Shown: piece after piece, positions 1-64,000 of the stretch
Numbering within the stretch: position 1 is the stretch's first letter
Layout of the letters: each line of letters opens with the position of its first letter
Source of the DNA: a virus
Strand: one strand, 5' to 3'
Length of the DNA: 64,000 bases
Virus record (IMG/VR): IMGVR_UViG_3300044691_000566
Coordinates: 95,747 to 159,746 of that record
Position numbers and translations under genes: made by a program
The notes under the pieces: model-generated
What the model saw: the letters and a program-made list of their open reading frames with translations, nothing else
The model's database searches: none
What the model was told of the DNA's origin: nothing

Positions 1-2118
1 ATCCACCACTGGGACCTGGCCTCCCCCGAGGAGAAGGCACAGGGCAAGCGCTGGTACCCCGACGCGCACCTGGTGGCTCGATCCATTGCCCGACTGGACA
101 CCCGCATCAAGACCGACAAGGAGGCCGCCCACAAGGGCGGCGGGGTCCTGAGCGCGTACAGCCCGCAGCAGAACTGGTGGGCCAACCAGCACAACGCGGC
201 GCGGTCCTTCCACGAGCAGCGGGCCCTGGGCAAGGGCGAAGGCATCATGATCATGGCCAGCCACGCCAAGGCGGCCCAGCGGATCATGGACGGCGAAGAC
301 AGCCAGAAGGTGCTGAAGGGGCCGAAGACCTCCGACTTCGCATCCCTGATCGAGCACGGCGGCAACGACGAGCACGGCAACCCCTCGCAGAAAGTCGTCG
401 TCGACCGGCACGCCCTTTCGGTGGCCGCCGGACGCCGCCTGAAGGCCGACGACGTCAACGGCTTCCCCTCCCAGAGTCGGCACTACTACGAGCACGCCGC
501 CGAGCACTACCGCCGCGCGGCAGCCGTCATCTCCGACCGGGAGGGACGCACCGTGCCCCCGCACGAGGTCCAGGCCACCACGTGGCTGGTGCGCCAGCGC
601 CTCAACGCCGAACAGGACAGCTCCCCCGGCCAGAAGGGGCGCGACTCCCTCCAGCGCAAGCACAAGGACGAGTGGCAGGGCCTGACCCATGAGCACGCCC
701 CGGAACTGCACGAGCCGCCCACGAACTCTCATGTGGCCGGGGCCAACGGGGACCTTCCGGAGGGTCTGCACTTCACTTACCACGGTGGACCGGACTACAA
801 GTACCACGTACTGCGCGCCCACACTCCTGATTACAAGCAGGCCGGGAAGTTGGAATGGACGAAGAAGCGTGAAGAGTACTGGGACGAGAAGGGGCCCGCC
901 GACTTCCAGCCCGACAAGCAGTGCGACCACTGCAACATGAACGGTCACGGCGATTCCTGGCACGTCAAGCCCGCCGGTCACATCAATTGGATCGGCGTGG
1001 TCCCTGAATATCAGCGTCGGGGGGTGGCTTCGGCCATGCTGGATCACGCTGCGGCCAATTACGACCCGGCTCCGGTGCACACTGCGCACACCACCGACAG
1101 CGGCAAGGGCCTCCAGCAGAGCCGAAGTGCCGTCCTGCCGAACGACTCCCAGCGCCTGCTGGGCCGCAAGCTGGCCTACGGCGAGCAGCGGGCCCCCGAA
1201 GACGTCGACACCCTGCGTGAGGACGCCTGCCCGGTGTGCGGCGACCGTGACGCCTTCAACGGCGCCACATGCCAGGTGTGCGGCTACGTCGCGCCCCCGA
1301 AAATGTTCCAGGACCCGGACTTGGAGAAGGCCCGGCAGATGGACCTGCGGAAGGACATCGCAGAGTTCAACGATCCGGCCAGCCCCGACCAGCTCGGACC
1401 CGACGGCCAGCCCGTCGCCAACCCGATGGACCCGGCAGCCCTGGACGAGAACGGCAACCCGGTCAACCCCGACGCTGCGGACCAGCAGGCGCAGCCCGGC
1501 ACGCTCCCCGGTGAGGTACAGGCCGAGGTGCAGCCGGGCGGTGACCCGATGGGCGGAGGATCGCCCATGGACCCCGACGCGCTCGGGCAGGACGGCCAGA
1601 TCCCCGAGGAAATGGGTGCGCCGGTCGATCCGGCCATGCTCGGGCCCGACGGCCAGCCGCTGCAACAGCCCGGCCAGCAGCAGATGGTCGGACCGGACGG
1701 GATGCCCATCGGTCCGCAGGCGCTGCCGCCTGACGCGACCACCAGTGAAGGCCAGCCGTTCACCCCGGGGCCCGACATGCCCCAGGGACCGGGCCAACCG
1801 GCAGGACCCCAAGGCCCGGCCGGGCCCGAGGACCTGGACCAGGACGGACAGATCCCCAACCCGGACGCGGGCCAGGGAGTCCCCGGAACCCCCGGGGACG
1901 GTGTACCGGATCTCCAGTGCCCGGCGTGCGGCTTCACCGTGGACGCCACCGCGCCGGTCTCGGTGGACATGGACACCTCGATCATGCCGCCGAGCGGACA
2001 GGCCACCCCCGACGGCGTCCAGGCGGGCGACGTCTGCCCCAACTGCGGTACCGCACAGCTCATCAGCCCCGCCGAGGGGCAGGGCGAAGTACCGCCTCCG
2101 ATGCCCGCACAGATATGA
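1..2118 (+). CDS. 5'-truncated multidomain head-region protein: HhH/glycosylase-like domain, GNAT acetyltransferase, zinc ribbons, P/G/Q-rich linker
   Basis: Frame open from base 1; motifs VVVDRHA...PHEVQATTW, GNAT motif A (VVPEYQRRGVASAML), CPVC/CQVC and CPAC/CPNC; lies upstream of scaffold and capsid genes. Confidence 0.6.
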   Translation: MHHWDLASPEEKAQGKRWYPDAHLVARSIARLDTRIKTDKEAAHKGGGVLSAYSPQQNWWANQHNAARSFHEQRALGKGEGIMIMASHAKAAQRIMDGEDSQKVLKGPKTSDFASLIEHGGNDEHGNPSQKVVVDRHALSVAAGRRLKADDVNGFPSQSRHYYEHAAEHYRRAAAVISDREGRTVPPHEVQATTWLVRQRLNAEQDSSPGQKGRDSLQRKHKDEWQGLTHEHAPELHEPPTNSHVAGANGDLPEGLHFTYHGGPDYKYHVLRAHTPDYKQAGKLEWTKKREEYWDEKGPADFQPDKQCDHCNMNGHGDSWHVKPAGHINWIGVVPEYQRRGVASAMLDHAAANYDPAPVHTAHTTDSGKGLQQSRSAVLPNDSQRLLGRKLAYGEQRAPEDVDTLREDACPVCGDRDAFNGATCQVCGYVAPPKMFQDPDLEKARQMDLRKDIAEFNDPASPDQLGPDGQPVANPMDPAALDENGNPVNPDAADQQAQPGTLPGEVQAEVQPGGDPMGGGSPMDPDALGQDGQIPEEMGAPVDPAMLGPDGQPLQQPGQQQMVGPDGMPIGPQALPPDATTSEGQPFTPGPDMPQGPGQPAGPQGPAGPEDLDQDGQIPNPDAGQGVPGTPGDGVPDLQCPACGFTVDATAPVSVDMDTSIMPPSGQATPDGVQAGDVCPNCGTAQLISPAEGQGEVPPPMPAQI

Positions 2119-2126
2119 GGAGAGGC

Positions 2127-2360
2127 ATGCCCAGGCCGATCGACGCAGAGCTGAACAGCTCACCGTTCCGCATCAACTTCGAGGTCACCCTCGCCGACGG
2201 CACCAGCGTGGCGTCCCGGGGCTTCATCCCGGAGGAGAGCTGGAACGCCCTGAACGACGAGCAGCGTCTCGCCGAGGTGAGGGCCGGTCTGGAGGCCACC
2301 ACGGCGGCCATCTTCGCTCTGGTCGAGAAGCACGGCTTCCCGGACGTGACCGTCGGATGA
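2127..2360 (+). CDS. hypothetical protein (77 aa)
   Basis: RBS GAGGAGAGG before ATG 2127; high-GC3 codon usage. Confidence 0.65.
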   Translation: MPRPIDAELNSSPFRINFEVTLADGTSVASRGFIPEESWNALNDEQRLAEVRAGLEATTAAIFALVEKHGFPDVTVG

Positions 2361-2575
2361 GCGGCGACATGGCGACCACGGCCGTGATTACGGTCGAAGG
2401 CATCGAGTACTACCCGTGGGACGTCTGCGGTGCCCCCGACGGCTGCGTGATGGGCCGCGAGCGGGGCTACGTCAAGAACGGCGTGATTCACGTGCGGGCG
2501 GACATTCAGCCGCCCGCCGAAGGCTGGGGCGAGCACATCTGTTCGGGCACCTGCTCTCGTCCTGTCCTGGTGTGA
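2357..2575 (+). CDS. small Cys-containing hypothetical protein
   Basis: ATGA overlap with the previous stop; typical codon usage. Confidence 0.55.
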   Translation: MSGDMATTAVITVEGIEYYPWDVCGAPDGCVMGRERGYVKNGVIHVRADIQPPAEGWGEHICSGTCSRPVLV

Positions 2576-2596
2576 CCCAGGCCCCGTAAGGGGTGA
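2563..2596 (+). promoter_or_regulatory. bipartite late-promoter motif TGTC-N20-(G/T/A)AAGRGGTGA
   Basis: One of 9 copies with exactly 20-nt spacing, all upstream of virion genes. Confidence 0.7.
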
Positions 2597-2646
2597 AGAC
2601 CACCGCCCACGGCCTCCGTGAGCCCGCATCCGAGGAAGTACATCTC

Positions 2647-3567
2647 ATGGCATCTGGTAACCGCCCGCTCATGCAGGCCATGGCGTCCCAGCAGAAGACG
2701 CTGGAGGCCACCCGCCAGCACATGGCCAGGGTCACTGCCCGCAACGCCGAACTGGAGCGTCAGTTCGCCATCCAGGGCCTCCAGCTCGCGTACGTGGCGC
2801 GGCTGGCGGGGGTGACGAAGGAGGTCGAGGCGATCAAGCGCCAGGCCGACATCGACAACCCGGCGCAGCCCGTGCCCAACCCGCCCTCGGAGGCCCCGGT
2901 GGAGACCACCGAGCAGGCCGCCACCCCGGAGGCGTACGACAACCCCAACCAGATCGGGCAGACCCCCGGAGCCAACCAGGGCGTCGCGGCCGAGACCACC
3001 GCCACGCCGATGGACCCGGGCGTGACCCTGCCGACCGCGCCGTACAACCAGCTCCTCAACGTCTCCGCCCCGGTGGCCGGAACCGAGACCCACACCCCGC
3101 CGGACACCACGCGCATCGAGACCGACGTCCGCGTGGGCGACCCGATGAACCCGGAGACGGCCTACCCGCTCAACCCGGCGTTCGGGCCGTCCGCGCAGCA
3201 GGGCACCACCCCGCCGCGTGACGGGGAGATGAGCCAGACCGGTTCCCGCAACCGGACCCTGGCCTCCATGCGCCTGGCCCGTCACCGGATCACCGCCGGT
3301 CTGGTCCGGGGTGACGAGTTCGCGGTGGCCGCCTCCATCGAGGGCGACCAGAACCTGAGCGACGCGATGATCCGCCACGAGATCGCCACCCTGTCGCAGG
3401 TGACCAAGGCCGCCGCGCGGCAGGCCCGGCCGCAGGGCCTGGTGCCGCGCTCGGCTTCCGGTGTGCAGCGCACCACGCCGTCCCTGGTGACGCAGCCCGC
3501 CCCCATCACGTCGGTGGCGGGGTCCGTGGGCGCCTACGACGAGGACGCCGAGAGCCTTTTCGACTAG
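2647..3567 (+). CDS. putative capsid scaffolding protein
   Basis: N-terminal coiled coil and P/T-rich low-complexity body; directly upstream of decoration and major capsid genes; RBS GAGGAAG. Confidence 0.55.
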   Translation: MASGNRPLMQAMASQQKTLEATRQHMARVTARNAELERQFAIQGLQLAYVARLAGVTKEVEAIKRQADIDNPAQPVPNPPSEAPVETTEQAATPEAYDNPNQIGQTPGANQGVAAETTATPMDPGVTLPTAPYNQLLNVSAPVAGTETHTPPDTTRIETDVRVGDPMNPETAYPLNPAFGPSAQQGTTPPRDGEMSQTGSRNRTLASMRLARHRITAGLVRGDEFAVAASIEGDQNLSDAMIRHEIATLSQVTKAAARQARPQGLVPRSASGVQRTTPSLVTQPAPITSVAGSVGAYDEDAESLFD

Positions 3568-3583
3568 GGTCTCTCCTCGGATC

Positions 3584-3617
3584 GCAGCCCCCTCACAGCG
3601 CTATGGGAGGGGGCTGC
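3584..3617 (+). terminator. hairpin after the scaffold gene
   Basis: GCAGCCCCCTC...GAGGGGGCTGC followed by ATGTTTT. Confidence 0.5.
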
Positions 3618-3641
3618 GGCATGTTTTCAGGCCCTTGATCC

Positions 3642-3675
3642 TGTCTTCCCCGGCCCGAGCCCTCGAAAGGGGTGA
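3642..3675 (+). promoter_or_regulatory. late-promoter motif TGTC-N20-AAAGGGGTGA
   Basis: Motif copy upstream of the capsid operon. Confidence 0.7.
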
Positions 3676-3747
3676 GAAGGGCCTGTCTCGTATCGGACAT
3701 CGAGCAGACGGCCCATATGTCCGAATAGACGAGATGGGAGGGAAAGC

Positions 3748-4272
3748 ATGCTCCGTACCCGTATGGCGACTTCGTACATCAAGCGTACGATTCGACCGCT
3801 TTATGGTTGGACGCAGGCGACGCCCGCTTCCTGCTTCCTGGACGCAGCTTGGGACCGTTCCGTCCCGATCTGGCCTGGAATGGTGTTCATGAAGACCGCC
3901 GGGGAGAACGTGTCCCTGATAGGCGCGACCAGCAGCATCCCCTACGGCCTGGGCGCCCTGTACGTCGGCGGCGACGGCATCGACGAGCCGCTGGACTCGG
4001 GCATCAACACCTTCTCGGTGTGGAAGCTCGCCCCCGACGCCGAGTTCGAGATCCTCGCCCCCGCCTTCGACACCACTCAGGCGTGGGTCGAGCCGGGCGA
4101 CGGCACCGAACAGCTCATCTACGGTGCCGCCACCGGCACCGGTCGTGGCAAGCTCGCGCTCGCCACCAACGGGTCGGTCGTGACTGCGCTCACCGTGCAG
4201 CCGGTCGCCCGCCTCCTGAAGGTCAACTCCGCGACGAAGATCACCATCGGTGGACTTCGTCAGAAGTACTAG
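3748..4272 (+). CDS. capsid decoration / minor capsid protein
   Basis: 174 aa immediately upstream of the major capsid gene, the position of the decoration protein in Bxz1-like phages. Confidence 0.6.
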   Translation: MLRTRMATSYIKRTIRPLYGWTQATPASCFLDAAWDRSVPIWPGMVFMKTAGENVSLIGATSSIPYGLGALYVGGDGIDEPLDSGINTFSVWKLAPDAEFEILAPAFDTTQAWVEPGDGTEQLIYGAATGTGRGKLALATNGSVVTALTVQPVARLLKVNSATKITIGGLRQKY

Positions 4273-4285
4273 GAGCTGACTGACG

Positions 4286-5275
4286 ATGACGACTCAGACT
4301 CTCGCCGCCACCTCGTCCCTGCGCGGCCGTATCGCGCGCAAGTCCGACGACTACGCCAACGCCATCATGGAGCGCCGCAAGAGCAACGCGCCGCTCACCC
4401 ATGAGGCCAAGGTCAAGAAGATGGCGTTGATCCTCTCCGACGAGACCAGCGGCATCCGCCGCCTGGGCGTCGGGATGGTCGGCCCCATCCAGCTCAAGCT
4501 GCGCTACCAGGGCATCACCAGGAACGTGCTGGTGGAGGACCCGGTTACCCCGGGTACCCCCGTCGAGTACGACGTCTGGGATGATCTTGGTCAGGCGTAC
4601 ATCATGTCCGGCACCGAGGGCGAAGTCCGTGTGACTCCGTTCGAGGGCAAGCGCGTTCCGGTGCGGTTCTTCCGTATCGCCTCGCGCCCGGCCATCCGCA
4701 AGGAGGACCTGTTCTACCTGCGTATCAACGCAGTTGAGCAGGCCCAGGACGAGACCAAGCAGGCCATCCTCAAGCAGGAGGACACCCGCCTGCTCGTCCT
4801 GCTCCAGGCGGCGCTGACCGACTACGCCACCCGGCCGGACCACACGGTCACCCCGAACCACAACATCACCGAGGCGTCGGGCTACCTGACGCCGGGCTCG
4901 CTGTACTCGGCCGTCGCCATGACGGACATGCACGAGTTGCAGAGTGCCAGGATCTTGATCAACCCGTTCGACTTCCGGGACCTCTACCGCTGGGACATCA
5001 ACCAGACCGGCTGGGCGTTCAAGGACCGGGTCGTCGCGGGCGAGACGATCACCTCGTTCGGCGAGTTCCAGATCCAGCGGTCGATCATCGTGCCGCAGGG
5101 CAAGGTCTTCCTCACCCCGGAGCCCAACTTCTTGGGCGTTTTCCCCGTTTTGTACTCCTTGGACGTCGAGGAGAACCACATGGTGGAGGCGTTCTGGAAG
5201 GGCTGGGTGTTCGACGAGATGGTGAACATGACCATTTTGAACGCAAGGGGAATTGCCACGATTACCAAGGCTTAG
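4286..5275 (+). CDS. major capsid protein (Bxz1/cluster C-like)
   Basis: GPIQLKLRYQGITRNVLVED, DDLGQAY, GEVRVTPFEGKR and FRIAS closely resemble the cluster C mycobacteriophage MCP as recalled. Confidence 0.9.
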   Translation: MTTQTLAATSSLRGRIARKSDDYANAIMERRKSNAPLTHEAKVKKMALILSDETSGIRRLGVGMVGPIQLKLRYQGITRNVLVEDPVTPGTPVEYDVWDDLGQAYIMSGTEGEVRVTPFEGKRVPVRFFRIASRPAIRKEDLFYLRINAVEQAQDETKQAILKQEDTRLLVLLQAALTDYATRPDHTVTPNHNITEASGYLTPGSLYSAVAMTDMHELQSARILINPFDFRDLYRWDINQTGWAFKDRVVAGETITSFGEFQIQRSIIVPQGKVFLTPEPNFLGVFPVLYSLDVEENHMVEAFWKGWVFDEMVNMTILNARGIATITKA

Positions 5276-5290
5276 TCCCTGGTGTCCGGT

Positions 5291-5827
5291 TTAGCCCAAG
5301 TGGCCCCACCGGGCACCAGTGACGAGTCGGGAGATCGCGCCCTGGCCAACCCCGTAGACGGCGGCGAGAGCCCTCTGGCTTTCGCCGCCGTCGGCGTATC
5401 TGCGGCGTATCTCCAGAACCTGCCACTCCTCCAGCTTGGCGGCAGCGTTGCCTGACCCTCGTGAAGAGGTGCCGTGCAGGATCTTGTCAGCTTCGTTCTC
5501 CCCAGAAGTGCCCCAGACGAGGTTCTCCTGCCGGTTGTCCGTAGAGTCACCGTTCAGGTGGCGCCCCTCCTGGCCCGGCTCCGGAAGACCCACAAAGGCC
5601 CCCAGGACGAGCTGGTGGACCAGGCGCTGGGCTCGGACACCGTCGATCGACATCATGATGTTCAGGTAGCCCCCGCCGTGACGGCCGGGCTTGAGTATGC
5701 GGCCCTGGACGTAGTGCCGCCGGGTCTGGCGCGACAGACTGCGCACGCGGCCAAGCGACGACACCTCGTAGAACTCATCGAACTCCGGTATGGGGACCGG
5801 CTTCCACTCTTCAGTCATGCGAGGCAT
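5291..5827 (-). CDS. NUMOD4-HNH homing endonuclease
   Basis: EEWKPVP...YEVSSLGRVRS (NUMOD4) and VHQLVLGAF...RHLNGDSTDNRQENLVWGT (HNH_3), with a C-terminal HTH. Confidence 0.9.
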   Translation of the reverse strand: MPRMTEEWKPVPIPEFDEFYEVSSLGRVRSLSRQTRRHYVQGRILKPGRHGGGYLNIMMSIDGVRAQRLVHQLVLGAFVGLPEPGQEGRHLNGDSTDNRQENLVWGTSGENEADKILHGTSSRGSGNAAAKLEEWQVLEIRRRYADGGESQRALAAVYGVGQGAISRLVTGARWGHLG

Positions 5828-5866
5828 CTTGTAGTACAGGACTTGACATCGTCAACTCCAAACGAA

Positions 5867-5970
5867 GGCCCCCGGATTTAAAAATCCGGGGGCCGTTCCC
5901 CTGCCCAGCCATGCCACGCCCAGCCAAACCCCACCGTGCCGGGCCATACCATGAGGCCCTGACTCTATCA
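5867..5970 (-). ncRNA. GGY/NN repeat RNA unit A5 (candidate guide)
   Basis: TGATAGAGTCA leader; NN = AT AT CC AC GG TT TG GT AT TG AG; hairpin GGCCCCCGGATTTTTAAATCCGGGGGCC. Confidence 0.75.
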
Positions 5971-5982
5971 TCTCCAACGACT

Positions 5983-6078
5983 GAGGGGCTCCCCGTAGGA
6001 AGCCCCTCCCATGCCTTGCCACGCCGAACCGGGCCCTGCCTTGCCCTGCCAGGGCATGCCAGGGCCTTGACCCTGTCA
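5983..6078 (-). ncRNA. GGY/NN repeat RNA unit A4
   Basis: TTGACA-N17-CAGGGT; NN = CT AT CT AG AA AG CC TC GT AA AT (one GCC triplet); cUACGg hairpin. Confidence 0.75.
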
Positions 6079-6104
6079 TCTCCAATGGCACCTGTCAAAC
6101 GACT

Positions 6105-6207
6105 GAGGGCGCCACCCCGAAGGATGACGCCCTCCCATGCCCCGCCTGGCCCTGCCAGACCTCGCCACGCCGAGCCTCGCCCAGCCCCGCAAGACCTGAC
6201 TCTGTCA
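6105..6207 (-). ncRNA. GGY/NN repeat RNA unit A3
   Basis: TTGACA-N17-CAGAGT; NN = GG TG GA TC GT GA CT AG CA GG AT; cUUCGg hairpin. Confidence 0.75.
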
Positions 6208-6231
6208 TCCCTGCCCGCATCTGTCAAAGCT

Positions 6232-6324
6232 GAGGGCGATCACCCGTAGATGATCGCCCTCCCATGCCCTGCCCGGCCAAGCCGAGCCGCGCCATGCCTA
6301 GCCCTGCAAGACCTGACTCTATCA
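6232..6324 (-). ncRNA. GGY/NN repeat RNA unit A2
   Basis: TGATAGAGTCA; NN = AG TA AT GC TC TT CG AG AT; cUACGg hairpin. Confidence 0.75.
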
Positions 6325-6335
6325 GCCCCAATGAC

Positions 6336-6436
6336 GAAGGGGCCCGAAGGACCCCTTCTCCCTGCCCTGCCCGGCCTAGCCCCACCGCGCCAGACCTTGC
6401 CCAGCCGTGCCTAGCCACGCGGCCCTGACTCTATCA
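6336..6436 (-). ncRNA. GGY/NN repeat RNA unit A1
   Basis: TGATAGAGTCA, whose TGA is the upstream ORF's stop; NN = GT TA AC TG AA CT GC GG TA CG AG AG; cUUCGg hairpin. Confidence 0.75.
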
Positions 6437-6748
6437 GGACTTCTCCGGCGTCGGCTTGGGCGTGTGGATGCCGGTCTTCCGGACCCACCCGGCCTCGAAA
6501 TCCTCCACCTGGTCCTTCGTCCACATGCGGCCCATGCGCAGCACCCGCCAGGGCTGGCCCAGGCGCCCGGTGGCCAGCTCGTCGGCCCGCTGCTTGGTCA
6601 CGCCCCAGCGGTCGGCCAGCTCGGCGAGCCCGAAGACCTGCATGTCCTCCAGGAGTTCCGCCACCCGCTGGAGGACCACGTCCTCGGCCTGCTCGCTCAG
6701 GTGGTCGTCGAAGGTGGGGGTACCCGGGAGTTCACGCTGATCGTTCAT
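6434..6748 (-). CDS. small HTH DNA-binding protein (AlpA/excisionase-like)
   Basis: FGLAELADRWGVTKQRADEL...GRMWTKDQVEDF pattern; the start could instead be 6778. Confidence 0.7.
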   Translation of the reverse strand: MNDQRELPGTPTFDDHLSEQAEDVVLQRVAELLEDMQVFGLAELADRWGVTKQRADELATGRLGQPWRVLRMGRMWTKDQVEDFEAGWVRKTGIHTPKPTPEKS

Positions 6749-6902
6749 ACGTCCAGTGGAACACATACGCCTTGACATCGTCTACCCCATCGTGCCACGC
6801 TCCATCTGCACGAGAGGGCCTTGCTCCGCCCCCACGGACCCCGGTCCGTGGCCCCTCGTCGCCGAAAGACCCCGGCTCGGACCCCCTGGCCGGGGTCTTT
6901 CC

Positions 6903-6936
6903 TGTTGGACCGGCAGCGACTCCGCGTAAGGGACGA
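6903..6936 (+). promoter_or_regulatory. variant late-promoter motif TGTT-N20-TAAGGGACGA
   Basis: Same spacing as the other copies; upstream of gene 6962. Confidence 0.5.
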
Positions 6937-6961
6937 GAACCCCTCACGAACGGAGACCCCC

Positions 6962-7501
6962 ATGCCTGTCGGCGGAACGATCGTCGCGCGCAACCGGATG
7001 GACAGCATCACCGTCCTCGCCTCGGACATCAAGGGCACCCACTCGGTGGAGTGGGCCGCCTACAAGGACCCTTCCGGAGATGACATTCAGTTCATCCCCG
7101 AGGAGGTCCTGGCCTCCGTCGCCTTCAAGAAGGCCCTCGCCAGGGGCGTCGTGGAGCTGCTGGAGGACGAGTCCGACCCCGAGGTGGTGCTGGCCCTGGG
7201 CAAGCAGGTCGACGCGTTCAAGCGCCGCCAGGAGGGCGCCAAGGAGACCGCCGAGGCGCTGATCGAGAAGCCGACCACCCGGGACACCGTCCGCGCCTTC
7301 TGCGTCGGACCGGACACCCGGGGCACCGGTACCTGCGAGGAGGCGGTGGCCATCTCGGAGAAGCTCCTCAAGGACGTGCCGCCCCTCTGCACCCGTCACC
7401 AGAACCTCGCGCACCAGTACGTGCCCGAGGTCGACACCAAGGGCGACGAGACCAAGACGAAGTGGGTCCGGGTCATCATCGGGTCCCGCGAGCGTGACTG
7501 A
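6962..7501 (+). CDS. conserved head-region hypothetical protein (C-terminal Zn-binding motif)
   Basis: RBS GGAG; CVGP...TCE...LCTRH. Confidence 0.7.
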   Translation: MPVGGTIVARNRMDSITVLASDIKGTHSVEWAAYKDPSGDDIQFIPEEVLASVAFKKALARGVVELLEDESDPEVVLALGKQVDAFKRRQEGAKETAEALIEKPTTRDTVRAFCVGPDTRGTGTCEEAVAISEKLLKDVPPLCTRHQNLAHQYVPEVDTKGDETKTKWVRVIIGSRERD

Positions 7502-7514
7502 GAAGGGCGGACAG

Positions 7515-7859
7515 ATGACCGAGCAGGAGACCGGCCAGGTCCCCGAAGCCGTGGAGGACGACACCCCCGTGGCCTCCACGCACGTCCCGGACCCGACCGC
7601 CATGTCCGGCACCCTGGAGACCTCCGGGACCGGTGGGGGCCGCAACGAGCGCATCACCGGCACCACCAACATCTTCGGCCGGATCGAGCGGGACATCGTC
7701 GCGGTGCGCAACGTCGTCCTCAAGGACGGCGAACGCGTCGTGGAGACGGTCGAGCACGTCCTGCGCAAGGAGCCCGACCCGCAGGAGGACGCCGGGAAGG
7801 CGACGGCGGCCGACGGCAAGCAGGCCGGGAAGACCACCCCGGCCGCCAAGAAGAAGTAG
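7515..7859 (+). CDS. hypothetical virion protein
   Basis: Typical codon usage; SGTLETSG motif also echoed in the next gene. Confidence 0.65.
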   Translation: MTEQETGQVPEAVEDDTPVASTHVPDPTAMSGTLETSGTGGGRNERITGTTNIFGRIERDIVAVRNVVLKDGERVVETVEHVLRKEPDPQEDAGKATAADGKQAGKTTPAAKKK

Positions 7860-7883
7860 CCGAGCAGAGAGAGAGCAGCACCC

Positions 7884-9278
7884 ATGACGACACCGCCCGG
7901 ATACTCGGGGCAGGAGATCGACACCGAGGGCGTATACGGCAACGCGGGTGCTGCTCCTCGGGGTACCCAGAACCTGGTCTCCAACACGGAGACCGCCACC
8001 CCGGCCGGTGCCGCATACGGTGGCGGCGCCAACGTCGTGACCGGCGGCACCCTCACCGGCACCCCGGACACCGAGGGGATCGGCACGGGCGCCAACGGCC
8101 CGTACGTGCCCAACCCGCCGCCGCTGCTCACCGGCACCCTGGACACCCAGACCCTGGGCTGGCCGCTGACCTCCGGGGTCACCCAGGCGTACCGGGCCCC
8201 CAACACCACCATCGGCCTGGTCGGTGCGGCCGGTGCGTTCGACACCACCCGCACCGACACCCCGATCACCGACGGCTCGATCCGCAACGACTACCAGCAG
8301 AACCTGAGCGGCACCCTGGAGTCGGGCAACATCGGCGCCATCGGCCCCGTCAGTGCCCTCGTGCCGGTCGCCCCCTCCGGCACCCCCACGGTGGCCGCAG
8401 GCGCCCGTACCGCGACCGTGACGTGGTCCACGGTGGCCGACCCGGACGCCACGGCGCCCGTGCTCGGATACGTGATCATCGGCTCCACGGGCGGCACCAC
8501 GTACACGGGCCGGGGCGTCACCACCGCCGTGGTGACCAACCTGGTCCCCGACCTGCCGTACTCGTTCCAGGTGCTGGCCCGGAACCGCAACGGCAACGGC
8601 CCGCTGGGCACCGCCTCCGCCACGGTGACGCCGTACAACCCGGACGAGCCGGACGTCGGCAAGCCCGGCGGCCTGGACCCGTACTGGGCCCAGAACCCGA
8701 TCTACGGCCCCGACGGCACCGTGAAGGCGGGCTCGGGCCTCGCGGGACGCCCCGCCGCGCCCACGAGCGTCGTCCTGACCGGCAATGGCACCGTGGGCGG
8801 CGTGGTGGCCACCTGGGTTGCCCCGGCGACCGGCGGCACCGTGAGCAGCTACACCGTCACCCTGTCCTCGGGACAGACCAAGTCGGTGTCGGCCAGCACC
8901 CTGACGACCACCTTCACCGGGGTCGCCAACGCCACCGCGATCACCGCGACGGTCACCTCGGTGGGTTCGGTGGCCAACGCCACCTCCACGGCTTCGGCTG
9001 TCTTCGGCAAGCCCACGGCCCCGGCGGCTCCCACCGCCACCAGCCCGTCGGCGGGCACCATCCACGTGGTGTGGACCGCCCCGACTTCGGGCGCCCCGAT
9101 CAACTACATCGTCACCCTCGCCGGTCAGGACACCACCTCCCACACGGTGGCGGGCACCATCTTGACCAACGACTTCACCGCCCTGACCACCGGCCACGTC
9201 GACACCGTCACGGTGGGGGCGCAGGGGTCGGTGTCCACCACCACCTCGGCCGCCTCCGGCAACGTCACCGTCACCTGA
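7884..9278 (+). CDS. fibronectin type III repeat virion protein
   Basis: Three Fn3-like repeats (ATVTWS...YSFQVLARNRNGNG; VATWVAP...SYTVT; VVWTAP...NYIVT). Confidence 0.8.
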   Translation: MTTPPGYSGQEIDTEGVYGNAGAAPRGTQNLVSNTETATPAGAAYGGGANVVTGGTLTGTPDTEGIGTGANGPYVPNPPPLLTGTLDTQTLGWPLTSGVTQAYRAPNTTIGLVGAAGAFDTTRTDTPITDGSIRNDYQQNLSGTLESGNIGAIGPVSALVPVAPSGTPTVAAGARTATVTWSTVADPDATAPVLGYVIIGSTGGTTYTGRGVTTAVVTNLVPDLPYSFQVLARNRNGNGPLGTASATVTPYNPDEPDVGKPGGLDPYWAQNPIYGPDGTVKAGSGLAGRPAAPTSVVLTGNGTVGGVVATWVAPATGGTVSSYTVTLSSGQTKSVSASTLTTTFTGVANATAITATVTSVGSVANATSTASAVFGKPTAPAAPTATSPSAGTIHVVWTAPTSGAPINYIVTLAGQDTTSHTVAGTILTNDFTALTTGHVDTVTVGAQGSVSTTTSAASGNVTVT

Positions 9279-9286
9279 TCCGGCCG

Positions 9287-9321
9287 CGAGGAGCCCCGTA
9301 CACCGCGTACGGGGCTCCTCG
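9287..9321 (+). terminator. hairpin
   Basis: CGAGGAGCCCCGTAC-ACCGC-GTACGGGGCTCCTCG perfect stem. Confidence 0.6.
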
Positions 9322-9352
9322 TACCGCTGCCGGTCGTCGCATCATGCGGTCC

Positions 9353-9386
9353 TGTCGGGCGCCCCCGGTCCCCCCGGAAGGGTTGA
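9353..9386 (+). promoter_or_regulatory. late-promoter motif TGTC-N20-GAAGGGTTGA
   Basis: Motif copy. Confidence 0.65.
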
Positions 9387-9415
9387 AGGCCACCACCCAG
9401 CGGATCGGGAGCGGA

Positions 9416-10063
9416 ATGTCCACCACCAGCCAGCACGTGGGATACAAGATCCCGGATGGGTCGGACCCCTTCCTGCGGACCGACTTCGTCCAGAACCTCA
9501 ACCTCCAGGACCAGTACACGGGCGACTGGATCTGCACGAGCACCACCCGACCGGCCTGGGGCAGCGGCCAGGCGGGCATGAAGATCGTCGAGACGGACAC
9601 CCGCCGCACCCTGATGTGGACCGGCACCACGTTCCGGGAGATGCTCTACGGCCCCGCCGTCTGGTGGGGCTCCATCCGCCCCAACGCGACCATCTCCCAC
9701 GGCACGGTGGTGTCCTACACCGTCGGCACGTTCACCGTGAACCGCCCCGGCACGCTGCTCGGGTTCGCCAACACCGAGTACGCGATGCCCAACACCGGCT
9801 ACATCGGCGCCTCCACCCGCGTCACCATCGACGGCGCGGTGGCGAGCTGGGACACCTCCGGCGTCGACTTCATTGAGACCAACTTCCCCAGCGGCGGCAC
9901 CGACTTCTGGGGCGTCACCATCCCGGCCATGGGCGTCCGCAACATATCCGCCGGAACCCACTCGGTCGGCATCCAGATCCTGGGCACCGTCACCGGCACC
10001 AACACCCTCAAGATCGTCTCCAACCGCACGCTGGCCATGTTCGTCAACGCGACCGACCGCTAG
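9416..10063 (+). CDS. virion fibre-like protein
   Basis: RBS GGGAGCGG; CTSTTRP...GMKIVETDT motif typical of actinophage minor tail/fibre proteins. Confidence 0.65.
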   Translation: MSTTSQHVGYKIPDGSDPFLRTDFVQNLNLQDQYTGDWICTSTTRPAWGSGQAGMKIVETDTRRTLMWTGTTFREMLYGPAVWWGSIRPNATISHGTVVSYTVGTFTVNRPGTLLGFANTEYAMPNTGYIGASTRVTIDGAVASWDTSGVDFIETNFPSGGTDFWGVTIPAMGVRNISAGTHSVGIQILGTVTGTNTLKIVSNRTLAMFVNATDR

Positions 10064-10072
10064 GACCGCCAC

Positions 10073-10942
10073 ATGGCGCTCTTCTGGAACGACCGGCAGT
10101 ACGTCTCCCAGTACGCGGTGGACGTGGTGGGCATCCACCTGCTCCGCAACCAGGTCCCGGTGGACGCCGACTCCGGCGTCGCCCTCACCATGGTCTCGGA
10201 GAACACCGGCAGCGAGGTCTTCTCCCGCGCCGCCACCCACAACGCGACCGGCGACTACTCGGCGTCGTTCAACAGCGTGGAGACCTCTGTCCCCGGGTCC
10301 TACACGCTGGCGTGGACCTACGTCCTGACCGGGCAGCCGGAGTACCTGGAGTCCGGCATCGAGGTCGGCCCGGCTGCCCCCTCGTACGACAATCTCGCGC
10401 CGGGGATGAAGGACATCGTGGAGGGGGTCATGATCCGCATCGCGGACACCATCGACTCCCCGGGCGGTGGCCCGAATTTGTTGACATATGTCCAGAGCAA
10501 GTTCGGCCGGGGCCGGATCGCCGAGCTGATGCGGATCGCCCTGGGCCGCCTCAACACGGTCGCCCAGCCCCATCAGACCTACACCCTGGACGGCAATGGG
10601 GGCGCCACCTTCCCCTTCGCCCAGTGGGGTCCGCTGCTGGAGGCCGTGACCTGGGCGGAGACGCTCAAGCATCTGATCCGCAGCTACAACGAGCAGCCGA
10701 ACTTCATCGGCTCCGGCAACATCTCCCGCCTGGACCGCCGGGACTACGTCCAGCGCTGGCGCGACTCCCTCATGGACGAGGAGGCCGCGATCAAGGGGCA
10801 GCTCGATGTCTTCAAGATCGCGTCCATGGGCCTGGGCCGACCGGCTGTGCTGATTTTCGGGGGCGTCTATGGTCGGTACGGGCCCACTCGCATGTCGGGT
10901 AGCGTGGCCGCGCGGCCCCGTTACTGGACGAGATTCTACTAA
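10073..10942 (+). CDS. putative head-to-tail adaptor
   Basis: Position, and motifs LKHLIRSYNEQP and LDRRDY.QRW reminiscent of cluster C adaptors. Confidence 0.55.
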   Translation: MALFWNDRQYVSQYAVDVVGIHLLRNQVPVDADSGVALTMVSENTGSEVFSRAATHNATGDYSASFNSVETSVPGSYTLAWTYVLTGQPEYLESGIEVGPAAPSYDNLAPGMKDIVEGVMIRIADTIDSPGGGPNLLTYVQSKFGRGRIAELMRIALGRLNTVAQPHQTYTLDGNGGATFPFAQWGPLLEAVTWAETLKHLIRSYNEQPNFIGSGNISRLDRRDYVQRWRDSLMDEEAAIKGQLDVFKIASMGLGRPAVLIFGGVYGRYGPTRMSGSVAARPRYWTRFY

Positions 10943-10960
10943 AACCGGACATTACGGCCA

Positions 10961-11065
10961 TGATAGGGTCAGGTCCTGCAAGGCACGGCAGGGCTAGGCG
11001 AGGTCTGGCAGGGTACGGCTGGGCACGGCAGGGGGAGGGCGATCACCTACGGGTGGTCGCCCTCC
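10961..11065 (+). ncRNA. GGY/NN repeat RNA unit B1
   Basis: TGATAGGGTCA; NN = AA AC AG TA GA CT AG AC TG AC AG; cUACGg hairpin. Confidence 0.75.
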
Positions 11066-11089
11066 GTTGTTGACAGATCCAGTAGGACA

Positions 11090-11185
11090 TGACAGAGTCA
11101 AGTCGTCCTCATTCACCTGGGGCGGGCGTCGGTCGATCCGTGGTGCTCCCTTTCGCAACAAGGGCACGGATTGACCGACGTCTTT
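11090..11185 (+). ncRNA. non-repeat hairpin small RNA inside array B
   Basis: TTGACA-N17-CAGAGT leader, then an 18-bp stem GGCGTCGGTCGATCCGTG/CACGGATTGACCGACGTC with two G.U pairs and a TTT tail. Confidence 0.55.
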
Positions 11186-11204
11186 GTACTCCCGTCGGTA
11201 ACCC

Positions 11205-11288
11205 TGATAGAGTCAAGTCCTCGGCACGGCTAGGTAGGGCAGGGTTTGGTAGGGCAGGGAGAAGGGGTCCTCTACGGAGGACCCCTTC
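11205..11288 (+). ncRNA. GGY/NN repeat RNA unit B3
   Basis: TGATAGAGTCA; NN = TC AC TA AG AG TT AG AG; cUACGg hairpin followed by GTTTT. Confidence 0.75.
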
Positions 11289-11344
11289 GTTTTGCCCCCG
11301 CAGGCCCGGTAGAGTCCGGCCTCCACCGTCAGAGAGGACCCTCA

Positions 11345-11554
11345 ATGCCCGACAGCGAGATCATCAGGGACTGGTACACCTCCAGCGCCTGCGGGGCGAA
11401 CAACTCCTGCCTGGAGGCCCGCACTTACGCCGACGGGTCGGTCGAGATCCGCAACTCCCAGGACCCGAAGGGCACCCTCCTCCGGTTCACCGAGGACGAA
11501 TGGTCCGCCTTCCTCGTGGGCGCCCGCGCCGGGGAGTTTTCCACCGGGGCATGA
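11345..11554 (+). CDS. DUF397-family protein
   Basis: WYTSSACGANNSCLEA...VEIRNSQDP...LRFTEDEWSAFL matches the actinobacterial DUF397 consensus. Confidence 0.85.
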   Translation: MPDSEIIRDWYTSSACGANNSCLEARTYADGSVEIRNSQDPKGTLLRFTEDEWSAFLVGARAGEFSTGA

Positions 11555-11556
11555 CC

Positions 11557-11640
11557 TGATAGAGTCAAGTCCTCGGCTAGGCATGGCGGGGCTCGGCTTG
11601 GCACGGCAGGGAGAAGGGGTCCACTACGGTGGACCCCTTC
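11557..11640 (+). ncRNA. GGY/NN repeat RNA unit B4
   Basis: TGATAGAGTCA; NN = TC TA AT GG TC TT AC AG; cUACGg hairpin. Confidence 0.75.
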
Positions 11641-11656
11641 GTCGTTGGGAGGACGG

Positions 11657-11836
11657 ATGCGCATCGGTCAGGAGCCGCCCCGGCGGGAGAAGCTGCGGGG
11701 CTACGTGATCACCGGCTGCATCAAGTGCGGCGGCCGGTCCAAGTGGATCCGGCGTGGACCGCACGACTGCTGCTTGCGCAAGGACATGAGCCGGGCCCGG
11801 GAGAAGCAGGAATGGCGCCGGACCCTCAGGGATTGA
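11657..11836 (+). CDS. small basic Cys-rich protein (59 aa)
   Basis: RBS GGAGG; CIKC...HDCC; its stop is the TGA of the next leader. Confidence 0.6.
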   Translation: MRIGQEPPRREKLRGYVITGCIKCGGRSKWIRRGPHDCCLRKDMSRAREKQEWRRTLRD

Positions 11837-11932
11837 TAGAGTCAAGTCCCTGGCAAGGCTGGCCAAGGCCCGGTAGGGCACGGCTTGGCCCGGCAGGGCA
11901 GGGAGAAGAGCCCCACTACGGTGGGGCTCTTC
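11834..11932 (+). ncRNA. GGY/NN repeat RNA unit B5
   Basis: TGATAGAGTCA; NN = CT AA TG AA CC AG AC TT CC AG AG (one GCC triplet); cUACGg hairpin. Confidence 0.75.
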
Positions 11933-11956
11933 GTCGTTGACGGACCCCGCAGTTCA

Positions 11957-12070
11957 TGACAGAGTCAAGTCCTGCATGGCCGGGCGGGACGTGGCGCGGT
12001 GTGGCATGGCTAGGTAGGGCCGGGCAGGGCATGGGCTGTGGAGATGGGGCCTCTTTCGGGAGGCCCCATC
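11957..12070 (+). ncRNA. GGY/NN repeat RNA unit B6
   Basis: TTGACG-N17-CAGAGT; NN = AT CG GG GT GC GT AT TA AG CG AG AT (one GAC triplet); UUCG hairpin. Confidence 0.75.
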
Positions 12071-12074
12071 GTCT

Positions 12075-12172
12075 TGATAGAGTCAAGTCCCTGGCTGGGC
12101 TTGGTATGGCTGGGCTTGGCGTGGTGAGGCATGGCAGGGGGAGAGGGCCCGGATTTTTAAATCCGGGCCCTC
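12075..12172 (+). ncRNA. GGY/NN repeat RNA unit B7
   Basis: TGATAGAGTCA; NN = CT TG TT AT TG TT GT GA AT AG; hairpin GAGGGCCCGGATTTTTAAATCCGGGCCCTC. Confidence 0.75.
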
Positions 12173-12182
12173 CGCCATATGG

Positions 12183-12212
12183 TTGACACTCCAGGAATCC
12201 TTGGAGTACAGT
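12183..12212 (+). promoter_or_regulatory. sigma70/HrdB-type promoter with a palindromic operator in the spacer
   Basis: TTGACA-N18-TACAGT; spacer holds ACTCCAGGAATCCTTGGAGT. Confidence 0.7.
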
Positions 12213-12250
12213 CACCTTCGCCAGAGAACGCCGAGCCCCAGGGAGGGCCC

Positions 12251-12829
12251 ATGCAGGTCCGTTTGACTCTTACCGGAACCACATCGCTGCTCATGCACAA
12301 CGCGCGGCTGTCCGACCCGTTGGACCCCTACACCAAGATGCTCAAGGCCATCTCCTCCAAGCGCACCAAGACGGAGGACGACCACGACGACATGGCGCGC
12401 GTCGAATTCCTCGGCGGCCTGTACTTCGACCCGGAGGCCGGGCCGTACGTTCCCGGCGTCAACGTCCACCGCTGCCTGGTGGAGGGCGCCAAGCTCAACA
12501 AGCTGGGCCGCCACGTGGAGCGCGGCATCATCGCCCTGGACGAGATCTGCCCGCTGGGCTACGCGGGGCCGCGCACGGAGGAGGCGCTGTGGAAGGACAA
12601 AAACTTCGTCTCCCGGCTGTCCGTCGGCGTCACCACCTCGCGCGTCATGCGCACGCGCCCCGAATTCCCGGTGTGGGGCCTGGAGGCCGACATGCTGGTG
12701 GACACCGGCCAGCTCGACCTGGAGCAGGTCCGCACCATCGCCGAGAAGTCCGGACAGATGATCGGTCTCGGCGACTACCGTCCCCGGTTCGGGCGATTCA
12801 CCGTCGAGGTCGTCGAACTCCAGGGCTGA
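12251..12829 (+). CDS. stand-alone RAMP / Cas7-like RNA-binding protein (Vipr-like effector candidate)
   Basis: 192 aa; N-terminal strand VRLTLTGTTSLLMH, PYVPGVNVHRCL, RTRPEF..W and C-terminal G-rich loop IGLGDYRPRFGRFTV are RAMP hallmarks; adjacent to the GGY/NN array; RBS GGGAGG. Confidence 0.8.
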   Translation: MQVRLTLTGTTSLLMHNARLSDPLDPYTKMLKAISSKRTKTEDDHDDMARVEFLGGLYFDPEAGPYVPGVNVHRCLVEGAKLNKLGRHVERGIIALDEICPLGYAGPRTEEALWKDKNFVSRLSVGVTTSRVMRTRPEFPVWGLEADMLVDTGQLDLEQVRTIAEKSGQMIGLGDYRPRFGRFTVEVVELQG

Positions 12830-12868
12830 TCCCGCCAGAATCTGTACCACCGAACAGAAGGAGGACGA

Positions 12869-13432
12869 ATGGCCGCCAAGCCGTTCGAGCCCAAGGGCGA
12901 TGTCGCCCGCTGGGTCCCCGTCTACGAGAATCTGCGCGACCTGGAGCCGGGGGTGCTGGTCACGTACGAGCAGCTCTCGGAGTGGGCCGGAGTCGATGTC
13001 CGGCGCGACCGCAGCCCCCTCGTGCAGGCCGAGGACAAGCTCCTGAAGGAGCACGGGCGCGGCGTCGCCAACGAGCGGGGCGTGGGGTACCGGATCATGC
13101 TGGCCTCCGAACACGGTGAGGCCGCCCGGCGCCAGACCCGGAAGGCCGACCGCCGGATCAGGAAGGCCATAACCCTTCTGACCGTGGCCGACCGCAATCA
13201 CCTGACCCCGCAGCAGCGGCAGAAGTACGAGAGTCAGGCCGGGGCTCTCCAGGCCGTCCGGGACATGACCAACCGCCTGGCGCGGCGGACGGCCGCGCTG
13301 GAGGAGGGTCTGAAAGCGGTCCGTCGGGAGACCAAGGAGACCACGGCCGGTCTGTCCGACCGCTTGGAGCGGCTGGAGGCCCGGTTCGCGAACGTTCCGG
13401 GCGATGCCCCGGCGGACAGCACCACGACCTGA
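12869..13432 (+). CDS. winged-helix plus coiled-coil protein, co-transcribed with the RAMP gene
   Basis: VTYEQLSEWAG...NERGVGYRI wHTH-like N-terminus and long helical C-terminus; RBS GAAGGAGG. Confidence 0.7.
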   Translation: MAAKPFEPKGDVARWVPVYENLRDLEPGVLVTYEQLSEWAGVDVRRDRSPLVQAEDKLLKEHGRGVANERGVGYRIMLASEHGEAARRQTRKADRRIRKAITLLTVADRNHLTPQQRQKYESQAGALQAVRDMTNRLARRTAALEEGLKAVRRETKETTAGLSDRLERLEARFANVPGDAPADSTTT

Positions 13433-13507
13433 TAAGGTCACCCCCATCGGGATTTTAAAATCCCGCACAGACGACAGGCCCGTTCATGGGGAACGGGCCT
13501 GTCGTCA

Positions 13508-13541
13508 TGTCCGGAGTCCTCCAAGCCCGGCGAAGAGGTGA
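13508..13541 (+). promoter_or_regulatory. late-promoter motif TGTC-N20-GAAGAGGTGA
   Basis: Motif copy. Confidence 0.7.
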
Positions 13542-13563
13542 AACCGCACCTCTGGAGGACGTC

Positions 13564-15336
13564 GTGCCGTACACCGTCACCCTCAACCCCGGGCTGGTCG
13601 ATGTGGCGCTGCCCGGCGGCGTCCTGGCCCAGGGCAGCCACTCCTACACCTTGACGGACGAGCAGTTCCTGATGCTGAGCCCCACGGCCGCAGCAGTGCT
13701 GTTCTCCGCCTCCGGCCAGACCGGCGGGGGCTCGGCCTGGTCGATCGACCCCACCGCCTACGGCGCCAAGGGGGACGGCAAGATCGTCACCGACGGCGCC
13801 ATGACCTCCGGGTCCGCTGTCCTGACTTGCGCCACGTCGACCCCTTTCGTCTCGGCGGATGCCACCGCAGGCAAGCTGGTCATGGTCAAGGGCGCCGGGC
13901 CCAACGGCGTGACCTGCCTGATCACCACGGTCAAGACCTTCACCGACTCCGGGCACGTGGTGCTCAACGCCAGCGCCGCCACCACGATCAGCAACGCCCT
14001 GGTCATGTGGGCCACGGACGACACGGTGGCCTTCCAGGCGGCCATCGACGCCGCCGTGGCGTACGGCCTGGCGCACAGCTACACCGCGACCATCAAGGTC
14101 CCGGCGGCCACCGGCCGGTTCTACGGCATCGGCGGGGCCCTGAAGACCGGCGGCGCCACCAAGGGCAACAGCCAGCTCACGCTGCCGGTGGTGCCCACCA
14201 CCGGGGACAAGCTGACCATCGTCTTCGACGGTCCGGGGGACAGCTCCGCCGTGCAGCACTGGCAGCAGCTCGTCCCGCAGACCGGCGGCGCCACCCTGGT
14301 CAGCTTCTTCGTGCACGCCTCGTCGTCGGCGCAGATCACCAGCATCAACAACGGCGGCAACTCCGCTGTCATCGGCGGCCCGTCCCAGCCGGGCGGCTTC
14401 GGCGTCAACCCGGGCGTCTACACCAACGTCAACGCGGTCTTCCGCAACCTCTCGATCCTGACCAGCCACAGCGCCTTCGGCCTGACCCTGAGCGCGCTGG
14501 ACCTGTCCGGCATCGCCAACGCCAGCCTGGAGAACTTCGCCTACGGCACCGCCGGATCGGTCACCGGCACCGACTACGTGAGTCCCGGGGTCTTCGCGAC
14601 GGGCCTGTCCATCGGCCTGTTGATGCCCGCCTCCGGCAACAACGACAACTGCGTGGTCCGCAATGTGACCTGTCACGGCGGGTTCACGTACGGGTTTTTC
14701 GCCACCGAGCACTGCGACATCTCCGCGATGCGCATCCTGTACTGCTGGGCGGCCTTCTGCCCGGTCGGCACCTACTACAGCTCGGTCGGCTCCACGCACG
14801 CCATCGTCGCCACCAATCTGAGCATCGAGTCGTGCACCTACGTCCTCTACGTCATCGGCGCGGGCGGTGGCGGCCTGGGGCCCTTCCTGCACCTGAGGAT
14901 CGACACGGAGACCTCCACCCCCCGGTTCGGCGACAACAACGGTGGTGTCGGCCTGGCCGCCGCACGCGGGGACGTCTACCTGAGCGGCCTCTACACGGCG
15001 GCGTCGCTGACCCTGGACAACCCGGTGGGCTTCGACATCATCGACGGCCAGCGGTCCTACCCGGTGATCTCGGTCGCGGCCAACTACGCCGTGCTGACCA
15101 CCGACGAGGTGATCCAGGTGGACTGCACGGCAGCCGCCCGGACCGTCACGCTGCCGACGGCCGTGGGCCGCAACCGCCGGATCCTGATCACCAAGATCGA
15201 CTCCAGTGCCAACGCGGTGGTCGTCGCCACCACGGGGGGACAGACCGTCAACGGTGCTGCCCCGGCGACCATCACCGGTCAGTGGACCTCGAAGGAGTAC
15301 TTCCCCACCCCGGCCGGGGTATGGATCGCCCGATGA
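13564..15336 (+). CDS. beta-helix (pectate-lyase-like) spike/fibre protein
   Basis: YGAKGDG...TDDTVAFQAAIDAA motif; RBS GGAGG before GTG 13564. Confidence 0.75.
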   Translation: MPYTVTLNPGLVDVALPGGVLAQGSHSYTLTDEQFLMLSPTAAAVLFSASGQTGGGSAWSIDPTAYGAKGDGKIVTDGAMTSGSAVLTCATSTPFVSADATAGKLVMVKGAGPNGVTCLITTVKTFTDSGHVVLNASAATTISNALVMWATDDTVAFQAAIDAAVAYGLAHSYTATIKVPAATGRFYGIGGALKTGGATKGNSQLTLPVVPTTGDKLTIVFDGPGDSSAVQHWQQLVPQTGGATLVSFFVHASSSAQITSINNGGNSAVIGGPSQPGGFGVNPGVYTNVNAVFRNLSILTSHSAFGLTLSALDLSGIANASLENFAYGTAGSVTGTDYVSPGVFATGLSIGLLMPASGNNDNCVVRNVTCHGGFTYGFFATEHCDISAMRILYCWAAFCPVGTYYSSVGSTHAIVATNLSIESCTYVLYVIGAGGGGLGPFLHLRIDTETSTPRFGDNNGGVGLAAARGDVYLSGLYTAASLTLDNPVGFDIIDGQRSYPVISVAANYAVLTTDEVIQVDCTAAARTVTLPTAVGRNRRILITKIDSSANAVVVATTGGQTVNGAAPATITGQWTSKEYFPTPAGVWIAR

Positions 15337-15338
15337 CC

Positions 15339-15424
15339 TGATAGAGTCAGGGCCTCGGTATGGCTGGGCCGGGCTCGGCTGGTCGGGGCATGGCAGGGGA
15401 GGCCCCCACTTCGGTGGGGGCCTC
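15339..15424 (+). ncRNA. dispersed GGY/NN repeat RNA unit C
   Basis: TGATAGAGTCA; NN = TC AT TG CG TC TG GG AT AG (one GTC triplet); cUUCGg hairpin. Confidence 0.7.
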
Positions 15425-15429
15425 AGCCG

Positions 15430-15463
15430 TGTCCGGGGTCCGGCGAGCCCGGTGAAGGGGTGA
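15430..15463 (+). promoter_or_regulatory. late-promoter motif TGTC-N20-GAAGGGGTGA
   Basis: Motif copy. Confidence 0.7.
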
Positions 15464-15490
15464 AGAGATCCCCTTGACCCGGAGGCCGAC

Positions 15491-15916
15491 GTGGCGCGGT
15501 GGCTGTTCCCCTCTGACCGTCTGGTCTTCCGGTACGGCACGCCCGGAACTCCTCTGTACTCGCCTGCGGCCGAGAGGGTCGTCATCTGCACCGACTCGGC
15601 CGGAACGGCCCTCGCGGGCATCCAGGCGCCCGACGGGACCACGATCGACGCCACCTTGAGCATCGGCCAGGACTGCCTGATCCCCGAGTTCCTGGGCCCC
15701 GACGGCCTCACCACGCTGTACGCCAGGAACAGCGCCGGGATCGTCTCCAAGCTGTACGCACAGTCCGGCCAGTTCTTCGCGGGCTCCGCGATCAACCTGC
15801 CCAACGTCACCGCGCCCCCGGCCACCCCGACCGGCGGCGGTGTGCTCTTCGTCCAGGCGGGAGCACTGAAGTACAAGGGCAGCTCCGGCACGACCACCAC
15901 CATCGCTCCGGCCTAG
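15491..15916 (+). CDS. virion fibre-associated protein
   Basis: C-terminal PTGGGVLFVQAGALKYKGSSGTTTTIAPA, common in actinophage fibres. Confidence 0.7.
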   Translation: MARWLFPSDRLVFRYGTPGTPLYSPAAERVVICTDSAGTALAGIQAPDGTTIDATLSIGQDCLIPEFLGPDGLTTLYARNSAGIVSKLYAQSGQFFAGSAINLPNVTAPPATPTGGGVLFVQAGALKYKGSSGTTTTIAPA

Positions 15917-15924
15917 GAGACACC

Positions 15925-16632
15925 ATGCCCCTGGGGATCCCGCAGCCGAGCGGCATGGTGCCGCACAGCCGCAGCACCATGCAGCCGTACTACATTCGCG
16001 AGCCCCAGCGGTGGGCCGTCGACCAGGAGCGCCAGCGGCACCTCCAGGCGCTGTACTCGGTCGGCGAGTGGACCATCTTCTGTCTCATGTGGCACCTGGA
16101 GGACTTCCAGAACGGCCTCGTGACGCGGTGCTCGGTCTGCTACAACCGCTTCTCCCAGGCGTACAAGCAGGGCGAGCGCAACAAGTGCCCGGACTGTTTC
16201 GGGACGACTTTCGAGGGCGGCTTCAAGGCGATCATCGTGCGCCCGGCGATCTTCGGCGACACCGACGAGGCCACCAAGTACCAGGCGCGTGGCGTCGTGG
16301 ACTCCGACGACCTGGACATGGAGTCGACCCCCGACTTCCGTGTCCGGAGCGGGGACTACTGCTTCCGCTCCACGGGCCACAGGTTCTTCCTCCGGGTGCC
16401 GGAGCGCGTGACCCTGCGGACCGGCTTCGCCACCCCGTACCAGCGCTCCATGGCCGTCGGCTACAACCACGCGCGGGCCTCCCTTGAGGACCGCAGCGCG
16501 GTGGCCTACACCATCCCTCCCAACGAGGCCGACCTGATCCAGATCCTCAGCGTCGCGGTCACCGAGCCGGTGTCGTTCGGGGCTTTCGAAGTGATCAGAA
16601 GCCCCCTGATCCCCATCGACGACCTCGCGTAA
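15925..16632 (+). CDS. putative neck / head-closure protein with Zn ribbon
   Basis: RCSVC...KCPDCFGTTFEGG; position in the neck region. Confidence 0.55.
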   Translation: MPLGIPQPSGMVPHSRSTMQPYYIREPQRWAVDQERQRHLQALYSVGEWTIFCLMWHLEDFQNGLVTRCSVCYNRFSQAYKQGERNKCPDCFGTTFEGGFKAIIVRPAIFGDTDEATKYQARGVVDSDDLDMESTPDFRVRSGDYCFRSTGHRFFLRVPERVTLRTGFATPYQRSMAVGYNHARASLEDRSAVAYTIPPNEADLIQILSVAVTEPVSFGAFEVIRSPLIPIDDLA

Positions 16633-16642
16633 GGATTTTAAA

Positions 16643-17401
16643 ATGTCGCTGCTGTATGCCCGGGTACGCCGGGAGGCCATGGCCTGGCGCAATGAGAGTG
16701 GCGAGCACCACCCCGTGGTGCATCCCGTCAAGCACGTCGGGTTCGCCGGGCACGTGGGCCAGTCCCCCGAAGGCCGTGAGGAGTGGGGGATGGGGGACGA
16801 GGACGAAGACGAGGATGAGGGCGGCTTCGACGAAGACCTTCGCGACAGTGTGCGGCCCGAGCCGACGCCAGAGGAGGAGGAGCACAACGACCTCCACGGG
16901 GAGTACCCGGAAAGCTTCTACGACCGGCACGACGAGGCGTACGACCACGCCCTGGACCAGCGGCAGCGGAAGAACCATGAGGAGAACCGTCCTGACGATA
17001 CGGACGACGAGCTGATGGACTTCATCGGCAATCACGGCACCGACAAAGAGTTCTGGCACAAGCACGCCACCCACGGACCCGTGGACATCAAGCAGCCGGT
17101 CTACGCCACCCAGTCCCACGTCTCCCAGACCCACCTGGACAAGTACCGCCACGCCCCGAATGCCCCCACCCACCGGGACAAGGGCGACGACAGCTACCTG
17201 GGCGACGAGTCCCCGCTGATGGTCACCCACCGAGGCGCCCTGCACACCATCGAAGGCCATCACCGGGTCGCTGCCGCTCTCCAGCGCGGCGACAGCCACA
17301 TACCCGCCTGGCACTTCAATGCCGACGAGCACGGTGGCCTGCCGGACTCCGAGGGCCACATGCCGGACCACGAGGACTACGAGGAGCACTGGAGCGCATG
17401 A
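16643..17401 (+). CDS. acidic His-rich protein with a ParB/Srx-like C-terminal domain
   Basis: YATQSHV...IEGHHRVAAA motif. Confidence 0.7.
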   Translation: MSLLYARVRREAMAWRNESGEHHPVVHPVKHVGFAGHVGQSPEGREEWGMGDEDEDEDEGGFDEDLRDSVRPEPTPEEEEHNDLHGEYPESFYDRHDEAYDHALDQRQRKNHEENRPDDTDDELMDFIGNHGTDKEFWHKHATHGPVDIKQPVYATQSHVSQTHLDKYRHAPNAPTHRDKGDDSYLGDESPLMVTHRGALHTIEGHHRVAAALQRGDSHIPAWHFNADEHGGLPDSEGHMPDHEDYEEHWSA

Positions 17402-17877
17402 GCACCCTGTGGGCTCAGGCGGCCTGGGTCCAGGACGACGCCGAGGACGAGTCGACGCACCCCGAGGTGCGGCCGGTGGAGAAGGCCGGGTTCGCCGGGT
17501 GGGTGACCTCCCCCGGGATGGAGGAGGAGGGCGACCAGCCCCACCACCACAACGAGCCGCTCATGGACCACCTGCTCTCCCACGGCGGGGATGAACTGAG
17601 GGAGATGTCCCAGCACGGCCGGATCCCCCTCAACGAGCCCGTGTACGGCACCCAGAGCCACGTGACCGAGCGGGGCCTGGCCAAGCACGCCTTCCCCGCC
17701 AAGCACGTCCCCGCCGAGCAGAAGCCCCGCTTCATCCGGCACCAGGGGCGCCTGTACGTGGACGACGGCCACCACCGCGTGGGGGCGGCCCTCCTGCGCG
17801 GGGACCCTTCGATCGAGGGCTACTACTTCAACGCCGACAAGAAGGGCTTCCCGGAGCCCGAGAACAGGTGGTGGTGA
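17398..17877 (+). CDS. ParB/Srx-like domain protein, paralog of the previous gene
   Basis: YGTQSHV...VDDGHHRVGAA. Confidence 0.7.
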   Translation: MSTLWAQAAWVQDDAEDESTHPEVRPVEKAGFAGWVTSPGMEEEGDQPHHHNEPLMDHLLSHGGDELREMSQHGRIPLNEPVYGTQSHVTERGLAKHAFPAKHVPAEQKPRFIRHQGRLYVDDGHHRVGAALLRGDPSIEGYYFNADKKGFPEPENRWW

Positions 17878-17879
17878 GC

Positions 17880-18623
17880 ATGAGCTTGCTGTGGAGAACT
17901 GCCATGGTCCGTACCGCCTCCTGGGAGCCCCAGGACTCCGAGGAGCATATCCACCCCGGGGACATGGAGGGCGACAAGATCCGGTACGAGCTGAACGACA
18001 AGCACATCGAGGACCTCGCGTCCTCGATCAAGCAGCACGGCTACAGCCCCGAGAGGCACGGCCAGCTCGGGATCAACGTCACCGACAACGGCGAGAACCT
18101 CTACACGCACTCGCGCGGGACCGAGGCCCACCCGGACCACCCGAACGACCACCACGAGCACCTGTTGCACGCCCTGCGCGACGCCGGGCACGGCGAGGTG
18201 CCGGTACACATCCACGACCAGTCCTCGAACGAGTCCGGCACGGCCCCGACGTACTACCACGGCACCACGGAGGAGGATCTGGATCAGGTCTATCCCAACC
18301 ACGGCACCCGGGGCACCTTCGGTAACAACGGCGGCATTCATGAACCCGGCTACGCCTACGCCACCAGTCGGAAATGGGCCGAGCACTACGCCGACCGTGC
18401 AGCCGAAATGCGTGATGGCGTGCGCCCCCACGTCTACCAGGTCGAGCCCAAAGGGCCAGTGGAAGACGACCCTTCCCGCGACGTCCACGGCAACCTGCGA
18501 GGCAACTTCGCCGAGGACATGCGGTCCAAACACGGCTTCCAGGTTGTCGGCGAGGAGGACCTCGGCCATGACGACAACTACGAGGACGAGTGGGGCGAGC
18601 ACGACCACGAGCATGAGGACTGA
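17880..18623 (+). CDS. degenerate ParB-like domain fused to an Arr-like ADP-ribosyltransferase domain
   Basis: IEDLASSIKQHGY; YYHGT...AYATS...YA...VYQVEPKGPVEDDP. Confidence 0.6.
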   Translation: MSLLWRTAMVRTASWEPQDSEEHIHPGDMEGDKIRYELNDKHIEDLASSIKQHGYSPERHGQLGINVTDNGENLYTHSRGTEAHPDHPNDHHEHLLHALRDAGHGEVPVHIHDQSSNESGTAPTYYHGTTEEDLDQVYPNHGTRGTFGNNGGIHEPGYAYATSRKWAEHYADRAAEMRDGVRPHVYQVEPKGPVEDDPSRDVHGNLRGNFAEDMRSKHGFQVVGEEDLGHDDNYEDEWGEHDHEHED

Positions 18624-18628
18624 TCGCA

Positions 18629-19336
18629 TTGTTGCTCGAATCGGCCGAGATGAGGCTGTGCGAGACGCCGGACCGGATCATCATGGTGGTGGCCGGACTG
18701 ACCCCGGGCCGTGCCCGCTCATGCGCTCTGGCGGCCGTACGCGAGTGCCGCAGGAAGATGCCCAAGATGAGCGGCGCCTCAGCGGCCCGGCTCCAGCCCC
18801 TGTACGGCAAGGGCTACTTCGGGATCTGGTGGGCGGACAGCTACGTGTTCTTCCAGGACCACGGCATCCGGCCTTTCACCATGCGGTCCCTGGCGGGCAA
18901 GATCATCCCCATGTGGATCGACGACCCCACCGGCAAGGAGCGGTCCAAAAACCCCAAGGCCAAGGTCCGCACCACGATGTCCGGCAAGATCCAGGTGCTG
19001 ATCTTCCGCAAGGCGGCCAACATCGGCCAGCGGGTCACCAAGTACGGCCGGGACGCGGGAGGCAACCGTGTCGTCGTCTCCGACAAGCCCGCGTCCTATC
19101 CGGGTGCCCCGGGCCGGATCGGCGTGCGGGAGGCCGGGAGTCCCAACACCCGGGCGGGCAAAGCGGGCGGCCAGATCGCCAAGGGCAACGTCGGTGTGCG
19201 CTGGCGGCACCCGGGCACCGCACCCCGGCTGTTCCTCAACAACGCGCTGACGCTGGCGGCGCAGTGGAACGGCATCCTCCCCATCCGCGTATACCTGTGC
19301 GACCGCACCTGGCGGTTGCAGGTGAAGGTGAGCTGA
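18629..19336 (+). CDS. basic neck/tail-joining morphogenesis protein
   Basis: Position; WRHPG..PRLFL motif; the start may be 18650. Confidence 0.5.
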   Translation: MLLESAEMRLCETPDRIIMVVAGLTPGRARSCALAAVRECRRKMPKMSGASAARLQPLYGKGYFGIWWADSYVFFQDHGIRPFTMRSLAGKIIPMWIDDPTGKERSKNPKAKVRTTMSGKIQVLIFRKAANIGQRVTKYGRDAGGNRVVVSDKPASYPGAPGRIGVREAGSPNTRAGKAGGQIAKGNVGVRWRHPGTAPRLFLNNALTLAAQWNGILPIRVYLCDRTWRLQVKVS

Positions 19337-19340
19337 CCCC

Positions 19341-20003
19341 ATGTACGTCGCCCCACTGAAGACGCTGCTGAACGAGGCGCTCAACCTGACCTTCGACGGT
19401 CAGTACCCGGTGCCGGAGTTCCGGGGCATCCACATCGGCCTGGAGTACCCGGTCGACCAGCAGATGTACCCCTCGGTGTGGATCGACTTCGAGGACACCC
19501 AGCCGCTGCTGCGGGCAGGCATCGGGCACCTGGAGTACGTCAACCCCAGCGACGGCGTGACCCCGGTGGCTCCCTTCACCCGCTGGCGTTTCACGGGGTA
19601 TGTCTCCCTCACCGCCGTGGCCCTGACCTCCCTGGAGCGGGACCGGCTGTACGACGAGCTGGTCCGGGTGGTGGCCTTCAGCAATGAGGACGGCGTGGTC
19701 GGCCGCTTCAAGACCACCATCGCCAGCAACGACCTGATCGCCGCCACACTCAACACCGACAAGATCGAGGCCCGGGGCAACGCGGCGGCTCCCGGCACCC
19801 CCTGGGGCACCGACGAGATCATGTACGAGAAGTCCCTGAACCTGGAGCTGATCGGGGAGTTCGTGCCGGATCCGGCCACCGGGACCCTGGTCAGCCTCTC
19901 CCGGATCGTGATGATCCCGACCGAGGAACTGCCGGGCCACCTCACCTACGTCCCGGACAACGGCGTGGATCTCTCCTCCGGCCAGTTCTCCGAGTGGCAC
20001 TGA
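19341..20003 (+). CDS. tail terminator/completion protein
   Basis: Directly upstream of the sheath gene; EYP...YPSVW motif. Confidence 0.55.
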   Translation: MYVAPLKTLLNEALNLTFDGQYPVPEFRGIHIGLEYPVDQQMYPSVWIDFEDTQPLLRAGIGHLEYVNPSDGVTPVAPFTRWRFTGYVSLTAVALTSLERDRLYDELVRVVAFSNEDGVVGRFKTTIASNDLIAATLNTDKIEARGNAAAPGTPWGTDEIMYEKSLNLELIGEFVPDPATGTLVSLSRIVMIPTEELPGHLTYVPDNGVDLSSGQFSEWH

Positions 20004-20009
20004 CCCTCC

Positions 20010-20043
20010 TGTCCTTCGGGACCCCGCTCCCCGGAAGAGGTGG
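20010..20043 (+). promoter_or_regulatory. late-promoter motif TGTC-N20-GAAGAGGTGG
   Basis: Motif copy upstream of the sheath gene. Confidence 0.7.
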
Positions 20044-20082
20044 AAGCACGATCTGACCACCGTTCCGGAGGGGTGGAACACC

Positions 20083-21648
20083 TTGCCCGACTTCACCAGT
20101 TACGTCCCACCGGGCGTATACGTCCAGGACACCTCGCAGCCGGTGGTGACGCCCACCACCGTTGCCACCAACGTCGTGACGGTGATCGGCCCGGCGCAGG
20201 GGTACCAGACCCAGACGGACGCGGTCCAGGTCTACTGGAACTCGAACACTCTGCTGACCCAGCGCGGGGCCTTCGTGACGGCGGTGACCGGTCCTCCGGT
20301 CATCGGTGCCCCGGTGGTCAAGAACGCGGCCGGGCTCGTCATGACCTACGCCATCGACTACACCTTCATCGTCGACTCCTCGGGCGGTGGGGGCGCCGCC
20401 AACGCGGTGACCTACATCAAGCGCCTGGGTACCAGCGGGAGTCCGTCGGCGACCTCCCCCAACGGCCTGGTGGACGGCGCTGTCGTCTTCGTCACCTACA
20501 GCTACGCGGACGCGGACTACTTCACTCCGCAGTCGTTCACCGACCCGAGTCAGATCTCTGCCACCTACGGGGCGGCTCTGACCAGCACGGCGCCCGCCAA
20601 CCCGAACAGCTCCCAGGTCCTGTGCGCCCTGACCCTGGCCGCCCAGCTCGCCATGGCCAACGGGGCCAGCACGGTGCTCGCCCTGGCCACCAACCCGGCC
20701 GACGGCCCGATCCGGGACCAGTTCGTCGCGGCATATGCCAAGCTCCAGGCGAAATACCAGGCGTCCCTGCTCGTCCCGCTGTTCGTGGACGGCTCGCCGC
20801 AGGCCAGCGGGTCAGCAGACGCCCACAGCGCGGACGCGGTCCTCGCCCTCATCCAGGACGTCAACGCCCACTGCGTGAACGCGTCGGCCGACGGCTACGG
20901 CCGGATGGCCTTCGTCGGCGTGGAGACCAATTACGACGCCACCACGCGGCCGTTCAGCACGGTGGCCACCACCGTCTCCTCCAAGCGGACCGTGCTGGCC
21001 TACCCCAACCAGCTCAGCTTCTACAACTCGCTGCTGGCGCAGACCACCACGGTCTCCGGCTACTACCTGGCAGCGGCCATGGCCGGGCGTCTGGCCGGTG
21101 GCGATGTGGAGCGCGGCCTGACCAAGATCTCCGTCACCGGGTTCAACGGTCTGCCCGCCGTCCTGGCGCAGCAGCAGACCAAGGCGTTCAAGGACTCCCT
21201 GTCCAAGGCGGGCGTCTCTGTCCTGGAGCAGATCCAGTCCGGGGCCCTCCAGATCCGCCACGGCGTGACCACGGACATGTCGGGCCTGACCACCCGGGAG
21301 ATCTCCCTGGTGCGTGTGGGCGACGTCCTGTTCGAGCTGGTGCAGACCGGCATGGACTCTGCGGGACTGATCGGGCAGCCGATCGACGCGGACATGACGA
21401 CCAAGGTGAAGGGCGCCCTCACCGGGGTCCTGGAGACGGCCGTCAGCAACAACGTCATCGACTCGTACGGCAACGTCGTGGTGCGCCAGCAGCCACTGCC
21501 GAGCGGTGACCCCTCGATCATCGAGGCCCAGTTCGCCTACGCCCCGGCAATTCCCGCGAACTACATCACCGTCTCGTTCGCCATCGACCTGACGTCGGGC
21601 GCGTTCACCAACACCACCGACACGACGACCACCCCGACCTCCGGCTGA
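20083..21648 (+). CDS. tail sheath protein
   Basis: Y.PPGVYVQ N-terminus, IRHGVTTD, REISLVRV and YAPAIPANYITV sheath motifs. Confidence 0.9.
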   Translation: MPDFTSYVPPGVYVQDTSQPVVTPTTVATNVVTVIGPAQGYQTQTDAVQVYWNSNTLLTQRGAFVTAVTGPPVIGAPVVKNAAGLVMTYAIDYTFIVDSSGGGGAANAVTYIKRLGTSGSPSATSPNGLVDGAVVFVTYSYADADYFTPQSFTDPSQISATYGAALTSTAPANPNSSQVLCALTLAAQLAMANGASTVLALATNPADGPIRDQFVAAYAKLQAKYQASLLVPLFVDGSPQASGSADAHSADAVLALIQDVNAHCVNASADGYGRMAFVGVETNYDATTRPFSTVATTVSSKRTVLAYPNQLSFYNSLLAQTTTVSGYYLAAAMAGRLAGGDVERGLTKISVTGFNGLPAVLAQQQTKAFKDSLSKAGVSVLEQIQSGALQIRHGVTTDMSGLTTREISLVRVGDVLFELVQTGMDSAGLIGQPIDADMTTKVKGALTGVLETAVSNNVIDSYGNVVVRQQPLPSGDPSIIEAQFAYAPAIPANYITVSFAIDLTSGAFTNTTDTTTTPTSG

Positions 21649-21665
21649 TCTGAGGGGATTTTAAA

Positions 21666-22172
21666 ATGCCGCAAACCAAGGTGAGGGTCGTCGGCTCGGG
21701 CTACACGACCTTCTTCTACAAGGGGAAGGCCATCGCCTTCTGCGAGGGCGTGGAGGACTCCGGCCAGCGGGCCTTCTCCGACCTCGGCCAGCCCTACCAG
21801 TTCATCCAGCCCCTGGGCGCCACGCATCCGGTGGAGATAGCCACCTCGCGTGTCCTCCAGGGCGGCACGCTGATGCTCACCATCCGCGAGCTGTGGAACA
21901 CCCTCGTGTGGGAGCAGCTCTCCGGTCTGGCCGGGACCAAGAACATCGTCGACATCTTCGCGGTCCTGGCCAACGACCCGAACTACGTCACCTGCCAGTT
22001 GGTGATCAAGCCTCCGGGCACCCAGAACAACCCGGGCGCGTGGCGCGGCAAGAACTACCACAACTGCGTCGTCGTAGACATCAACGACGGCGACACCATC
22101 ACGGTGGGGTCACTCGCTGTAACCAAGGGGATCACTGTGGCCTATACCCATACGAGTGCGCTCAACAAGTAG
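21666..22172 (+). CDS. tail tube protein
   Basis: 168 aa directly after the sheath; GTLMLTIRELW. Confidence 0.8.
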   Translation: MPQTKVRVVGSGYTTFFYKGKAIAFCEGVEDSGQRAFSDLGQPYQFIQPLGATHPVEIATSRVLQGGTLMLTIRELWNTLVWEQLSGLAGTKNIVDIFAVLANDPNYVTCQLVIKPPGTQNNPGAWRGKNYHNCVVVDINDGDTITVGSLAVTKGITVAYTHTSALNK

Positions 22173-22635
22173 CGAAGCGGTCGGAGCTGAGTAGACCCCG
22201 GTTGCGCAGCTCCATGCAGGTGCGGCAGCGGCGGCTCCCGTCGGAACGGATCATGGTGTTGGAGGAGGTGAAGGCGTGGCCACGCAGACAGTGCGTCTTG
22301 CGCGCGTTGAGCGCGCACACGCCGTTGCCCCGTATGACGTTGACGGTCCCCGGCACGATCTCCATGTGGGCCGTGAAGTTGACGCAGTGCTTCATGGTGC
22401 AGCCCCAGGCCCGCACATGGTCGATCGTCATATGATCCGGGACGGCCTTGACGAAGTGGTGAAAGCCCCAGCGGTGGGCGGGCCAGATGCGGCCCTCCAC
22501 CCGGAACTGGCCGTACCCCCACCGATCGGTGCCCGCCGTCCACGGCCAGCACTCGGTGCTTCCGCGCCGGTCCACATGGGACCAGAAGCGGGCTTCGTCG
22601 TCTCCTTTGATGAAGGCGCGCGAGAGCTTGGTCAT
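22162..22635 (-). CDS. HNH homing endonuclease
   Basis: RFWSHVD...CWPWT...GYGQF...AHR...IDH..C...CVN..H...N; KTHCLRGH...RRCRTC. Confidence 0.9.
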   Translation of the reverse strand: MTKLSRAFIKGDDEARFWSHVDRRGSTECWPWTAGTDRWGYGQFRVEGRIWPAHRWGFHHFVKAVPDHMTIDHVRAWGCTMKHCVNFTAHMEIVPGTVNVIRGNGVCALNARKTHCLRGHAFTSSNTMIRSDGSRRCRTCMELRNRGLLSSDRFATC

Positions 22636-22670
22636 AGTCGGATGGTTACCACATATATGCGGAGCGTGAG

Positions 22671-23204
22671 ATGAATTCGGGACCCACGTCCTACGATCCG
22701 ACGACACTGGGGGCCCAGTCGGAGGACGAGCCGGGCACGCTCCGGGATGATCAGGGCAACGTTCTGCCGACGTTCGACCCCAAGCATGCAGAGTCCTTCA
22801 CCGGCTTGCTGTACCTGGGGGCCCTGTCGGACACCTTCGACTGGCTCGGGCACACCTTCAGCATCCGGACCCTGCGGGACGGCGAGAAGCTGGCCGTCGC
22901 CACGATCATCAAGCCGTACGTGGAGACGATGGGCGCCGACCGGGCCTACGCGGACGCCATGGTCGGCATGTGCGTCACAGGCGTGGACGGCGACGACCTC
23001 CCCGTCCCCATCGGCGAGACCAGGCGGGCCCACGAGTGGGGGTACCAGCGCTTCGAGTACGTCAAAGACAACTGGTTCTCGTACACCACCGACGTGGTCT
23101 TCAACCGGTATCTGATGCTCGAAGACCTGGCCCGTCAGGTTCTGGACGCCATGGGAAAAGCATCGGCCCCCGAGGACTCGAACCCTTCGTCGAACGGCAT
23201 CTGA
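22671..23204 (+). CDS. tail assembly chaperone (G-like)
   Basis: Between tube and tape measure genes; ends with slippery GGGAAAA. Confidence 0.8.
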   Translation: MNSGPTSYDPTTLGAQSEDEPGTLRDDQGNVLPTFDPKHAESFTGLLYLGALSDTFDWLGHTFSIRTLRDGEKLAVATIIKPYVETMGADRAYADAMVGMCVTGVDGDDLPVPIGETRRAHEWGYQRFEYVKDNWFSYTTDVVFNRYLMLEDLARQVLDAMGKASAPEDSNPSSNGI

Positions 23205-23668
23205 GACTCGCTCAGGCCCGGGGGCTCCTCAGCGGCGACAACTTGTCGGACGTCGCTCTGCTCGGGCTGGACTATCTCGCTTTCGCCGACGGCCTGGTGG
23301 CGGCCGACCTCCGGGCGCAGGCGGATGCGCGGCAAACGGCCCTCCTGAACACCATCGTGCGCGGGGCGCTGGTCGCCTCCGGCAACTACGAGGAGAAGGT
23401 CCTCTTCGAGGACTACTTCCCGGCGCCGGAGATCCCCGACGGCATCGCCACCACCAGCGATGCGGACGTGGATCTGGACTACAGCGGTGTCGACTTCGGG
23501 ACCCCGGACGAGAGCGAGATGGAGATCCTCCAGCGCATGCTGGCCGACACCATGGTGACCGTCTCCGGAGTGGACGGGGCGGACGAGTCGGAAGCTCCCG
23601 CATCAGGTCTTCCGGCGCCGCGTGAGATCGCCCTCGCGGACATCGAGCAGGACAGGGAGTGGGTGTGA
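23153..23668 (+). CDS. -1 frameshift extension of the tail assembly chaperone (GT-like)
   Basis: G GGA AAA at 23153-23159; the -1 frame is open to 23668 with coding-like codon usage. Confidence 0.75.
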   Translation, partial: GKSIGPRGLEPFVERHLRLAQARGLLSGDNLSDVALLGLDYLAFADGLVAADLRAQADARQTALLNTIVRGALVASGNYEEKVLFEDYFPAPEIPDGIATTSDADVDLDYSGVDFGTPDESEMEILQRMLADTMVTVSGVDGADESEAPASGLPAPREIALADIEQDREWV

Positions 23669-26196
23669 TGGCGCAGGGCGAACCGGACAACGGCGTCAAC
23701 GGCAATCTGGACCTGGGACGGCTCTTCGAGCTGATGATCCGCAGCCAGGAGGCCCAGACGCGGATCCTCAACGACATGCGGGACTCCGCCCAGCGCAACC
23801 TGCACATGGCCCAGACCTTCATGACGTCGCCGGGAGCCGCCCAGCAGGCCCAGCAGGCCCGTTACGGCATGAACGGCGACCCGCGTGCCGGGCAGACGAC
23901 TGCCCCGGGCGGCAACAACCGCGTCTGGAACGTCACCTCCCAGGGGGAGGCCGCCCCGGGGCAGCCGCAGGGGCTGATCGGCACCCCCGTCCAGCCGCCG
24001 GGACCTCCGGTGGGGTCCACCACGACGGGGGGCGACGGGGAGGGCCTCACGATGGCGGGAGCGCCCGCGAGCTTCTCCACGATGAGGACCGAGACCTCCA
24101 AGCAGCTCCGCAACTCGGTCCGCAACGCCGCCTTCGGGGTGTGGTCCTCCTCGTGGCAGGCCGGAGGGGGACGCGGGAACGGCGGTGGCCAGGGCGGGGG
24201 AGGGGGCGGCGGTGGCGGCGGCCAGATGGGCCCCGGGCCCTACGGCATGGGTCCGCAGGGGCTGCCCCCCAACCCGATCTACATTGGCGGCCCCGGCTCC
24301 CCCCTGGGCCCCTACGGTCCGTACGGCCCCTACGGTCCTGCCGGACCCGGTGCGGGCGGCGGCCTCGGCGGTGGCGGCCATGGCGGCGGCCATGGCGGCG
24401 GTCACGGCGGTGTCGCGGCCGGAGGAACCTATGGCGGCCTCCAGAGCGGTGGTGGCGGAGGTGGCGGTGGTCAGGGTGGCCACGGCGGCGGTGGTGGCTC
24501 CGGCATCGGCGGCTGGCTGAGTAGGAACGTGCCCTTCGTGGGTCTCGTCACCTCGGGACTCGCCGAGATGAGGAGCCAGCGGGACAAGAACGCCTATTAC
24601 CAGAACGTGGAAGGCGGCTCGAACTTCGCCGGTTTCGGCGAGCGTGCGCACGAGGAGGCGTACGCGGCGTCGACCGGTGCCGTCTTCAGCGGCGACGAGG
24701 CCCGGACCGCCTTCAAGGGCGTGACCCGGCTCGGCTTCAACGGCCGGGTCGACCCCGTCTTCTCCCGTCAGGGCGGCCGTCAGAATGCCCTGGATTTCGC
24801 GTATCACGCGAAGACGTCCTACGGCGCCTCGGTCAACGAGTCGCTGAGCACCTTGGAGAAGGTCTCCCAGAATTCGACGTTGAGCCTCAACGGCCTCAAC
24901 AAGGCCCTCAAGGACATCTCCGACACGGCGGGCAAGGCGGGCGTCAACGCTCAGATGGCCCGTGCGCAGTACATGGCGCTGCTCCAGCAGGGGGTGCAGG
25001 CCGGATACGGCGCGGGCGCGGTCCCGACCGCCCAGAACATTCAGATGGGCAAGACCAGCCTGGGCCGGTCGTACCAGGACGTCGACCTCAGCGGCCAGAT
25101 GTCCCAGCAGTACACGTACATGGCGTCCTCCAACATGGGGATGACCTACAACCAGTACACCGCCATGCAGACCACCAACCCGCTGGCGGCGGCGCAGGGC
25201 CGCGCCGGGGAGAACCTGGCGCTGCTGTCCCAGATCTTCTCCCAGGAGGAGATCAACTGGGTCAAGGACAAGGCCAACTCCCTCGGGGGCAAGCTCGATC
25301 CGGACTCCGCGCTGAGCATCGTGCCGGAGTTCCTCCAGAAGTTCCCGAACCACAACATCTCGGTCATCCAGCAGCAGCTCTCCGCCTTCGGGATCGTCAC
25401 CACCAGCGACCCCCAGAAGGCCCTCGCGTACGCCTTCAACCTGATCGGCGGCAACAACGGGGACCTGGCCAACGCGCAGAAGACCAGCGCCAGCACGGCC
25501 CCCATGTCCGCCTCGGCCGCCAAGGCCGCATCGGCCAACTCCAGCAGCGGTCTGATCAAGGGCTTCAGCACCAAGATCGACAACGGCTCCAGCGTCGCGG
25601 CACAGATCGGCGGCACCCTCCTGGGCGTGGCCACGGGCGGCCTCGACCGCAGCGTGGGCAACGACAAGGGCGACAGCTCGGCCATGAAGAGCTACAAGGG
25701 CGTCGTCCAGGGCAACAAGGGGCAGCGCAACCCCGTCATCGAAAACCTGCTCCAGAGCGTCAAGGATCCCGACAAGGCCAAGGTCGTCGTGCACACAGGC
25801 GGCGGCCAACGGGTGATGAGCCTGTCCGACGCGATCAAGAGCCACTCCACGGAGCTGTCCTCCGGCTCGGTGTCCTTCGTCTCCGGCGACGAGACCGGCA
25901 AGTCCATCGCGGACATCGTCGGCACCGGCAACGTCAACACCTCGGCCGACTGGACCAGCGAGGCGTCGGGATCCTCCGGCAAGACCGGGCAGGCGCTGAC
26001 CGACTGGCAGAAGACCCACAAGACCGACTCCACGGCCGGGACCGGCTCCGGTACCGGCGCCAACGGCCAGGTCGTGGTGGACCTGACCGACGCGGCCAAG
26101 CAGCTCCTGAAGATCAGCTCGGCCACCGGCATCGCCGGGGCCAACGGCGAGGGCGCCCCGCCGCTGAACTCCTACAACTGGAATGCGAGCCGCTGA
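23668..26196 (+). CDS. tape measure protein
   Basis: Follows the chaperones (TGATG overlap); A/G/Q/S-rich helical sequence with a poly-Gly segment. Confidence 0.75.
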   Translation: MAQGEPDNGVNGNLDLGRLFELMIRSQEAQTRILNDMRDSAQRNLHMAQTFMTSPGAAQQAQQARYGMNGDPRAGQTTAPGGNNRVWNVTSQGEAAPGQPQGLIGTPVQPPGPPVGSTTTGGDGEGLTMAGAPASFSTMRTETSKQLRNSVRNAAFGVWSSSWQAGGGRGNGGGQGGGGGGGGGGQMGPGPYGMGPQGLPPNPIYIGGPGSPLGPYGPYGPYGPAGPGAGGGLGGGGHGGGHGGGHGGVAAGGTYGGLQSGGGGGGGGQGGHGGGGGSGIGGWLSRNVPFVGLVTSGLAEMRSQRDKNAYYQNVEGGSNFAGFGERAHEEAYAASTGAVFSGDEARTAFKGVTRLGFNGRVDPVFSRQGGRQNALDFAYHAKTSYGASVNESLSTLEKVSQNSTLSLNGLNKALKDISDTAGKAGVNAQMARAQYMALLQQGVQAGYGAGAVPTAQNIQMGKTSLGRSYQDVDLSGQMSQQYTYMASSNMGMTYNQYTAMQTTNPLAAAQGRAGENLALLSQIFSQEEINWVKDKANSLGGKLDPDSALSIVPEFLQKFPNHNISVIQQQLSAFGIVTTSDPQKALAYAFNLIGGNNGDLANAQKTSASTAPMSASAAKAASANSSSGLIKGFSTKIDNGSSVAAQIGGTLLGVATGGLDRSVGNDKGDSSAMKSYKGVVQGNKGQRNPVIENLLQSVKDPDKAKVVVHTGGGQRVMSLSDAIKSHSTELSSGSVSFVSGDETGKSIADIVGTGNVNTSADWTSEASGSSGKTGQALTDWQKTHKTDSTAGTGSGTGANGQVVVDLTDAAKQLLKISSATGIAGANGEGAPPLNSYNWNASR

Positions 26197-26897
26197 TGGG
26201 AGTCGCCTCGATCGGCTTCCCCCGGGGAGCGTCGCGCACGTTCCGGATCGACCCGGACTCGATCGACTACAACGTCACGGTGCACACGTCGGTGCAGCAG
26301 ACGGTGGGCGGCCGGGTCATCCAGATCCTGGGCACCTCCATCTCCGACGTCATCGTGCGGGGCTCCATCGGTGAGTCGCACACCCTCGGCCGGGACACCG
26401 ACGGCGAGCACAAGGGGACGTCCTGGAAGCTCGCCGTCGACTTCTTCCTGGCCATGCAGGGCTTGCAGCAGCTCCAGTCCAGCGGTTCGGCCACGCCCGG
26501 TCCCGCCACGAGGTCCGCCTTCCTCCAGCCCCTGACCTTCATCTACGCGCCGAAGAGCCTGCGCTTCCAGTGCTACATCAAGTCCATCGTGGACGCCGAC
26601 GGCGACGGAACAGCCGGTGTGGTGCACAAGGTGGGAAGGGCCAACTACCGGTACACCCTGACCCTGTTCCCGGTGCAGGAGGGCTCCACCAACCTGGTGA
26701 AGGCGGGGACGTCCAACGGTGTCCTGGACAAGGCCCGAGCCGCTGCAATCGACGCGTATATCGGACGTATATCGCAGGGTATCGGCTGGAAGTTCACCGC
26801 CTACAACGGCGGTTCCACTCCCGATGCCTCGTGGAACTCCGACTTCCAGAAATCGAACACGACTGTCACTCCGAATTCGACATTGGGGGGGGCATGA
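26196..26897 (+). CDS. baseplate/tube-initiator protein
   Basis: FRIDPDSI...QTVGGRVIQI; position after the tape measure gene. Confidence 0.55.
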   Translation: MGVASIGFPRGASRTFRIDPDSIDYNVTVHTSVQQTVGGRVIQILGTSISDVIVRGSIGESHTLGRDTDGEHKGTSWKLAVDFFLAMQGLQQLQSSGSATPGPATRSAFLQPLTFIYAPKSLRFQCYIKSIVDADGDGTAGVVHKVGRANYRYTLTLFPVQEGSTNLVKAGTSNGVLDKARAAAIDAYIGRISQGIGWKFTAYNGGSTPDASWNSDFQKSNTTVTPNSTLGGA

Positions 26898-27112
26898 CCG
26901 AGCCCACGCACTGGGGCGCCGACGTACCGATCTCCCTGCCTCAGCCGCTGACCGCCGACAACCCGGGCATCATCCCCATGGACGGCTTCTGCTTCACCTC
27001 CAGCGGGCTGTTCTTCGACCTCTCGGACGCCGACTACCAGCGGATCGCGGTGCCCGCGTACGCCCCGGCGCAGCCCAAGCACCAGACCATCCGCTACGAC
27101 GAGGGGCTGTAG
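26894..27112 (+). CDS. small hypothetical tail protein
   Basis: ATGA overlap; typical codon usage. Confidence 0.55.
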   Translation: MTEPTHWGADVPISLPQPLTADNPGIIPMDGFCFTSSGLFFDLSDADYQRIAVPAYAPAQPKHQTIRYDEGL

Positions 27113-27799
27113 GTGGTCCGGCTCGGGCTCAACACGAGCCTGACCTACCAGTACGGGGGCAAGAACTACGCCTTCAGCGTGCGCACCGCCGAGGTCGACT
27201 TCGGCTCCCAGATGGTCGCCGACGAGGCGCAGGCCCGCACCCGCAGGGCGTTCTACCCGCACACGGTCTCCGCCGTGCCCTTTTCCCTGGTGGTGATCAT
27301 CAAGGGGTACCGGGAGCGTGTGCAGTTCAGCAACTTCCTCAACGACTTCGTCAGCCGGACCCTGGACCCGTCCCTGTCGGTGAGCAGCTTCCCGACCATG
27401 CGCGTGCAGGTGGCCAGCCGGAACTTCATCCGCTGGGGGATCCCGCTGAGCGGCCTGGAGTGGGGGGACCACATCGGCTCGATGGTCTGGACGCCCCGGG
27501 TGGTGTTCGAGACCCACGTGGACCAGAGCCTGGGGGAGACCGTCAAGGACTACAAGTGGGTCTCGTACTTCCAGCTCGACGCCTCAGCCGTGCAGGCGTC
27601 GCCGCAGATCAAGTACTTCTACCCGAGCGGAGTCCAGCTCTCGGGCAGTCAGGTGCCGGACGCGGGGGCCTTTGACAAGGTCACCTCGATCCAGGACATT
27701 CAGAACATCATCAACGGGGGTACCAGCGGCGGTTCCGACGTCGGGTCCGTGGACCCGGTTACCGGGGTCAATCCCATCAACAACGGAATGCCGAGGTAA
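27113..27799 (+). CDS. minor tail/baseplate protein
   Basis: Operon position and codon usage. Confidence 0.55.
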   Translation: MVRLGLNTSLTYQYGGKNYAFSVRTAEVDFGSQMVADEAQARTRRAFYPHTVSAVPFSLVVIIKGYRERVQFSNFLNDFVSRTLDPSLSVSSFPTMRVQVASRNFIRWGIPLSGLEWGDHIGSMVWTPRVVFETHVDQSLGETVKDYKWVSYFQLDASAVQASPQIKYFYPSGVQLSGSQVPDAGAFDKVTSIQDIQNIINGGTSGGSDVGSVDPVTGVNPINNGMPR

Positions 27800-27802
27800 C
27801 CG

Positions 27803-30352
27803 GTGGCCTCCTTCCTGTACGCCCCACAATTGCAAGTCCTCATAGAGACCGGTGGCAACCTCAACCGGGGGAGCACCAAGACCACCGTGCTGGACGTCTC
27901 GGACGACCTGGTCGGCGGTCAGATGACGAGGCGGGTCGACGGCGTCTCCGACTTCTCTTTCACGCTGCTCAACCCCCGCAGGAAGTACGACGAGGTCTTC
28001 ACGCCGAACGACCGGATCACCGTGCTGATGAAGCGCGTGACCTGGGTCCGGGTGTTCACCGGGTATCTCAACCGGGTCCCGCTGCTGACCGCGTGGCCGC
28101 GCAACGTCACGCTGACGGCCTCGTGCTCCCTCAAGCGTCTCCAGTACTGGTACTGGGACCCGGAGTCGGCGTTCACCCAGCAGATGATCATGAACGCTCT
28201 GTCGGCGGCCTCCGGGACCGGGCAGACGTCCGACGGCGGCATGACCAATGTCGTCCTGTCGATTCTGAAGAACGTCGTCGGCTGGCCCGAGTCGAAAGCC
28301 CACATCGCCAAGATCCCCGACGACTGGTTCAAGGTCGCCTACAAGATCGCCGAAGCGGTCAACAAGACGGCCGCCGAGAGCGACCAGCTCGCCCAGCAGT
28401 TCTTCCAGTCCCTGGGGGGCGCCGGGACGGTGGGAACCAACGGCGGCCAGTCCTCTTCGGGCTCTCTCACCGGCAACTACGGCGAATTCAACGGGGCCGA
28501 CCAGAAGACCAACGCGGCCACCATCTACAACACCGGTCGCTCCATGGGCGCCACCGACCGGGACAACATCATCGCTCTGATGACGGCCATGCAGGAGTCC
28601 ACCCTGCACAACCTGACCCACGGCGACCGGGACTCCATCGGCCTGTTCCAGCAGAGGCCCTCCCAGGGCTGGGGCACCGTGGCGCAGATCCTCGATCCCG
28701 TCTACGCCTCCAAGCGCTTCTTCACCGCGCTGTTCAACATCGGCAACCGCGATCAGATGACCACCTCCCAGGCGGCCCAGGCGGTGCAGCGCTCGGCCTT
28801 CCCTCAGGCATATGCCAAGTGGGAGGGTGTCGCGACCCAGATGGTTGCCGACCTGAAGAAGTCCGGCGGCATCAACCCGATCACCTCCTCCGGGGTCCCG
28901 GGCGCCAACGCCATCGGCACCACCTCCAACAAGCAGATCGTCCAGGTCGCCAAGGACCTGGTGACGACCTACCCGACCATCCCGTACACCGAGAAGTACG
29001 GCGGCACCCAGGTATCCATCATCAGCATGAATCCCCCGCCCGGCCTGGACTGCTCGTCCTTCCAGCAGGCGGTGGTCCTGCGGTCCCTGGGCGGCTTGTA
29101 CGGCTTCCCCAGGACGTCGGAGACACAACTCCCCGCCTGCCGCGAGATACCCGTGGACGTGGCCCTCAAGACGCCGGGAGCGCTGCTCTTCAAGGGGTCT
29201 CCGCCGTTCCACGTGGAGATGTCCATCGGGGACGGCAAGAACGCGGTGGGGGCCCACCACACCGGGACGTTCGCCTCGATCGAGGCCACCTCGGCGGCCT
29301 ACTGGGACCACGGCGGCCTGATCCCCCGGGTGGACTACGGGAAGCTGGGCCAGGGGGACGGATCGACGGGCGGCGGCCTGACCACCGGCACCCCTGGCTC
29401 CAGCGCGGCCAACAGTTCCAGCATCTACACCGATCAGTACAGCAACACGCCCGGCTACAACCCGAACGACCCCTTCGACCGTCTTTTCGGGGACACCGCC
29501 TGGGGAGCCCTGGCCGCCCAGAAGAGCGACCCGGCCTACATCATCAGCCAGTCCCTGACCGGCGTGAAGAGCCTGCTCAACGACCAGCCGCTGCTGCCCT
29601 ACCTCAAAAACCTGTTCAGCTCCGGCATGCGGTCGTTCTCCTCGGCCCCCAACGGGGACCTCATCTCATGGTTCCCGGACTACTACGGCCTGTGGGGGAC
29701 CGCCGCGACGATGACCCTCCAGCCGATCGAGATCAAGGACTTCTCCGTCGACTGGGACGACAGTTTCTTCGTCACCCACCAGTTCACCGCGACCACCCCG
29801 CAGGGCGGCGCCGGGCAGAACGTGCTGGACCTGTCCACCGGCCAGGTCTCCTCCCAGGCGAGCGCGGCCCTGGATCCGCTGGTGGTGGCCCAGAGCCTGA
29901 GCTACACCCGGGGCATCGCCTCGATCGACATACCGGCCCTGATGTACGCGCTTTTTAAAATCTCCCCGACGACGGCCCAGGCCGCCAACTTCGCCAAGTT
30001 CATCTACCAGCGCTTCGGGGCCCGCCCCGACTTCCAGAGCCTCCCCAACCTGGTGGGCCCCAGCGCCCAGTTCTTCGCCGCGATCTACTTCTTCATGCGG
30101 CAGTGGGCCTACCAGTACAACGCCGATATCCCGCTGACCTTCATGCCCGAGCTGTTCCCCGGCATGCTGGTCAAGATCCCGGCCTTCTCCTTCCAGGCGT
30201 ACGTCAACCAGGTCACGCACACCTTCCAGATGGGCGACGGCGGCTACTTCAACACCACCATCAACATCTCGGCCCCGGCCAAGCTCAACGACACCGGGGC
30301 AGCGGCCAACGTCCTCATCGGCCTGCCCCGTGCGGGCGGACTGCTCGGCTGA
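27803..30352 (+). CDS. baseplate hub with lysozyme-like and NlpC/P60-like peptidoglycan hydrolase inserts
   Basis: IALMTAMQES...DRDSIGLFQQRPSQGWG...AAQAVQRSAFP; GLDCSSF...HVEM; C-terminal FMPELFPGM hub motif. Confidence 0.8.
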   Translation: MASFLYAPQLQVLIETGGNLNRGSTKTTVLDVSDDLVGGQMTRRVDGVSDFSFTLLNPRRKYDEVFTPNDRITVLMKRVTWVRVFTGYLNRVPLLTAWPRNVTLTASCSLKRLQYWYWDPESAFTQQMIMNALSAASGTGQTSDGGMTNVVLSILKNVVGWPESKAHIAKIPDDWFKVAYKIAEAVNKTAAESDQLAQQFFQSLGGAGTVGTNGGQSSSGSLTGNYGEFNGADQKTNAATIYNTGRSMGATDRDNIIALMTAMQESTLHNLTHGDRDSIGLFQQRPSQGWGTVAQILDPVYASKRFFTALFNIGNRDQMTTSQAAQAVQRSAFPQAYAKWEGVATQMVADLKKSGGINPITSSGVPGANAIGTTSNKQIVQVAKDLVTTYPTIPYTEKYGGTQVSIISMNPPPGLDCSSFQQAVVLRSLGGLYGFPRTSETQLPACREIPVDVALKTPGALLFKGSPPFHVEMSIGDGKNAVGAHHTGTFASIEATSAAYWDHGGLIPRVDYGKLGQGDGSTGGGLTTGTPGSSAANSSSIYTDQYSNTPGYNPNDPFDRLFGDTAWGALAAQKSDPAYIISQSLTGVKSLLNDQPLLPYLKNLFSSGMRSFSSAPNGDLISWFPDYYGLWGTAATMTLQPIEIKDFSVDWDDSFFVTHQFTATTPQGGAGQNVLDLSTGQVSSQASAALDPLVVAQSLSYTRGIASIDIPALMYALFKISPTTAQAANFAKFIYQRFGARPDFQSLPNLVGPSAQFFAAIYFFMRQWAYQYNADIPLTFMPELFPGMLVKIPAFSFQAYVNQVTHTFQMGDGGYFNTTINISAPAKLNDTGAAANVLIGLPRAGGLLG

Positions 30353-30363
30353 TCGGAGAAGGC

Positions 30364-31086
30364 ATGTACCAGTCCGTTCTCGCCAAGCGACAGGGTTCCG
30401 GGTCCTCCGCCGTCGGTTTCGCCTTCACCCTGGTCGACGTCAGCGAGGTCCACCCGGACACGAACATCTGTCTGGTCTCGGACGTGCAGACCGGCGCCTT
30501 CACCCAGGTCGGCCTGGACAAGCGCGACTCCATCGCGTGGCCCCAGGTCGGCGACCGGTGGATCATCGACCGCTCCCTGGGTCACTGGGCGCTGCGCTGC
30601 AAAGTCACCGCGACAGCCCCTCCGGTCATCACCGGATCCCGGAACTCCATCGGCGCCTCGGCCCAGATGCTCCTGGACGCCCTGGAGGAGTTGGGCCTGG
30701 TCAACGACCAGACCACCCCGGCAACGCTGCCGGTCGGCGTCTGGCAGGTGGTGGGCTCCGGCGCTCCGGTGGCCCCCTTCACCGCCCCTTGGGCCAACTA
30801 CGACGCGACGACCTACCAAGGGGCCCGCTACATGATCGAGACCAGCGGGATCGTCCGGGTCGAGGGACTGGCCAAGACCACCGCAGCCGTCAGCGGCGCC
30901 TCCGAGATCTTCGTGCTCCCCCCGGGGTTCCGGCCTCTGAAGCACCAGGAGTTCTGCGTCTTCCGCAACGGCGGCTTCGCCCACCAGTACGAGATCTTCA
31001 GCACGGGATCCGTCCAGCTCGCCAACGTGCCCTCCTCCACCACCGTGGGCTACGTGAACTTGAGCGCCGCGTTCTCCACTCTCTGA
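30364..31086 (+). CDS. baseplate spike-like protein
   Basis: WPQVGDRW OB-fold motif; IFVLPPGFRP C-terminal domain. Confidence 0.6.
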   Translation: MYQSVLAKRQGSGSSAVGFAFTLVDVSEVHPDTNICLVSDVQTGAFTQVGLDKRDSIAWPQVGDRWIIDRSLGHWALRCKVTATAPPVITGSRNSIGASAQMLLDALEELGLVNDQTTPATLPVGVWQVVGSGAPVAPFTAPWANYDATTYQGARYMIETSGIVRVEGLAKTTAAVSGASEIFVLPPGFRPLKHQEFCVFRNGGFAHQYEIFSTGSVQLANVPSSTTVGYVNLSAAFSTL

Positions 31087-31120
31087 TGTCACCGCCACCC
31101 CCTCCCCGCTGAAGGGGTGA
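31087..31120 (+). promoter_or_regulatory. late-promoter motif TGTC-N20-GAAGGGGTGA
   Basis: Motif copy. Confidence 0.7.
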
Positions 31121-31124
31121 GGAG

Positions 31125-31556
31125 GTGGCCGTGGAGACGTTGGCCCTGTCCGGTGGCGACCTGGTTGTGGGGCCCGGCGGATTGCAGATGCAGAACGGCA
31201 CGGCGAAGATCCGCCAGGATCTCGCGCTTGCCCTGGGGGAGGACTACGGTGCCGACCCGTACCACTCCGGCTGGGGCTCCGTCCTGGGGCAGTATCTGGG
31301 GGAGCCGGTCACCACCGACACCCCCATGCTCGTCCAGGCCGAGGTCAACCGGATCCTTCAGCAGTACATGGGCGGGCAGCAGCAGCAGCTCGCGGCAGCA
31401 GCGGCGAACAACTACCAGCACACCATCAGCACGGCCGAGATCATCCAGACCGTCAACTCTGTGGACGTCTCCGTACTGTACGACTCTGTTCGGGTCGTCA
31501 TCAGCCTGACGACCATGGCAGGCCAGAGCCTGAAGATCTCCCGGACGGTGAGCTGA
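31125..31556 (+). CDS. baseplate wedge gp25-like protein
   Basis: KIRQDL...DPYHSGWGS.L motif. Confidence 0.75.
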   Translation: MAVETLALSGGDLVVGPGGLQMQNGTAKIRQDLALALGEDYGADPYHSGWGSVLGQYLGEPVTTDTPMLVQAEVNRILQQYMGGQQQQLAAAAANNYQHTISTAEIIQTVNSVDVSVLYDSVRVVISLTTMAGQSLKISRTVS

Positions 31557-33386
31557 GTGGCGACCACCCAAGCAGACATTTTCTCCCAGTTGAAGGCCGC
31601 CCTGGCGGCCTCGATGCCGGAGATGGACACCTCCATCGGCACGCCGATGGCCAAGATCATGGATTCGCTGGCGGCCACCATCGCCGATGCGTACGTGGAG
31701 AACCAGCTCCAGACCTACACCTACGACATCGACAGCAAGACCGGCGCGGATCTGGACGGCTTCTGCCAGCTCTTCGGCATCGCCCGGCTCCCGGCCAAGC
31801 GGTCCTCCGGCACCGTGACCTTCACCCGGGGCTCCAGCAACACCGACGCGATCGTGTTCATCCCGATCAACCTCCAGGTCACCAGCAGCACGGAGACCCC
31901 GATCATCTTCCAGACGGTGACCGGCGCGACCATGAACGTCGGGGTCCTCTCCACCACGGTGCCCATCCAGGCGGTCAACGCGGGCCCGGCGGGCAACATC
32001 GGGCCCAACCTGATCACCAACCTCTCCTCGCCCGTCCAGGGCGTAGCGGCGATCACCAACGTCTCGGCCACCTCGGGCGGCCTGGACCAGGAGACCGACA
32101 CGGCCCTGCGGGCCCGCTGGAAGGCGACCGTGTTCCGCAACATGGCCGGGACCCAGGACATGTTCCTGGGTATCGCGCTGAACGATGCCGACTGCTTCGC
32201 GGCCAACGTCGTCACCGCGACCAAGCCGGTCCGCGAGCAGATCCAGGTGGCCTCCGGGGCCGCGACCAGCACGGTGAACGACGCCAAGTACGTCTTCGGC
32301 ACCCCGGTCAGTTTCGGGACCGACATCGACAACGGCGTGATCTTCGTCGGCGGCCACGACTACACCTTCAACGCGACGATCCCGCCGACGATCACCGTGA
32401 ACAACAGCGGGGCGATCCCCAACGGGACGATCGCCGACCTGGAGTACCAGTACACCCCGGTGTCCAGCCGGTCCGATCCGTCCACGGGCATCGTGAACAG
32501 GATCGACGTGTGGTGCGCGGGGTCCCGGGCGGTCTCCGCGCAGCAGTCCATGGTTTTTAAAAACACGAAGCTGTTCGCGGGTTCCGGCACCTACAACCTC
32601 ACCAATTTCGTCCGGCCGGACGGTACCCACCCGGTCAGCGGCAACGTCTTCATCCCGCTGGCCTTCGGGCCGGTCCTCACCGTCTCGCCGACCATCCTCA
32701 TCGGTCCCACGACGTACGGCCTGGCCACGGTCGCCAACCCTCTGGGCACCGTGACCGGCGGGGTCACCTACGCCTACCAGATCGTCCATGACAACACCGC
32801 CAGCGGCTGGACCCCGCAGTCGATGTTCGGTCTGGAATGGAACGCCGCCAACCTTCCGGCCAACAACGCGGTTTTCACCGTGGGTTCCGACGGCGCCTAC
32901 ACCTACAACCAGGTGCCGACCTCGATCCAGCGGGAGATCGACTCCTGGCGGCTGGCCGGTACCGACGCCCTGGCGCACCAGGCGCAGACGGTCCTGCTCC
33001 GTTTTTCGCTGGCCGTGATGTACGACCGGATCTCCTACCCGCCGCAGGTCAACCAGGCCATGGACGCGGCCCTGTCGGGCTGGCTGAACAGCTTGGGCAT
33101 CAACTCCCAGCTCCAGGTCTCCGACGCGATCAAGGTGCTGCACGGCGTGCCCGGCGTGGACAACGTCCGGTTCCTCAACGGCTCGGACTGGCCCGGCTTC
33201 ACCTTCGGCGGCGCCAACAGCTACCAGGTGGGGATCCAGCAGCTCTCGTCCACCGGGGCGGTACAGACCTCGTACGTCGACAGCTCGGGCCGACCCCATG
33301 ACGTCCTCTTCACGGACTCCCAGGTGCCCCAGTTCGGCGCCTCGCTGTACCAGCAGAAGGCCCAGAACAGTTTCGGCAGCTACTGA
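31557..33386 (+). CDS. baseplate J-like wedge protein
   Basis: GADLD...FGIAR; VPIQAVNAGPAGN; SGGLDQETDTALRAR. Confidence 0.9.
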   Translation: MATTQADIFSQLKAALAASMPEMDTSIGTPMAKIMDSLAATIADAYVENQLQTYTYDIDSKTGADLDGFCQLFGIARLPAKRSSGTVTFTRGSSNTDAIVFIPINLQVTSSTETPIIFQTVTGATMNVGVLSTTVPIQAVNAGPAGNIGPNLITNLSSPVQGVAAITNVSATSGGLDQETDTALRARWKATVFRNMAGTQDMFLGIALNDADCFAANVVTATKPVREQIQVASGAATSTVNDAKYVFGTPVSFGTDIDNGVIFVGGHDYTFNATIPPTITVNNSGAIPNGTIADLEYQYTPVSSRSDPSTGIVNRIDVWCAGSRAVSAQQSMVFKNTKLFAGSGTYNLTNFVRPDGTHPVSGNVFIPLAFGPVLTVSPTILIGPTTYGLATVANPLGTVTGGVTYAYQIVHDNTASGWTPQSMFGLEWNAANLPANNAVFTVGSDGAYTYNQVPTSIQREIDSWRLAGTDALAHQAQTVLLRFSLAVMYDRISYPPQVNQAMDAALSGWLNSLGINSQLQVSDAIKVLHGVPGVDNVRFLNGSDWPGFTFGGANSYQVGIQQLSSTGAVQTSYVDSSGRPHDVLFTDSQVPQFGASLYQQKAQNSFGSY

Positions 33387-34732
33387 TGACGACGCCGATC
33401 TTCCAGCAGAGCACGAGCTTCTTCGACGTCTCCTCGGCCCCCAACACCGGCTTGATCCCCCTCCAGTCCGACCCGGCCGGACCGCTGGTCTCCGGTATCG
33501 ACCGGGCCACCAACATGCTGCTGCCGGACGCCCCGACCATGCAGCAGCTCCGCAACTTCCCCGAAGACCTGTACGACCTGCGCGAGTCCAGCCACCTGGT
33601 GCGGCTGATGAAGGTTCTGCTGGGGGACTCGGGGGCCGGACAGCTCCGCAAGCGCACTCTGGTCGCCCGGCTGGGGGCATCGCTGAGCGGTGCCAACTTC
33701 TTCGACCTGGACCGCTTCTACGGGGCCCTGTTCGGGGCTCTGCGCAGTCCGGCCGAGGCCCTGGCCATCAACCCCATGGACTCCACGGCCACCCCGGACG
33801 AGTGGGACGCCATCATGGCGGCCGACGCCTCCTACCGGGAACGCATCGCCGAACTGGCCAAGGCCATCGCCATGGGCGGTACCGTCCCGGGCCTCCAGCA
33901 GGTCGCTGAGGCCATCGTGCAGGCCCCGGTGGACATCTACGAGTCCTGGCAGCTCCTGGACTCCTACGGCTCCCTGGTGCTCTCCCCGACCAACACCTGG
34001 AGCGACGTCCAGACTTTGTTCCCGACGTGGGGCTCCTTCGCGCCCAGTGACACCTGGAACCACGTGGAGGGGACGATCAGCGTGGGGCGCACCAACACGC
34101 AGACGCGCTCCGAGATCGTCATCAGGCCCCGCAAGGACTACTCCTCCATGCCCGGGGCGGTCTCCGATCTGCCCCGGGACGAAAACGCCCTGATCCGGGT
34201 GCTCCAGAAGCTGCGCCCGGCGGGGACGATCATCACGGTGGACCCGAATCTGGGCAGCCCGCATGTGGCCTACCCGATTTCGGGTCTGGAGGCCGACAGC
34301 GAGTACTGGGAGATCGCCCCCAAGGTGCAGCCGAAGGGCTCGCTCACGGGAGGGATCGCGTCGGTGTACCCGATTTCGGTCAGCCAGGGGGTTTTCGGCG
34401 TCGATCCCATGACGCGCCGGGTGCTGCCCCGGCCGCCGTTCGCCGGGGTGCAGGGCAGCGCCTGGACATACAACCCCCAGATCTCTGCGGCGACTTCGTA
34501 CACCTTTCCTGCGTCTGATCCGCTCAACTCTGTGGCCCCGCAGGACGGGACGCCCTCCCCGTTCGCCGACGACCAGATAGTGGTCTACCGGGACGGAACA
34601 GAGATCCGCTACACGGCCAAGAAGGGCGCCCTCAGTGCCCAGCACGCGCTGGCCGCCCAGGTGGTCTCCGACGGCGCCCTGGTGGCCCATCCGTACACCG
34701 GGGACCGCAAAGCCGTCCCCGGCCACGACTGA
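33386..34732 (+). CDS. baseplate wedge protein (I-like)
   Basis: Follows the J-like gene; YRERI...GGTVPGL, KLRPAG. Confidence 0.6.
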   Translation: MTTPIFQQSTSFFDVSSAPNTGLIPLQSDPAGPLVSGIDRATNMLLPDAPTMQQLRNFPEDLYDLRESSHLVRLMKVLLGDSGAGQLRKRTLVARLGASLSGANFFDLDRFYGALFGALRSPAEALAINPMDSTATPDEWDAIMAADASYRERIAELAKAIAMGGTVPGLQQVAEAIVQAPVDIYESWQLLDSYGSLVLSPTNTWSDVQTLFPTWGSFAPSDTWNHVEGTISVGRTNTQTRSEIVIRPRKDYSSMPGAVSDLPRDENALIRVLQKLRPAGTIITVDPNLGSPHVAYPISGLEADSEYWEIAPKVQPKGSLTGGIASVYPISVSQGVFGVDPMTRRVLPRPPFAGVQGSAWTYNPQISAATSYTFPASDPLNSVAPQDGTPSPFADDQIVVYRDGTEIRYTAKKGALSAQHALAAQVVSDGALVAHPYTGDRKAVPGHD

Positions 34733-34741
34733 GAGGGGCAC

Positions 34742-37700
34742 TTGGTGACCACCCCCACCGGGATGCCGGGAGACACCGGTCTCCCCACGCTGTCCACGCT
34801 GTATGTGAACGGCTCGCCCCTGGACGCCCTCAACAACGCGTTGCGGCTCAACACCTCTCTGGTGGCCAGCCAGCGCGAGAGCACCGAGCAGCAGTTCTTC
34901 TCCACCCCTACGCGGCCCAACGGGGACACCACCCGGGACGTCTTCGCGGTGTCGCTGTCCACCGCGCAGCGGGTGAACCTGCTCGGTTTCTCCCTGGCCC
35001 ACTTCCCGCAGCGGGCCTGGGTGCAGTACCTGGCCGCCAACGGCGTGTGGACGACCTGCACCCAGCAGAACGGTCTGGCGGCCGAAGCGTCCATCCAGGA
35101 CTGCATCCCGCAGGTGATCTCCTCCGGCGTCTCCGACAACAGCCACCTGCATCCGCAGCATTTCGGCGCCGGGCACTGGACGCCCTACCTTTTTAAAATC
35201 GCTCCGGTCACGGCCTCCCGCTTCCGGATCGTCATGACCCGGATCTCCTCGGAGAACGTCCCCGTCTCCTCCCTGAGCAACCCGGTGGACTACTCCCTGG
35301 GCGTCAAAGACTTCAACATCGGCTACCAGGCCACCACCCGGGCCGACATACCGGTGGTCACGCGGGCCGACAGCGTGGTGACCGAGACCGCCACCATCGC
35401 CTCCTCCGCCGACCTGCTCGGCTCCTCTGTGGAGTACGCGGTCCGGGAGAACCGGGCCACCGACCTCCTGGCCGGTACCGGCGCCATCTGGAAGTGCGCC
35501 CCGCAGCCGCTCGCCTCGGCCGTGGTGAACCTGTACGCCGACACCCGGGACCCCTCCGGGCGCCCGCAGGTGATCGAGAAGTTCTACCTGGAGCCCCTGC
35601 ACACCGGCTCCACGGTGAACATCTACTACTCCCTGGACGTACCCGACCCACTGGTCTTCACGGCCTCCCAGACCCCGCTGGTCTTCCCCGCCACCCGGCC
35701 GTTCGGTGCGGCCCTGCCGCAGGCCGCTGCCGACGGGATCCTCTTCCCGGGGACCCCCTCGTTCCTGGATCTCGACAACACGGTGATCCAGTTCGACTCC
35801 ACCCAGCCGTTCCAGGTCGGCATGCTCGTCCAGCCCCAGTTCCCCTCCACCTCGACCACCCCGGCGGTGGTCTATGACGACGGGGTGCTGAAGGTCTTCT
35901 TCGGCCCGGACCCCCTGGGCACGGTCGGCGGCGCCCTCCTTCAGGCGTCCTTGGGCACCATGCTGCTGAGCTGGCCCGGCCTGACCTTCGACTTCAACAC
36001 CCAGCTCCGGTTCGTCCTGGTCTACGACGGGGCCAGCCTGATGCTGTACGCCCCGGTGCAGACCCTGGGGGACAACACCAACGAGGCCGTCCCCCCGGCG
36101 CCCTACCAGGTCGTCACCGCCATGTCCGGAGGGATCGTCCCGGGCACCAATCCGCCGTCGGTGCTGCGGATCGGGGGGTCTCTCACCGCCGCTCCCCAGA
36201 ACTCGGTCCCGGCCAACTCGCGGCTGGTGTCGCTGTACGTCAAGCAGGGCACCCCGGACGGCCCGGACGTCATAGCCCAGTACTGGAACGCCCCCTCCGC
36301 CTTCGTGGTGACCCCCGAGTACCCCACGGGGCCGCAGACCACCGACAACATGCTGCTGAGGTACGACCCCCGGCAGCAGACCACCGGTCCCGACTCGCTG
36401 AACCCCTACGGGTTCCTCGGTGGACCCGGGGTGGTCTACGAGGATCTGAACTGGACCCCGATCGGCCGGGACTACCAACTCAAGAAGGGGTTCTACGACT
36501 TCCACCCGACCAAGGCCCGGTTCTTCAAGTTCGAGTTCTCCAACCTGATCGCCGAGCCGTACGAGACCGACTCGCCGATGGTCACCACGGCGAAGATCTT
36601 CGCCCAGAACGCCCACGCGCCCACGGCGGCGGCCCAGGCCGCAGCGCAGTCCTCCAACACGGGCGGCTCGGGTGTCCTGACCAACGTGGCGCTGGCGGCG
36701 GTCAACCGGTACGACGACCAGAACCGGCTGACCGCCACGGGCAGCGCGGCGGTGAACACCAACGCGGGATCGAGCACCACCTACCTGCCGACCGAGGCCC
36801 AGTTCGTCACCGACCCTCAGGGCGCCGCGCGGATGGCGCTGGCCGCTCCGTACTGGAACTTCTCCCGGCACCAGGCCAGTCCGACGATGCCCCGGCAGTC
36901 GGCCACCGGCAAGCACTACTACGAGTACGTCACCGTCGCGGCGACTAAGCGCCTGGCATATTTCGTCGGCCTGTCCAAGATCCAGATGTACCGGACCAAC
37001 GTCCAGATCGCCGACGACACCGACGTCTACCTGGAGCTGTTCCACGACGCCGCCAACCTCGTCTACGACCCGGCCATCCCCAACTGGGCACTCCACGACG
37101 GCCTCACCACGCCGCCGTCCCTCAACGTCCCCCTGACGATGACCTCGAAGCCCTACAACAGCTTCCGGACGGTGCGGGCCGTCCAGTTCGCCACCACCCA
37201 GTCGCCGCCCAAGCAACTCCTGCTGGACCCGGACTTCGACGACACCTCGCTCCAGTACTGGCGTCCGCTGGGGGACACCACCATCACCCCGGACCCGTTC
37301 TTCAACACCGAGGTGGGGTCCCTGGTCCGGGTCAACCGCGCCGGAGCCCCCGTGACGTGGTCCTCGATGGAGGAGTTCCCCACCTGGAACGCCATCGAAG
37401 ACTCCGACCCCAACCCGTACGCGCCCACGTGGGACATATTGGAGGGCACCGTCAGCCAGACCTCCCTGGGCGGCATCCAGTCGTTCCAGGCGGTGGAGGT
37501 CTCGGCGATCGGGAAGCTCTACGCGGCGGCCCGGGTGCTGTCCGCCGAGACCCTGGCCGCTCCGCTGATCCTCCAGCTCGTCAACGGGGACGGCACGGTC
37601 CTGGCCGAAGAGTCCGCGAACGTGTCGGCCGGGCAGATCGCCGAATGGTTCATCGAATACGACATCGGCTCGGGCGGCATCCCCACCGGAGTGCGTACCT

Positions 37701-38371
37701 GGAACACCGTGGAGACCCTGGGCACCTGGAACGCCCTGGAGGCCGTCGGCACCTGGAACGACGTCGCCCAGATCCCGGTCGTGGTGGACGTCCACGACGT
37801 CACCGTGCAGCTCTTCCAGAACCAGGCCACCGACGACGTCTGGTACGTCGACAACCTCTCGATCTTCAACGACGCCGTCATGTGGGAGTTCAGCCGGGAC
37901 GGCGGCCAGACCTTCTGGCCCGTCTGGGATATCCGCAACGATCCCCACGGCGTCTTCCAGTTCCCCAACGAGGACGCGGCGATCCCCGGCGGAGGCGCCT
38001 CGATCGTCTGGAGGGTGACCGGAGCGGCACCCGACCTGAGCGTGAACGCGATCCAGGTCCGGCCCTGGTTCGATTCGGTGATGCCCGGCAGTCCCGGCAA
38101 ATACACGGTGCAGCGCGGCGGACCGCACCTGACCCCGCTGGACCAGACCCCGGCGATCGAGGACGACCCGATGTTCCGGGCCTGGCACAACGTCATCCCC
38201 CAGGACTGGTGGTTCATCTACCGCCAGGCCATCCGGCAGAACGTGCAGACGCCGCTGATCACTCAGCGCTCCTACCTGCCCGACACTGTGCCCGAAGGTG
38301 TCGACGAGGGCACTCCGGCCGCCCCGCAGTCCCTGGTCACCCCGCCGTCCGTCGTCTACACCGGTTCCTGA
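34742..38371 (+). CDS. large baseplate/minor tail protein (1209 aa)
   Basis: Long ORF in the operon with TWN repeats and beta-rich domains. Confidence 0.65.
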   Translation: MVTTPTGMPGDTGLPTLSTLYVNGSPLDALNNALRLNTSLVASQRESTEQQFFSTPTRPNGDTTRDVFAVSLSTAQRVNLLGFSLAHFPQRAWVQYLAANGVWTTCTQQNGLAAEASIQDCIPQVISSGVSDNSHLHPQHFGAGHWTPYLFKIAPVTASRFRIVMTRISSENVPVSSLSNPVDYSLGVKDFNIGYQATTRADIPVVTRADSVVTETATIASSADLLGSSVEYAVRENRATDLLAGTGAIWKCAPQPLASAVVNLYADTRDPSGRPQVIEKFYLEPLHTGSTVNIYYSLDVPDPLVFTASQTPLVFPATRPFGAALPQAAADGILFPGTPSFLDLDNTVIQFDSTQPFQVGMLVQPQFPSTSTTPAVVYDDGVLKVFFGPDPLGTVGGALLQASLGTMLLSWPGLTFDFNTQLRFVLVYDGASLMLYAPVQTLGDNTNEAVPPAPYQVVTAMSGGIVPGTNPPSVLRIGGSLTAAPQNSVPANSRLVSLYVKQGTPDGPDVIAQYWNAPSAFVVTPEYPTGPQTTDNMLLRYDPRQQTTGPDSLNPYGFLGGPGVVYEDLNWTPIGRDYQLKKGFYDFHPTKARFFKFEFSNLIAEPYETDSPMVTTAKIFAQNAHAPTAAAQAAAQSSNTGGSGVLTNVALAAVNRYDDQNRLTATGSAAVNTNAGSSTTYLPTEAQFVTDPQGAARMALAAPYWNFSRHQASPTMPRQSATGKHYYEYVTVAATKRLAYFVGLSKIQMYRTNVQIADDTDVYLELFHDAANLVYDPAIPNWALHDGLTTPPSLNVPLTMTSKPYNSFRTVRAVQFATTQSPPKQLLLDPDFDDTSLQYWRPLGDTTITPDPFFNTEVGSLVRVNRAGAPVTWSSMEEFPTWNAIEDSDPNPYAPTWDILEGTVSQTSLGGIQSFQAVEVSAIGKLYAAARVLSAETLAAPLILQLVNGDGTVLAEESANVSAGQIAEWFIEYDIGSGGIPTGVRTWNTVETLGTWNALEAVGTWNDVAQIPVVVDVHDVTVQLFQNQATDDVWYVDNLSIFNDAVMWEFSRDGGQTFWPVWDIRNDPHGVFQFPNEDAAIPGGGASIVWRVTGAAPDLSVNAIQVRPWFDSVMPGSPGKYTVQRGGPHLTPLDQTPAIEDDPMFRAWHNVIPQDWWFIYRQAIRQNVQTPLITQRSYLPDTVPEGVDEGTPAAPQSLVTPPSVVYTGS

Positions 38372-38380
38372 GGAGGCCCC

Positions 38381-39157
38381 GTGCGCGCCCACTACACCCG
38401 TCCGGTCACCGATCAGCAGGGCAACCTCCTGCCGAACGCCCAGATCAACCTGTACGACCCGGCCACCACCAATCCGATCACCCCGGTCGTCTACTCCACG
38501 GACACCGGAAGCAACGTGCTGTCCAATCCGTACGTCTCGTCCACGGGACTGATCGACTTCTACCTGGACGTTCCCGCCCGGGTCCGGATCGGCATCGTCC
38601 AGGGCGGTCTGCCCATGCAGTTCTTCGAGGACGTGGACGTTCTCATGGCCGGATCGGACTCCCAGCACATCGGGACCGGTGCGTCCTCCCTGGTGATCGG
38701 AGTCGGCGCCACGTCGGCGGGTACCACCTCGGCCGCGCTGGGACCGGCGGCCACCTCGGGCGGCAACAGCGCCCTGGCCGTGGGCCCCACGACGAATGCC
38801 CTCGGCGACTACTCGGCCGCCATCGGCTCCGGGGCGGCCACCTCCGGCACAGGGGGCACCGCCGTGGGCCGCAACGCCCAGGGGACGGGCCCGGCGTCCA
38901 CCGCGCTGGGCAACGGCGCCCAGGCGGCAGCACAGAGCGGCGTGGCCCTCGGTGACGGCGCGGTGTCGGCATCCCCCCACTCTTCGGCGATCGGTCCGGG
39001 AGCCCTGACCACCCAGTCCAACCAGGTCATGCTGGGCACCACCGTAGACATCGTGGAGCTGCCGCCGGGCTCGGCCCTGGTGATGAGCGACCCCGGCGGG
39101 ATCCGCTGGCAGATCACCATCAACGCCGACGGGAGCCTGAACACCGTTCTCGTGTGA
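38381..39157 (+). CDS. tail fibre protein with YadA-head-like repeats
   Basis: ~14-residue repeats SAALG/ALAVG/SAAIG/STALG. Confidence 0.7.
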   Translation: MRAHYTRPVTDQQGNLLPNAQINLYDPATTNPITPVVYSTDTGSNVLSNPYVSSTGLIDFYLDVPARVRIGIVQGGLPMQFFEDVDVLMAGSDSQHIGTGASSLVIGVGATSAGTTSAALGPAATSGGNSALAVGPTTNALGDYSAAIGSGAATSGTGGTAVGRNAQGTGPASTALGNGAQAAAQSGVALGDGAVSASPHSSAIGPGALTTQSNQVMLGTTVDIVELPPGSALVMSDPGGIRWQITINADGSLNTVLV

Positions 39158-39191
39158 TGTCGCTGAGTCGTCCTCACCGCTGAAGAGGTGA
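39158..39191 (+). promoter_or_regulatory. late-promoter motif TGTC-N20-GAAGAGGTGA
   Basis: Motif copy. Confidence 0.7.
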
Positions 39192-39206
39192 GGACGAGGA
39201 GGATCC

Positions 39207-42011
39207 GTGGCCCGAGCACACCTGTTCCGCCCCATCACCGACCGTGAGGGGAATCTGCTCTATGGCGCAACGGTGACGGTGCGGGAGACGAACTTCGCCA
39301 TCCCCATCGGCCAGAGCCTGTTCAGCGGGCCGACGGCTCCCGACACCCTGGCCAACCCCTTCACCGCCGACAACGGGGTGATCGACTTCTGGGTGGACGA
39401 GCCGCAGCGTGTCTCGCTCCTGGTGCAGTCCCCCACGGTGGCGGACATTCTGGTCTACCTCGATGCCCAGCCGCCGCCGGAGCAGATCGTCACCACCGAC
39501 TCCCCCCTGGAGATCGTCAACGTCCCCACCACCTCCGGCCAGGTGCTGCTCAGCACCAGCACCCCCGGACAGGTGCAGTGGGGCAACCCGCCCTCCGGTA
39601 CCGGCCTGACCCCGGTGGTGGTGGTCTCCTCGCAGAACTTCTCCACCGGGGGCGACCCGGTGGGCTGGACCTTCGTACAGACCAACGGCGCCGGGCACAG
39701 CTACGATCCGCTGACCGTCCCGCCGGGGACCAACTACCCGCGCTCCCTGAAGATGGTCCAGTCGGCGAACTCCGGCCTGCTCACCCTGACCGGTCCCACC
39801 TTCACGCTGCTGGAGTCCGGGCGCGTCTCGATGTGGATCAAGACGGACATCGCCCCCACCGAGACGTTCACCGTCAAGATCGTGGACGCCTCCTCGGTGC
39901 AGACCACCCTGGCCACCATCGTTCAGGACCAGGACTGGGGGTTCTACTCCTTCAACCTGGCCGCCGGGACCTGGCATCCGCTGCTCACCTACACGGGCGC
40001 CGCCAGCTACAGCGGCACCACCCCGCATTCGGTGTGGACAACCGGCTACATCGCCCAGTACGGCGCCAACATTCCCCCGCACAGCCACAACGGCACCGGC
40101 ACCAATTCGGTGGCCCTGGGCACCGGCTCTACCGCCACCGCCACCGGCTCCACGGCCGTGGGCGCCACGGCGCACGCCACCGGTACCAACGCGACCGCCT
40201 TCGGGTACAACGCCGTGGCCGCCGGGAACAGCGCCGTGGCCGCCGGGTACAACGCCAGTGCGTCCACCGATTTCTCCCTGGCCGTCGGCTCCGGCGCCAC
40301 CGGCAGCGGCACGGCCACCGCGTGGGCCGCCGTGGGCTACAACGCCAACGCGGGCGGCCTGGAGGCCGTGGCCGTCGGCAAGAACGCCACGGTGGGCTCC
40401 GACTACGGCGTGGCGGTCGGCTCCGGCACCACGGTGGGCGCTTCGGCCAGTGCCGCCGTGGCCATCGGCGCGGGAGCCCAGGCCCAGGCCCCCAACTCCC
40501 TCGCGCTGGGCACCGGGGCCTTCGTCCCGTCCTCCCACAACAACTCGATCGCCCTCGGCGCGAACGCGGCCACCAACAGCGCCAACCAGATCATGATGGG
40601 CAACGACGGGGCGATCACCACCGTGCTGGGGTCCCTCCAGAACTACGGCATCGCGTCCCTGGGATCCCCCTCCTCCCGGATCGGCTTCTACGGCTCCCCT
40701 GGCAACATTGCCCAGACCGTGTCCGGCTCCGACGACGGCAACGTGACGCTGAGGACCCTGGTCCAGGCCCTGGCCAGCATGGGCCTGATCGTCAACAACA
40801 GCCTCCAGCAGCCCGCCCCGTTCCGGTCCCCGGTCGGCGTGATCGACTTCTTCTACCACCAGGACCCCGGGGACGGCTCCCTGGGTGTGGCCGACTTCGA
40901 CTTCCAGCCGTACGCCTACGCCCCGCTGGCCTACTCCAGCAAGAACCCCTACCCGTCGGGTCCGCAGTGGTTCGTCGGCGCGGACCACAACGGGTACAAG
41001 GGCTTCGCCACCGGCATCGGCGTGCTGAAAAACATGCTGACCACCAAGCAGAGTTTCGCCTTCGGTATCGCCACTGCCGGTACCGGTAACAGGCTCTGCC
41101 TGGCGCTGCGGCACACCGGGGCGGCCGGGAACGCGGCGGCGGCCGGGTACGTCCTCCTCGACCAGGCGGCCAACACGATCAGTTTCGCGGTGAAGGCGGC
41201 CGGGGTCGATTCGGACACCTTCACGGTCATCGGATCCCCGGTCGACCTCACTTCGATCGGCTCCACGCCCTTCGACGGCAACACGCACACGCACTTCGTC
41301 TCCGCCTCCGGCAACAACGTGATGTGGGCCGACGGGGCCTCCGGCATGCCGATCACGTGGTCCACGGGCACCCTCAACAACACGGGCACCTACATGGGCG
41401 TCGACTTCGCCCAGACCACCACCAAGCTCAACAACGTGTTCTTCCGCCCGCAGGAGACGTGGGACGCCTTCCAGACGACGGGCGCCCTGGTCAACGCGCC
41501 GTCCGGCGAAGCATGGTGGCCGGTGCTGTCCGGAGGGGGGACGACCGCCACCGTGAACACGGCGGCCAACCTCCAGCTCACCGGGGCGACCAGCGGCTCC
41601 GCCATCGCGTACGTGCTGACGGGGACCAACACCACCGGCAAGTGGGCGAACCTCCGCTGGGCGCCCGGTACCACCCCCACCACCGGGATGGGCATGGTCG
41701 GCCGGTACGTCGATCCCAACAACTACTTCTTCATCAACAACAGCCAGATCACCCGGGTCCTGTCCGGCACTCAGACGACCCTGCTCACCCTCAGCCAGAC
41801 CTTCATCGCCGGGGACCGCATGCAGGTGTTCTTCAACGGCACCACGGGCCTGATCCAGGTCTACCGCAACAACAATCTGATCGGCACCACCACCGATACG
41901 AACTTCCTGACCAGCAACCGGTTCGGCCTGGGGATACGCGGCGCCGGTACGGCGAACTTCGGCTATCTGTGGGTCTACGACCAGTACAACCTGGCGGTGA
42001 CGTACAAGTGA
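39207..42011 (+). CDS. tail fibre protein with YadA-head-like repeats and a C-terminal lectin-like domain
   Basis: NSVALG/STAVG/ATAFG repeats; N-terminus paralogous to gene 38381. Confidence 0.75.
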   Translation: MARAHLFRPITDREGNLLYGATVTVRETNFAIPIGQSLFSGPTAPDTLANPFTADNGVIDFWVDEPQRVSLLVQSPTVADILVYLDAQPPPEQIVTTDSPLEIVNVPTTSGQVLLSTSTPGQVQWGNPPSGTGLTPVVVVSSQNFSTGGDPVGWTFVQTNGAGHSYDPLTVPPGTNYPRSLKMVQSANSGLLTLTGPTFTLLESGRVSMWIKTDIAPTETFTVKIVDASSVQTTLATIVQDQDWGFYSFNLAAGTWHPLLTYTGAASYSGTTPHSVWTTGYIAQYGANIPPHSHNGTGTNSVALGTGSTATATGSTAVGATAHATGTNATAFGYNAVAAGNSAVAAGYNASASTDFSLAVGSGATGSGTATAWAAVGYNANAGGLEAVAVGKNATVGSDYGVAVGSGTTVGASASAAVAIGAGAQAQAPNSLALGTGAFVPSSHNNSIALGANAATNSANQIMMGNDGAITTVLGSLQNYGIASLGSPSSRIGFYGSPGNIAQTVSGSDDGNVTLRTLVQALASMGLIVNNSLQQPAPFRSPVGVIDFFYHQDPGDGSLGVADFDFQPYAYAPLAYSSKNPYPSGPQWFVGADHNGYKGFATGIGVLKNMLTTKQSFAFGIATAGTGNRLCLALRHTGAAGNAAAAGYVLLDQAANTISFAVKAAGVDSDTFTVIGSPVDLTSIGSTPFDGNTHTHFVSASGNNVMWADGASGMPITWSTGTLNNTGTYMGVDFAQTTTKLNNVFFRPQETWDAFQTTGALVNAPSGEAWWPVLSGGGTTATVNTAANLQLTGATSGSAIAYVLTGTNTTGKWANLRWAPGTTPTTGMGMVGRYVDPNNYFFINNSQITRVLSGTQTTLLTLSQTFIAGDRMQVFFNGTTGLIQVYRNNNLIGTTTDTNFLTSNRFGLGIRGAGTANFGYLWVYDQYNLAVTYK

Positions 42012-43909
42012 CGCGCTCCCACCTGCATCTTCCTCTGGTCAACAGCGCGGGGACGATCTTTCCGTACGCCTCGGTGACGATCACCGACGACTCCGGGGGA
42101 CCGCTGCCCGTCGCCACCTTCGTCCAGGCCAGCGGCGGCAATCCGGTCCCGTTCCCGCTGTTCGTCGACCCCGGCGTGATCGACGTGTGGCTGGACGGCC
42201 CGGCCCGCGTGCGGATCGTCGCCGAGGTGTCCGACAACGTCCGGATCGTGCTGGACGGCATCGACGTCCTGCCGCCCCCCGACGAGATCGTGCAGGCTCC
42301 CGCGCCTCTCGCGATCACCGGGGCCGCCACGTCGGTCTACCAGGGCGTGCTGATGTCCTCGACTCCCGGCGGAGGCGCCTTCCGGGTGGCCGACCCGATC
42401 GGCACCCACCAGCACCGGGGCGACTCGGTGGGCTCGGTGGTGCTCACCGGGGAGGACGCGACCGACTTCAACCCGTACCAGTCCTGGATCGGCTACCACG
42501 CCGGGGAGAACGCTGCGGCCAGCTCCGCCGGGTCCTCGGCTCTGGGCCCGCACGCGGCTGTCTACGGCGCCTCCGCGACCCTTCTGGGCGTGGGGGAGGT
42601 CGCCGCCCAGACCTCCACGGGAATGGCGGGGGACACCGCCACCGTGCTGTCCTCCGAGGACAGCAACGCCACCGCCAACTCCACGGCCGTCGGTGCGGCC
42701 AACCTGACCCAGCAGGGCCGGGACATGACGGTCCTGGGCTCCCTCAACGGCCCCTCCACCTCCGGCTCGGTGCCCAACAGCTCCACGGTGATCGGGCCCG
42801 GCAACATCATCGGAGCGGCCGGGGCCCTCAAGATCGGTGCCAACCACCCCACCTCCGGCGCCGGGAACAACCACACCGCCATCGGCGTGGGCAACACGGC
42901 CCAGCAGAACGGCCTCCCATGGGCCGGGGTGCAGACCCCCATCGCCCTGGGAGCCAACAAGACCCTGGCCGGAGACCCCTCCGACGTGACCTCCACCGAC
43001 GACTGGTTCGGCGGGACCGGCCCCCTGGCCGTGGGGACCAACAGCCCGGCCTTCAACCCGTCCCTGATCACGGTGGGGGGCAACATGGCCACCCAGGTTG
43101 CCCTGCGGGTGAACGGCGACACGATCGTCAACGGCCACCGCACCTACTCCAACACCGCGACCACCCTGGGGTTTTTCGGGGCCACCGGTACCGCCCGCCC
43201 CCAGGTGGCCATCAACTCCGGGGACGTCACCAGCACCATGCTGTCGGCCCTGCTCGGCTACCTGTCGAAGCTCGGGCTGATCTACACCACGGCGACCCCC
43301 GTCCTCACCGAATCGGGCACCCACCCCGACGGCGCAGCCCTGGAATTCGCCGAGACCGGCCAGGCCCTCCAGTGGAAGCTCCCCCCGACCTCCGTGGACT
43401 ACCGGGCGGTCAACGCCTTCACGGTGGCCTCCAACAAGGTGGTGCTCAACTCGGCTCTCGCGCCGTTCCCGACCAACGGCCTGCCCGCCTTCTACTCCTG
43501 CGGCCGGGCCGACGTGACGGTTCAGGGGCGTTTCGGTTACAGCGCGGCCACCTCGGGGTTCCCCACCGGGGACCTCTACACGGGCCTGATGGTCCGCTCG
43601 TACCTGGCCACGTCGATCGTGGGCGGCCAGACTGTCGCCGTGCCCACCGGATACCTGGTGGGCCGCTCGGCTGTGTACTCGGTCACCGGCAACACCATCG
43701 GCGCCACAGTGGCCACCCTCAGCGCCTCTCCCGCTGCCGGTGACCTGCTTCAGGCCGACTGCTCCGGCACCTCCGTGACGGTCCGGGTCAACGGGTCCTC
43801 GGTGGCCACGTTCACCGACAGCACCCTCACCACCCGCGTGAAGCACGGGTTCCGGATCCTCGCCAGCACCTCGGCCTGGGCGTTCCAGGTCTCCCCCTTC
43901 GGGTTCTGA
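42008..43909 (+). CDS. third paralogous tail fibre protein
   Basis: GTG overlapping the previous stop; TRSHLHLPL N-terminus paralogous to ARAHLFRPI and RAHYTRPV. Confidence 0.7.
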   Translation: MTRSHLHLPLVNSAGTIFPYASVTITDDSGGPLPVATFVQASGGNPVPFPLFVDPGVIDVWLDGPARVRIVAEVSDNVRIVLDGIDVLPPPDEIVQAPAPLAITGAATSVYQGVLMSSTPGGGAFRVADPIGTHQHRGDSVGSVVLTGEDATDFNPYQSWIGYHAGENAAASSAGSSALGPHAAVYGASATLLGVGEVAAQTSTGMAGDTATVLSSEDSNATANSTAVGAANLTQQGRDMTVLGSLNGPSTSGSVPNSSTVIGPGNIIGAAGALKIGANHPTSGAGNNHTAIGVGNTAQQNGLPWAGVQTPIALGANKTLAGDPSDVTSTDDWFGGTGPLAVGTNSPAFNPSLITVGGNMATQVALRVNGDTIVNGHRTYSNTATTLGFFGATGTARPQVAINSGDVTSTMLSALLGYLSKLGLIYTTATPVLTESGTHPDGAALEFAETGQALQWKLPPTSVDYRAVNAFTVASNKVVLNSALAPFPTNGLPAFYSCGRADVTVQGRFGYSAATSGFPTGDLYTGLMVRSYLATSIVGGQTVAVPTGYLVGRSAVYSVTGNTIGATVATLSASPAAGDLLQADCSGTSVTVRVNGSSVATFTDSTLTTRVKHGFRILASTSAWAFQVSPFGF

Positions 43910-43925
43910 CCCAGAAGATCGCGCG

Positions 43926-43973
43926 TAGACGGGGATTGTTCCAGGTAGCTAATATCCTGTTAGGAACAATCCC
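43926..43973 (+). promoter_or_regulatory. promoter candidate overlapped by an 11-bp inverted repeat at the late/early boundary
   Basis: TAGACG-N18-TAATAT; GGGATTGTTCC...GGAACAATCCC. Confidence 0.45.
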
Positions 43974-43983
43974 TGGAGGAGTC

Positions 43984-44295
43984 GTGACACTCGACATGAT
44001 GGCGGCGCAGATCGTGATGCGCGCCCGCCAGATCGAGCGCGCCCTGCACGATCCCGGACCCTGGACCATCAGGAACCACGGCCACACCTACCCGGCGCGC
44101 AAGGTCATCGGTGACGACCACGTGACCTTCTATGCCGTCGTGGACATTCACCACCCGGTCCTGGAGCTGTGCGCCGGAGAGCGGTCGATCCAGAACGGGG
44201 GACTGGTGGCCTTCAAGACCGTGGAGAACGTGGAGGGCCCGACCCAGGTCTCCTGGGAGTTCCTGGTGGCCAATTTCGAGCAGGTTGCCGCATGA
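43984..44295 (+). CDS. hypothetical protein
   Basis: RBS GGAGGAG before GTG 43984. Confidence 0.6.
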   Translation: MTLDMMAAQIVMRARQIERALHDPGPWTIRNHGHTYPARKVIGDDHVTFYAVVDIHHPVLELCAGERSIQNGGLVAFKTVENVEGPTQVSWEFLVANFEQVAA

Positions 44296-46880
44296 CGGCT
44301 ACGGCGACCGAGGCCCCCTCCGGCCAGTCGCCGGAGGGGGCTCTCTACTTTTCGCCTCGCGGTCTGTACCCGTTCCAGGCCGACCACATAGCGCGGATCT
44401 ACCTGGGCATCCAGTCCGGCATACCGGAGTGGATGATCGTCTGGGACACCGGGCTGGGGAAGGCGGAGCCCATATCCGAGCCCGTGCTGACTCCGGTTGG
44501 CTGGGTTCCCATGGGCGACTTGCGAGTGGGACATCAGGTCATCGCGGCGAACGGCCGACCGGCGAAGATCCTTGCTGTGCACCCGCAGGAGTCCCGCGAG
44601 GTGTACCGAGTGGCCTTCTCCGACGGCTCCTGGACCAGGTGCAGTCCCGAACACCTGTGGACGGTCTCCTACTGGGGACCTGACCGATCCTCGGGCAAGC
44701 AGGTTCGGGTCCGGCGGAGCAAGACCGTCACCTTGCGCCAGCTCATGGCTGAGGGGGTCACCACTCCGAAGGGGCGTCGGAAGTTCTCCATCCCCATGAC
44801 CGCCCCGGTGCAGTACCCGGAGCGCAATCTGCCCATGGACCCGTATGCCCTCGGGGTCGTCCTCGGCGACGGCAATGTGAACCCTCGCGGATATGTCTCG
44901 CTGACCACCGACAAGGAGATCATCGACGCCTTGGCCGTCCCGGGGTCCCGGTACGAACACCGTTCTGCTGGCGTGGCGGTCCTGAACACCAACGCGTGGA
45001 GAGAGGTCCTGACGGGCCTCGGACTGGCCGGACGCCGGGCCTGGGAGAAGTCCGTCCCAGAGATCTACCTGCGAGCCCCAGAGGACAGCCGCAGGGCCCT
45101 CCTGGCCGGTTTGCTGGACACGGACGGGTCGCCGATCGAAGAGGGCGGAGTCGAGTTCTCCACGACCTCAGAGGCCCTGCTGGACGCGGTGATCGAGCTG
45201 ACCGAGTCGCTCGGCGGACAGGCCCGCAGCAAATCGTCTCGGTTCACGACCTACACGCACAACGAGGAGACGAAGCGGGGGCGCAAGTCCTGGCGGGTAA
45301 ACGTCAAGCTCAACGAGCAGCCGTTCCGTCTGGCGCGCAAGATGATCCGCTGGACCGAGCCGACTAAGTACCCGGTCCAGCGAATCATCGAGTCCATCGA
45401 GCGCGTGGAGGATGAGGATTCGGTCTGCATCACCATCGACCGCTCAGACGGCCTCTACCTCACCCGCAGCCACATCGTCACGCACAACAGCCATGCCGCC
45501 ATGCGGCTGACCACCCTCGGCTTCGAGGACGACGCGGTGGACTTCGTGCTGCTGGTGTGCGAGCGGGGGAAGCTCAAGGAGTGGCAGGCGGACTTCGAGG
45601 AGTTCACCACGCTCGACACCCGGATCCATCACGGGCCGTCCCGGAACGGGAAGCTGGCCAAGCTCGGGCTACCTCAGGTCTTGATCACCACCTTCGAGAC
45701 CGGCAAGGCCGATCTGGTGGTGATGGAGAAGACCGGCCGCAAGCGGCGCACGTTCGAGACCGGTCCGCTGCTCACGCGGATACTCGAACACTCCAGACGT
45801 CCCATGATCATCTTCGACGAGGCCGACCGGCTGAGCAACCGGTCGGCCGCAAACTATCGGGCGTATGAACACGTCCTCAGGACCTTCCGTAAGGTTTTTA
45901 AAATCCCCGTCCTCATGCTGACCGGGACTCCGATCCGGCGGGACTGGGAGGGCTCATTCAACCAGCTCCGCCTGCTCCGACCTGCATCAATGCCTCTCGT
46001 AGGGGAGTTCGAAAAGTACTTCGTACGGGGGAGGGACGACTACGGCCGGGCCCGGTACCACGACTACCGCATGCCGGAGTTCGCCAACCTCTGCTCGCCC
46101 ATGCTGCTGGCCAAGTCCAAGACCGACCCCGACGTCATCGCCCAGTTCCCCGTGTCGACCGAGGAGGCGTTCTGGGTGGACCTGGAGGGGGAGCAGAGGA
46201 AGTTCTACGATTTTGTCGCGGAGCTGGACGCCCCGGGTCAGATGGCGGCTCTCCGGCAGATCTGCGCCCACCCGGCGGCCCTCCTCCACTCGGCCACCGA
46301 GGGCAAGTCCAAGCTGGCCAGGGCCCTCGTGGACGAGTTCGGCGAGGACTACATACGCTCGCTGCCCTCGGCGAAAACCGACGCCCTGGTCCGCTACGTG
46401 GAGCCGATCGTCAAAGGTCAGGACGCCAAGGTTCTGGTCTTCACCTTCTTCGGCCCCTCGGTGATACCGCACCTGCGCGCGGCACTGACCGCCCGGCACG
46501 TCCCGGTCTTCACCCACGACGACGAAGACGGCATCGAGAATTTTAAGAAGCACCCGGGGGGTGGCGTCCTGCTCGCCTCCGACGCGGTGGCCCGGGGGAT
46601 CAACCTGCCCGAGGCCAGCTACCTGATCGAGTACGACGTGGCTTCGACGTTCGGCCTGCGGACCCAGCGGCTGAACCGGGCCTCCAGGATCGGCAAGGGC
46701 GGCCCCACACTCACCATCCGGACCATGCTGGCGCGGGAGAGCCTTGAGATCGCGCTGCTGCACAACATGCTGGAGGGCAACGCCCAGGCCGACGCCCTGC
46801 TCGGTCACGGTGTGGACGGCTCGGAGTTCATGACGGCCGCCATGCGGCGGAAGATCCTCACCGAGGGCATGGGGGAATGA
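44292..46880 (+). CDS. SNF2-like SF2 helicase interrupted by an intein
   Basis: LYPFQ, DTGLGK|S (split by the intein), FDEAD, LTGTP, ARGINL, QRLNRASRIG. Confidence 0.85.
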   Translation: MTATATEAPSGQSPEGALYFSPRGLYPFQADHIARIYLGIQSGIPEWMIVWDTGLGKAEPISEPVLTPVGWVPMGDLRVGHQVIAANGRPAKILAVHPQESREVYRVAFSDGSWTRCSPEHLWTVSYWGPDRSSGKQVRVRRSKTVTLRQLMAEGVTTPKGRRKFSIPMTAPVQYPERNLPMDPYALGVVLGDGNVNPRGYVSLTTDKEIIDALAVPGSRYEHRSAGVAVLNTNAWREVLTGLGLAGRRAWEKSVPEIYLRAPEDSRRALLAGLLDTDGSPIEEGGVEFSTTSEALLDAVIELTESLGGQARSKSSRFTTYTHNEETKRGRKSWRVNVKLNEQPFRLARKMIRWTEPTKYPVQRIIESIERVEDEDSVCITIDRSDGLYLTRSHIVTHNSHAAMRLTTLGFEDDAVDFVLLVCERGKLKEWQADFEEFTTLDTRIHHGPSRNGKLAKLGLPQVLITTFETGKADLVVMEKTGRKRRTFETGPLLTRILEHSRRPMIIFDEADRLSNRSAANYRAYEHVLRTFRKVFKIPVLMLTGTPIRRDWEGSFNQLRLLRPASMPLVGEFEKYFVRGRDDYGRARYHDYRMPEFANLCSPMLLAKSKTDPDVIAQFPVSTEEAFWVDLEGEQRKFYDFVAELDAPGQMAALRQICAHPAALLHSATEGKSKLARALVDEFGEDYIRSLPSAKTDALVRYVEPIVKGQDAKVLVFTFFGPSVIPHLRAALTARHVPVFTHDDEDGIENFKKHPGGGVLLASDAVARGINLPEASYLIEYDVASTFGLRTQRLNRASRIGKGGPTLTIRTMLARESLEIALLHNMLEGNAQADALLGHGVDGSEFMTAAMRRKILTEGMGE
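44463..45488 (+). mobile_element. class 3-type intein with a LAGLIDADG homing endonuclease (342 aa)
   Basis: Starts AEPISEPVLTP, ends IVTHN|S; EHLW (block B Trp), SVCITID (block F Cys), LLAGLLDTDG. Confidence 0.85.
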
Positions 46881-46881
46881 C

Positions 46882-46968
46882 GAAGAGGTCCTCCGTAGAG
46901 GACCTCTTCTCCCTGCCGTGCCTGGCCTCGCCTCGCCTAGCCATGCCCCGCAAGACCTGACTCTATCA
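46882..46968 (-). ncRNA. dispersed GGY/NN repeat RNA unit D
   Basis: TGATAGAGTCA; NN = GG AT TA GA GA CA AC AG; cUACGg hairpin. Confidence 0.7.
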
Positions 46969-46983
46969 GCCCCAGGAGACCCC

Positions 46984-47268
46984 GTGGTGGACCTCGGTCC
47001 TCTCGACGATCCGGCCTACCAACCCGTTCACGCGCCGCAGGACGGCCGTGTGCCGCCCGTGGTGGCCCGCTGGGGGAAGAACTCCCAGCTCCGCTGGTTC
47101 AGGCGCTTCGGGGCCAAGCTGAAGCTCCGGGAGAACGAGGTCTCCGGGTTCTGGGTCTGGTCCGAGCACCATCGGGGGTCTCACTGCGGAGCGTGCCTCA
47201 ACGAGGAGTACGAGGGCACCGGAGTGATCATGGACGGCTGGTGCTGCTGCCGGGACAGCCGAATGTGA
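46984..47268 (+). CDS. small Cys/His-rich hypothetical protein
   Basis: RBS AGGAG; HHRGSHCGAC...WCCCR. Confidence 0.6.
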   Translation: MVDLGPLDDPAYQPVHAPQDGRVPPVVARWGKNSQLRWFRRFGAKLKLRENEVSGFWVWSEHHRGSHCGACLNEEYEGTGVIMDGWCCCRDSRM

Positions 47269-47269
47269 T

Positions 47270-47900
47270 CGACTTGCTACTACGGCATTCGTTGGAGTAG
47301 CGTCTTCCACGTCAGCCCGAGCCGCACTTGGACGCAGCTCGGTAGGGCGATGCACAGCATGACGGCGGCCAGGGGTCTGAGGAAGTCCCCGGCCGCCCAG
47401 AAGCTCCCATGAGATCAGTCCGACTAGGTAGTTCCGCTGATGGGAAGGCGGGGCGTAACGAATCCGGACCCCTGCGGGGAAGCACGGTCTCATGGGCTCC
47501 CAGGCGCTAAAGCTGAGGTCCAGCCCACCTTGCGCCGAAACGGGTAGGTCGGGACACCTCTATGAGGTGTACAGCTCCTGGTCAGCCCCACCAGGGACCG
47601 CAACGGGGCACCTATACGCACGCGGGGCCAGTCGTGATCGAGCCGGTGAATCGACTGGTCCCGCGTGTCCTCGACCGGTATGGCCTCGTTAGGCCATCCG
47701 CGCGACGGGTCAGCCCCACCCGTGGTCGGAAACGGGGCACCCTGGATCCGCGTCGGTCTCCGTTCCGGCGTGACCGGGTAGATCCGGTTTCATCCCTACC
47801 GGATCAGAAACGGTGAGCCGCGTCCTCTTGCCAGCCCGGAAACAAGGACGTAGGGGAGAGCGCACCAGTTCTAGGATCCCCTTCCGTGCAGGCGGAGGGG
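47270..47900 (+). ncRNA. large structured non-coding RNA candidate
   Basis: No ORF with phage codon bias; many stems with G.U pairs and GNRA-like loops; duplicated hairpin/pseudoknot module; boundaries approximate. Confidence 0.6.
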
Positions 47901-47952
47901 GATGGTGCGGGGCAACGACCGTACAGCCCGAACGGCCCCGGATCGGGCACAA

Positions 47953-47991
47953 AGAAGGGCCTGGACAACTCGTGGAGTCCGGGCCCTTCTT
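47953..47991. terminator. hairpin between convergent units
   Basis: AGAAGGGCCTGGAC...GTCCGGGCCCTTCT. Confidence 0.55.
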
Positions 47992-48019
47992 CATGCCCGG
48001 GAACGAGAGGTCCAACAAC

Positions 48020-48121
48020 GAAGGGGACCACCCGGAGGTGGTCCCCTTCTCCCTGCCAAGCCAAGCCCCGCCACGCCATACCCTGCCGCGCCTCGCCATG
48101 CCTCAAGACCTGACTCTATCA
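48020..48121 (-). ncRNA. dispersed GGY/NN repeat RNA unit E
   Basis: TGATAGAGTCA; NN = GA AT GA GC AG AT GT GG TT TT AG; cUCCGg hairpin. Confidence 0.7.
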
Positions 48122-48128
48122 GCCCCCA

Positions 48129-48344
48129 TTACACGGGCGGGTGCGAGTGCAGATGGTTCGTACGCTTCCTGCCGCCGCAGGAGTCCCGGTTCTGGCAGAA
48201 GGCCCCGACACCCCGGCAGTGGTAACAGGTGCTCTCGCCGGGGAGTTCGCTCGTCGGCAGCATCCCCACGTAGTGCTTGCCCTCCGCGACGCGCCCCTGG
48301 CCGAAGCACCCCTGGCAGTGCAGATGGGGTCCGGGACACAGCAT
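48129..48344 (-). CDS. small DnaJ-type CxxCxGxG zinc-finger protein
   Basis: CQGCFGQG and CYHCRGVG. Confidence 0.6.
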   Translation of the reverse strand: MLCPGPHLHCQGCFGQGRVAEGKHYVGMLPTSELPGESTCYHCRGVGAFCQNRDSCGGRKRTNHLHSHPPV

Positions 48345-48514
48345 CAGCGGCTACCGCCCCGGACCTGTCCGGTGCCCTTGCAGGTGTCGCAGCGCTCGGA
48401 CTGGACGATGGTCTTGCCGTCTGTGTTCTGCCGCTCGACCATGTTGAAGCCCCGGCCCTCGCAGGATCCGCAGTCCTGGAAGACCTCGGATTTCTTGCCG
48501 CGTCTGAATCCCAT
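48344..48514 (-). CDS. small DnaJ-type CxxCxGxG zinc-finger protein (56 aa, absent from the ORF track)
   Basis: MGFRRGKKSEVFQDCGSCEGRG...RCDTCKGTGQV; RBS GAGGGGG; TGATG overlap with the next gene. Confidence 0.65.
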   Translation of the reverse strand: MGFRRGKKSEVFQDCGSCEGRGFNMVERQNTDGKTIVQSERCDTCKGTGQVRGGSR

Positions 48515-48537
48515 GTGTGCCCCCTCGGGCCTCGTCC

Positions 48538-48555
48538 GTGGACCTGACTCTATCA
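48538..48555 (-). promoter_or_regulatory. leader/promoter TGATAGAGTCAGGTCC without a GGY tract, upstream of the zinc-finger genes
   Basis: Same leader as the repeat units, followed directly by an RBS and ATG. Confidence 0.6.
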
Positions 48556-48585
48556 GGGCGTGTTGGTCGCGTCACGCAGAATGAC

Positions 48586-48686
48586 GAAGGGGCACCCCCG
48601 TAGAGGTGCCCCTTCTCCCTGCCGTGCCAAGCCCTACCCTGCCCTGCCATGCCAGGCCGAGCCATGCCAAGGACTTGACTCTATCA
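48586..48686 (-). ncRNA. dispersed GGY/NN repeat RNA unit G
   Basis: TGATAGAGTCA, whose TGA is the antirepressor stop; NN = TT AT TC CT AT AG AG AG TT AC AG; cUACGg hairpin. Confidence 0.7.
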
Positions 48687-49565
48687 GGACTTGCGCCCTA
48701 TCGGGATCACGTCGGCGTTGCGGTCCGGCACCGCGCTCAGGGCCGGGCGCTGCTGCTGCTGGCGCAGACGCTGCTGGATCCAGACCAAACCGTCCGGAGT
48801 CACCCTTATCTCCGCAAATCCGCTGGGATTGATCCGGAGCCGGAGATGGATCAGGTGCTCGCTGTACGGCACCGGCTGGCCGTCCCTGCGGCGGTAGACC
48901 ATGCGCACCTCCTCGATCCACCTGAACAGCCGTCCAGGCCCGGTGGAGATCCCCGGGTCCCGGTTGAGGATCGCGGCGGCCTCGGCCACCGAGCAGTCCC
49001 CTTGACCGGCCGCCAGGGCGTTCCACGCCTCCGCCGGAGGCCGCAGCTCCTCCACGAGCTGCTCGGCCCTCTGTTGGGCCTCCAGGGCATCCGCCCAGCC
49101 CCTCAGGGCCTCGGCATGGCTCGGCATCTGCGGAGCCGGGGGAGCAGGCGCGGGAGGGGCGTTCAGGGCCTCCTCGATGGCCTCCATACGCATGGTCTTG
49201 ACCACGAAGTACTGCTGGGCCAGGGCGATCTGGGATTTTTTCACGTCGCCGCTCATGGCGGCGAAATAGCACGCCGCCCGGGTCAGCCGGAAGTCCACGG
49301 AGGGGCGTCCGCCCTGGTCAGGGGTTTGTGTCGGTTTGCCGACATTAACCTCCGGGGTCCGCTTGATCAGCCGGAAGTGGTCCCGGACGTCGTACAGGGA
49401 GTCGGTGCTCATCGCGGTGCGGGCCTTGCCGATCACCCCGTTGAAGTGCCGCCACTGCGTGTATCCCATCAAACCGGCCAACTCCCGGGCGAACCAGTAC
49501 TCTCCGTCGTCGTCCACGTACTTGATCGTGTCGAAGGGGGATGACGCTCGTCTCTCAATTGCCAC
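48684..49565 (-). CDS. phage antirepressor (BRO-N/DinD-like N-terminus, KilA-C/ANT-like C-terminus)
   Basis: EYWFARELAGLMGYTQW, DFRLTRAACY, IALAQQYF; AEALRGWAD...SVAEAA...VTPDG. Confidence 0.85.
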   Translation of the reverse strand: MAIERRASSPFDTIKYVDDDGEYWFARELAGLMGYTQWRHFNGVIGKARTAMSTDSLYDVRDHFRLIKRTPEVNVGKPTQTPDQGGRPSVDFRLTRAACYFAAMSGDVKKSQIALAQQYFVVKTMRMEAIEEALNAPPAPAPPAPQMPSHAEALRGWADALEAQQRAEQLVEELRPPAEAWNALAAGQGDCSVAEAAAILNRDPGISTGPGRLFRWIEEVRMVYRRRDGQPVPYSEHLIHLRLRINPSGFAEIRVTPDGLVWIQQRLRQQQQRPALSAVPDRNADVIPIGRKS

Positions 49566-49668
49566 GTATGCTCCTCAGCGGTTCCCACAGGGCCATCAGG
49601 TGCGGTCGTCCCCGAAGTCCGGAGGGGGCGGCCGTCCTGCTTTCCCGGGATCCTAGGCCCCCAGGCCC

Positions 49669-50754
49669 TTACGCGGTCAAGGGCTGCACCATAAAGGGCT
49701 TCAGCTCCTCGTAGATCAGGTCCTCGGCCTCCCACCGGGTCAGGCCGTCCCGGCGGGCCTCCCGCTTGGACTTCCGGCTGAGGATCCCGACCAGGCGGTC
49801 CCAGCACTGGTTGGTGCCCAGGTCCTCGATCCAGTCCTTCAGCATCCGGACCTCCACGATCCGGTCCCGCCACATGTCGCGGACGGTCCGGCCGACCACG
49901 GTCCCCAGGCGCTTGAGCGCGTTGTGCTCGTGGTGCTGGATCAGGGCCTTGACCGCGCGGCGCCCGAACTTCAGGAAGCTCTCCCGGTGGTCCTCGTGGA
50001 CCATCATCGAGAAGTCGACGGTGACCAGGACCCGGCGGCCCTCCTTGGCCCGGCGGGCGAAGCCGTAGTCCACCAGGCCGCCGACGATCCGCCGGAGCTG
50101 GCGTTCCCCCACACGGAGGATTTTCTCCAGCTCGTCCAGGCCGAAGGTCTGCGCCCTCATCCCCGTCACCATGGCCAGGACCCACCCAGCGTCACCGAAA
50201 TGCTGTCCTCCCCCGTTGTGCTCCGAGGGGTTGGACCAGAGGTCCATGCCCGGGTCCAGGGCCTTCAGCACCTCCGGGGGGATACCGGCCGGATGCCGAG
50301 CACCTCTGGTCTTCTCCTCTTCTTCTTTCAGTACTACTAGCTTTTCAGCACCTATCTCCTGGTCTTTTTTAGAGGTACTTCTAGTAGTAGACCAAGGGTG
50401 CTCGACGTCCGACCGGTACCGCCTGACGTGCAGGGACATGGGCCTGCGCTCGGTCTCGTCGGGGGAGAACTGCCCACGGTTGGTGCAGGAGAGCAGGACC
50501 GTCCCGGCCCCGGCCTCGGGGATGACCTTCAGGATCGTGTCGTCGCAGAGTCCGGACGCCAGCTCGATCTGCCGCAGCCCCTGGGGGTTCTGCATGACCA
50601 GCCCGAGGGCGATGCGGGCCTCGGCGGCAGTGACCGCTCCGTCACTCAGCGCGTGGGCGATGGCGTAGACCGGATGGTCGGTATTGACGACGTCAGGACC
50701 ATGATCGACGTGACTCGTCGATTCGCTTCCGCTACGGTGATCGAACAACTTCAT
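49669..50754 (-). CDS. HTH-containing protein, possibly a replication initiator
   Basis: 3' part of the 1003-aa track ORF; ELEKILRVGERQLRRIVGGLVDYG wHTH; internal AT-rich linker; start uncertain. Confidence 0.5.
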   Translation of the reverse strand: MKLFDHRSGSESTSHVDHGPDVVNTDHPVYAIAHALSDGAVTAAEARIALGLVMQNPQGLRQIELASGLCDDTILKVIPEAGAGTVLLSCTNRGQFSPDETERRPMSLHVRRYRSDVEHPWSTTRSTSKKDQEIGAEKLVVLKEEEEKTRGARHPAGIPPEVLKALDPGMDLWSNPSEHNGGGQHFGDAGWVLAMVTGMRAQTFGLDELEKILRVGERQLRRIVGGLVDYGFARRAKEGRRVLVTVDFSMMVHEDHRESFLKFGRRAVKALIQHHEHNALKRLGTVVGRTVRDMWRDRIVEVRMLKDWIEDLGTNQCWDRLVGILSRKSKREARRDGLTRWEAEDLIYEELKPFMVQPLTA

Positions 50755-50947
50755 TGGGCGGTTCCCGGGATTAGAGATCGGACGGGGGCCGCAACAGGGC
50801 GGCTCTCGTAGGGGGAGCAGGCCCTGGAGGATGCGGGATTGCCGTCCCAACTCCTTGACCTGTGACAGGGATCGTACACGCGAGTGTCCCCTGGACATGA
50901 ACCCCCCGGACCGTCTGGTCCTGGGGGTTTCGGTTTTTAAAATCCCT

Positions 50948-50977
50948 CTTCCACTCCAAGGATCCTTGGTGTAGTCT
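50948..50977 (+). promoter_or_regulatory. promoter with operator ACTCCAAGGATCCTTGGTGT
   Basis: Palindrome CCAAGGATCCTTGG followed by -10-like TAGTCT; homologous to the RAMP-gene promoter spacer. Confidence 0.6.
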
Positions 50978-50982
50978 GGTGC

Positions 50983-53145
50983 ATGCCAGAGAGCGACACC
51001 GAGGAGGGCCCTATGACCGTTGTGGACACCGTGACCCAGCTCCCGCACATACCCGAGAACTTCTCCGTCGTGGAGGGGGCCTTCGCCGCGCACCTGCCGG
51101 GCTACGAGCCCCGCAAGCCGCAGCAGGCCATGGCGAGCGCGATCGAGGTGGCCCTGGCCGACAGCAGGTCCCTCTACGTGCAGGCGGGCTGCGGTACCGG
51201 CAAGTCCCTCGGCGGCATGGTCCCCGCGCTCCTCCAGGCCCTGCACCAGAAGACCCGCCTCATCGTGGCCACGGCCACCAAGGCCCTCCAGGAGCAGTAC
51301 GCCAACAGCGACATTCCGTTCCTCCAGGAGCACTCCGGCATCCCCTTCACCTGGGCGCTGGTCAAGGGCCGCAGCAATTACACCTGCCAGGTCAAGCTGA
51401 ACAGCGACGACATGGAGCACGACGCCACCGCCCAGGCCGTCAAGGCCGAGCTGGCCGCCGACGAGGAGCACTCCGGCGACCGCGAGCACTTCGGTGTCCA
51501 GATCGACGACCTGGCCTGGCGGAAGCTCTCCAGCGGCAGCAGCGAGTGCCCGGGAAAATCCCAGTGCCCGTTCGGCGAGGTCTGCTACGCCGAGAAGGCC
51601 AAGAAGAAGGGCAACGAGTCCGACCTGGTGATCACCAACCAGGCGATGCTCGCCACCGACCTGGTCATCCGGGAGAAGACGCGGAGCGAGAACAGCGACG
51701 GCATCGCGATGCTCGGCGACTACGGCATCGTCCTCCTGGACGAGGGCCACGAGTGGCCGGAGATCGTGGCCAACACGCTGGGCAACGAGTTCACCCCGCG
51801 CGGGGTGCCCTTCCTCCTGCGGGACGCGCTGTCGTTCGTCTCCCTGCACGGCGGCAACGGGGACGACGAGAACCCTGCTGCGGCGGCCATGCAGCAGCGG
51901 GTCGACGAGTGCTCGAAGATCATGAACCAGCTCGACGAGCTGGCCCTCCCGCTGGTCGGCGAGGCCCTGACCCAGAGCTGGTTCGTCGACCACTACGGCC
52001 CCTTCGCGGACCTGAACGACCTGCTCAAGTCGGTCTACCTGGACCTGCGGGGCGTGAAGGTCCGCAACGACGTGGACCGCCAGCAGGGCAAGCTGAAGCT
52101 GCTGCTGACCCGCATCGAGAACACCCTCAAGGTCCTGGAGGAGCTGCTGTTCTCCGAGGACCACGAGCGCGTCCGCTGGGTCGATGGCTACAAGGTCCGC
52201 GAGGAGGACCACTGGCGCCTGAAGGTCGCGCCGGTCGACGTGGCCCCGTTCCTGACGAAGATGCTCTGGGAGGAGACCCCCACCATCGTGATGTCCGCGA
52301 CCCTGTCGGCGGGCAAGGACCGGAACGGCAACGCGGACTTCGGCTACATCAAGCGGACCTCGGGCCTGGAGGACGCCGGGACGGTGGACGTCGGCACCCC
52401 GTTCGACCTCCCGAAGCAGGCCCGCATGTTCGTGCCCGCCCCCACCCAGCCGTCCCCCAAGGAGTACGGCGCCTGGTCCGGCTACGCGATCCGGACGACC
52501 CTGGAACTGGTCGACGCCGCCAAGGGCGGGGCGCTGCTGCTCTACACGAGCCGCAAGGCGATGGAGGCCGCGCACGAGGACCTCAAGGACCGCCTGGAGG
52601 ACCGGGGGTTGACCGTGCTCATGCAGGGCGACGGCCGGAGCAACAAGGAGCTGGCGAAGATCTTCAAGGCGGACACCCACTCGGTGTTGTTCGCTCTGAA
52701 AAGTTTTTTCGTCGGAGTGGACGTCCCCGGTGACGCCTGCCGCCTGGTCATTGTGGACAAGCTGCCTTTTCCGGTCCCTTCCGACCCGATCTTCCAGGCG
52801 CGTGCCCTGGCCGAGGAGCGGGCCGGACGCCGGTCCTTTTCGACCCTGAGCATCCCGATGATGACCCTGTCGCTGGAGCAGGCCGTCGGCCGCCTGATCC
52901 GGACAAAGACCGACAAAGGCGTGGTTGCGATCTTGGACAGTCGCCTGACCAGCACCCCGTACGGCCGGGGCATCGTCACCGCCCTGCCGAACTTCCCGGT
53001 GACCACCAAGATCAGCGACGTCCAGGAGTTCTACGGCGGCCAGACGACTTCCGACCGCCCGGAGTCCACGCTCGCCGACCTGGCGGCCGGGCCCCAGGCG
53101 ACCGTGGGAGAGGTCACCACGGCTTGGAAGAACGGCCTCCGGTGA
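50983..53145 (+). CDS. dinG: DinG/YoaA-family helicase
   Basis: GYEPRKPQ, QAGCGTGKS, TATKALQEQ, KGRSNY.C, FeS cysteines, LDEGH, SATL, GVDVPG, DKLPF, QAVGRLIR. Confidence 0.9.
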   Translation: MPESDTEEGPMTVVDTVTQLPHIPENFSVVEGAFAAHLPGYEPRKPQQAMASAIEVALADSRSLYVQAGCGTGKSLGGMVPALLQALHQKTRLIVATATKALQEQYANSDIPFLQEHSGIPFTWALVKGRSNYTCQVKLNSDDMEHDATAQAVKAELAADEEHSGDREHFGVQIDDLAWRKLSSGSSECPGKSQCPFGEVCYAEKAKKKGNESDLVITNQAMLATDLVIREKTRSENSDGIAMLGDYGIVLLDEGHEWPEIVANTLGNEFTPRGVPFLLRDALSFVSLHGGNGDDENPAAAAMQQRVDECSKIMNQLDELALPLVGEALTQSWFVDHYGPFADLNDLLKSVYLDLRGVKVRNDVDRQQGKLKLLLTRIENTLKVLEELLFSEDHERVRWVDGYKVREEDHWRLKVAPVDVAPFLTKMLWEETPTIVMSATLSAGKDRNGNADFGYIKRTSGLEDAGTVDVGTPFDLPKQARMFVPAPTQPSPKEYGAWSGYAIRTTLELVDAAKGGALLLYTSRKAMEAAHEDLKDRLEDRGLTVLMQGDGRSNKELAKIFKADTHSVLFALKSFFVGVDVPGDACRLVIVDKLPFPVPSDPIFQARALAEERAGRRSFSTLSIPMMTLSLEQAVGRLIRTKTDKGVVAILDSRLTSTPYGRGIVTALPNFPVTTKISDVQEFYGGQTTSDRPESTLADLAAGPQATVGEVTTAWKNGLR

Positions 53146-53426
53146 CCCGGCCGGTGCTGTACTTCGTGCTCGCGTGCTCCCGGCACCAGTCCATGGACTG
53201 GTGCCGGGAGCACGACGTTCGCCCTCACCGGCCCGGGGTCTCCATCGATAATCGCGAGGAACCGGTGGCGCTCCACGTCACAGACATCCAGCGGCTCCGG
53301 GGCCTCCAGGGGTCCGGCCCCATTGAGGTCGTCACGACGGGGAACTGGTATCACCTCCGGGCTTCCGGAGAACTGCTGGAGGTCGCCGAGCGCATTGCCC
53401 AGGTCGCCAACGAGGACAGGTCCTGA
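53142..53426 (+). CDS. hypothetical protein
   Basis: GTGA overlap with the dinG stop; its stop is the TGA of the next leader. Confidence 0.55.
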   Translation: MTRPVLYFVLACSRHQSMDWCREHDVRPHRPGVSIDNREEPVALHVTDIQRLRGLQGSGPIEVVTTGNWYHLRASGELLEVAERIAQVANEDRS

Positions 53427-53532
53427 TAGAGTCAGGACTACATGGTGCGGCTTGGCCTGGTGAGGCGTGGCTAGGCAGGGCAAGGCATGGGTATGGACAG
53501 TGGCTCTCCTCCGGATGGGGGAGAGCCACTGT
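53424..53532 (+). ncRNA. dispersed GGY/NN repeat RNA unit H
   Basis: TGATAGAGTCA; NN = AT GC TT CT GA GT TA AG AA AT; hairpin ACAGTGGCTCTCC...GGAGAGCCACTGT. Confidence 0.7.
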
Positions 53533-53545
53533 TGCGTTTTGGGGG

Positions 53546-53574
53546 TAGAAATACTCCAAGGATTCTTGTAGCAT
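53546..53574 (+). promoter_or_regulatory. promoter with operator ACTCCAAGGATTCTTG
   Basis: TAGAAA-N17-TAGCAT containing the third operator copy. Confidence 0.55.
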
Positions 53575-53614
53575 GGCGTCTAACGCCAGAGATCGTTACC
53601 ACCAGGAGGCACCG

Positions 53615-54358
53615 ATGACCACCACTGCTCTCGTCCCCGTCAGCCGGACCATGCGGACCAAGCTGAGCGACGCCCCGATCGAGGACCTCGCCCAGGAGCT
53701 GCTCGGCGGCATACCGCAGGACGACGCGCCGACGGAATTCCCGGAGGTGCCGACGCCCCTCACCGCGTCCAAGGAGATCCGCGACGCCCTGAAGGTTCTG
53801 TCGGCCAACTTCAACCGGGTGACCCCGGAGGGGCGCCGGAGCTGGACCGACGATGAGACCACTGCCCTCGGCACCGAGCTGTCCGCGATCCAGCAGGTGG
53901 CCAAGCTGATCACCGCCCGCGAGAAGCAGATCAAAGAGCTGGCCCGGATCCACCAGGACGTCGAGGCAGAGGAGCAGGGCCGGGCGTTCCCCAAGGACGT
54001 CTACCTCAACGGCAACCTGGTGGCCTCGGCGACCCCCCGGGACGCCAACGGGCACTACATTCTGGCGGCCCCTGAGGTCTCGCAGGACACCCCGGTCCCC
54101 GGCACGACTTTGCGGTTTTCGAACCAGTTCGTGACCGGCAAGATCACCCGCGACCTGGGGGCGATCGACCGGGCGTTCGCGGCCGGGGAGATCGACGAGA
54201 GGACCTACAAGGCGTGCACCGTCGTCAAGCGGGTGCCGGACCCGGACCGGATCCGCACGTACGTCCTGCGCTCCGGGGACGCCAGCCTGCTGGCGCGGAT
54301 CGTCAAGCGGGGACGGAACTCCTGCTCGATGTACCTGCGCCCGCTGAAGAAGAACTAA
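53615..54358 (+). CDS. hypothetical protein
   Basis: RBS AGGAGG; typical codon usage. Confidence 0.7.
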   Translation: MTTTALVPVSRTMRTKLSDAPIEDLAQELLGGIPQDDAPTEFPEVPTPLTASKEIRDALKVLSANFNRVTPEGRRSWTDDETTALGTELSAIQQVAKLITAREKQIKELARIHQDVEAEEQGRAFPKDVYLNGNLVASATPRDANGHYILAAPEVSQDTPVPGTTLRFSNQFVTGKITRDLGAIDRAFAAGEIDERTYKACTVVKRVPDPDRIRTYVLRSGDASLLARIVKRGRNSCSMYLRPLKKN

Positions 54359-54428
54359 TCGACCGCACAGGAGCCGGGGGAGCCCACCATGGGCTGCCCC
54401 GGCTCCCGCACGTAGGAGGAGCACAGTC

Positions 54429-54887
54429 ATGACGGACACCGGCAACGGCGGACCGCAGGTGACGTTCACCCTGGACAAGATCGAGTCTTTCGGGCTCCGG
54501 CCACAGAAGGATCCCCGGTACGGGATGAGTTTCTACTTGTGGGACCACATGTTCCCCCGGGACGGATCCGGAATGTTGCGCCCCGTCTACACGGTGCAGG
54601 AGACGGCCAGGCTCTTTTTCGGCAAGGGGTCGGACTGGCTCCGCTGGCGGTACCGGGAGGCCCCGCATTACCCCCACGGCTACTTCGTGCTGCGGGGCAT
54701 CCAACTGGAGCCCAAGCGCACGGAGAAAGACAACCGGTACTACACCCTGGCCGACATCGAGCGCATGGCGTACGCGCTGGTCGAGAACAACGCCATCGAC
54801 GGCGACCACCTCTCGGTGATTCTTCAGATCGTGCTGCTGGAAGCGCGGCTCTACCACATCATCGGCGAGCCCTTGAGGGAGAACTAA
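54429..54887 (+). CDS. MerR-like HTH DNA-binding protein
   Basis: YTVQETARLFFGKGSDWLRW...NRYYTLADIE. Confidence 0.7.
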   Translation: MTDTGNGGPQVTFTLDKIESFGLRPQKDPRYGMSFYLWDHMFPRDGSGMLRPVYTVQETARLFFGKGSDWLRWRYREAPHYPHGYFVLRGIQLEPKRTEKDNRYYTLADIERMAYALVENNAIDGDHLSVILQIVLLEARLYHIIGEPLREN

Positions 54888-55886
54888 GTGGTTGAGAAAT
54901 ACAACAAGCCGGAGCGCAGCCCGGACGCGGAGACCTATGTCGCCAAGGCCGTGGGGGACAACGACCCGAAGAAGATCATCCTGGCGGGCGACACCCACGG
55001 GGACGCCAACCACGTGAAGACCCTGCTGGAGAAGGCCCGGGACATCGAGGCCGACGCGGTCTTCGTCCTCGGCGACTTCGGCATCTGGGACCACCTGGAC
55101 GGCGGGAAGTTCACCGACCAGGTCTCCGTGTTCGCCAACCGGTACGGGATCCCGGTGCTGTTCCTGCCGGGCAACCACGACAACTACGACCTGCTGTTCG
55201 AGTGGGAGGCCACCTACCCGAAGACGGCCGACGGTTTCCTGGAGGTCAAGCCGGGCCTGTTCTACTCGCCCCGGGGCCACCGTTGGACCTGGAACGGCGT
55301 GAAGTTCCTGTCCCTGGGCGGCGCGTACTCGGTGGACAAGGAGTGGCGGGTCCACGATGACGAGGCCAACGTGCGTCGGGCCGAAATGCGACACGACCGG
55401 AACATGATGCTGACGCCCAAGGAGCGTTACTTGCTGCGGGTCGGCCAGTGGTCCTGGTGGTCCCAGGAGGAGATCTCCGAGCAGGAAATGCGGGACGCCA
55501 TGAAGGGCGGCCCGGTGGACGTCATGCTCGCCCACGACAAGCCGCGCGACGCCGTGCCGGGCTGGAACCGCAAGGACCTGACGGAGTGCTGGCCCAACCA
55601 GGAGAGGCTCCAGGCCGTAGTGGCCGCCACGCTGCCCCGGCTGTACGTCCACGGGCACCTGCACTACGCGTACGAGACGACCCTCCCCCGGACCGAGACG
55701 TTCGTGAAGGGCCTGGACTGCGACCCGTCGGCGTCCAAGTCCTCGGGCGGCTCCGGTAAGGCGAACCAGTCGTGGGCCGTCCTGAGCATTCAGGACCACG
55801 ACTACAAGCTGGACTGGCGGGGCAAGGACGGCAGCAGCCATATCGGCAAGGACTTCATCCCGGACCGCGTGGAGCAGGGATCATGA
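54888..55886 (+). CDS. calcineurin-like metallophosphoesterase
   Basis: GDTHG, LGDFG, PGNHD, LAHD, VHGHLH. Confidence 0.9.
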   Translation: MVEKYNKPERSPDAETYVAKAVGDNDPKKIILAGDTHGDANHVKTLLEKARDIEADAVFVLGDFGIWDHLDGGKFTDQVSVFANRYGIPVLFLPGNHDNYDLLFEWEATYPKTADGFLEVKPGLFYSPRGHRWTWNGVKFLSLGGAYSVDKEWRVHDDEANVRRAEMRHDRNMMLTPKERYLLRVGQWSWWSQEEISEQEMRDAMKGGPVDVMLAHDKPRDAVPGWNRKDLTECWPNQERLQAVVAATLPRLYVHGHLHYAYETTLPRTETFVKGLDCDPSASKSSGGSGKANQSWAVLSIQDHDYKLDWRGKDGSSHIGKDFIPDRVEQGS

Positions 55887-56296
55887 CCCTCTCCCTCGCG
55901 AATCGGACCAAGCTCCTGGGCCGGGGCATCCTCATCTGTATCAAGTGCGAGGAGCCCAAGAAGGTCGAAGAGTTCGCGCCACAGCGCAGTGGTCCTGGTG
56001 GGTACCGACCCCGTTGCAAGGTGTGCATGGTCGAGGACCAGTTGAAGTACAACCTGAAGTACCTCTACAACGTCTCGCTGGAAGAGTTCCGGGAGATGGA
56101 GCAGCGCCAGGGTGGTCGTTGCGCGCTCTGCGAGAATCCCCCGGAGCCCAAGGAGGATCGGCTGGGCGTTTTCCTGAACCGGAAGACGAAGGCGTTCCAG
56201 GCGCTTCTGTGTGTGAACTGTGTCCAGGCTCTGGGGAAGTTCGGTCATGACCCGGAGCAACTGCGGGTAGCTGCTCGCTTCCTGGAGTCGGGATGA
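55883..56296 (+). CDS. endonuclease VII-like protein, possibly inactive
   Basis: CIKC...CKVC, YNVSLEEF..M...QGGRCALC...ALLCVNC; the usual VDH.H motif is replaced by VFLNR. Confidence 0.7.
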   Translation: MTLSLANRTKLLGRGILICIKCEEPKKVEEFAPQRSGPGGYRPRCKVCMVEDQLKYNLKYLYNVSLEEFREMEQRQGGRCALCENPPEPKEDRLGVFLNRKTKAFQALLCVNCVQALGKFGHDPEQLRVAARFLESG

Positions 56297-57186
56297 TCTT
56301 GCTGGTCGACGCCAACAACCTCTTCATGAGGGCCTGGTTCGCCACCCAGCACGAGGCGATGACGGCCGACGGGGAGTCGACGGCGGCCATGGTGGTCTTC
56401 GTCAACACCCTGACCCGGCACCTGCGTGAGGAGCGGCCGGAGCGGGTGGTGGTGTGCTGGGACGGCGGGGGATCGGACTACCGGCTCCGGCTCTCGCCGT
56501 CCTACAAGGCCAACCGACGGGAGAAGGCCGAGGACTCCCGGGCCTCCCGCGAGCGCAGGACGATCAAGGAGTTCCTTTCCCTGGCCAACATCTTCCACGT
56601 GGAGCGGCCCGGGGTGGAGGCGGACGACCTGATCGCCAAGTACTGGCACGACGCCGACGAGGACGTGGTGGTCGTCTCGGAGGACAAGGACTTCCTGATG
56701 TTGGCGGGACCGACACCTCGTGGGTCTCTTGTGGAGGACGGGGTTTGCAAGATTCTCCGGTCCACCGGAGAGCGATGGGACGAGGCTGACGTTCATCGCA
56801 AGATGGGGGCCCCGCCGCAGCATCTGCCGTCCGTCATGGCCCTTACGGGCGACACCTCGGACAACGTCATCGGGGTGCCCGGGATAGGGCCTGTGCGGGC
56901 CGTACAGCTCCTGGAGGAGGCCGGGTGGTACCTGCGGGCCATCGAGGACCCCAGGGTCCGGGAGATGCTCCCTCAGGTCCTCACCAACCGGGTCCTGGTC
57001 AACCTCCGACTGCCGCTCCCGGGCCTGGAGTTGGCCGCTCCGCCGTACTTCGCGCCGACCCGCAGCCACTCGGCCCTGTACCCGGAACTTCTGGCCTTCC
57101 TGGACCGCTATCAGTTGAAGGGGTTGACGGCAAGGCTGCTCACGACCACGCTCTGGGACGATGGCTCACGGACTGTCGATGGGTAG
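56293..57186 (+). CDS. 5'-3' exonuclease (PolI N-terminal/FEN family)
   Basis: LVDANNL, YKANR, EADDLI, SEDKDF, LTGDTSDNVIGVPGIGP. Confidence 0.9.
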   Translation: MILLVDANNLFMRAWFATQHEAMTADGESTAAMVVFVNTLTRHLREERPERVVVCWDGGGSDYRLRLSPSYKANRREKAEDSRASRERRTIKEFLSLANIFHVERPGVEADDLIAKYWHDADEDVVVVSEDKDFLMLAGPTPRGSLVEDGVCKILRSTGERWDEADVHRKMGAPPQHLPSVMALTGDTSDNVIGVPGIGPVRAVQLLEEAGWYLRAIEDPRVREMLPQVLTNRVLVNLRLPLPGLELAAPPYFAPTRSHSALYPELLAFLDRYQLKGLTARLLTTTLWDDGSRTVDG

Positions 57187-57438
57187 CGTTTCAGGTGGTC
57201 AGGGCATGTCGGAGCGTCCGGCCACTTGATACGATCCGGGGGGTCTCCACCCCCTCCGGTCCGCCAGACGAGAGGCGCAGACATAATGCGCCCCGCCCCG
57301 CCTGATTCGACCTCAGGACGGGGCGGGATTTTAAAACTTGAGGGGGTTTCAGTGAGAGTCGGTTCAAACGTCCACGAGCTGGTCACGGACGGTCCGGGGA
57401 AACTCCGGGAGTCACGCAAGAGGACCACCGGGTCGGCC

Positions 57439-57771
57439 ATGTCGGACAAACAGGTGGCCCGAGCGGCCGTGAACGGCCAGATGATCGTCTTCCGTACGGG
57501 GCTCTTCGTCCCGGTGGAGGGCTACATCATCGTGGAGGGCTACGTCGTCGGGATGGACGATTACCACTGGCTCGTGGCGACTCCGAGCGATGACCGGCTC
57601 CCGGTCCAGACGGTCCTGGTACACAAGACCTGTCCCCTGGTGACGTTCATAGATCAGCACCTGGCGGACGAGACCGAGGACGACCGCAAGAAGATCCAGA
57701 CGATCGGCAACGCGTTCTGGGATTACTGCGTCACCACCGGACTGACCCGGTCCGTCCCTGCCACCGCTTAG
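57439..57771 (+). CDS. hypothetical protein (Sm/SH3-like)
   Basis: VEGYVVGMDDYHWLV; RBS GAGG. Confidence 0.6.
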   Translation: MSDKQVARAAVNGQMIVFRTGLFVPVEGYIIVEGYVVGMDDYHWLVATPSDDRLPVQTVLVHKTCPLVTFIDQHLADETEDDRKKIQTIGNAFWDYCVTTGLTRSVPATA

Positions 57772-57782
57772 GAGCGCAAACC

Positions 57783-58184
57783 GTGATCGATTTCGACGCC
57801 ATCCGCCGGGCCGCCGCCGGGGAACAGCCGGTGGTGAAAACGACCCCCGCCGCTCCGGTCGTCCAGGAGACCGTCCGCCTCACCCCGGTGGCCGGGGCCG
57901 CCTATCTGATGAAGCCCGACGGGTCCTGGTCCTGGGAGGACCTGAGGGACTACGCCGTGGGGCAGATCGTCATGTACCACGGACCCCAGGTCCGCAACTC
58001 CGTCAAGGAGGCGGCGATCTTCAAGGGGTTCCTGGCCCGGTACGGCGCCAAGGCCGTCCCCATCGCCCGCTTCGCCTTCGAGCAGCAGCGCGGCATGTGG
58101 CAGCGGGCCCCGATCTCGGTGACCCGCTTCGCCAAGGGGTCGGACCCGTACTTCGCCGACATCATCGCCAAGCGCCTGCCGTAG
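57783..58184 (+). CDS. hypothetical replication-operon protein
   Basis: RBS AGGAG; upstream of the DnaC-like gene. Confidence 0.7.
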   Translation: MIDFDAIRRAAAGEQPVVKTTPAAPVVQETVRLTPVAGAAYLMKPDGSWSWEDLRDYAVGQIVMYHGPQVRNSVKEAAIFKGFLARYGAKAVPIARFAFEQQRGMWQRAPISVTRFAKGSDPYFADIIAKRLP

Positions 58185-58236
58185 TTGTTCCACGGTCCGA
58201 CCCGCCACGGACCTAAAGAGATCTCTGAGGAGCTCA

Positions 58237-59085
58237 ATGCCTCGCTTGCCCGATTTCAGTCCCCAGTGGGTGCTGGAAGACCCTGATTCGCAGCGCCTGA
58301 AAGCTCAGCACAAGAAGTTGTGGGCCGACCCCCGAACGTCCTGTATCACCTGCCATTTCGAGCGCAGGGCGGACGGGTCGCGGACGTTCCGGTGGTGGAA
58401 CAAGTCGCGTACGGACATTGTGGAGTGGCAGTGCAACTGCACTGCCCAGTGGGTCATGTACCGCTACATGCTCAGCAACGGCATCGGCAAGAACTACCAG
58501 CGGCTTTCCTGGGACGACGCCTCCGACGTACCCAGGGACACCCAGCTCCAGGTGATGACCTACCTGGACAGCTCCGACGCCTACACCGAGCGCGGCATAA
58601 ACCTGATCCTGAACTCGCCCGACGCGGGCACCGGCAAAACCCTGATGTTCATGCTGGGCGCCAAAGGATTGATGCTCCGTCACCACGACGTGTTCGTGGC
58701 CCAGATGAACGACATCGTGGAGATGTACACCTCCGGCTGGCGGGACAAGGCCGCCCAGGACTACTTCGAGTACCGGATCATGAACTGCGGGGTCCTGTGC
58801 ATCGACGACCTCGGCAAAGAATCCGGCGAGAAGGGGATCGACTTCATCGACAAGCTGCTGGACCGCGTCTTCCGCCACCGGGTGGGCGCCGCCGCATCCA
58901 CGTGGGTGACCACCAACCGCACGCGCGAGCAGCTTGAGACGGGCTACGGCAAGTACGTGGCCTCCCTCCTGACGGAGTCGTGCATCCTCGTGGAGACCTC
59001 CGGTCGGGACTGGCGCCCCAGGGCCATGCTCCGCACCCAGGACGAGATCTCGCGGGGCCTGGTCCGGCCCCTGGTGATGCAGTGA
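58237..59085 (+). CDS. DnaC-like helicase loader (AAA+)
   Basis: AGTGKT, LCIDDLGKE, WVTTN; N-terminal Zn motif. Confidence 0.85.
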   Translation: MPRLPDFSPQWVLEDPDSQRLKAQHKKLWADPRTSCITCHFERRADGSRTFRWWNKSRTDIVEWQCNCTAQWVMYRYMLSNGIGKNYQRLSWDDASDVPRDTQLQVMTYLDSSDAYTERGINLILNSPDAGTGKTLMFMLGAKGLMLRHHDVFVAQMNDIVEMYTSGWRDKAAQDYFEYRIMNCGVLCIDDLGKESGEKGIDFIDKLLDRVFRHRVGAAASTWVTTNRTREQLETGYGKYVASLLTESCILVETSGRDWRPRAMLRTQDEISRGLVRPLVMQ

Positions 59086-60386
59086 CCACGTCCCGCTCCG
59101 AGGACACCCTCTACTCCTCCCTGACCGATGTGGACGCCCTGGAGCGGATCTTCCAGATCGGACTGAACCTCAAGGCCGTTCCCACCATCGAGATGCGGCC
59201 GGTCGTCCAGTGGGCGATCGACTACTTCGAGCGCTCCGGACAGGCCAAGGCCCCGTCCCGGGAGGCCCTGATGGAGACCTGGGGCCAGGCGATCGAGGAC
59301 GCCGAGGTGGAGATCGCCGAGGACGACGTCGAACTGGACCAGGTCGAGTGGGCCATCGACGCCCTGCACGCCCGCTACGTCGACTACATGTTCCAGAAGT
59401 GGAACAAGGAGTCCGCCATCGCCATGTCGGCGTCTTCGACCATGGATCGGCTCAACGTACTGGAGATGCAGGTCCAGGAGCTGAACGCGCTGCTGCTGTC
59501 CCTGCGGGACAAGACCCTGGAGGTCGAGGGGGTCGACGGTTTCCAGCGCTCCCTGACGGAGTACCACCACCGTGCGGAGACCGCCCAGACCCACCGGGGG
59601 CTGGCGTTCGGCATCCCCGAGATCGACGCGTACACCTACGGCATCCACGAGGGCGAGCTGGCCGTCCTGGCCGCCGGGCCCAAGGTGGGCAAGAGCGTCG
59701 CGCTTGCGTACGTCCTGGACAAGGAGTGGAAGCAGGGGCGCCTGGCCACCTACTACACGCTGGAAAATTCGGTCCGCATGTCCTACGACCGGCTGGTGTG
59801 CATCCGCCTGGGTGTCGACCACGACCGGTACCGGATCGGCGAGTGCATGCCGGAAGAGGTCGACCGCGTCCAGACCTTCATCCACGAGCACGGCGAAGAG
59901 CTGAGAAACCTCATCCGGATCGTCCAGCCCCAGCGCGGCAACCGCACCGTGCAGTGGATCACGCGCCATGCCCGCAGCATCGGTACCCAGTCCCTGCTGA
60001 TCGACCAGCTCACGTTCATGGAGCCCTCCCACCGTTCCCTGAGAGGCCCCGACAAGATCACCGACGTCATGCACGACCTGAAGGACGCCATCGGCGGCCG
60101 GGCCCCGATGTCCGCCCTCCTCGCCCACCAGATTAACCGCGAGGGCATGAAGGAGGCCAAGAAGAACGGGATGCTGGAGATGTGGATGCTCGCCGAGGGC
60201 AGCGAGGTGGAGCGCACGGCGGACTGGGTCTTCAGCCTCTACGCCTCTGCGGATGAACGCCGGGCCCAGATGGCCAAATGGCAGACGCTGGCCACCCGCC
60301 GGGGATCCCGGAACCTCAACGTCCGTCTGGCGTGGCGCCCCTGGCTGAACCAGGTCGAGTTCCTGGACGAGATCGGAGAGGTATGA
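59082..60386 (+). CDS. dnaB: DnaB-like replicative helicase
   Basis: AGPKVGKS, TLEN, LLIDQL, HQINR, SEVERTAD. Confidence 0.85.
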   Translation: MTTSRSEDTLYSSLTDVDALERIFQIGLNLKAVPTIEMRPVVQWAIDYFERSGQAKAPSREALMETWGQAIEDAEVEIAEDDVELDQVEWAIDALHARYVDYMFQKWNKESAIAMSASSTMDRLNVLEMQVQELNALLLSLRDKTLEVEGVDGFQRSLTEYHHRAETAQTHRGLAFGIPEIDAYTYGIHEGELAVLAAGPKVGKSVALAYVLDKEWKQGRLATYYTLENSVRMSYDRLVCIRLGVDHDRYRIGECMPEEVDRVQTFIHEHGEELRNLIRIVQPQRGNRTVQWITRHARSIGTQSLLIDQLTFMEPSHRSLRGPDKITDVMHDLKDAIGGRAPMSALLAHQINREGMKEAKKNGMLEMWMLAEGSEVERTADWVFSLYASADERRAQMAKWQTLATRRGSRNLNVRLAWRPWLNQVEFLDEIGEV

Positions 60387-60691
60387 GCAACGTGGACGAG
60401 CCCGAAGAGCCGGGTGACGGCGGGGCCCTCCAGTTCGGGCTGCGGCCCTTCCAGCACGAATCCATGTGCCCCAAGTGCGGCTCCACCGGCATCCGGGCCG
60501 TCTACCATCCCTGCGTCGTGCTGACTCTCGGCGACGGGCAGTTCCCCTGCGCGTCCTGGATGCTGTCGGGGATTCTGACCCCGGAGGTCAGCCAGCACCT
60601 GTGCCTGCGGTGTGCGCGCTGCGGCTACGGCTGGCCGACCAAGACCGCCGACGTGGCCCCCGTGGAGGGTCTGGAGGAGGATCTGGGATGA
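60383..60691 (+). CDS. zinc-ribbon protein
   Basis: CPKCGS...HLCLRCARCGYGW. Confidence 0.7.
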   Translation: MSNVDEPEEPGDGGALQFGLRPFQHESMCPKCGSTGIRAVYHPCVVLTLGDGQFPCASWMLSGILTPEVSQHLCLRCARCGYGWPTKTADVAPVEGLEEDLG

Positions 60692-61821
60692 GCTTCTTCG
60701 AGGCGGCAATGCTTCCCGATGCCAGCAAGCTGGCCCTGTGCCAGGAGCTGCTGGCGGAGTTCGGGGCCAACGTGCAGCGGATCAACGACCGGTCCGGTGA
60801 GATGATCCACGGCTGTCTGGTCTCACCGGGCCTGCACAGGGACCAGGACACCAACCCCACCGCGTCGCTGAACTACCAGAAGCTGACGTACAACTGCCTC
60901 GGTTGTGGATCTTCAGGAGGTCTCCTGTGGTTCATCGCCACCTGCCGGGGAGAGTCCTCGCTGGAGGCGCGGCGGTGGCTGGAAAGGGTGGCGGGGCTCG
61001 GCGGCCAGGTCATGGAGCTGGATGCCCTGCTGCGGTTCCTGGACGCCGTCTACGCCCGTCCGGCGGCCACCCCCATCCCGACGTACTCCGAGAAGCTCCT
61101 GGGCGCCTGGGCGTACAGCCACCCCTATCTGCTGGAGGACCGGGGGATCTCCGAGGAGATGTACCAGCGGTTCCGGCTGGGGTGGGACCCTACGACCGAT
61201 CGGGTGGTCCTCCCGCATTTCTGGCGGGGCAAGCTGGTCGGCTGGCAGACTCGCAAGCTGCCCTTCGAGTGGCGCTCGATGTCGGTCGGCGACGACTCTC
61301 CCCTGATCCACTCGGGGATGGCCAACGCGCCGAAGTACCACTCCAGTCCGGACTTCCCCAAAGACTCCACGATTTTCAACTACCAGCCGGGAGCGTCAAC
61401 TGTCGTCATGGAGGCCGCGCTCTCGGCGATGACCCACGAACCCGTCTTCCACTGCGAGGCCGTCTTCGGGGCGACGGTCACGGACCTTCAGATCCGGCGC
61501 CTGGTCAAGCACGACGAGGTCATTCTGTGGATGGACAACGACCGGGCCGGGTGGGATGCGGTGCTGGGACACCCGGAGGAGAAGCCGACCAAGGAGAAGC
61601 CCGAGGGCAAGGAGCGCGTCCCGGGCATGGCCGAACTCCTCTCTGCCTACACCGGGGTTCGGGTGGTGGACTCCCCGTGGCAGCAGGACCCGCAGGCCCT
61701 CCCGACCGACGCGGCAGCGGAGTTGAAAGACGCGGCGGTCCCCTGGAGTATCTGGAGACCCCCCAAGCAGCTCTACTGTTTCGAGTGCAAAGGTCGGGCC
61801 CATTCCGGACCTTGCCCCTAG
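60688..61821 (+). CDS. DNA primase (Zn-binding plus TOPRIM domains)
   Basis: H.DQDTNPTA...YNCLGCG, DRGI, LVGWQTR, KY, VVME, WMDNDRAG. Confidence 0.85.
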   Translation: MSFFEAAMLPDASKLALCQELLAEFGANVQRINDRSGEMIHGCLVSPGLHRDQDTNPTASLNYQKLTYNCLGCGSSGGLLWFIATCRGESSLEARRWLERVAGLGGQVMELDALLRFLDAVYARPAATPIPTYSEKLLGAWAYSHPYLLEDRGISEEMYQRFRLGWDPTTDRVVLPHFWRGKLVGWQTRKLPFEWRSMSVGDDSPLIHSGMANAPKYHSSPDFPKDSTIFNYQPGASTVVMEAALSAMTHEPVFHCEAVFGATVTDLQIRRLVKHDEVILWMDNDRAGWDAVLGHPEEKPTKEKPEGKERVPGMAELLSAYTGVRVVDSPWQQDPQALPTDAAAELKDAAVPWSIWRPPKQLYCFECKGRAHSGPCP

Positions 61822-61825
61822 CTGG

Positions 61826-61863
61826 TGCAGAGTTAGTTACACCCAGGAGTAACTAACTCTGCA
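61826..61863. repeat. perfect 15-bp AT-rich inverted repeat
   Basis: TGCAGAGTTAGTTAC-N8-GTAACTAACTCTGCA. Confidence 0.8.
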
Positions 61864-61890
61864 AGATCAAATCCAGAGGTCGGAGGACCT

Positions 61891-62043
61891 ATGAGGAAGT
61901 ACGGCAGCGCCAACCCCATGGAGCTGGACGACGACGGCAATCCGGTGCCGCTCCGGCGTACGGCTTCGCGTCCCTTGACGTCGGATGACGTCTCCGACAT
62001 CGAGTACGAGGACGGTCCGGCCGTCCAGGAGCCGGAGGAGTAA
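61891..62043 (+). CDS. small acidic protein (50 aa, absent from the ORF track)
   Basis: RBS GGAGG; MRKYGSANPMELDDDG...QEPEE. Confidence 0.6.
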   Translation: MRKYGSANPMELDDDGNPVPLRRTASRPLTSDDVSDIEYEDGPAVQEPEE

Positions 62044-62910
62044 GTGCCCGCACGATCCCCGCTGGACCTGTTCGGCATCCTCCCGCAGTACAAACTGTTC
62101 GCTCCGGCCACGCCGGAGCGGTCGATGGTGCCCGATGACCAGGATTCGGGTCTGTGCTTCCAGGTCCCGGTCCGGCGCGGCATGGGCCCGGATCTCTGGT
62201 CCACCTCCACGGCGTTGGTCCCGGTCCAGCGCATCTGCCATGACGTCAACGGCTATTACCGCGAGCTGGGGGTGAACTGGCGGGCCACCCGCAGAGAGTT
62301 GGCCGTGGCGTACATGGCCCGCAACGGCATGGCCTCTTCCCGGCTGACGTACATCTTCAAGCAGCTCCTGAACCCCAAGGTCCGCGAGGCGTACGACCGT
62401 ACGGGGCCCGGGGGAGAGTTCTTGGACGACTACACCCAGACGGACTTGAAGCGCCGGGCGTCCGATGAGGCTGTCCGGCGGTCCACGCTGGGGCAGACGG
62501 CGTCGGCCGACGACATCATGGACGAGTGGGGGTATGTGACGGTCCCCGAGGATGGAATTGACAGCGTCAGCCCCATGGGGAAGGATCGGGGGCAACGCCG
62601 GAACGGCCCCTGGAATTACTCCTATTACGCCTGGAAGACCAGCGGCTACCTCCAGAACGAGGAGCGGCTCCAGCAGTGGCAGGAACTCCTTTCCATGGCG
62701 GCGGCCCGGCAGCGTGTGGCACCCGTGTTGGCCATCGGCCTGACCGCGATGTCAGACCGTCCCTTCATGCTGGAAGACATCAACGGCAAGCCGGTGGTCT
62801 TCTTTCCTGAAGAATCTCAACCCGATCTCTCGGTCGCGGAAGATGCGATCGAGCATTCTCTCCAATTCTCCCCGAATCCCCTCGAATCCTCCGAAAGTGA
62901 AATCTCGTGA
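62044..62910 (+). CDS. J-domain-like protein lacking HPD
   Basis: GYYRELGV...ATRREL..AY...LLNPKVREAYD. Confidence 0.6.
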   Translation: MPARSPLDLFGILPQYKLFAPATPERSMVPDDQDSGLCFQVPVRRGMGPDLWSTSTALVPVQRICHDVNGYYRELGVNWRATRRELAVAYMARNGMASSRLTYIFKQLLNPKVREAYDRTGPGGEFLDDYTQTDLKRRASDEAVRRSTLGQTASADDIMDEWGYVTVPEDGIDSVSPMGKDRGQRRNGPWNYSYYAWKTSGYLQNEERLQQWQELLSMAAARQRVAPVLAIGLTAMSDRPFMLEDINGKPVVFFPEESQPDLSVAEDAIEHSLQFSPNPLESSESEIS

Positions 62911-63836
62911 CGATAGACCAGATCATCGAGAGCGACGACGATCTCATTGAGCGTGGCGACGACGACGAGCGCAGCGCCAGCTACCGGCAGGTCCCCTGGT
63001 GGTACATCAAGAACGAGGGCGACACCGCGATCCTCCGCCTCCTGGAGGAGTCCCCGGACTGGCGCAAGGTCCTCACGCACCGGTTTTTCCCCACGAAGCC
63101 GGAGCCGGAGGGCCACGAGGGCAAGTGGCCGGACATGATGCCCGCCACCTGCCGTGCGGGCGGCAAGATCGGCCAGCGGTACCCGCAGGGCTGCGCCATC
63201 GACCGCTCGGGCTACAAGGGCAAATACGGCAAGGGCTCCACGGCCGAGATCGTCCACTACACGATGGCCGTGGAGCGTGAACGGTACGAGGACGCCAACG
63301 GTCGCCGGAGGTACCGGGACAAGTCGATCCAGGTCCCGGCCTTCGACGACGAGGGCAACGAGATCGAGGGCCAGACCCTGGAACTGCCGTCCATCGTCCT
63401 GATCGGCGAGACCATGTTCCGGATGATGAGCAGCGTCAAGGGGACCGGTGAGGCCCTGAGCAGCCTGCGCACCCAGGACCTCCAGATCAAGCTGATCAAG
63501 AATCCCAGCGGCAAGAACGGGCTGATCGCCCAGGTCATCCCCCTGGACAAGGACCCGTCGATCCAGCCGGGCACCGAGCACTGGGAGATCTACCAGCACG
63601 CCCAGCAGCTCTGGAAGCCGGGCGGCCTCGTCCTCAACCGCGAGATCCTGAGCCGCGCCAGCGAGGAGTACTGGAACAGGTTCTTCCTGCTGCCCGACGG
63701 CAAGACCTTCGCCCAGCACCAGATCGAGCGGGGTGCCCCGGCGGACCTGCCCACCGCCACCGCTTCGGCCGCCTCGGTGCAGACGCCGGACGCCGACAAG
63801 CTCGCGGCCATGAAGGCCCGCATCACCAAGAGCTGA
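62907..63836 (+). CDS. single-stranded DNA-binding protein (gp32-like)
   Basis: IKNEGDTAILRLL, H...TC...C Zn site; position in the replication cluster. Confidence 0.55.
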   Translation: MTIDQIIESDDDLIERGDDDERSASYRQVPWWYIKNEGDTAILRLLEESPDWRKVLTHRFFPTKPEPEGHEGKWPDMMPATCRAGGKIGQRYPQGCAIDRSGYKGKYGKGSTAEIVHYTMAVERERYEDANGRRRYRDKSIQVPAFDDEGNEIEGQTLELPSIVLIGETMFRMMSSVKGTGEALSSLRTQDLQIKLIKNPSGKNGLIAQVIPLDKDPSIQPGTEHWEIYQHAQQLWKPGGLVLNREILSRASEEYWNRFFLLPDGKTFAQHQIERGAPADLPTATASAASVQTPDADKLAAMKARITKS

Positions 63837-63851
63837 CCTCCTTGCCCCTGA

Positions 63852-63886
63852 CGGCCGCCCACCCGATCGTGGAGTGGGCGGCCGTC
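63852..63886 (+). terminator. hairpin after the SSB gene
   Basis: ACGGCCGCCCAC...GTGGGCGGCCGT. Confidence 0.55.
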
Positions 63887-63908
63887 CTGATCGTGCTCGG
63901 GGGGACCC

Positions 63909-64000
63909 ATGCGCATCATCGAGTCGTACGCCAGTCATGGTCTCGTGATCGAGATGGACGGCCGCACGTATCCGTGCCCGGCCCTCCTGGAGGACGACGA
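63909..64000 (+). CDS. 3'-truncated hypothetical protein
   Basis: ATG 63909 after GGGGGA; open to the window end. Confidence 0.5.
   Translation, partial: MRIIESYASHGLVIEMDGRTYPCPALLEDD

Follow-up and report, generated by a model that had tools for sequence, protein, structure and literature searches.

A VIPR guide RNA gene of a soil virus matches helicase motif III of actinobacterial TtrA-like and Type ISP genes

We analyzed the final 64 kb (the window) of a viral record that spans 159,746 bp and has 67% GC and terminal repeats; matching DNA is present in soil metagenome runs, among them probably that of the source sample. Judged by its sequence, a short unit at positions 11957-12070 of the window, here called B6, is a guide RNA gene of a VIPR system, a type of system that has already been published. 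The ttrA-like helicase genes of Streptomyces are, in our assessment, the likely natural targets of this guide, with Type ISP restriction-modification genes as a secondary or alternative target, and the phage probably uses B6 to silence helicase genes of one or both of these kinds.

VIPR was first described in three preprints in 2026 (bioRxiv 10.64898/2026.04.26.720920,.720927, 10.64898/2026.10.15.759431). Its parts are a minimal RAMP protein (Vipr), an accessory protein (Vap), and vrRNAs, which consist of 9-16 YNNGG repeats followed by a structured tail; the NN pairs recognize double-stranded DNA, with one base skipped per pair, mostly at the codon wobble position (10.64898/2026.04.26.720920,.720927). 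The evidence for this 1-nt skip rule comes from pangenome searches, assays of binding and of reporter repression, reprogramming, and cryo-EM (10.64898/2026.04.26.720920,.720927). Natural targets were called at an NN match of at least 80%, a cut-off that is a bioinformatic convention rather than a measured in vivo mismatch tolerance, and no guide matched its own genome at that level (VIPR preprints). Most of the mapping of natural targets has been done in E. coli and Pseudomonas, where they comprise satellites, prophages, competing phages, and other VIPRs; the natural targets of Escherichia phage SUSP1 match its guides at ~89% on average (VIPR preprints).

Results

The B6 unit and its relatives in the genome

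The repeat tract of B6 (~11976-12035, + strand), which forms the guide, contains 12 YNNGG units and reads AT-GGC-CG-GGC-GG-GAC-GT-GGC-GC-GGT-GT-GGC-AT-GGC-TA-GGT-AG-GGC-CG-GGC-AG-GGC-AT-GGG, with one degenerate scaffold in which GAC takes the place of GGY. Both direct re-reading and a register script returned the same string of dinucleotides as a preliminary description of the unit, AT CG GG GT GC GT AT TA AG CG AG AT. The tract is preceded by a promoter-like region (11937-11965, +), composed of TTGACG (11937-11942), a 17-nt spacer, and TGACAGAGT (11957-11965), an extended -10-like motif that the units have in common as TGAYAGAGT. The core of this upstream motif, AGAGTCAAGTC, is enriched, with 12 copies in the window where 0.62 would be expected, and is found before every unit; we take the TGAYAGAGT-type motif to be the putative promoter of B6, although a simple sigma-70 promoter scan did not call the promoters of the units. 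On the other side, the 3′ tail (12036-12074, +) forms a hairpin rich in GC, GGGGCCTC...GAGGCCCC, capped by a UUCG-type loop, which may serve as a terminator or as the tail of the RNA. The stretch 11968-12074 is predicted to fold with -60.5 kcal/mol (z = -3.9), including a 12-bp terminal hairpin. A terminator scan found no T-run at the B6 tail and did not call the hairpins of the units.

Searches of reference collections returned little for this region. Rfam at gathering thresholds gave no family in the window, which also contained no tRNAs and no CRISPR-like repeats, and among GenBank phages, blastn found nothing that matched 10900-12250. An exact search of IMG/VR with the 16-nt promoter motif gave 6 matches, all of them chance occurrences in unrelated low-GC contigs without repeats.

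B6 is one of 20 units of a single build in the 159,746-bp genome, each with a TGAYAGAGT motif, 8-15 pentamers, and a hairpin; 16 of them lie within the window. Across all 20, the NN positions are variable and the scaffold is conserved. Six units form an array directly upstream of vipr (10962-12175, +), with repeat tracts besides that of B6 at 10967-11041, 11223-11262, 11575-11614, 11852-11906 (B5), and 12093-12142 (B7). A second array of five units lies at 5896-6435 (-), and the others in the window are a solo unit at 15340-15440 (+), three dispersed units at 46908-48685 (-; tracts 46908-46957, 48048-48102, and 48614-48668), and a second solo unit, H, at 53425-53532 (+). Beyond this genome, a pattern of seven full GGCNN units and a further GG was found in at least 120 viral contigs of IMG/VR with 39-72% GC, often as several arrays per contig, so repeat arrays of the VIPR type appear to be very widespread in uncultivated viruses.

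Some further features were observed around the units. Two small ORFs lie between units of the six-unit array, at 11346-11552 (69 aa) and 11657-11833 (59 aa), both on the + strand; the second encodes CxxC...C motifs, and Pfam gave no usable match for either. Between two of the dispersed units, ~650 nt of noncoding DNA (47300-47950, -) contain repeated ggtggggctgac-type motifs, with no long high-GC3 ORF and no Rfam match. A second class of promoters consists of TTGAC(A/G), a spacer with the palindrome CCAAGGATTCCTGG, and TA(C/G)(A/T)(G/C)T. It is present at 12183-12212 of the window and at positions 29109, 42503, 45337, 49014, and 50378 of the genome (minus strand), and at these five upstream sites, it is followed by the remainder of the unit motif on the opposite strand. 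This class looks like a family of operator-containing promoters, one copy of which would drive vipr.

Vipr and a candidate Vap

The copy at 12183-12212 (+) was called by the promoter scan as a sigma-70-like promoter, with TTGACA and TACAGT separated by an 18-nt palindromic spacer. It precedes vipr (12251-12829, +), which encodes a 192-aa minimal RAMP protein of the Cas7/Csm3 kind with the G-loop GLGDYRPRFG. Pfam holds no family for this protein, for which 515 homologs were found. Its AF2 model (pLDDT 92.6) was matched by Foldseek to Csm3/Cas7 RAMP proteins in every top match, with E values of 1.5e-5 to 1e-3. Sequence identity is 39% to proteins of E. coli Ounavirinae phages (E 5e-40), 42-44% to Pseudomonas phage proteins, and up to 56% to proteins of Gordonia and Mycobacterium phages. 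In the Vipr of SUSP1, residues D177, W178, R179, H17, and R138 hold two guanines and a pyrimidine (VIPR preprints, bioRxiv 10.64898/2026.04.26.720920,.720927). Compared without direct alignment, D175-Y176-R177 (in the G-loop), H16, and R136 of the present protein have nearly equal residue numbers.

A candidate vap gene (12869-13432, +) starts 40 nt past vipr and encodes 187 aa, modeled as an N-terminal winged-helix-like domain followed by a long coiled coil. Its 19 homologs are apparently encoded on contigs that also carry Vipr homologs, and the vipr-vap pair recurs in relatives. The AF2 model has a pLDDT of 82, and Foldseek gave weak matches to winged-helix DNA-binding domains (E of at least 0.009); Pfam gave no usable match.

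Taken together, the locus contains a minimal RAMP protein outside any CRISPR-cas locus, as judged by fold, G-loop, and homology. It has tandem YNNGG vrRNA genes with a structured 3′ tail, in the form of a simple hairpin, and places vipr beside the vrRNA arrays and ahead of an accessory gene, the winged-helix assignment of which is weak. The 1-nt-skip matches of at least 80% described below, with the skip at codon position 3 and no self match at that level, are likewise as in the published systems.

Search for the targets of B6

Read as its reverse complement with one base skipped after each pair, B6 decodes to L-R-L-Y-M-T-A-T-P-R-I, helicase motif III of the TtrA and Type ISP branch of SF2, with the skipped bases on the wobble positions. 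The preliminary description had arrived at the same decoding, [IM] L R L [Y/*] [IM] T A T P R [IM], the arithmetic of which is correct, and the antisense, wobble-skipping code on which it relied is the 1-nt skip rule established by experiment for VIPR (10.64898/2026.04.26.720920,.720927).

A seed of NN1-9 (18 fixed bases) was found in 38 contigs of IMG/VR, spanning 37-72% GC, and in all 38 the site lay in frame at (K/R)RLYMTATPRI; a seed of NN4-12 gave no matches in the same collection. Of the 38 encoded proteins, four were searched against Pfam; three proved to be Type ISP enzymes, and the fourth a helicase with HA domains. The preliminary description had given RLYMTATPR as the motif III context of Type ISP helicases and Streptomyces TtrA-like helicases, an assignment with which all 38 seed hits and the domains of the proteins checked agree.

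When species-representative genomes were searched with an 11-NN pattern (22 bases), 15 matches were found against ~0.07 expected (596 Gb, uniform composition). A search of this kind had been proposed as a pointer to the host, and all 15 exact matches came from Actinobacteria: 11 from Streptomyces, three from Mycobacterium, and one from an actinomycete MAG. Each of these loci reads LRLYMTATPRI, and 12 of the 15 score 23/24 guide bases. The full 12-NN pattern was absent from species-representative genomes, IMG/VR, and metagenome contigs, the best match anywhere being 23/24, and the NN2-12 pattern was absent from metagenome contigs. The two 3′-most NN (AG and AT) rarely match together.

Several controls place these matches far beyond chance, so that helicase genes do not match merely as random loci would, the outcome that could have overturned the preliminary reading. 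With up to 3 mismatches allowed, B6 matched 134 of 401 Streptomyces genomes, and its reversed pattern none of the 401. In each of 30 TtrA homologs picked by protein similarity alone (34-100% identity to the query), B6 matched best at motif III, scoring 18-23/24 (at least 20/24 in 25 of the 30) against no more than 17/24 for shuffled guides. In Type ISP restriction enzymes, the motif matched B6 at 83-96%. The neighboring guide B7, searched in the same manner with up to 2 mismatches, had no match in 301 Streptomyces genomes, and none of the other 19 guides scored above shuffled guides on ttrA-bearing contigs, apart from one borderline score of 16/20.

In agreement with the preliminary description, the phage itself does not appear to be a target. 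The best self score of B6 is 17/26, and the corresponding motif of the phage's own SNF2-type helicase differs, reading VLMLTGTPIR (aa 585 of the ORF at 44169-46880, +). For all 20 guides, the best self matches under the 1-nt skip reach 59-78%, and none reaches 80%. Within the helicase encoded by the ORF at 44169-46880, aa 308-357 form a LAGLIDADG-like domain, perhaps an intein or a homing-endonuclease insertion. The targets, the GC content, and the soil source together point to a Streptomyces-type actinobacterium as the presumed host of the phage.

Genomic context of the matching genes

Five of the Streptomyces target proteins were checked, encoded by ORFs of ~800-1,200 aa. They contain ResIII, DEAD, and Helicase_C domains and four HA domains, and are therefore TtrA-like. 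The domain set of Type ISP enzymes (Mrr nuclease, ResIII helicase, ISP coupler, N6 methylase, and Type_ISP_C) was found in three IMG/VR proteins, and a Mycobacterium locus showed the same domains except for the N-terminal nuclease, which lies outside the fetched stretch. TtrA-like homologs were found in 85 of the 121 Streptomyces genomes searched, making these genes the more frequent matching target in Streptomyces, and in 440 Streptomyces plasmid records, several of them within a few kb of the end of the record. Among sequenced phages, no close TtrA/ISP-type helicase was found; the best tblastn matches had 23-28% identity over part of the protein.

The B6 matches in Streptomyces are often paired, for example in five genomes in which each end of a single-contig chromosome has a match at a distance of 1.7-22 kb, and ttrA is known to be subtelomeric on linear Streptomyces replicons (bioRxiv 10.1101/2024.11.13.623437). 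Furthermore, the ttrA-like gene has TniB- or TniQ-like neighbors at each of the 11 Streptomyces loci with an 11-NN match. On one 16-kb contig with a 23/24 site, the gene of a TniB-like ATPase (14-1057, +) is followed by the ttrA-like gene (1152-3830, -) and by a TniQ gene (3506-4804, +). In the clade 1B Tn7-like telomeric transposons, tniQ likewise adjoins ttrA on the opposite strand, and the gene of a TnsC/TniB-type ATPase lies close by (bioRxiv 10.1101/2024.11.13.623437); the likeness of the best targets to clade 1B rests on their TniB and TniQ neighbors and on gene order, with several loci on short contigs. Given these flanks, the best targets appear to sit in a mobile element, in line with the conflicts between mobile elements that have been published for VIPR. 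A competing mobile element thus fits the target of B6 at least as well as host defense, the role that the preliminary description had put forward. In the telomeric type I-E CAST systems of Streptomyces, ttrA accounts for 5.9% of the non-redundant spacers (bioRxiv 10.1101/2024.11.13.623437), which suggests that guide-directed systems on linear replicons address ttrA repeatedly.

Guides in related phages

In two related phages, L237 and L238, the Vipr proteins of which are 67-68% identical to the one described here, the unit beside vipr keeps the 9-NN core of B6, as AT CG GG GT GC GT AT TA AG in one and AT TG GG GT GC GT AT TA AG in the other; a third relative, L239, keeps a 7-NN core. The relatives retain the part that encodes LYMTATP(R)I and not the 3′ NN. 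As the NN are kept in these two B6 orthologs while leader, tail, and several Y positions of the scaffold differ, we argue that selection acts on the LYMTATP(R)I footprint. Parts of the neighboring guides also recur: B5 shares AA TG AA CC AG A(C/T) TT CC with a unit of L237 (3810-3894), and B7 shares TG TT AT TG TT GT with a unit of L239 (5737-5786).

Unit H gives a view of self and non-self. It decodes to nine consecutive residues of LLLYTSRKAM, a motif of the phage's own DinG (site in dinG at 52534-52563), a number that no shuffled guide attained in 60 trials. At the DNA level, the match to the phage's own dinG is 15/20, since serine is encoded by AGC rather than TCN and arginine by CGC rather than AGR, among other mismatches. 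In a related 153-kb phage (L241:301-2316), the corresponding codons are TCC and AGG, and the site scores 18/20. The exact 10-NN pattern of unit H had no match in IMG/VR, and a search for related loci with DinG as the query yielded no confirmed relative. The matches of unit H to the two dinG genes suggest that such guides may be aimed at the orthologs of relatives, the phage itself being spared by switches between the codon families of six-fold degenerate amino acids.

Discussion

By analogy with the published systems, we infer that B6 is transcribed, assembled with Vipr, and bound to DNA so as to silence its target to the benefit of the phage. The promoter-like motif of B6 would probably drive synthesis of a ~100-nt RNA, with 12 GGY/NN pentamers and a stable terminal hairpin. 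Each pentamer would be bound by one copy of Vipr (12251-12829), with the GGY buried and the NN presented, as in the solved SUSP1 complex. The resulting filament of Vipr and vrRNA would pair with double-stranded DNA, skipping every third base, and thereby block transcription. Its predicted site is the coding strand at L-R-L-Y-M-T-A-T-P-R-I, to which B6 is complementary, in ttrA-like genes that are subtelomeric on linear chromosomes and plasmids, the closest of which have TniB or TniQ neighbors. What the phage would gain is a matter of conjecture: a telomeric transposon or a linear plasmid might be blocked, or a restriction enzyme pre-empted.

Because the motif is so widely conserved, the sequence match does not distinguish whether ttrA, a Type ISP gene, or a competitor yet to be sampled is the selected target, and the case for ttrA as the target of a VIPR guide has to be weighed against the others. 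Repression of a conjugation helicase brings no obvious benefit to a phage, a 12/12 target is absent from the collections searched, one scaffold of B6 reads GAC, and the remaining 19 guides show no convergence on ttrA contigs. B6 could instead be an anti-defense guide against Type ISP restriction-modification genes (Mrr-type nuclease, helicase, and methylase), with the ttrA matches as a by-product of the common motor domain, a reading to which we give a minor but real share of the probability. The three IMG/VR proteins with the full Type ISP domain set, of ~1,650-1,800 aa, speak for it, as do two Mycobacterium matches and one from the actinomycete MAG that lie in a Type ISP-like context (one of them domain-checked) and all score 23/24. 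Streptomyces ORFs with similarity to the TtrA helicase domain, assigned as Type ISP-sized by their length of ~1,600 aa, score 21/24, and the TtrA motor itself matches the PADLOC Type IIG/ISP model with an E of ~1e-68. However, the exact 11-NN matches in Streptomyces are all ttrA-like, and silencing of transcription cannot remove an enzyme that is already present when the phage DNA enters.

It is less probable still that the true target is the helicase of a competing phage, prophage, or satellite that has yet to be sampled and matches at 12/12, the database matches being its relatives. Published VIPR targets are mostly of this type, the missing 12/12 site would be accounted for, and unit H of the same phage appears to be aimed at the dinG of a related phage. 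Yet the lack of a close TtrA/ISP-type helicase in sequenced phages argues against such a target, as does the retention in the related phages of the LYMTATP(R)I core without the 3′ NN, and a perfect match need not be expected, as the natural targets of SUSP1 also average ~89% rather than 100%. A coincidental or functionless match, in a G-rich structural RNA, protein sponge, or decoy with NN that carry no information, we consider very improbable. A 5-nt G-rich period could suit a ring-shaped RNA-binding protein or a two-tier G-quadruplex, but chance does not explain 134 of 401 genomes against none for the control with every match in frame at one motif, nor the NN that relatives keep while scaffold Y and tail vary, nor the RAMP gene that adjoins the array, and experiments on homologous systems have demonstrated the identical code. 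The notion of the decoding as numerology and of the RNA as a protein sponge or G-quadruplex was dropped on the basis of the VIPR preprints and the target searches, and is strongly disfavored. A VIPR guide that addresses ttrA-like genes, with Type ISP genes beside them, is the reading that we carry forward.

The locus adds to the known systems a VIPR with 20 guides in a large soil actinophage. The target of one of these guides can be named with controls, and also predicts the genus of the host. The target belongs to a class that had not been reported for VIPR before, a conserved motor motif that the Type ISP enzymes have in common with the TtrA helicases found at the telomeres of linear replicons and in telomeric transposons. 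As only codon positions 1 and 2 of motif III are read, one RNA would address most ttrA and Type ISP genes of Streptomyces. Herein lies the strength of the code, in that a single guide covers a protein family across 37-72% GC, and the six-fold degenerate codons are its loophole. As a corollary of unit H, self and non-self would be distinguished only by switches between such codon families (TCN/AGY, CGN/AGR), leading to an arms race in synonymous codon space. We tentatively raise the possibility that a hard-wired guide of a lytic actinophage is aimed at a protein motif rather than at a particular element, and that VIPR extends to host defense genes or to telomere-associated mobile elements. If true, a speculative benefit would be that the phage shields its own linear DNA ends from telomere-seeking transposons.

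Comparison with known systems

TRAP-type rings bind GAG/UAG triplets with 2-3-nt spacers, at a 5-nt period and with one subunit per repeat. The likeness to the present units is formal only, lying in a 5-nt periodic, G-containing RNA; the present locus lacks a TRAP homolog, and its variable dinucleotides encode sequence information. The Cas7/Csm3 filaments of CRISPR Class 1 are closer, sharing the RAMP fold, one protomer per RNA repeat, and a thumb that breaks the duplex periodically. In contrast to these systems, the present locus has no CRISPR repeats, spacer acquisition, or other cas genes, and its guides are hard-wired genes; its RNA repeats every 5 nt and pairs through 2 bases of each repeat, where the CRISPR filaments have a 6-nt period and pair through 5. 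The telomeric type I-E CASTs are likewise RNA-guided, with guides enriched for ttrA. Whereas their contiguous spacers direct transposition to telomeres, the phage guide reads only positions 1 and 2 of the codons in a single motif, presumably to repress.

The closest counterparts are the Type II VIPRs of SUSP1 and of a Pseudomonas fulva prophage. They share with the present system a homologous minimal RAMP protein of ~190 aa with a like G-loop, thumb, and His contact residues, and a small gene for a DNA-binding-type partner directly 3′ of vipr. Also shared are GGY/NN vrRNAs with a structured tail, present both in arrays beside vipr and as solo copies, and the 1-nt skip on the wobble position without a self target of at least 80%. 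The differences lie in the setting and in the guides. Here, the system resides in a 160-kb soil phage with 67% GC and terminal repeats, with a presumed actinobacterial host, and its 20 units are spread over eight sites, each with its own TGAYAGAGT motif and hairpin. The tails vary between units with no evident pseudoknot, whereas the tail of SUSP1 forms one. Unlike the satellite-focused guide sets of SUSP1, the guides of this phage do not converge on a single element, and the target of B6 is a helicase motif encoded in chromosomal, plasmid, or transposon genes.

What the first reader, a model, noticed from the sequence alone, without database searches (positions are those of the whole stretch)
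15334..53532. Solo guide cassettes dispersed through the genome and joined to stop codons
Seen: single units at 15339(+), 46968(-), 48121(-), 48686(-) and 53424(+). The leader's TGA is itself the upstream gene's stop codon at 6436, 11834, 13430, 48686 and 53424, and it follows the stop as TGA-CC-TGA at 11552 and 15334. Inference: ~100-bp promoter-guide-terminator cassettes are copied to gene ends, perhaps by recombination at TGA, and may double as terminators. This suggests a Cas1-independent route to new guides.
Basis: partly seen in the sequence, partly recalled or inferred. Interest (0 to 1): 0.7.

Follow-up and report, generated by a model that had tools for sequence, protein, structure and literature searches.

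The report
Dispersed VIPR guide-RNA genes at gene ends
The scattered ~100-bp units are stand-alone guide-RNA (vrRNA) genes of a VIPR system, an RNA-guided phage-versus-phage silencing system first described in 2026; what is unusual is that this phage spreads nine of its twenty guides across the genome, each against a gene's stop codon, and its nearest relative has those sites empty.

Summary
The window holds 16 units built alike: a leader TGATAGAGTCARG, 8-12 GGYNN pentamers, and a GC-rich hairpin. Four more lie elsewhere in the 159,746-bp phage genome.

The units are vrRNA genes of a VIPR system (bioRxiv 10.64898/2026.04.26.720920 and 10.64898/2026.10.15.759431). The vipr gene lies at 12251-12829 and matches the solved SUSP1 Vipr protein at E 4.6e-40. 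So "guide cassette" is correct, but the system is already published.

Three things are specific to this genome:
- Nine of the 20 vrRNAs are solo units up to about 52 kb from vipr.
- All nine sit at a gene's 3' end, 0-30 nt from a stop codon, touching it with either the leader or the tail.
- The collinear relative G001 (about 74% nt identity) has no vipr and no vrRNA. Three solo sites there are cleanly empty, so the units are indels of about 91, 113 and 110 bp. At three other sites G001 has an ordinary hairpin instead.

I found no evidence for recombination at TGA: there are no target-site duplications and the junctions differ. Gain versus loss is only partly resolved. I found no targets and could obtain no expression data.

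The scan's first readers had already noted this system on this genome.

The parts
15339..15429 (+). Solo vrRNA gene: leader TGATAGAGTCAGG, about 9 GGYNN units, hairpin. It starts 2 nt after the stop codon of 13564-15336.
   Evidence: It is a 91-bp insertion relative to G001 (TGACC|TGTCCG). The site is empty in 11 of 11 relatives.
46880..46968 (-). Solo vrRNA gene lying antisense between two + strand genes. Its tail CTTCGTCA abuts the TGA stop of helicase gene 44292-46880.
   Evidence: It is an insertion of about 113 bp relative to G001.
48018..48121 (-). Solo vrRNA gene whose leader starts 7 nt after the stop codon of 48129-48344(-).
48584..48686 (-). Solo vrRNA gene whose leader TGA is the stop codon of the Ant/Bro antirepressor gene 48684-49565(-).
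   Evidence: The G001 homologue runs a few codons longer and ends in TAA with no unit after it.
53424..53533 (+). Solo vrRNA gene whose leader TGA is the stop codon of 53142-53426(+). Read antisense with one base skipped per pair, it decodes to [IM][FL]LYTS[RS][KN]A[IM].
   Evidence: G001 has an unrelated hairpin at this site.
5872..6436 (-). vrRNA array A, five units with leaders at 6436, 6324, 6207, 6078 and 5970. The first leader's TGA is the stop codon of 6434-6748(-).
   Evidence: G001 has a plain hairpin after the homologous gene. Relatives G006 and L107 have a single vrRNA here, with unrelated NN strings.
10961..12166 (+). vrRNA array B, six units with leaders at 10961, 11205, 11557, 11834, 11957 and 12075. 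Interspersed are a non-vrRNA hairpin RNA (11090-11204) and two small genes (DUF397 at 11345-11554; 59 aa at 11657-11836).
12251..12829 (+). vipr gene (192 aa), the RAMP-like effector that should bind the vrRNAs. It has its own TTGACA-N18-TACAGT promoter at 12183-12212.
   Evidence: phmmer E 4.6e-40 to PDB 36pp_D 'SUSP1 Vipr protein'. phrog_4652 at E 1e-57. Homologues lie directly downstream of GGYNN arrays in 28 IMG/VR loci. Promoter.
12869..13432 (+). vap-like accessory gene (187 aa). It ends in a leader-like TGATAAGGTCA at 13430 that has no guide after it.
   Evidence: BLASTP E 1e-7 to the 'DNA binding protein' gene that follows vipr in Gordonia phage MakoManhole. phrog_5926. Sequence.
48543..48555 (-). 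The same leader, TGATAGAGTCAGG, with no GGYNN repeats after it. It sits upstream of protein gene 48344-48514(-), which suggests the leader acts as a promoter element.

Best explanation
The dispersed units are stand-alone genes for VIPR guide RNAs (vrRNAs) that serve the phage's own Vipr protein, encoded at 12251-12829.

**How each unit is built**
- An extended -10 promoter, TGnTAGAGT. It needs no -35 box; where the -10 is weakened to CAGAGT, a TTGACA lies 17 nt upstream.
- 8-12 GGYNN pentamers, in which only the NN dinucleotides vary.
- A GC-rich hairpin tail. It probably serves both as the Vipr handle and as a transcription stop.

**How it should work (by analogy)**
In the published SUSP1 system, Vipr subunits bind the GGY positions and the NN pairs read double-stranded DNA while skipping every third base. 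This silences genes of competing phages or satellites.

**What is particular here**
- Nine of the 20 guides lie outside the two arrays that flank vipr.
- Every one of the nine sits in the terminator slot at a gene's 3' end.
- Between relatives they are present or absent as discrete blocks of about 90-115 bp. This most likely reflects insertion or recombinational exchange into the short spacers after stop codons.

**Shown versus inferred**
- Shown: the anatomy, Vipr homology, the positions, and the filled-versus-empty junctions.
- Inferred: transcription, loading onto Vipr, the targets, the terminator role, and the direction and mechanism of spread.
For: **Identity as VIPR**
- The Vipr homologue matches the solved SUSP1 Vipr protein at E 4.6e-40.
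- The vrRNA definition (9-16 YNNGG repeats plus a structured tail) comes and is met by all 20 units.
- GGYNN arrays with this protein family directly downstream recur in 28 unrelated IMG/VR loci.
- A vap-like gene follows vipr, as in MakoManhole.

**Promoter reading**
- All four TGACAG leaders have a TTGAC(A/G) -35 box at 17 nt. None of the TGATAG leaders has one.
- The same leader sits upstream of a protein gene at 48555.

**Tail**
- The consensus hairpin has 15 pairs, 4 of them with compensatory changes.

**Position**
- All nine solos lie 0-30 nt from a stop codon.
- For eight of the nine the gap to the next gene's start is 15-131 nt. Unit 48121(-) has no gene on its tail side: its 749-nt gap runs across the non-coding stretch to the end of 46984-47268.

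**Indel nature**
- G001 is collinear with this genome but has no vipr and no vrRNA.
- Junctions are clean at 15339, 46968 and genome 90379.
- Eleven of 11 relatives are empty at the 15339 site.

**Guides are real and distinct**
- No two units share an NN string.
- No unit matches the phage's own genome above the null, as self-avoidance predicts.
- Unit 53424 decodes, in frame and wobble-aligned, to a DinG helicase motif: 9 of 10 residues against a null maximum of 7. The phage's own dinG matches at only 15 of 20 nt, because its Leu, Ser and Arg use the other codon families.
Against: - No expression data could be obtained.
- No external target was found for any unit.
- The tail is a simple hairpin, not the invariant pseudoknot tail described for the SUSP1 clade.
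- G001 carries a leader plus about 3 decayed pentamers at the end of the homologue of the 59-aa gene. G006 keeps one vrRNA without vipr. VIPR may therefore be ancestral to this clade, and some empty sites may be losses rather than absences of gain.
- The leader motif also occurs without guides, and in reverse orientation downstream of other promoters. It may be a protein-binding site as well as a -10 element.
Confidence: 0.8

Rival explanations
1. The dispersal is ancestral, not acquired. An ancestor already carried all these cassettes, and the relatives (G001, G006 and others) lost them after losing vipr. No copying to gene ends occurred in this lineage.
For: G001 has a leader-like TGATAGCGTCAGG plus about 3 decayed pentamers exactly where this genome has unit 11834, which looks like a deletion scar. 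G006 lacks vipr at the syntenic site but keeps one vrRNA. Loss of vipr-vap with retention of solo vrRNAs is documented in SUSP1 relatives.
Against: The 15339 site is empty in 11 of 11 relatives, including more distant ones at 64-69% aa identity. That would require several independent base-precise deletions. The empty junctions show no residual cassette sequence.
Confidence: 0.25
2. The solo units are decoys or weapons aimed at other phages' Vipr rather than guides for this phage's own Vipr. This is the role of the solo vrRNAs of satellites and VIPR-null phages, which hijack or redirect a rival's Vipr.
For: Solo vrRNAs with this role are described (and the discussion). Relative G006 is a vipr-null genome fragment with one vrRNA.
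Against: This genome encodes its own vipr. The solos share their leader and tail types with the array units next to vipr; the type-1 tail GGCAGGGAGAAG-hairpin-CTTCGTC occurs in both. No solo matches a vipr gene or a vrRNA in any locus held.
Confidence: 0.1
3. The units are mainly intrinsic terminators or REP-like structural repeats, and the GGYNN tract has no guide function.
For: All solos sit at gene 3' ends. G001 has plain hairpins at three of the corresponding sites.
Against: A terminator needs neither its own promoter nor 8-12 phased GGY triplets with free NN. The same tract accompanies a Vipr gene in dozens of unrelated phages, and its guide function has been shown experimentally in SUSP1.
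Confidence: 0.04
4. The units are CRISPR mini-arrays or solitary CRISPR repeat units.
For: They superficially show a leader - variable part - conserved part layout. Phage-borne solitary repeat units are known (my own knowledge).
Against: There is no 23-50-bp repeat flanking a contiguous spacer. Variability is confined to 2 of every 5 bases. The vipr gene itself has no Pfam match even at E 1, and nine neighbouring genes scanned gave only Ant/Bro, DUF397, DinG-type helicase domains and two sub-threshold hits. No search for cas genes across the whole genome was run. Rfam finds nothing.
Confidence: 0.01

Closest known systems
VIPR system of Escherichia phage SUSP1 (type II VIPR; bioRxiv 10.64898/2026.04.26.720920)
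   Same: There is a Vipr protein homologue (E 4.6e-40 to the solved SUSP1 Vipr). The vrRNAs are about 100 nt, made of GGY/NN pentamers followed by a structured 3' tail. vrRNAs flank a vipr-vap operon. The system is phage-encoded and has no adaptation genes.
   Different: This genome has 20 vrRNAs against 4 in SUSP1. Nine lie 2.5-52 kb from vipr as individually promoted units at gene 3' ends. The tail is a covarying hairpin rather than an invariant pseudoknot. The host is a high-GC actinobacterium. The targets are unknown.
Solo (orphan) vrRNAs of VIPR-null SUSP1-like phages and F5 satellites (bioRxiv 10.64898/2026.10.15.759431)
   Same: These are single vrRNA genes standing outside an array, found on mobile elements.
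   Different: Those elements lack vipr, and in the phages the solos sit at the deleted vipr-vap locus. Here the genome keeps vipr and the solos are scattered among structural and replication genes. Relative G006 (one vrRNA, no vipr at the syntenic site) resembles the published case more closely.
vrRNA loci of actinophages LittleE, Trine and MakoManhole (Vipr homologues at 46-56% identity)
   Same: They have a homologous vipr followed by a second gene, with GGYNN vrRNAs. In LittleE the island also lies among tail genes.
   Different: In those genomes nearly all GGYNN runs lie within about 1 kb of vipr. The exception is a single 1-mismatch match about 6 kb away in MakoManhole, which may be chance. 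None is clearly dispersed.
CRISPR arrays and phage-borne solitary repeat units
   Same: They are small guide-RNA genes carried by a virus, with a variable part and a conserved handle.
   Different: These units have no repeat-spacer architecture, no Cas1/Cas2 and a non-contiguous NN code. New guides here cannot arise by spacer acquisition.

Membership tests
VIPR system | A Vipr protein (a minimal RAMP homologue of about 20 kDa) | tested here: met
   P0002 (192 aa, window 12251-12829) matches PDB 36pp_D 'SUSP1 Vipr protein' at E 4.6e-40 over residues 4-188. It also matches phrog_4652 at E 1e-57.
VIPR system | vrRNAs of 9-16 YNNGG/GGYNN tandem repeats with conserved GGY and hypervariable NN | tested here: met
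   There are 20 units with 8-12 informative repeats. GGY is conserved and 16 different NN dinucleotides are used. No two units share an NN string.
VIPR system | A structured 3' tail following the repeat tract | tested here: met
   A hairpin of 15 consensus pairs, 4 with compensatory changes, directly follows GGCAGGGAGAAG. It differs from the SUSP1 pseudoknot tail described.
VIPR system | An accessory vap gene next to vipr | tested here: inconclusive
   Gene 12869-13432 follows vipr. It is homologous (E 1e-7) to the gene that follows vipr in MakoManhole, which is annotated as a DNA-binding protein. It has no PDB or Pfam match. I could not compare it with SUSP1 vap1.
VIPR system | vrRNAs are transcribed as ~100-nt RNAs and bind Vipr | not testable with these tools
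VIPR system | NN pairs match natural targets under the 1-nt-skip rule, usually wobble-aligned in coding sequence | tested here: inconclusive
   Unit 53424 decodes in frame to the DinG motif LLYTSRKAM (9 of 10 residues; null maximum 7). No external DNA target was found.
Solo/orphan vrRNA of a VIPR-null element | The element carrying the vrRNA lacks vipr | tested here: not met
   vipr is present in the same genome.
Miniature transposable element (MITE-like) | Terminal inverted repeats and a target-site duplication at insertion junctions | tested here: not met
   The three junctions mapped against G001 show no duplication. There is only a 2-nt TG ambiguity at 15339. The cassette ends share only TGA...TCA.
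CRISPR array | Direct repeats of 23-50 bp separating contiguous spacers, with cas genes | tested here: not met
   The period is 5 nt and variability is limited to NN. vipr has no Pfam match, and no Cas family turned up among nine neighbouring genes scanned. The whole genome was not searched for cas genes. Rfam gives nothing.

The most novel reading that the evidence does not exclude
vrRNA cassettes are self-contained, transposable-by-recombination units (promoter + guide + terminator, about 90-115 bp) that a VIPR-positive phage gains at terminator slots across its genome. This would be a Cas1-independent way of expanding and reshuffling a guide repertoire. Some guides may be kept next to a recoded, resistant allele of the gene they attack in rivals. 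Unit 53424 lies 900 bp from a dinG gene whose Leu, Ser and Arg codons evade it, and genome unit 56013 lies next to a gene it matches at 18 of 24 nt in frame. Such a pair would be a linked guide-plus-immune-allele module, analogous to homing-endonuclease marker exclusion.
Probability: 0.15. Interest if true: 0.75.

Novelty: new variant of a known kind. Interest (0 to 1): 0.5.

Why it matters
VIPR was reported only in 2026, and how its guide repertoires grow and change is an open question because the system has no adaptation module. This genome offers a natural experiment with three parts:
- a 20-guide VIPR-positive phage;
- a collinear VIPR-less relative with base-precise empty sites;
- two relatives that carry a single, differently programmed vrRNA at the array A site.

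It shows that guides can live as independent ~100-bp transcription units in terminator slots far from the effector gene. It also shows that guide content turns over faster than the flanking DNA.

There is a practical consequence for searches. Looking for vrRNAs only next to vipr will miss part of the repertoire in large phages. A second phage of 148 kb, G008, also has a vrRNA array 30 kb from its vipr.

Tried and rejected
**Identity searches that found nothing**
- Rfam at gathering thresholds over the window, and at E up to 1 over 47200-48200.
- Pfam and PADLOC for Vipr.
- Literature searches for "pentanucleotide repeat" and "GGCNN". The link came from the PDB sequence hit.

**Early ideas rejected once VIPR was identified**
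- A TRAP-like protein sponge.
- G-quadruplex RNA.
- R-loop origins.
- Coding pentapeptide repeats (TAG stops are frequent in the repeats).

**Target searches**
- Own genome, G001 and 156 held loci: nothing above permutation nulls.
- Exact 1-nt-skip patterns for units 53424, 48121, 48686 and 11957 in viral contigs: no match.
- Unit 53424 in genome contigs: no match.
- Unit 53424 in metagenome contigs: one hit, in 39% GC DNA with an in-frame stop, so judged chance.
- The search for related loci with DinG found no relatives. With Vipr in genome contigs it found only two Thiodictyon loci, so I had no host-genus handle for mismatch-tolerant scans.

**Expression**

**A general "guide targets its neighbour gene" rule**
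- Only 2 of 20 units have their best genome-wide match within 1.5 kb. The chance of two or more doing so is about 0.06 (my own binomial estimate from the 53 windows), and the combined test is not significant.

**Other checks**
- The generic sigma-70/terminator scan does not call the leaders or most tails, because they lack a -35 box and a U-tract.
- No vrRNA pair looks like a recent duplicate.
Full report
**1. What is there**

The window is the last 64 kb of a single-contig virus record of 159,746 bp. The record has 67% GC, direct terminal repeats, and a CheckV completeness of 100%. Distant tape-measure similarity to Streptomyces phages and a DUF397 gene point to an actinobacterial host.

The 13-nt leader TGATAGAGTCAGG occurs 17 times in the window at up to 2 mismatches, against 0.83 expected. 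Genome-wide, 20 leaders are followed by 8-12 in-phase GGYNN pentamers and then a GC-rich hairpin. They are arranged as follows:
- Array A holds five units on the minus strand (5872-6436).
- Array B holds six units on the plus strand (10961-12166).
- Five solo units lie in the window, at 15339(+), 46968(-), 48121(-), 48686(-) and 53424(+).
- Four more solos lie outside it, at genome 56013(+), 71398(-), 72649(-) and 90379(-).

The one weak case is 13430. There the motif is a degenerate TGATAAGGTCA, and hairpins follow it but no guide.

**2. What it is**

In 28 different loci the array is directly followed by a homologous protein of about 190-240 aa.

The window's member of that family is 12251-12829. 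It matches phrog_4652 and the solved "SUSP1 Vipr protein", PDB 36pp, at E 4.6e-40.

Two 2026 preprints describe this system as VIPR. Vipr is a minimal RAMP protein. It binds ~100-nt vrRNAs made of 9-16 YNNGG repeats plus a structured tail. The NN dinucleotides read double-stranded DNA while skipping every third base, usually the codon wobble position. Natural targets are competing phages and satellites.

All sequence-level defining features are met here. The gene after vipr (12869-13432) is homologous to the gene after vipr in Gordonia phage MakoManhole.

**3. Anatomy of a unit**

*Leader.* The leader reads as an extended -10 promoter: TG-n-TAGAGT, which fits the Streptomyces -10 consensus TAGRRT (my own knowledge).
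- The four leaders weakened to TGACAG(A/G)GT all have TTGAC(A/G) 17 nt upstream. None of the TGATAGAGT leaders has it. This kind of compensation is what real promoters show.
- The same leader precedes a protein gene at 48555(-) and a non-vrRNA hairpin RNA at 11090-11204.
- The TGA that overlaps stop codons is therefore the TG of the extended -10. It is also part of a variable CCTGA-N5-TCAGG inverted repeat.

*Tail.* The tails form a hairpin directly after GGCAGGGAGAAG. The consensus has 15 pairs, 4 of them with compensatory changes. Several tail subtypes exist. Solos 46968, 48121 and 48686 share the type found in units of both arrays.

*Guide.* No two units share an NN string.

**4. Position**

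Every one of the nine solos lies 0-30 nt from a stop codon. Three arrangements occur:
- The leader overlaps the stop codon: 48686 and 53424.
- The leader follows the stop codon by 2-7 nt: 15339, 48121 and genome 56013.
- In the four antisense units the tail abuts or follows the stop of a convergent gene by 0-30 nt: 46968 and genome 71398, 72649 and 90379.

For eight of the nine, the gap to the next gene's start is 15-131 nt. The ninth, 48121(-), has a 749-nt gap on its tail side. That gap runs across the non-coding stretch 47270-48000 to the end of 46984-47268, not to a gene start.

So the units occupy the terminator slot of their intergenic spacer, in either orientation.

**5.

The relative G001 (IMGVR_UViG_3300003316_000301) is 155,979 bp and estimated complete. 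It is collinear with this genome at about 66-83% nucleotide identity. It has no vipr, no GGYNN run, and only two near-matches to the leader.

| Site | G001 | This genome |
|---|---|---|
| 15339 | TGACC\|TGTCCG | 91 bp inserted between, from TGATAG to CAGCCG; only a 2-nt TG ambiguity, no duplication |
| 46968 | next sequence follows the helicase stop TGAC | about 113 bp inserted right after TGAC |
| genome 90379 | stop codon, then CTCCAAC...GGAGTAC promoter | about 110 bp between the stop codon and that promoter |
| 53424, genome 72649, array A | unrelated plain hairpin | vrRNA unit(s) |

After the 590-aa gene, 11 of 11 relatives are empty, including more distant ones. The cassettes are discrete indels.

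**6. Direction and mechanism**

Parsimony favours gain in this lineage at the 15339 site. The picture is not clean, however.
- G001 retains TGATAGCGTCAGG plus about 3 decayed pentamers at the end of the homologue of the 59-aa gene, where this genome has unit 11834 and then vipr-vap.
- G006, a 22-kb fragment that spans the island site, lacks vipr but keeps one vrRNA at the array A position. It also has two leader-promoted hairpin RNAs at the empty island.
- VIPR may therefore be ancestral to this small clade and have been lost repeatedly, as reported for SUSP1 relatives.

The junctions share no sequence rule, so nothing supports recombination at TGA. Homologous exchange between co-infecting relatives could move a cassette once it exists. 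How the first insertion happens is unknown.

At the array A position, the vrRNAs of this genome, G006 and L107 have conserved leaders, GGY positions and tails but unrelated NN strings, although the flanks are 82-87% identical. Guide content therefore turns over faster than its surroundings.

**7. Function**

No unit matches the phage's own genome, G001 or any held locus above permutation nulls. For the own genome this is what self-avoidance predicts.

Unit 53424, read antisense with one skip, decodes to [IM][FL]LYTS[RS][KN]A[IM]. The phage's own dinG, 900 bp upstream, encodes LLLYTSRKAM in frame (9 of 10 residues; null maximum 7). Its DNA matches at only 15 of 20 positions, because its Leu, Ser and Arg use the alternative codon families. 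This reproduces an earlier first-reader note and fits a guide aimed at a rival's helicase gene.

Neighbour linkage is not a general rule. Only 2 of 20 units show it.

Exact-pattern scans of public collections found no target, and expression could not be examined.

**8. Comparison and novelty**

VIPR, vrRNAs and solo vrRNAs are published. In LittleE and Trine all GGYNN runs lie next to vipr. In MakoManhole all do except one 1-mismatch match about 6 kb away that may be chance. The published solos belong to elements without vipr.

A VIPR-positive phage with nine individually promoted guides scattered over about 93 kb in terminator slots, with base-precise empty alleles in a relative, is not described in either preprint. 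A second large phage, G008, also has vrRNA arrays 10 and 30 kb from its vipr.

I class this as a new variant of a known kind. The earlier first-reader notes on this genome had already recognised the GGY-NN RNAs and the RAMP-like protein.

Noticed in passing
window 12183-12212; also about 53549-53575 and 5800-5860(-); genome 29110, 42504, 45338, 50379, 90390: A second promoter family, TTGAC-N-CTCCAAGGATTCCTGGAG-TAnnnT, has an inverted repeat (a likely operator) between the -35 and -10 boxes. One copy drives vipr. The family is conserved in relative G001. The reverse complement of the vrRNA leader (CTTGACTCTGTCAGG) lies just downstream of several copies.
   Followed up: partly
window 11090-11204 (+): A vrRNA-type leader is followed here not by GGYNN repeats but by an RNA with an 18-bp hairpin (MFE -46.5 kcal/mol, z -3.5). 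G006 has two similar leader-promoted hairpin RNAs at its empty VIPR site (L156:12690-12900).
   Followed up: partly
window 47270-48000: About 800 bp has no ORF with high GC3, and G001 has about 900 bp of hairpin-rich non-coding DNA at the same place. Rfam gives only sub-threshold hits. This may be an unknown structured RNA or a regulatory region.
   Followed up: partly
L148:11350-11420 (G001 11404-11416, minus strand): The VIPR-less relative keeps TGATAGCGTCAGG plus about 3 decayed pentamers at the end of the homologue of the 59-aa gene. This looks like a scar of a lost vipr-vap locus.
   Followed up: partly
G008 (contig of L079), 77165-78138, 106842-107101, 117396; vipr at 107664-108227: Another complete 148-kb phage has vrRNA arrays about 30 kb and 10 kb from its vipr gene, so distant vrRNA loci are not unique to this genome.
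   Followed up: partly
L012, L068, L079, L095: In several IMG/VR contigs, GGYNN arrays lie directly between tRNA-like sequences (GGTTCGAnTCC T-arms), which suggests co-transcription or tRNA-linked processing of vrRNAs.
   Followed up: no
window 44292-46880: An SNF2-type helicase gene carries an intein-like insert: its translation includes a Hint/homing-endonuclease-like segment ending in THNS.
   Followed up: no
window 11345-11554: A DUF397 gene (Pfam E 1e-14) sits inside vrRNA array B. It is absent from G001, which has a small membrane-protein gene there instead.
   Followed up: partly
L001 (Mycobacterium phage Brocalys 32670-32729) and other Cheoctovirus phages: GGYNN-type tracts occur in an intergenic region near the integration cassette of cluster F mycobacteriophages (a 60-bp blastn hit to array A). 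These may be vrRNAs in phages I did not check for vipr.
   Followed up: no

What the first reader, a model, noticed from the sequence alone, without database searches (positions are those of the whole stretch)
47270..47900. ~600-nt structured ncRNA with a duplicated, covarying pseudoknot module
Seen: an intergenic stretch dense in helices, including GGCGGCC/GGCCGCC, CCCATGAGA(47406)/TCTCATGGG(47488) and CACGCGGGGCCAGTCG/CGACTGGTCCCGCGTG. It holds two copies of one module: CCTGGT-CAGCCCC-ACCAGG...AACGGGGCACC (47577-47612) and ACGGGT-CAGCCCC-ACCCGT...AACGGGGCACC (47705-47741). The stems differ by compensatory changes, and loop GCCCC can pair with the downstream GGGGC. It lies between guide units D and E. 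Inference: a large phage ncRNA that I cannot assign to a known family.
Basis: partly seen in the sequence, partly recalled or inferred. Interest (0 to 1): 0.78.

Follow-up and report, generated by a model that had tools for sequence, protein, structure and literature searches.

The report
New large pseudoknotted phage RNA gene
Between a helicase gene and an antirepressor gene, this soil phage carries a gene for a roughly 690-base RNA that folds into many hairpins and four pseudoknots, is conserved with compensating base changes in eight related phages, and matches no known RNA family.

Summary
Window 47310-47992 (+ strand) has no coding signal and folds better than shuffles (z = -4.0).

Homologous stretches lie downstream of the same SNF2 helicase in eight other metagenomic phage contigs. 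Compensatory changes support:
- the duplicated pseudoknot module (both stems)
- a further pseudoknot, PK3
- the closing stem of a junction domain
- a 3' hairpin whose 12-nt loop is invariant in six of eight, with one change each in L021 and L017 (a ninth member, L020, lacks it).

G-U pairs put the RNA on the + strand. Rfam 15 and ARAGORN give no hit in the window or the relatives.

The first ~40 nt of the reported interval are more likely a promoter: TTG and TA...T are invariant at 17-18 nt spacing. The RNA runs about 95 nt past the reported end.

Six of nine members, not the window, carry an internal tRNA-like domain. In Mycobacterium phage Alice the place after the homologous helicase holds a tRNA/tmRNA island.

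My reading is a new family of large, modular phage ncRNA, closest in kind to GOLLD and ROOL but not a member. Function and transcription are untested.

The parts
47274..47303 (+). Putative sigma-70-type promoter: -35 TTGCTA (47274-47279), 18-nt spacer, -10 TAGCGT (47298-47303). The inferred start is near 47310.
   Evidence: TTG of the -35 and TA...T of the -10 are invariant in 8 aligned homologues, and L020 also has them. The hairpin in the spacer is not kept in L017 or L019. The simple consensus scan does not call a promoter here, so this is an inference from conservation.
47310..47992 (+). Inferred RNA, about 680-690 nt. Both ends are inferred, not mapped.
   Evidence: No coding periodicity. 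MFE z = -4.0. Homologous to 8 other loci by nhmmer or by reading. G-U pairs in covarying helices fix the strand.
47317..47342 (+). P1 hairpin (CCGAGC/GCUCGG).
   Evidence: It is identical in L023, and other homologues have a different hairpin at this place. No covariation test was run.
47357..47397 (+). Domain C: the conserved motif GCAYRACGG, then a 10-14-bp hairpin (47364-47397).
   Evidence: The motif followed by a hairpin of differing sequence is found in 7 homologues by single-sequence folding. L023 has the variant GCGCGACGG. The domain was not found in L020.
47406..47496 (+). Domain E: a 9-bp closing stem around a junction that holds the hairpin CCCC-UGCG-GGGG and the conserved AAGCACGG.
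   Evidence: The closing stem is fully paired in 6 homologues (52 of 52 pairs), with compensatory changes at four of the nine positions (2, 3, 4, 5). The inner motif is conserved in the window, L023, L025, L012 and L019.
47503..47545 (+). PK0: a module-like pseudoknot. The hairpin loop GCCC (47523-47526) pairs with GGGU (47542-47545), inside and next to the stem GGCGC/GCGCC.
   Evidence: It is shared with L025. It has few homologues and is weakly supported.
47554..47570 (+). 7-bp hairpin ACACCUC/GAGGUGU.
   Evidence: It is specific to the window.
47577..47609 (+). PK1, module copy 1. S1 is 47577-47582 with 47590-47595. S2 is GCCCC 47585-47589 with GGGGC 47605-47609.
47619..47667 (+). 16-bp hairpin.
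   Evidence: In L023 this place holds the copy of domain E.
47680..47697 (+). Hairpin with the loop UCGUUA.
   Evidence: The loop motif is kept in L023, L025 and L020 on differing stems.
47705..47738 (+). PK2, module copy 2. S1 is 47705-47710 with 47718-47723. S2 is 47713-47717 with 47734-47738.
47749..47805 (+). Two hairpins: hpA (47749-47772) and hpB (47781-47805).
   Evidence: RNAalifold predicts hpA with double changes.
47812..47850 (+). PK3, an H-type pseudoknot. S1 is GGUGAG/CUUGCC. S2 is CGUCCU/AGGACG.
   Evidence: Across 8 homologues 95.8% of cells are paired, against 45-53% with slid partners. Six pairs carry changes on both sides.
47853..47939 (+). Long-range helix GGGG (47853-47856) with CCCC (47936-47939). 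It encloses an 11-bp hairpin at 47876-47903.
   Evidence: RNAalifold on 8 sequences finds it, with one pair switching between A-U and G-C across clades. Coordinates were checked. Support is moderate.
47954..47989 (+). 3' hairpin, the probable terminator. It has a 12-bp stem and the loop CAACUCGUGGAG (47966-47977).
   Evidence: The loop is invariant in six of eight, with one change each in L021 and L017. The stems differ: 6 of 9 counted pairs have changes on both sides, and 88.9% of cells are paired. L017 and L019 add an outer hairpin followed by a U tract. L020 does not keep the loop.

Best explanation
This is a free-standing gene for a large structured non-coding RNA of a family not yet described. 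The family is carried by a clade of roughly 150-160-kb high-GC soil phages.

Shown:
- The stretch is non-coding.
- It is conserved in the same place, just downstream of the SNF2 helicase. Where gene calls were available (window, L002, L023, L025) a minus-strand antirepressor gene follows.
- Its helices, including both stems of the repeated H-type pseudoknot module and a third pseudoknot, are kept by compensatory changes on the + strand.

Inferred:
- It is transcribed from its own host-type promoter (47274-47303).
- It ends at the 3' hairpin near 47990.
- It acts in trans as a folded RNA.

The family is modular. The 3' domain (last module, PK3, 3' hairpin) is the constant core. The 5' part varies: one or two extra modules, and in six of nine members an internal tRNA-like domain that the window lacks.

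The most likely mode of action is that of the large 'ornate' phage RNAs GOLLD and ROOL. That is a compact, possibly self-associating RNA scaffold, made during infection and tied to the phage's tRNA-related functions. The repeated pseudoknot modules and the 12-nt 3' loop would be its contact surfaces.
For: - Non-coding.
- Fold: z = -4.0.
- Nine family members, all after the helicase.
- Module: 92.4% of cells paired against 36-57% with slid partners, and 5 pairs with double changes. The L020 copies change pseudoknot stem S2 on both sides: C-G to U-A twice and C-G to G-C once.
- PK3: 95.8% paired, 6 double-change pairs.
- 3' hairpin. Domain E stem. RNAalifold finds 23 of 42 pairs with double changes.
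- Strand: about 24 G-U cells in these helices would be A-C mismatches on the other strand.
- No known family.
- tRNA-like domain in relatives: 7-bp stem paired in 42 of 42 cells, with a canonical T-loop.
- Alice has a tRNA/tmRNA island after the homologous helicase.
- GOLLD and ROOL are phage RNAs near tRNA islands. GOLLD has a conserved 3' and a variable 5' region, and sometimes a tRNA in the linker (10.1101/2024.12.08.627333).
Against: - There is no transcription data.
- The simple scans call neither the promoter nor the terminator.
- Only nine sequences from two or three clades are in hand. Many 'double changes' are therefore few evolutionary events, and the shuffle control overstates significance for related sequences.
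- The window itself lacks the tRNA-like domain, so any tRNA link is not essential to the core.
- There is no sequence or model similarity to GOLLD or ROOL.
- Self-assembly and any partner are pure inference.
Confidence: 0.55

Rival explanations
1. It is a precursor that is cut into several smaller RNAs. In this reading the tRNA-like domain of the relatives serves as an RNase P / RNase Z processing signal, and the functional products are the pieces: the 5' part, a tRNA-like RNA, and the 3' pseudoknot domain.
For: An internal acceptor/T-arm minihelix followed by a discriminator-like A is present in 6 of 9 members. That is the element RNase P, RNase Z and the CCA-adding enzyme recognise (established knowledge). 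The family is modular, with domains gained and lost.
Against: The window and L019 lack the domain yet keep everything else. No CCA is encoded. No processing data exist.
Confidence: 0.15
2. It is a replication or other cis-acting element. A promoter-driven structured transcript would prime or activate DNA replication, like ColE1 RNA II or the initiator RNAs of some cluster A mycobacteriophage prophages.
For: It is a non-coding, promoter-led stretch next to DNA-metabolism genes. There is a precedent for RNA-based origins in actinophages (PMC7157519).
Against: A conserved 3' hairpin or terminator delimits a discrete RNA. Conserved pseudoknots and an embedded tRNA-like domain are not features of known primer RNAs. 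No iterons or AT-rich unwinding element were seen. The composition profile shows no sign change of GC skew centred on the element. The helicase is of the SNF2 / 'DarB-like' type, not a replicative helicase.
Confidence: 0.07
3. It is a derivative or functional substitute of a phage tmRNA/tRNA island. The tRNA-like domain plus a string of H-type pseudoknots would be what is left of, or replaces, a tmRNA.
For: Bixzunavirus Alice has a tmRNA and tRNAs just downstream of the homologous helicase. This genome has only 5 tRNAs and no tmRNA. tmRNAs are built of a tRNA-like domain and four pseudoknots (established knowledge).
Against: The topology is wrong: the tRNA-like domain is internal and closed on itself, and the pseudoknots lie outside it. 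Position 3:70 is G-C or A-U, not G-U. No tag frame is found. ARAGORN and Rfam are negative. There is no similarity to the Alice tmRNA. The strand relative to the helicase is opposite. The window has no tRNA-like domain.
Confidence: 0.06
4. It is an accessory or decoy RNA of the phage's VIPR guide-RNA system, whose guide genes flank it.
For: vrRNA-type units with GGY-NN tracts lie directly on both sides here and next to the homologues. Earlier notes of this scan identify a VIPR system in this genome.
Against: The RNA has no GGY-NN tract on either strand. It is on the opposite strand to the units. The units are scattered over many intergenic sites. The VIPR paper consulted mentions no such RNA.
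Confidence: 0.05
5. It is a chance GC-rich spacer, or a diverged protein-coding gene.
For: High-GC DNA folds well by itself, and several long ORFs overlap the region.
Against: Covariation is far above the slid-partner controls. There is no GC3 periodicity. Translated similarity appears in all six frames.
Confidence: 0.02

Closest known systems
[quoted passage not shown]
   Same: It is phage-encoded and 0.7-0.9 kb long, with many pseudoknots. It has a conserved 3' region and a variable 5' region. It is associated with tRNA islands and sometimes has a tRNA in the linker (10.1101/2024.12.08.627333). The family here has a constant 3' domain, a modular 5' part and an embedded tRNA-like domain in 6 of 9 members.
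   Different: There is no match to the Rfam model at E<=10. The hosts differ (high-GC actinophage clade). The embedded element is only tRNA-like, not a tRNA. Oligomerisation is unknown.
ROOL RNA
   Same: It is a large phage or prophage RNA of about 600 nt with several pseudoknots. It lies near tRNA islands, has no known protein partner and has no known function.
   Different: There is no model match. The sequence and secondary structure are unrelated.
tmRNA (for example that of Mycobacterium phage Alice, a Bixzunavirus)
   Same: It is made of a tRNA-like domain and H-type pseudoknots. The Alice tmRNA sits in the corresponding place after the homologous helicase.
   Different: The topology, strand, identity pair, tag frame and 3' CCA are all missing or different. 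The window copy has no tRNA-like domain.
Type III antitoxin RNAs (ToxI-like pseudoknot repeats)
   Same: They are repeated pseudoknot units of about 36 nt, and their copy number varies.
   Different: The units here are not tandem: they start 128 nt apart. Their S1 sequences differ. They lie inside a larger conserved fold. No toxin gene is adjacent.
Initiator ncRNAs of non-RepA cluster A mycobacteriophage prophages (PMC7157519)
   Same: They are non-coding RNAs of actinophages that are expressed from an intergenic region.
   Different: Those sit next to parABS in temperate phages and serve plasmid-like replication. No similarity was tested or is known. This element has terminator-delimited ends and pseudoknots.

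Membership tests
GOLLD / ROOL (Rfam 15 models) | Significant match to the family covariance model. | tested here: not met
   No hit at gathering score over the whole window. No GOLLD or ROOL hit at E<=10 on window 46800-48400, L020 or L021, or at E<=0.1 on seven relatives.
GOLLD / ROOL (as a kind) | Phage-encoded RNA over 550 nt, with multiple covarying pseudoknots and a link to tRNA genes. | tested here: met
   The RNA is about 690 nt in a complete 159.7-kb virus record. Three pseudoknots have covariation. Six of nine members carry a tRNA-like domain. There is a tRNA/tmRNA island at the matching place in Alice.
GOLLD / ROOL (as a kind) | Protein-free homo-oligomeric assembly (nanocage). | not testable with these tools
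   This needs in vitro transcription followed by cryo-EM, light scattering or native gels.
tmRNA | A tRNA-like domain formed by the 5' and 3' ends, with G3-U70 and a 3' CCA end. | tested here: not met
   The domain is absent from the window. In relatives it is internal, pair 3:70 is G-C or A-U, and ACGG/ACUG/ACUA (ACAA in L020) follows.
tmRNA | A tag reading frame, and detection by ARAGORN or the Rfam tmRNA models. | tested here: not met
   ARAGORN finds none in the window, the genome or the relatives. Only inconsistent calls on the wrong strand appear at lowered thresholds. Rfam finds none.
tRNA | A cloverleaf with an anticodon arm, scoring above the model threshold. | tested here: not met
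   The best hit is tRNA-Sec at 19.1 bits against a gathering score of 47, on L021 6647-6717, aligning only the acceptor and T arms. ARAGORN at default settings finds none. Nothing is found in the window.
Type III antitoxin (ToxI-like) | A tandem array of near-identical ~36-nt repeats next to an endoribonuclease toxin gene. | tested here: not met
   There are two copies that start 128 nt apart, with different S1 stems. The neighbours are an SNF2 helicase, a small CxxC protein and an antirepressor.
VIPR vrRNA | A tract of alternating GGY/NN units (10.64898/2026.04.26.720920). | tested here: not met
   Tracts of 4 or more units occur only on the minus strand, at 46913-46947 and 48053-48102. None lies in 47310-47992 on either strand.
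Self-splicing introns, RNase P RNA, riboswitches, ribozymes in Rfam | Match to the covariance model. | tested here: not met
   The region gives only sub-threshold miRNA and sRNA noise.

The most novel reading that the evidence does not exclude
This is a new class of 'ornate' large RNA specific to a clade of big actinophages. It would be a multi-pseudoknot scaffold of 0.65-0.85 kb that usually carries its own tRNA mimic. It would do for these phages what GOLLD and ROOL do for others, for instance forming an RNA-only assembly or capturing tRNA-handling factors. It sits in the genomic slot that holds the tRNA/tmRNA island in Bixzunaviruses.
Probability: 0.4. Interest if true: 0.78.

Novelty: new variant of a known kind. 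Interest (0 to 1): 0.66.

Why it matters
Very few classes of large structured bacterial or phage RNA of unknown function are known; OLE, GOLLD, ROOL and raiA are the ones read about here. Each has repaid structural study. This one comes from a different host world: high-GC soil phages whose nearest cultured kin by the helicase gene are Mycobacterium phages. It is built from a repeated, simple pseudoknot unit and has an optional tRNA-like domain.

That optional domain gives a natural experiment: members with and without the tRNA mimic. It also gives a handle on the old question of why large phage RNAs keep company with tRNA genes. The RNA is short enough to be transcribed in vitro for probing and cryo-EM.

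Tried and rejected
Searches that found nothing useful:
- blastn of the region against 50,697 phage records gave no match.
- tblastn of the small CxxC protein against phages gave no match.
- Exact-pattern scans of the metagenome and genome collections with the 5' block gave only chance hits in unrelated low-GC DNA.
- Pattern scans of IMG/VR with the two PK3 cores recovered the known members plus chance hits.
- nhmmer profiles found no second copy in the genome. They found no homologue in L003, L005, L006, L008, L009, L022 or Alice.

Readings I dropped:
- The CxxC gene is not a reliable neighbour of the RNA. Four of its homologues sit in other contexts without it.
- I first read the flanking 'units' as rightward promoters. 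Earlier notes and the strand of the GGY-NN tracts show they are minus-strand guide-RNA genes.
- I first read the 5' block as an RNA hairpin. L017 and L019 lose the hairpin but keep the -35 and -10 positions, so a promoter fits better.
- A Ro/Y-RNA or RtcB link is unlikely: the genome has no TROVE or RtcB gene.
- Pairing between the linkers of the two modules is plausible but not distinguishable from chance in GC-rich RNA.

I redid that step by coordinates.

Full report
**Context.** The window is the last 64 kb of a complete 159,746-bp virus record with direct terminal repeats. It is 67% G+C. By its SNF2 helicase, the nearest cultured relatives are Mycobacterium Bixzunaviruses at only 31% identity. 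Many uncultured relatives exist in soil metagenomes. The finding lies between a small CxxC-protein gene (46984-47268, +) that follows the intein-bearing SNF2 helicase (44169-46880, +), and a minus-strand block that ends with a Bro-N/ANT antirepressor gene (48684-49565, -).

**Observation.** The module pattern occurs exactly twice in 64 kb, with none expected by chance. The stretch has no third-position GC periodicity, unlike both neighbours. Translated similarity to homologues is spread over all six frames. The + strand folds 4.0 sd better than dinucleotide shuffles, and the - strand 2.9 sd better. Rfam 15 gives nothing at gathering score in the window and only noise at E<=10. ARAGORN finds no tRNA or tmRNA.

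**Homologues.**
- Starting from the helicase, I found a syntenic non-coding stretch in IMG/VR contig L002.
- The CxxC protein led to L012.
- A helicase alignment led to L017 (=L018), L019, L020 and L021.
- The helicases closest to the window (79% identity) led to L023 (=L024) and L025.
- nhmmer places the homologous RNA directly downstream of the helicase, on the helicase strand, in all of these. L020 was recognised only by reading the sequence.

That makes nine distinct members of 0.65-0.85 kb. Other carriers of the CxxC gene lack the RNA, so the helicase, not the CxxC gene, marks the locus. No further members turned up in IMG/VR, the metagenome set or the genome set by pattern.

**Structure and covariation.**
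- *Pseudoknot module.* It is a hairpin S1 whose loop GCCCC pairs with a downstream GGGGC that follows AAC. Eight copies from six genomes give 92.4% paired cells, against 36-57% when partners are slid. Five pairs change on both sides.
- *Pseudoknot stem S2.* It is nearly invariant in those eight copies. In the two L020 copies it changes on both sides: C-G to U-A twice and C-G to G-C once. An extra pair is C-G in L023 and L025 but G-C in L021.
- *PK3 (47812-47850).* This further H-type pseudoknot is conserved in eight members, with 95.8% of cells paired and six double-change pairs.
- *3' hairpin.* The 12-nt loop CAACUYGUGGAG is invariant in six of the eight (one change each in L021 and L017), on stems that differ. 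Six of nine pairs have double changes.
- *Domain E.* The closing stem is fully paired in six members, with compensations at four positions.
- *Domain C.* A conserved 9-mer is followed by a hairpin of different sequence in each member.
- *3' domain as a whole.* RNAalifold finds 23 of 42 pairs with double changes, and a long-range GGGG/CCCC helix.
- *Strand.* About 24 G-U cells in these helices would be A-C mismatches on the other strand, so the RNA is on the + strand.
- *Caveat.* The nine sequences fall into two or three clades. The number of independent events is therefore smaller than the number of cells.

**Ends.** The conserved 5' block (47266-47303) keeps TTG and TA...T at 17-18 nt spacing in all members: TTGCTA-18-TAGCGT here, and TTGACT and TTGACG in L017 and L019. 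The hairpin it could form is lost in L017 and L019. I read it as a host-type promoter, with a start near 47310. The 3' hairpin is followed by U-rich sequence, and L017 and L019 add an outer stem with a U tract. The consensus scanners call neither feature. Both ends are inferences.

**Modularity.**
- The window, L023, L025 and L020 have two clear modules. The window and L025 also share a degenerate one, PK0. The other members have one.
- Domain order differs between L023 and the window.
- Six members carry, between domains C and E, a 70-108-nt tRNA-like domain; the L020 copy is longer, about 120 nt. It has a 7-bp acceptor-like stem (42 of 42 pairs, several compensations), a 5-bp T stem, a 7-nt T loop (UKCRAAU, with U-U-C-G-A-A-U in L021 and L020) and a following A.
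- That domain scores far below the tRNA thresholds.
- The window and L019 lack it. Since L020 has it, the simplest reading is two losses.

**Comparison with what is known.**
- *GOLLD and ROOL.* These are large phage RNAs with several pseudoknots, found near tRNA islands. GOLLD has a conserved 3' and a variable 5' region, and sometimes a tRNA in the linker. Both form RNA-only cages, and their function is unknown (10.1101/2024.12.08.627333). The present family resembles them in kind but fails their models.
- *tmRNA.* In Mycobacterium phage Alice, the place after the homologous helicase holds a tRNA island and a tmRNA on the other strand. There is no sequence similarity to that tmRNA, and the defining features of tmRNA are not met.
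- *VIPR.* The flanking 'guide units' are minus-strand vrRNA genes of the VIPR system already noted in this genome. The RNA itself has no GGY-NN tract.
- *Y-RNA or RtcB.* The genome has no TROVE or RtcB gene.

**Verdict.** This is a real, conserved, structured ncRNA gene of an undescribed family. Its mechanism is unknown. The best guess is a GOLLD/ROOL-like scaffold linked to tRNA biology.

Noticed in passing
window 46885-46973 and 48020-48126 (minus strand); L020 5575-5945; L023 5815-5960; L025 5075-5165 and 6030-6130: Guide-RNA-like units flank the RNA here and in its homologues. Each unit has a leader (reverse complement of ACTCTATCA), a GGY-NN tract and a hairpin. L020 has three in tandem just upstream of the RNA. 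Earlier notes call them VIPR vrRNA genes.
   Followed up: partly
L002 8520-8627, L012 1510-1616, L017 6042-6147, L021 6648-6717, L023 5191-5294, L025 5350-5455, L020 about 6109-6228: An internal tRNA-like domain is present in six of nine family members and absent from the window. It has a covarying 7-bp acceptor-like stem, a canonical T arm and a following A. The L020 copy looks like a class II tRNA with a hairpin inserted in the anticodon loop. The longer copies have a covarying internal pairing: ACGGGA/UCCCGU, GUGGGA/UCCCAC or ACAGG/CCUGU.
   Followed up: partly
L026 (Mycobacterium phage Alice, NC_028986.1) 10227-16296: The homologous SNF2 helicase (gp175) is followed, after two small genes, by a tRNA island and a 435-nt tmRNA on the opposite strand. 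This is the same genomic slot that holds the new RNA here.
   Followed up: partly
window 44169-46880: The SNF2 helicase carries a LAGLIDADG intein. It is 903 aa by ORF (862 aa in the database) against about 517 aa for intein-free homologues. Several relatives carry the intein as well (P0046, P0071, P0085, P0094).
   Followed up: partly
window 46984-47268: A 94-aa Cys-rich protein with no Pfam family has 43 homologues in phage-like metagenome contigs, plus one on a 213-kb Streptomyces sp. contig. In L009 and L010 its neighbour is a TnpB (OrfB_IS605) gene.
   Followed up: partly
window 47288-47300 and 47966-47978: The conserved 5' block (..AUUCGUUGGAGUA..) and the conserved 3' loop (..ACUCGUGGAGUC..) resemble each other. 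A third hairpin loop reads UCGUUA (47686-47691). They may be sites for one binding partner, or the likeness may be chance.
   Followed up: no
L017 6172-6183 with 6225-6236; L019 5856-5869 with 5905-5918; window 47596-47601 with 47722-47727: The linker after S1 of the module (GUGGCC, GACC or GGUC) is self-complementary, or complementary to another stretch of the RNA. The match is 12 and 14 bp in L017 and L019. It may be a long-range or an intermolecular helix.
   Followed up: partly
L025, L002, L021, L017, L019 (for example L002 8428-8447): A conserved block, GGACAGGUCGAG-N-GCCAC, lies in the 5' part of five members. It is absent from the window and L023. Its role is unknown.
   Followed up: no
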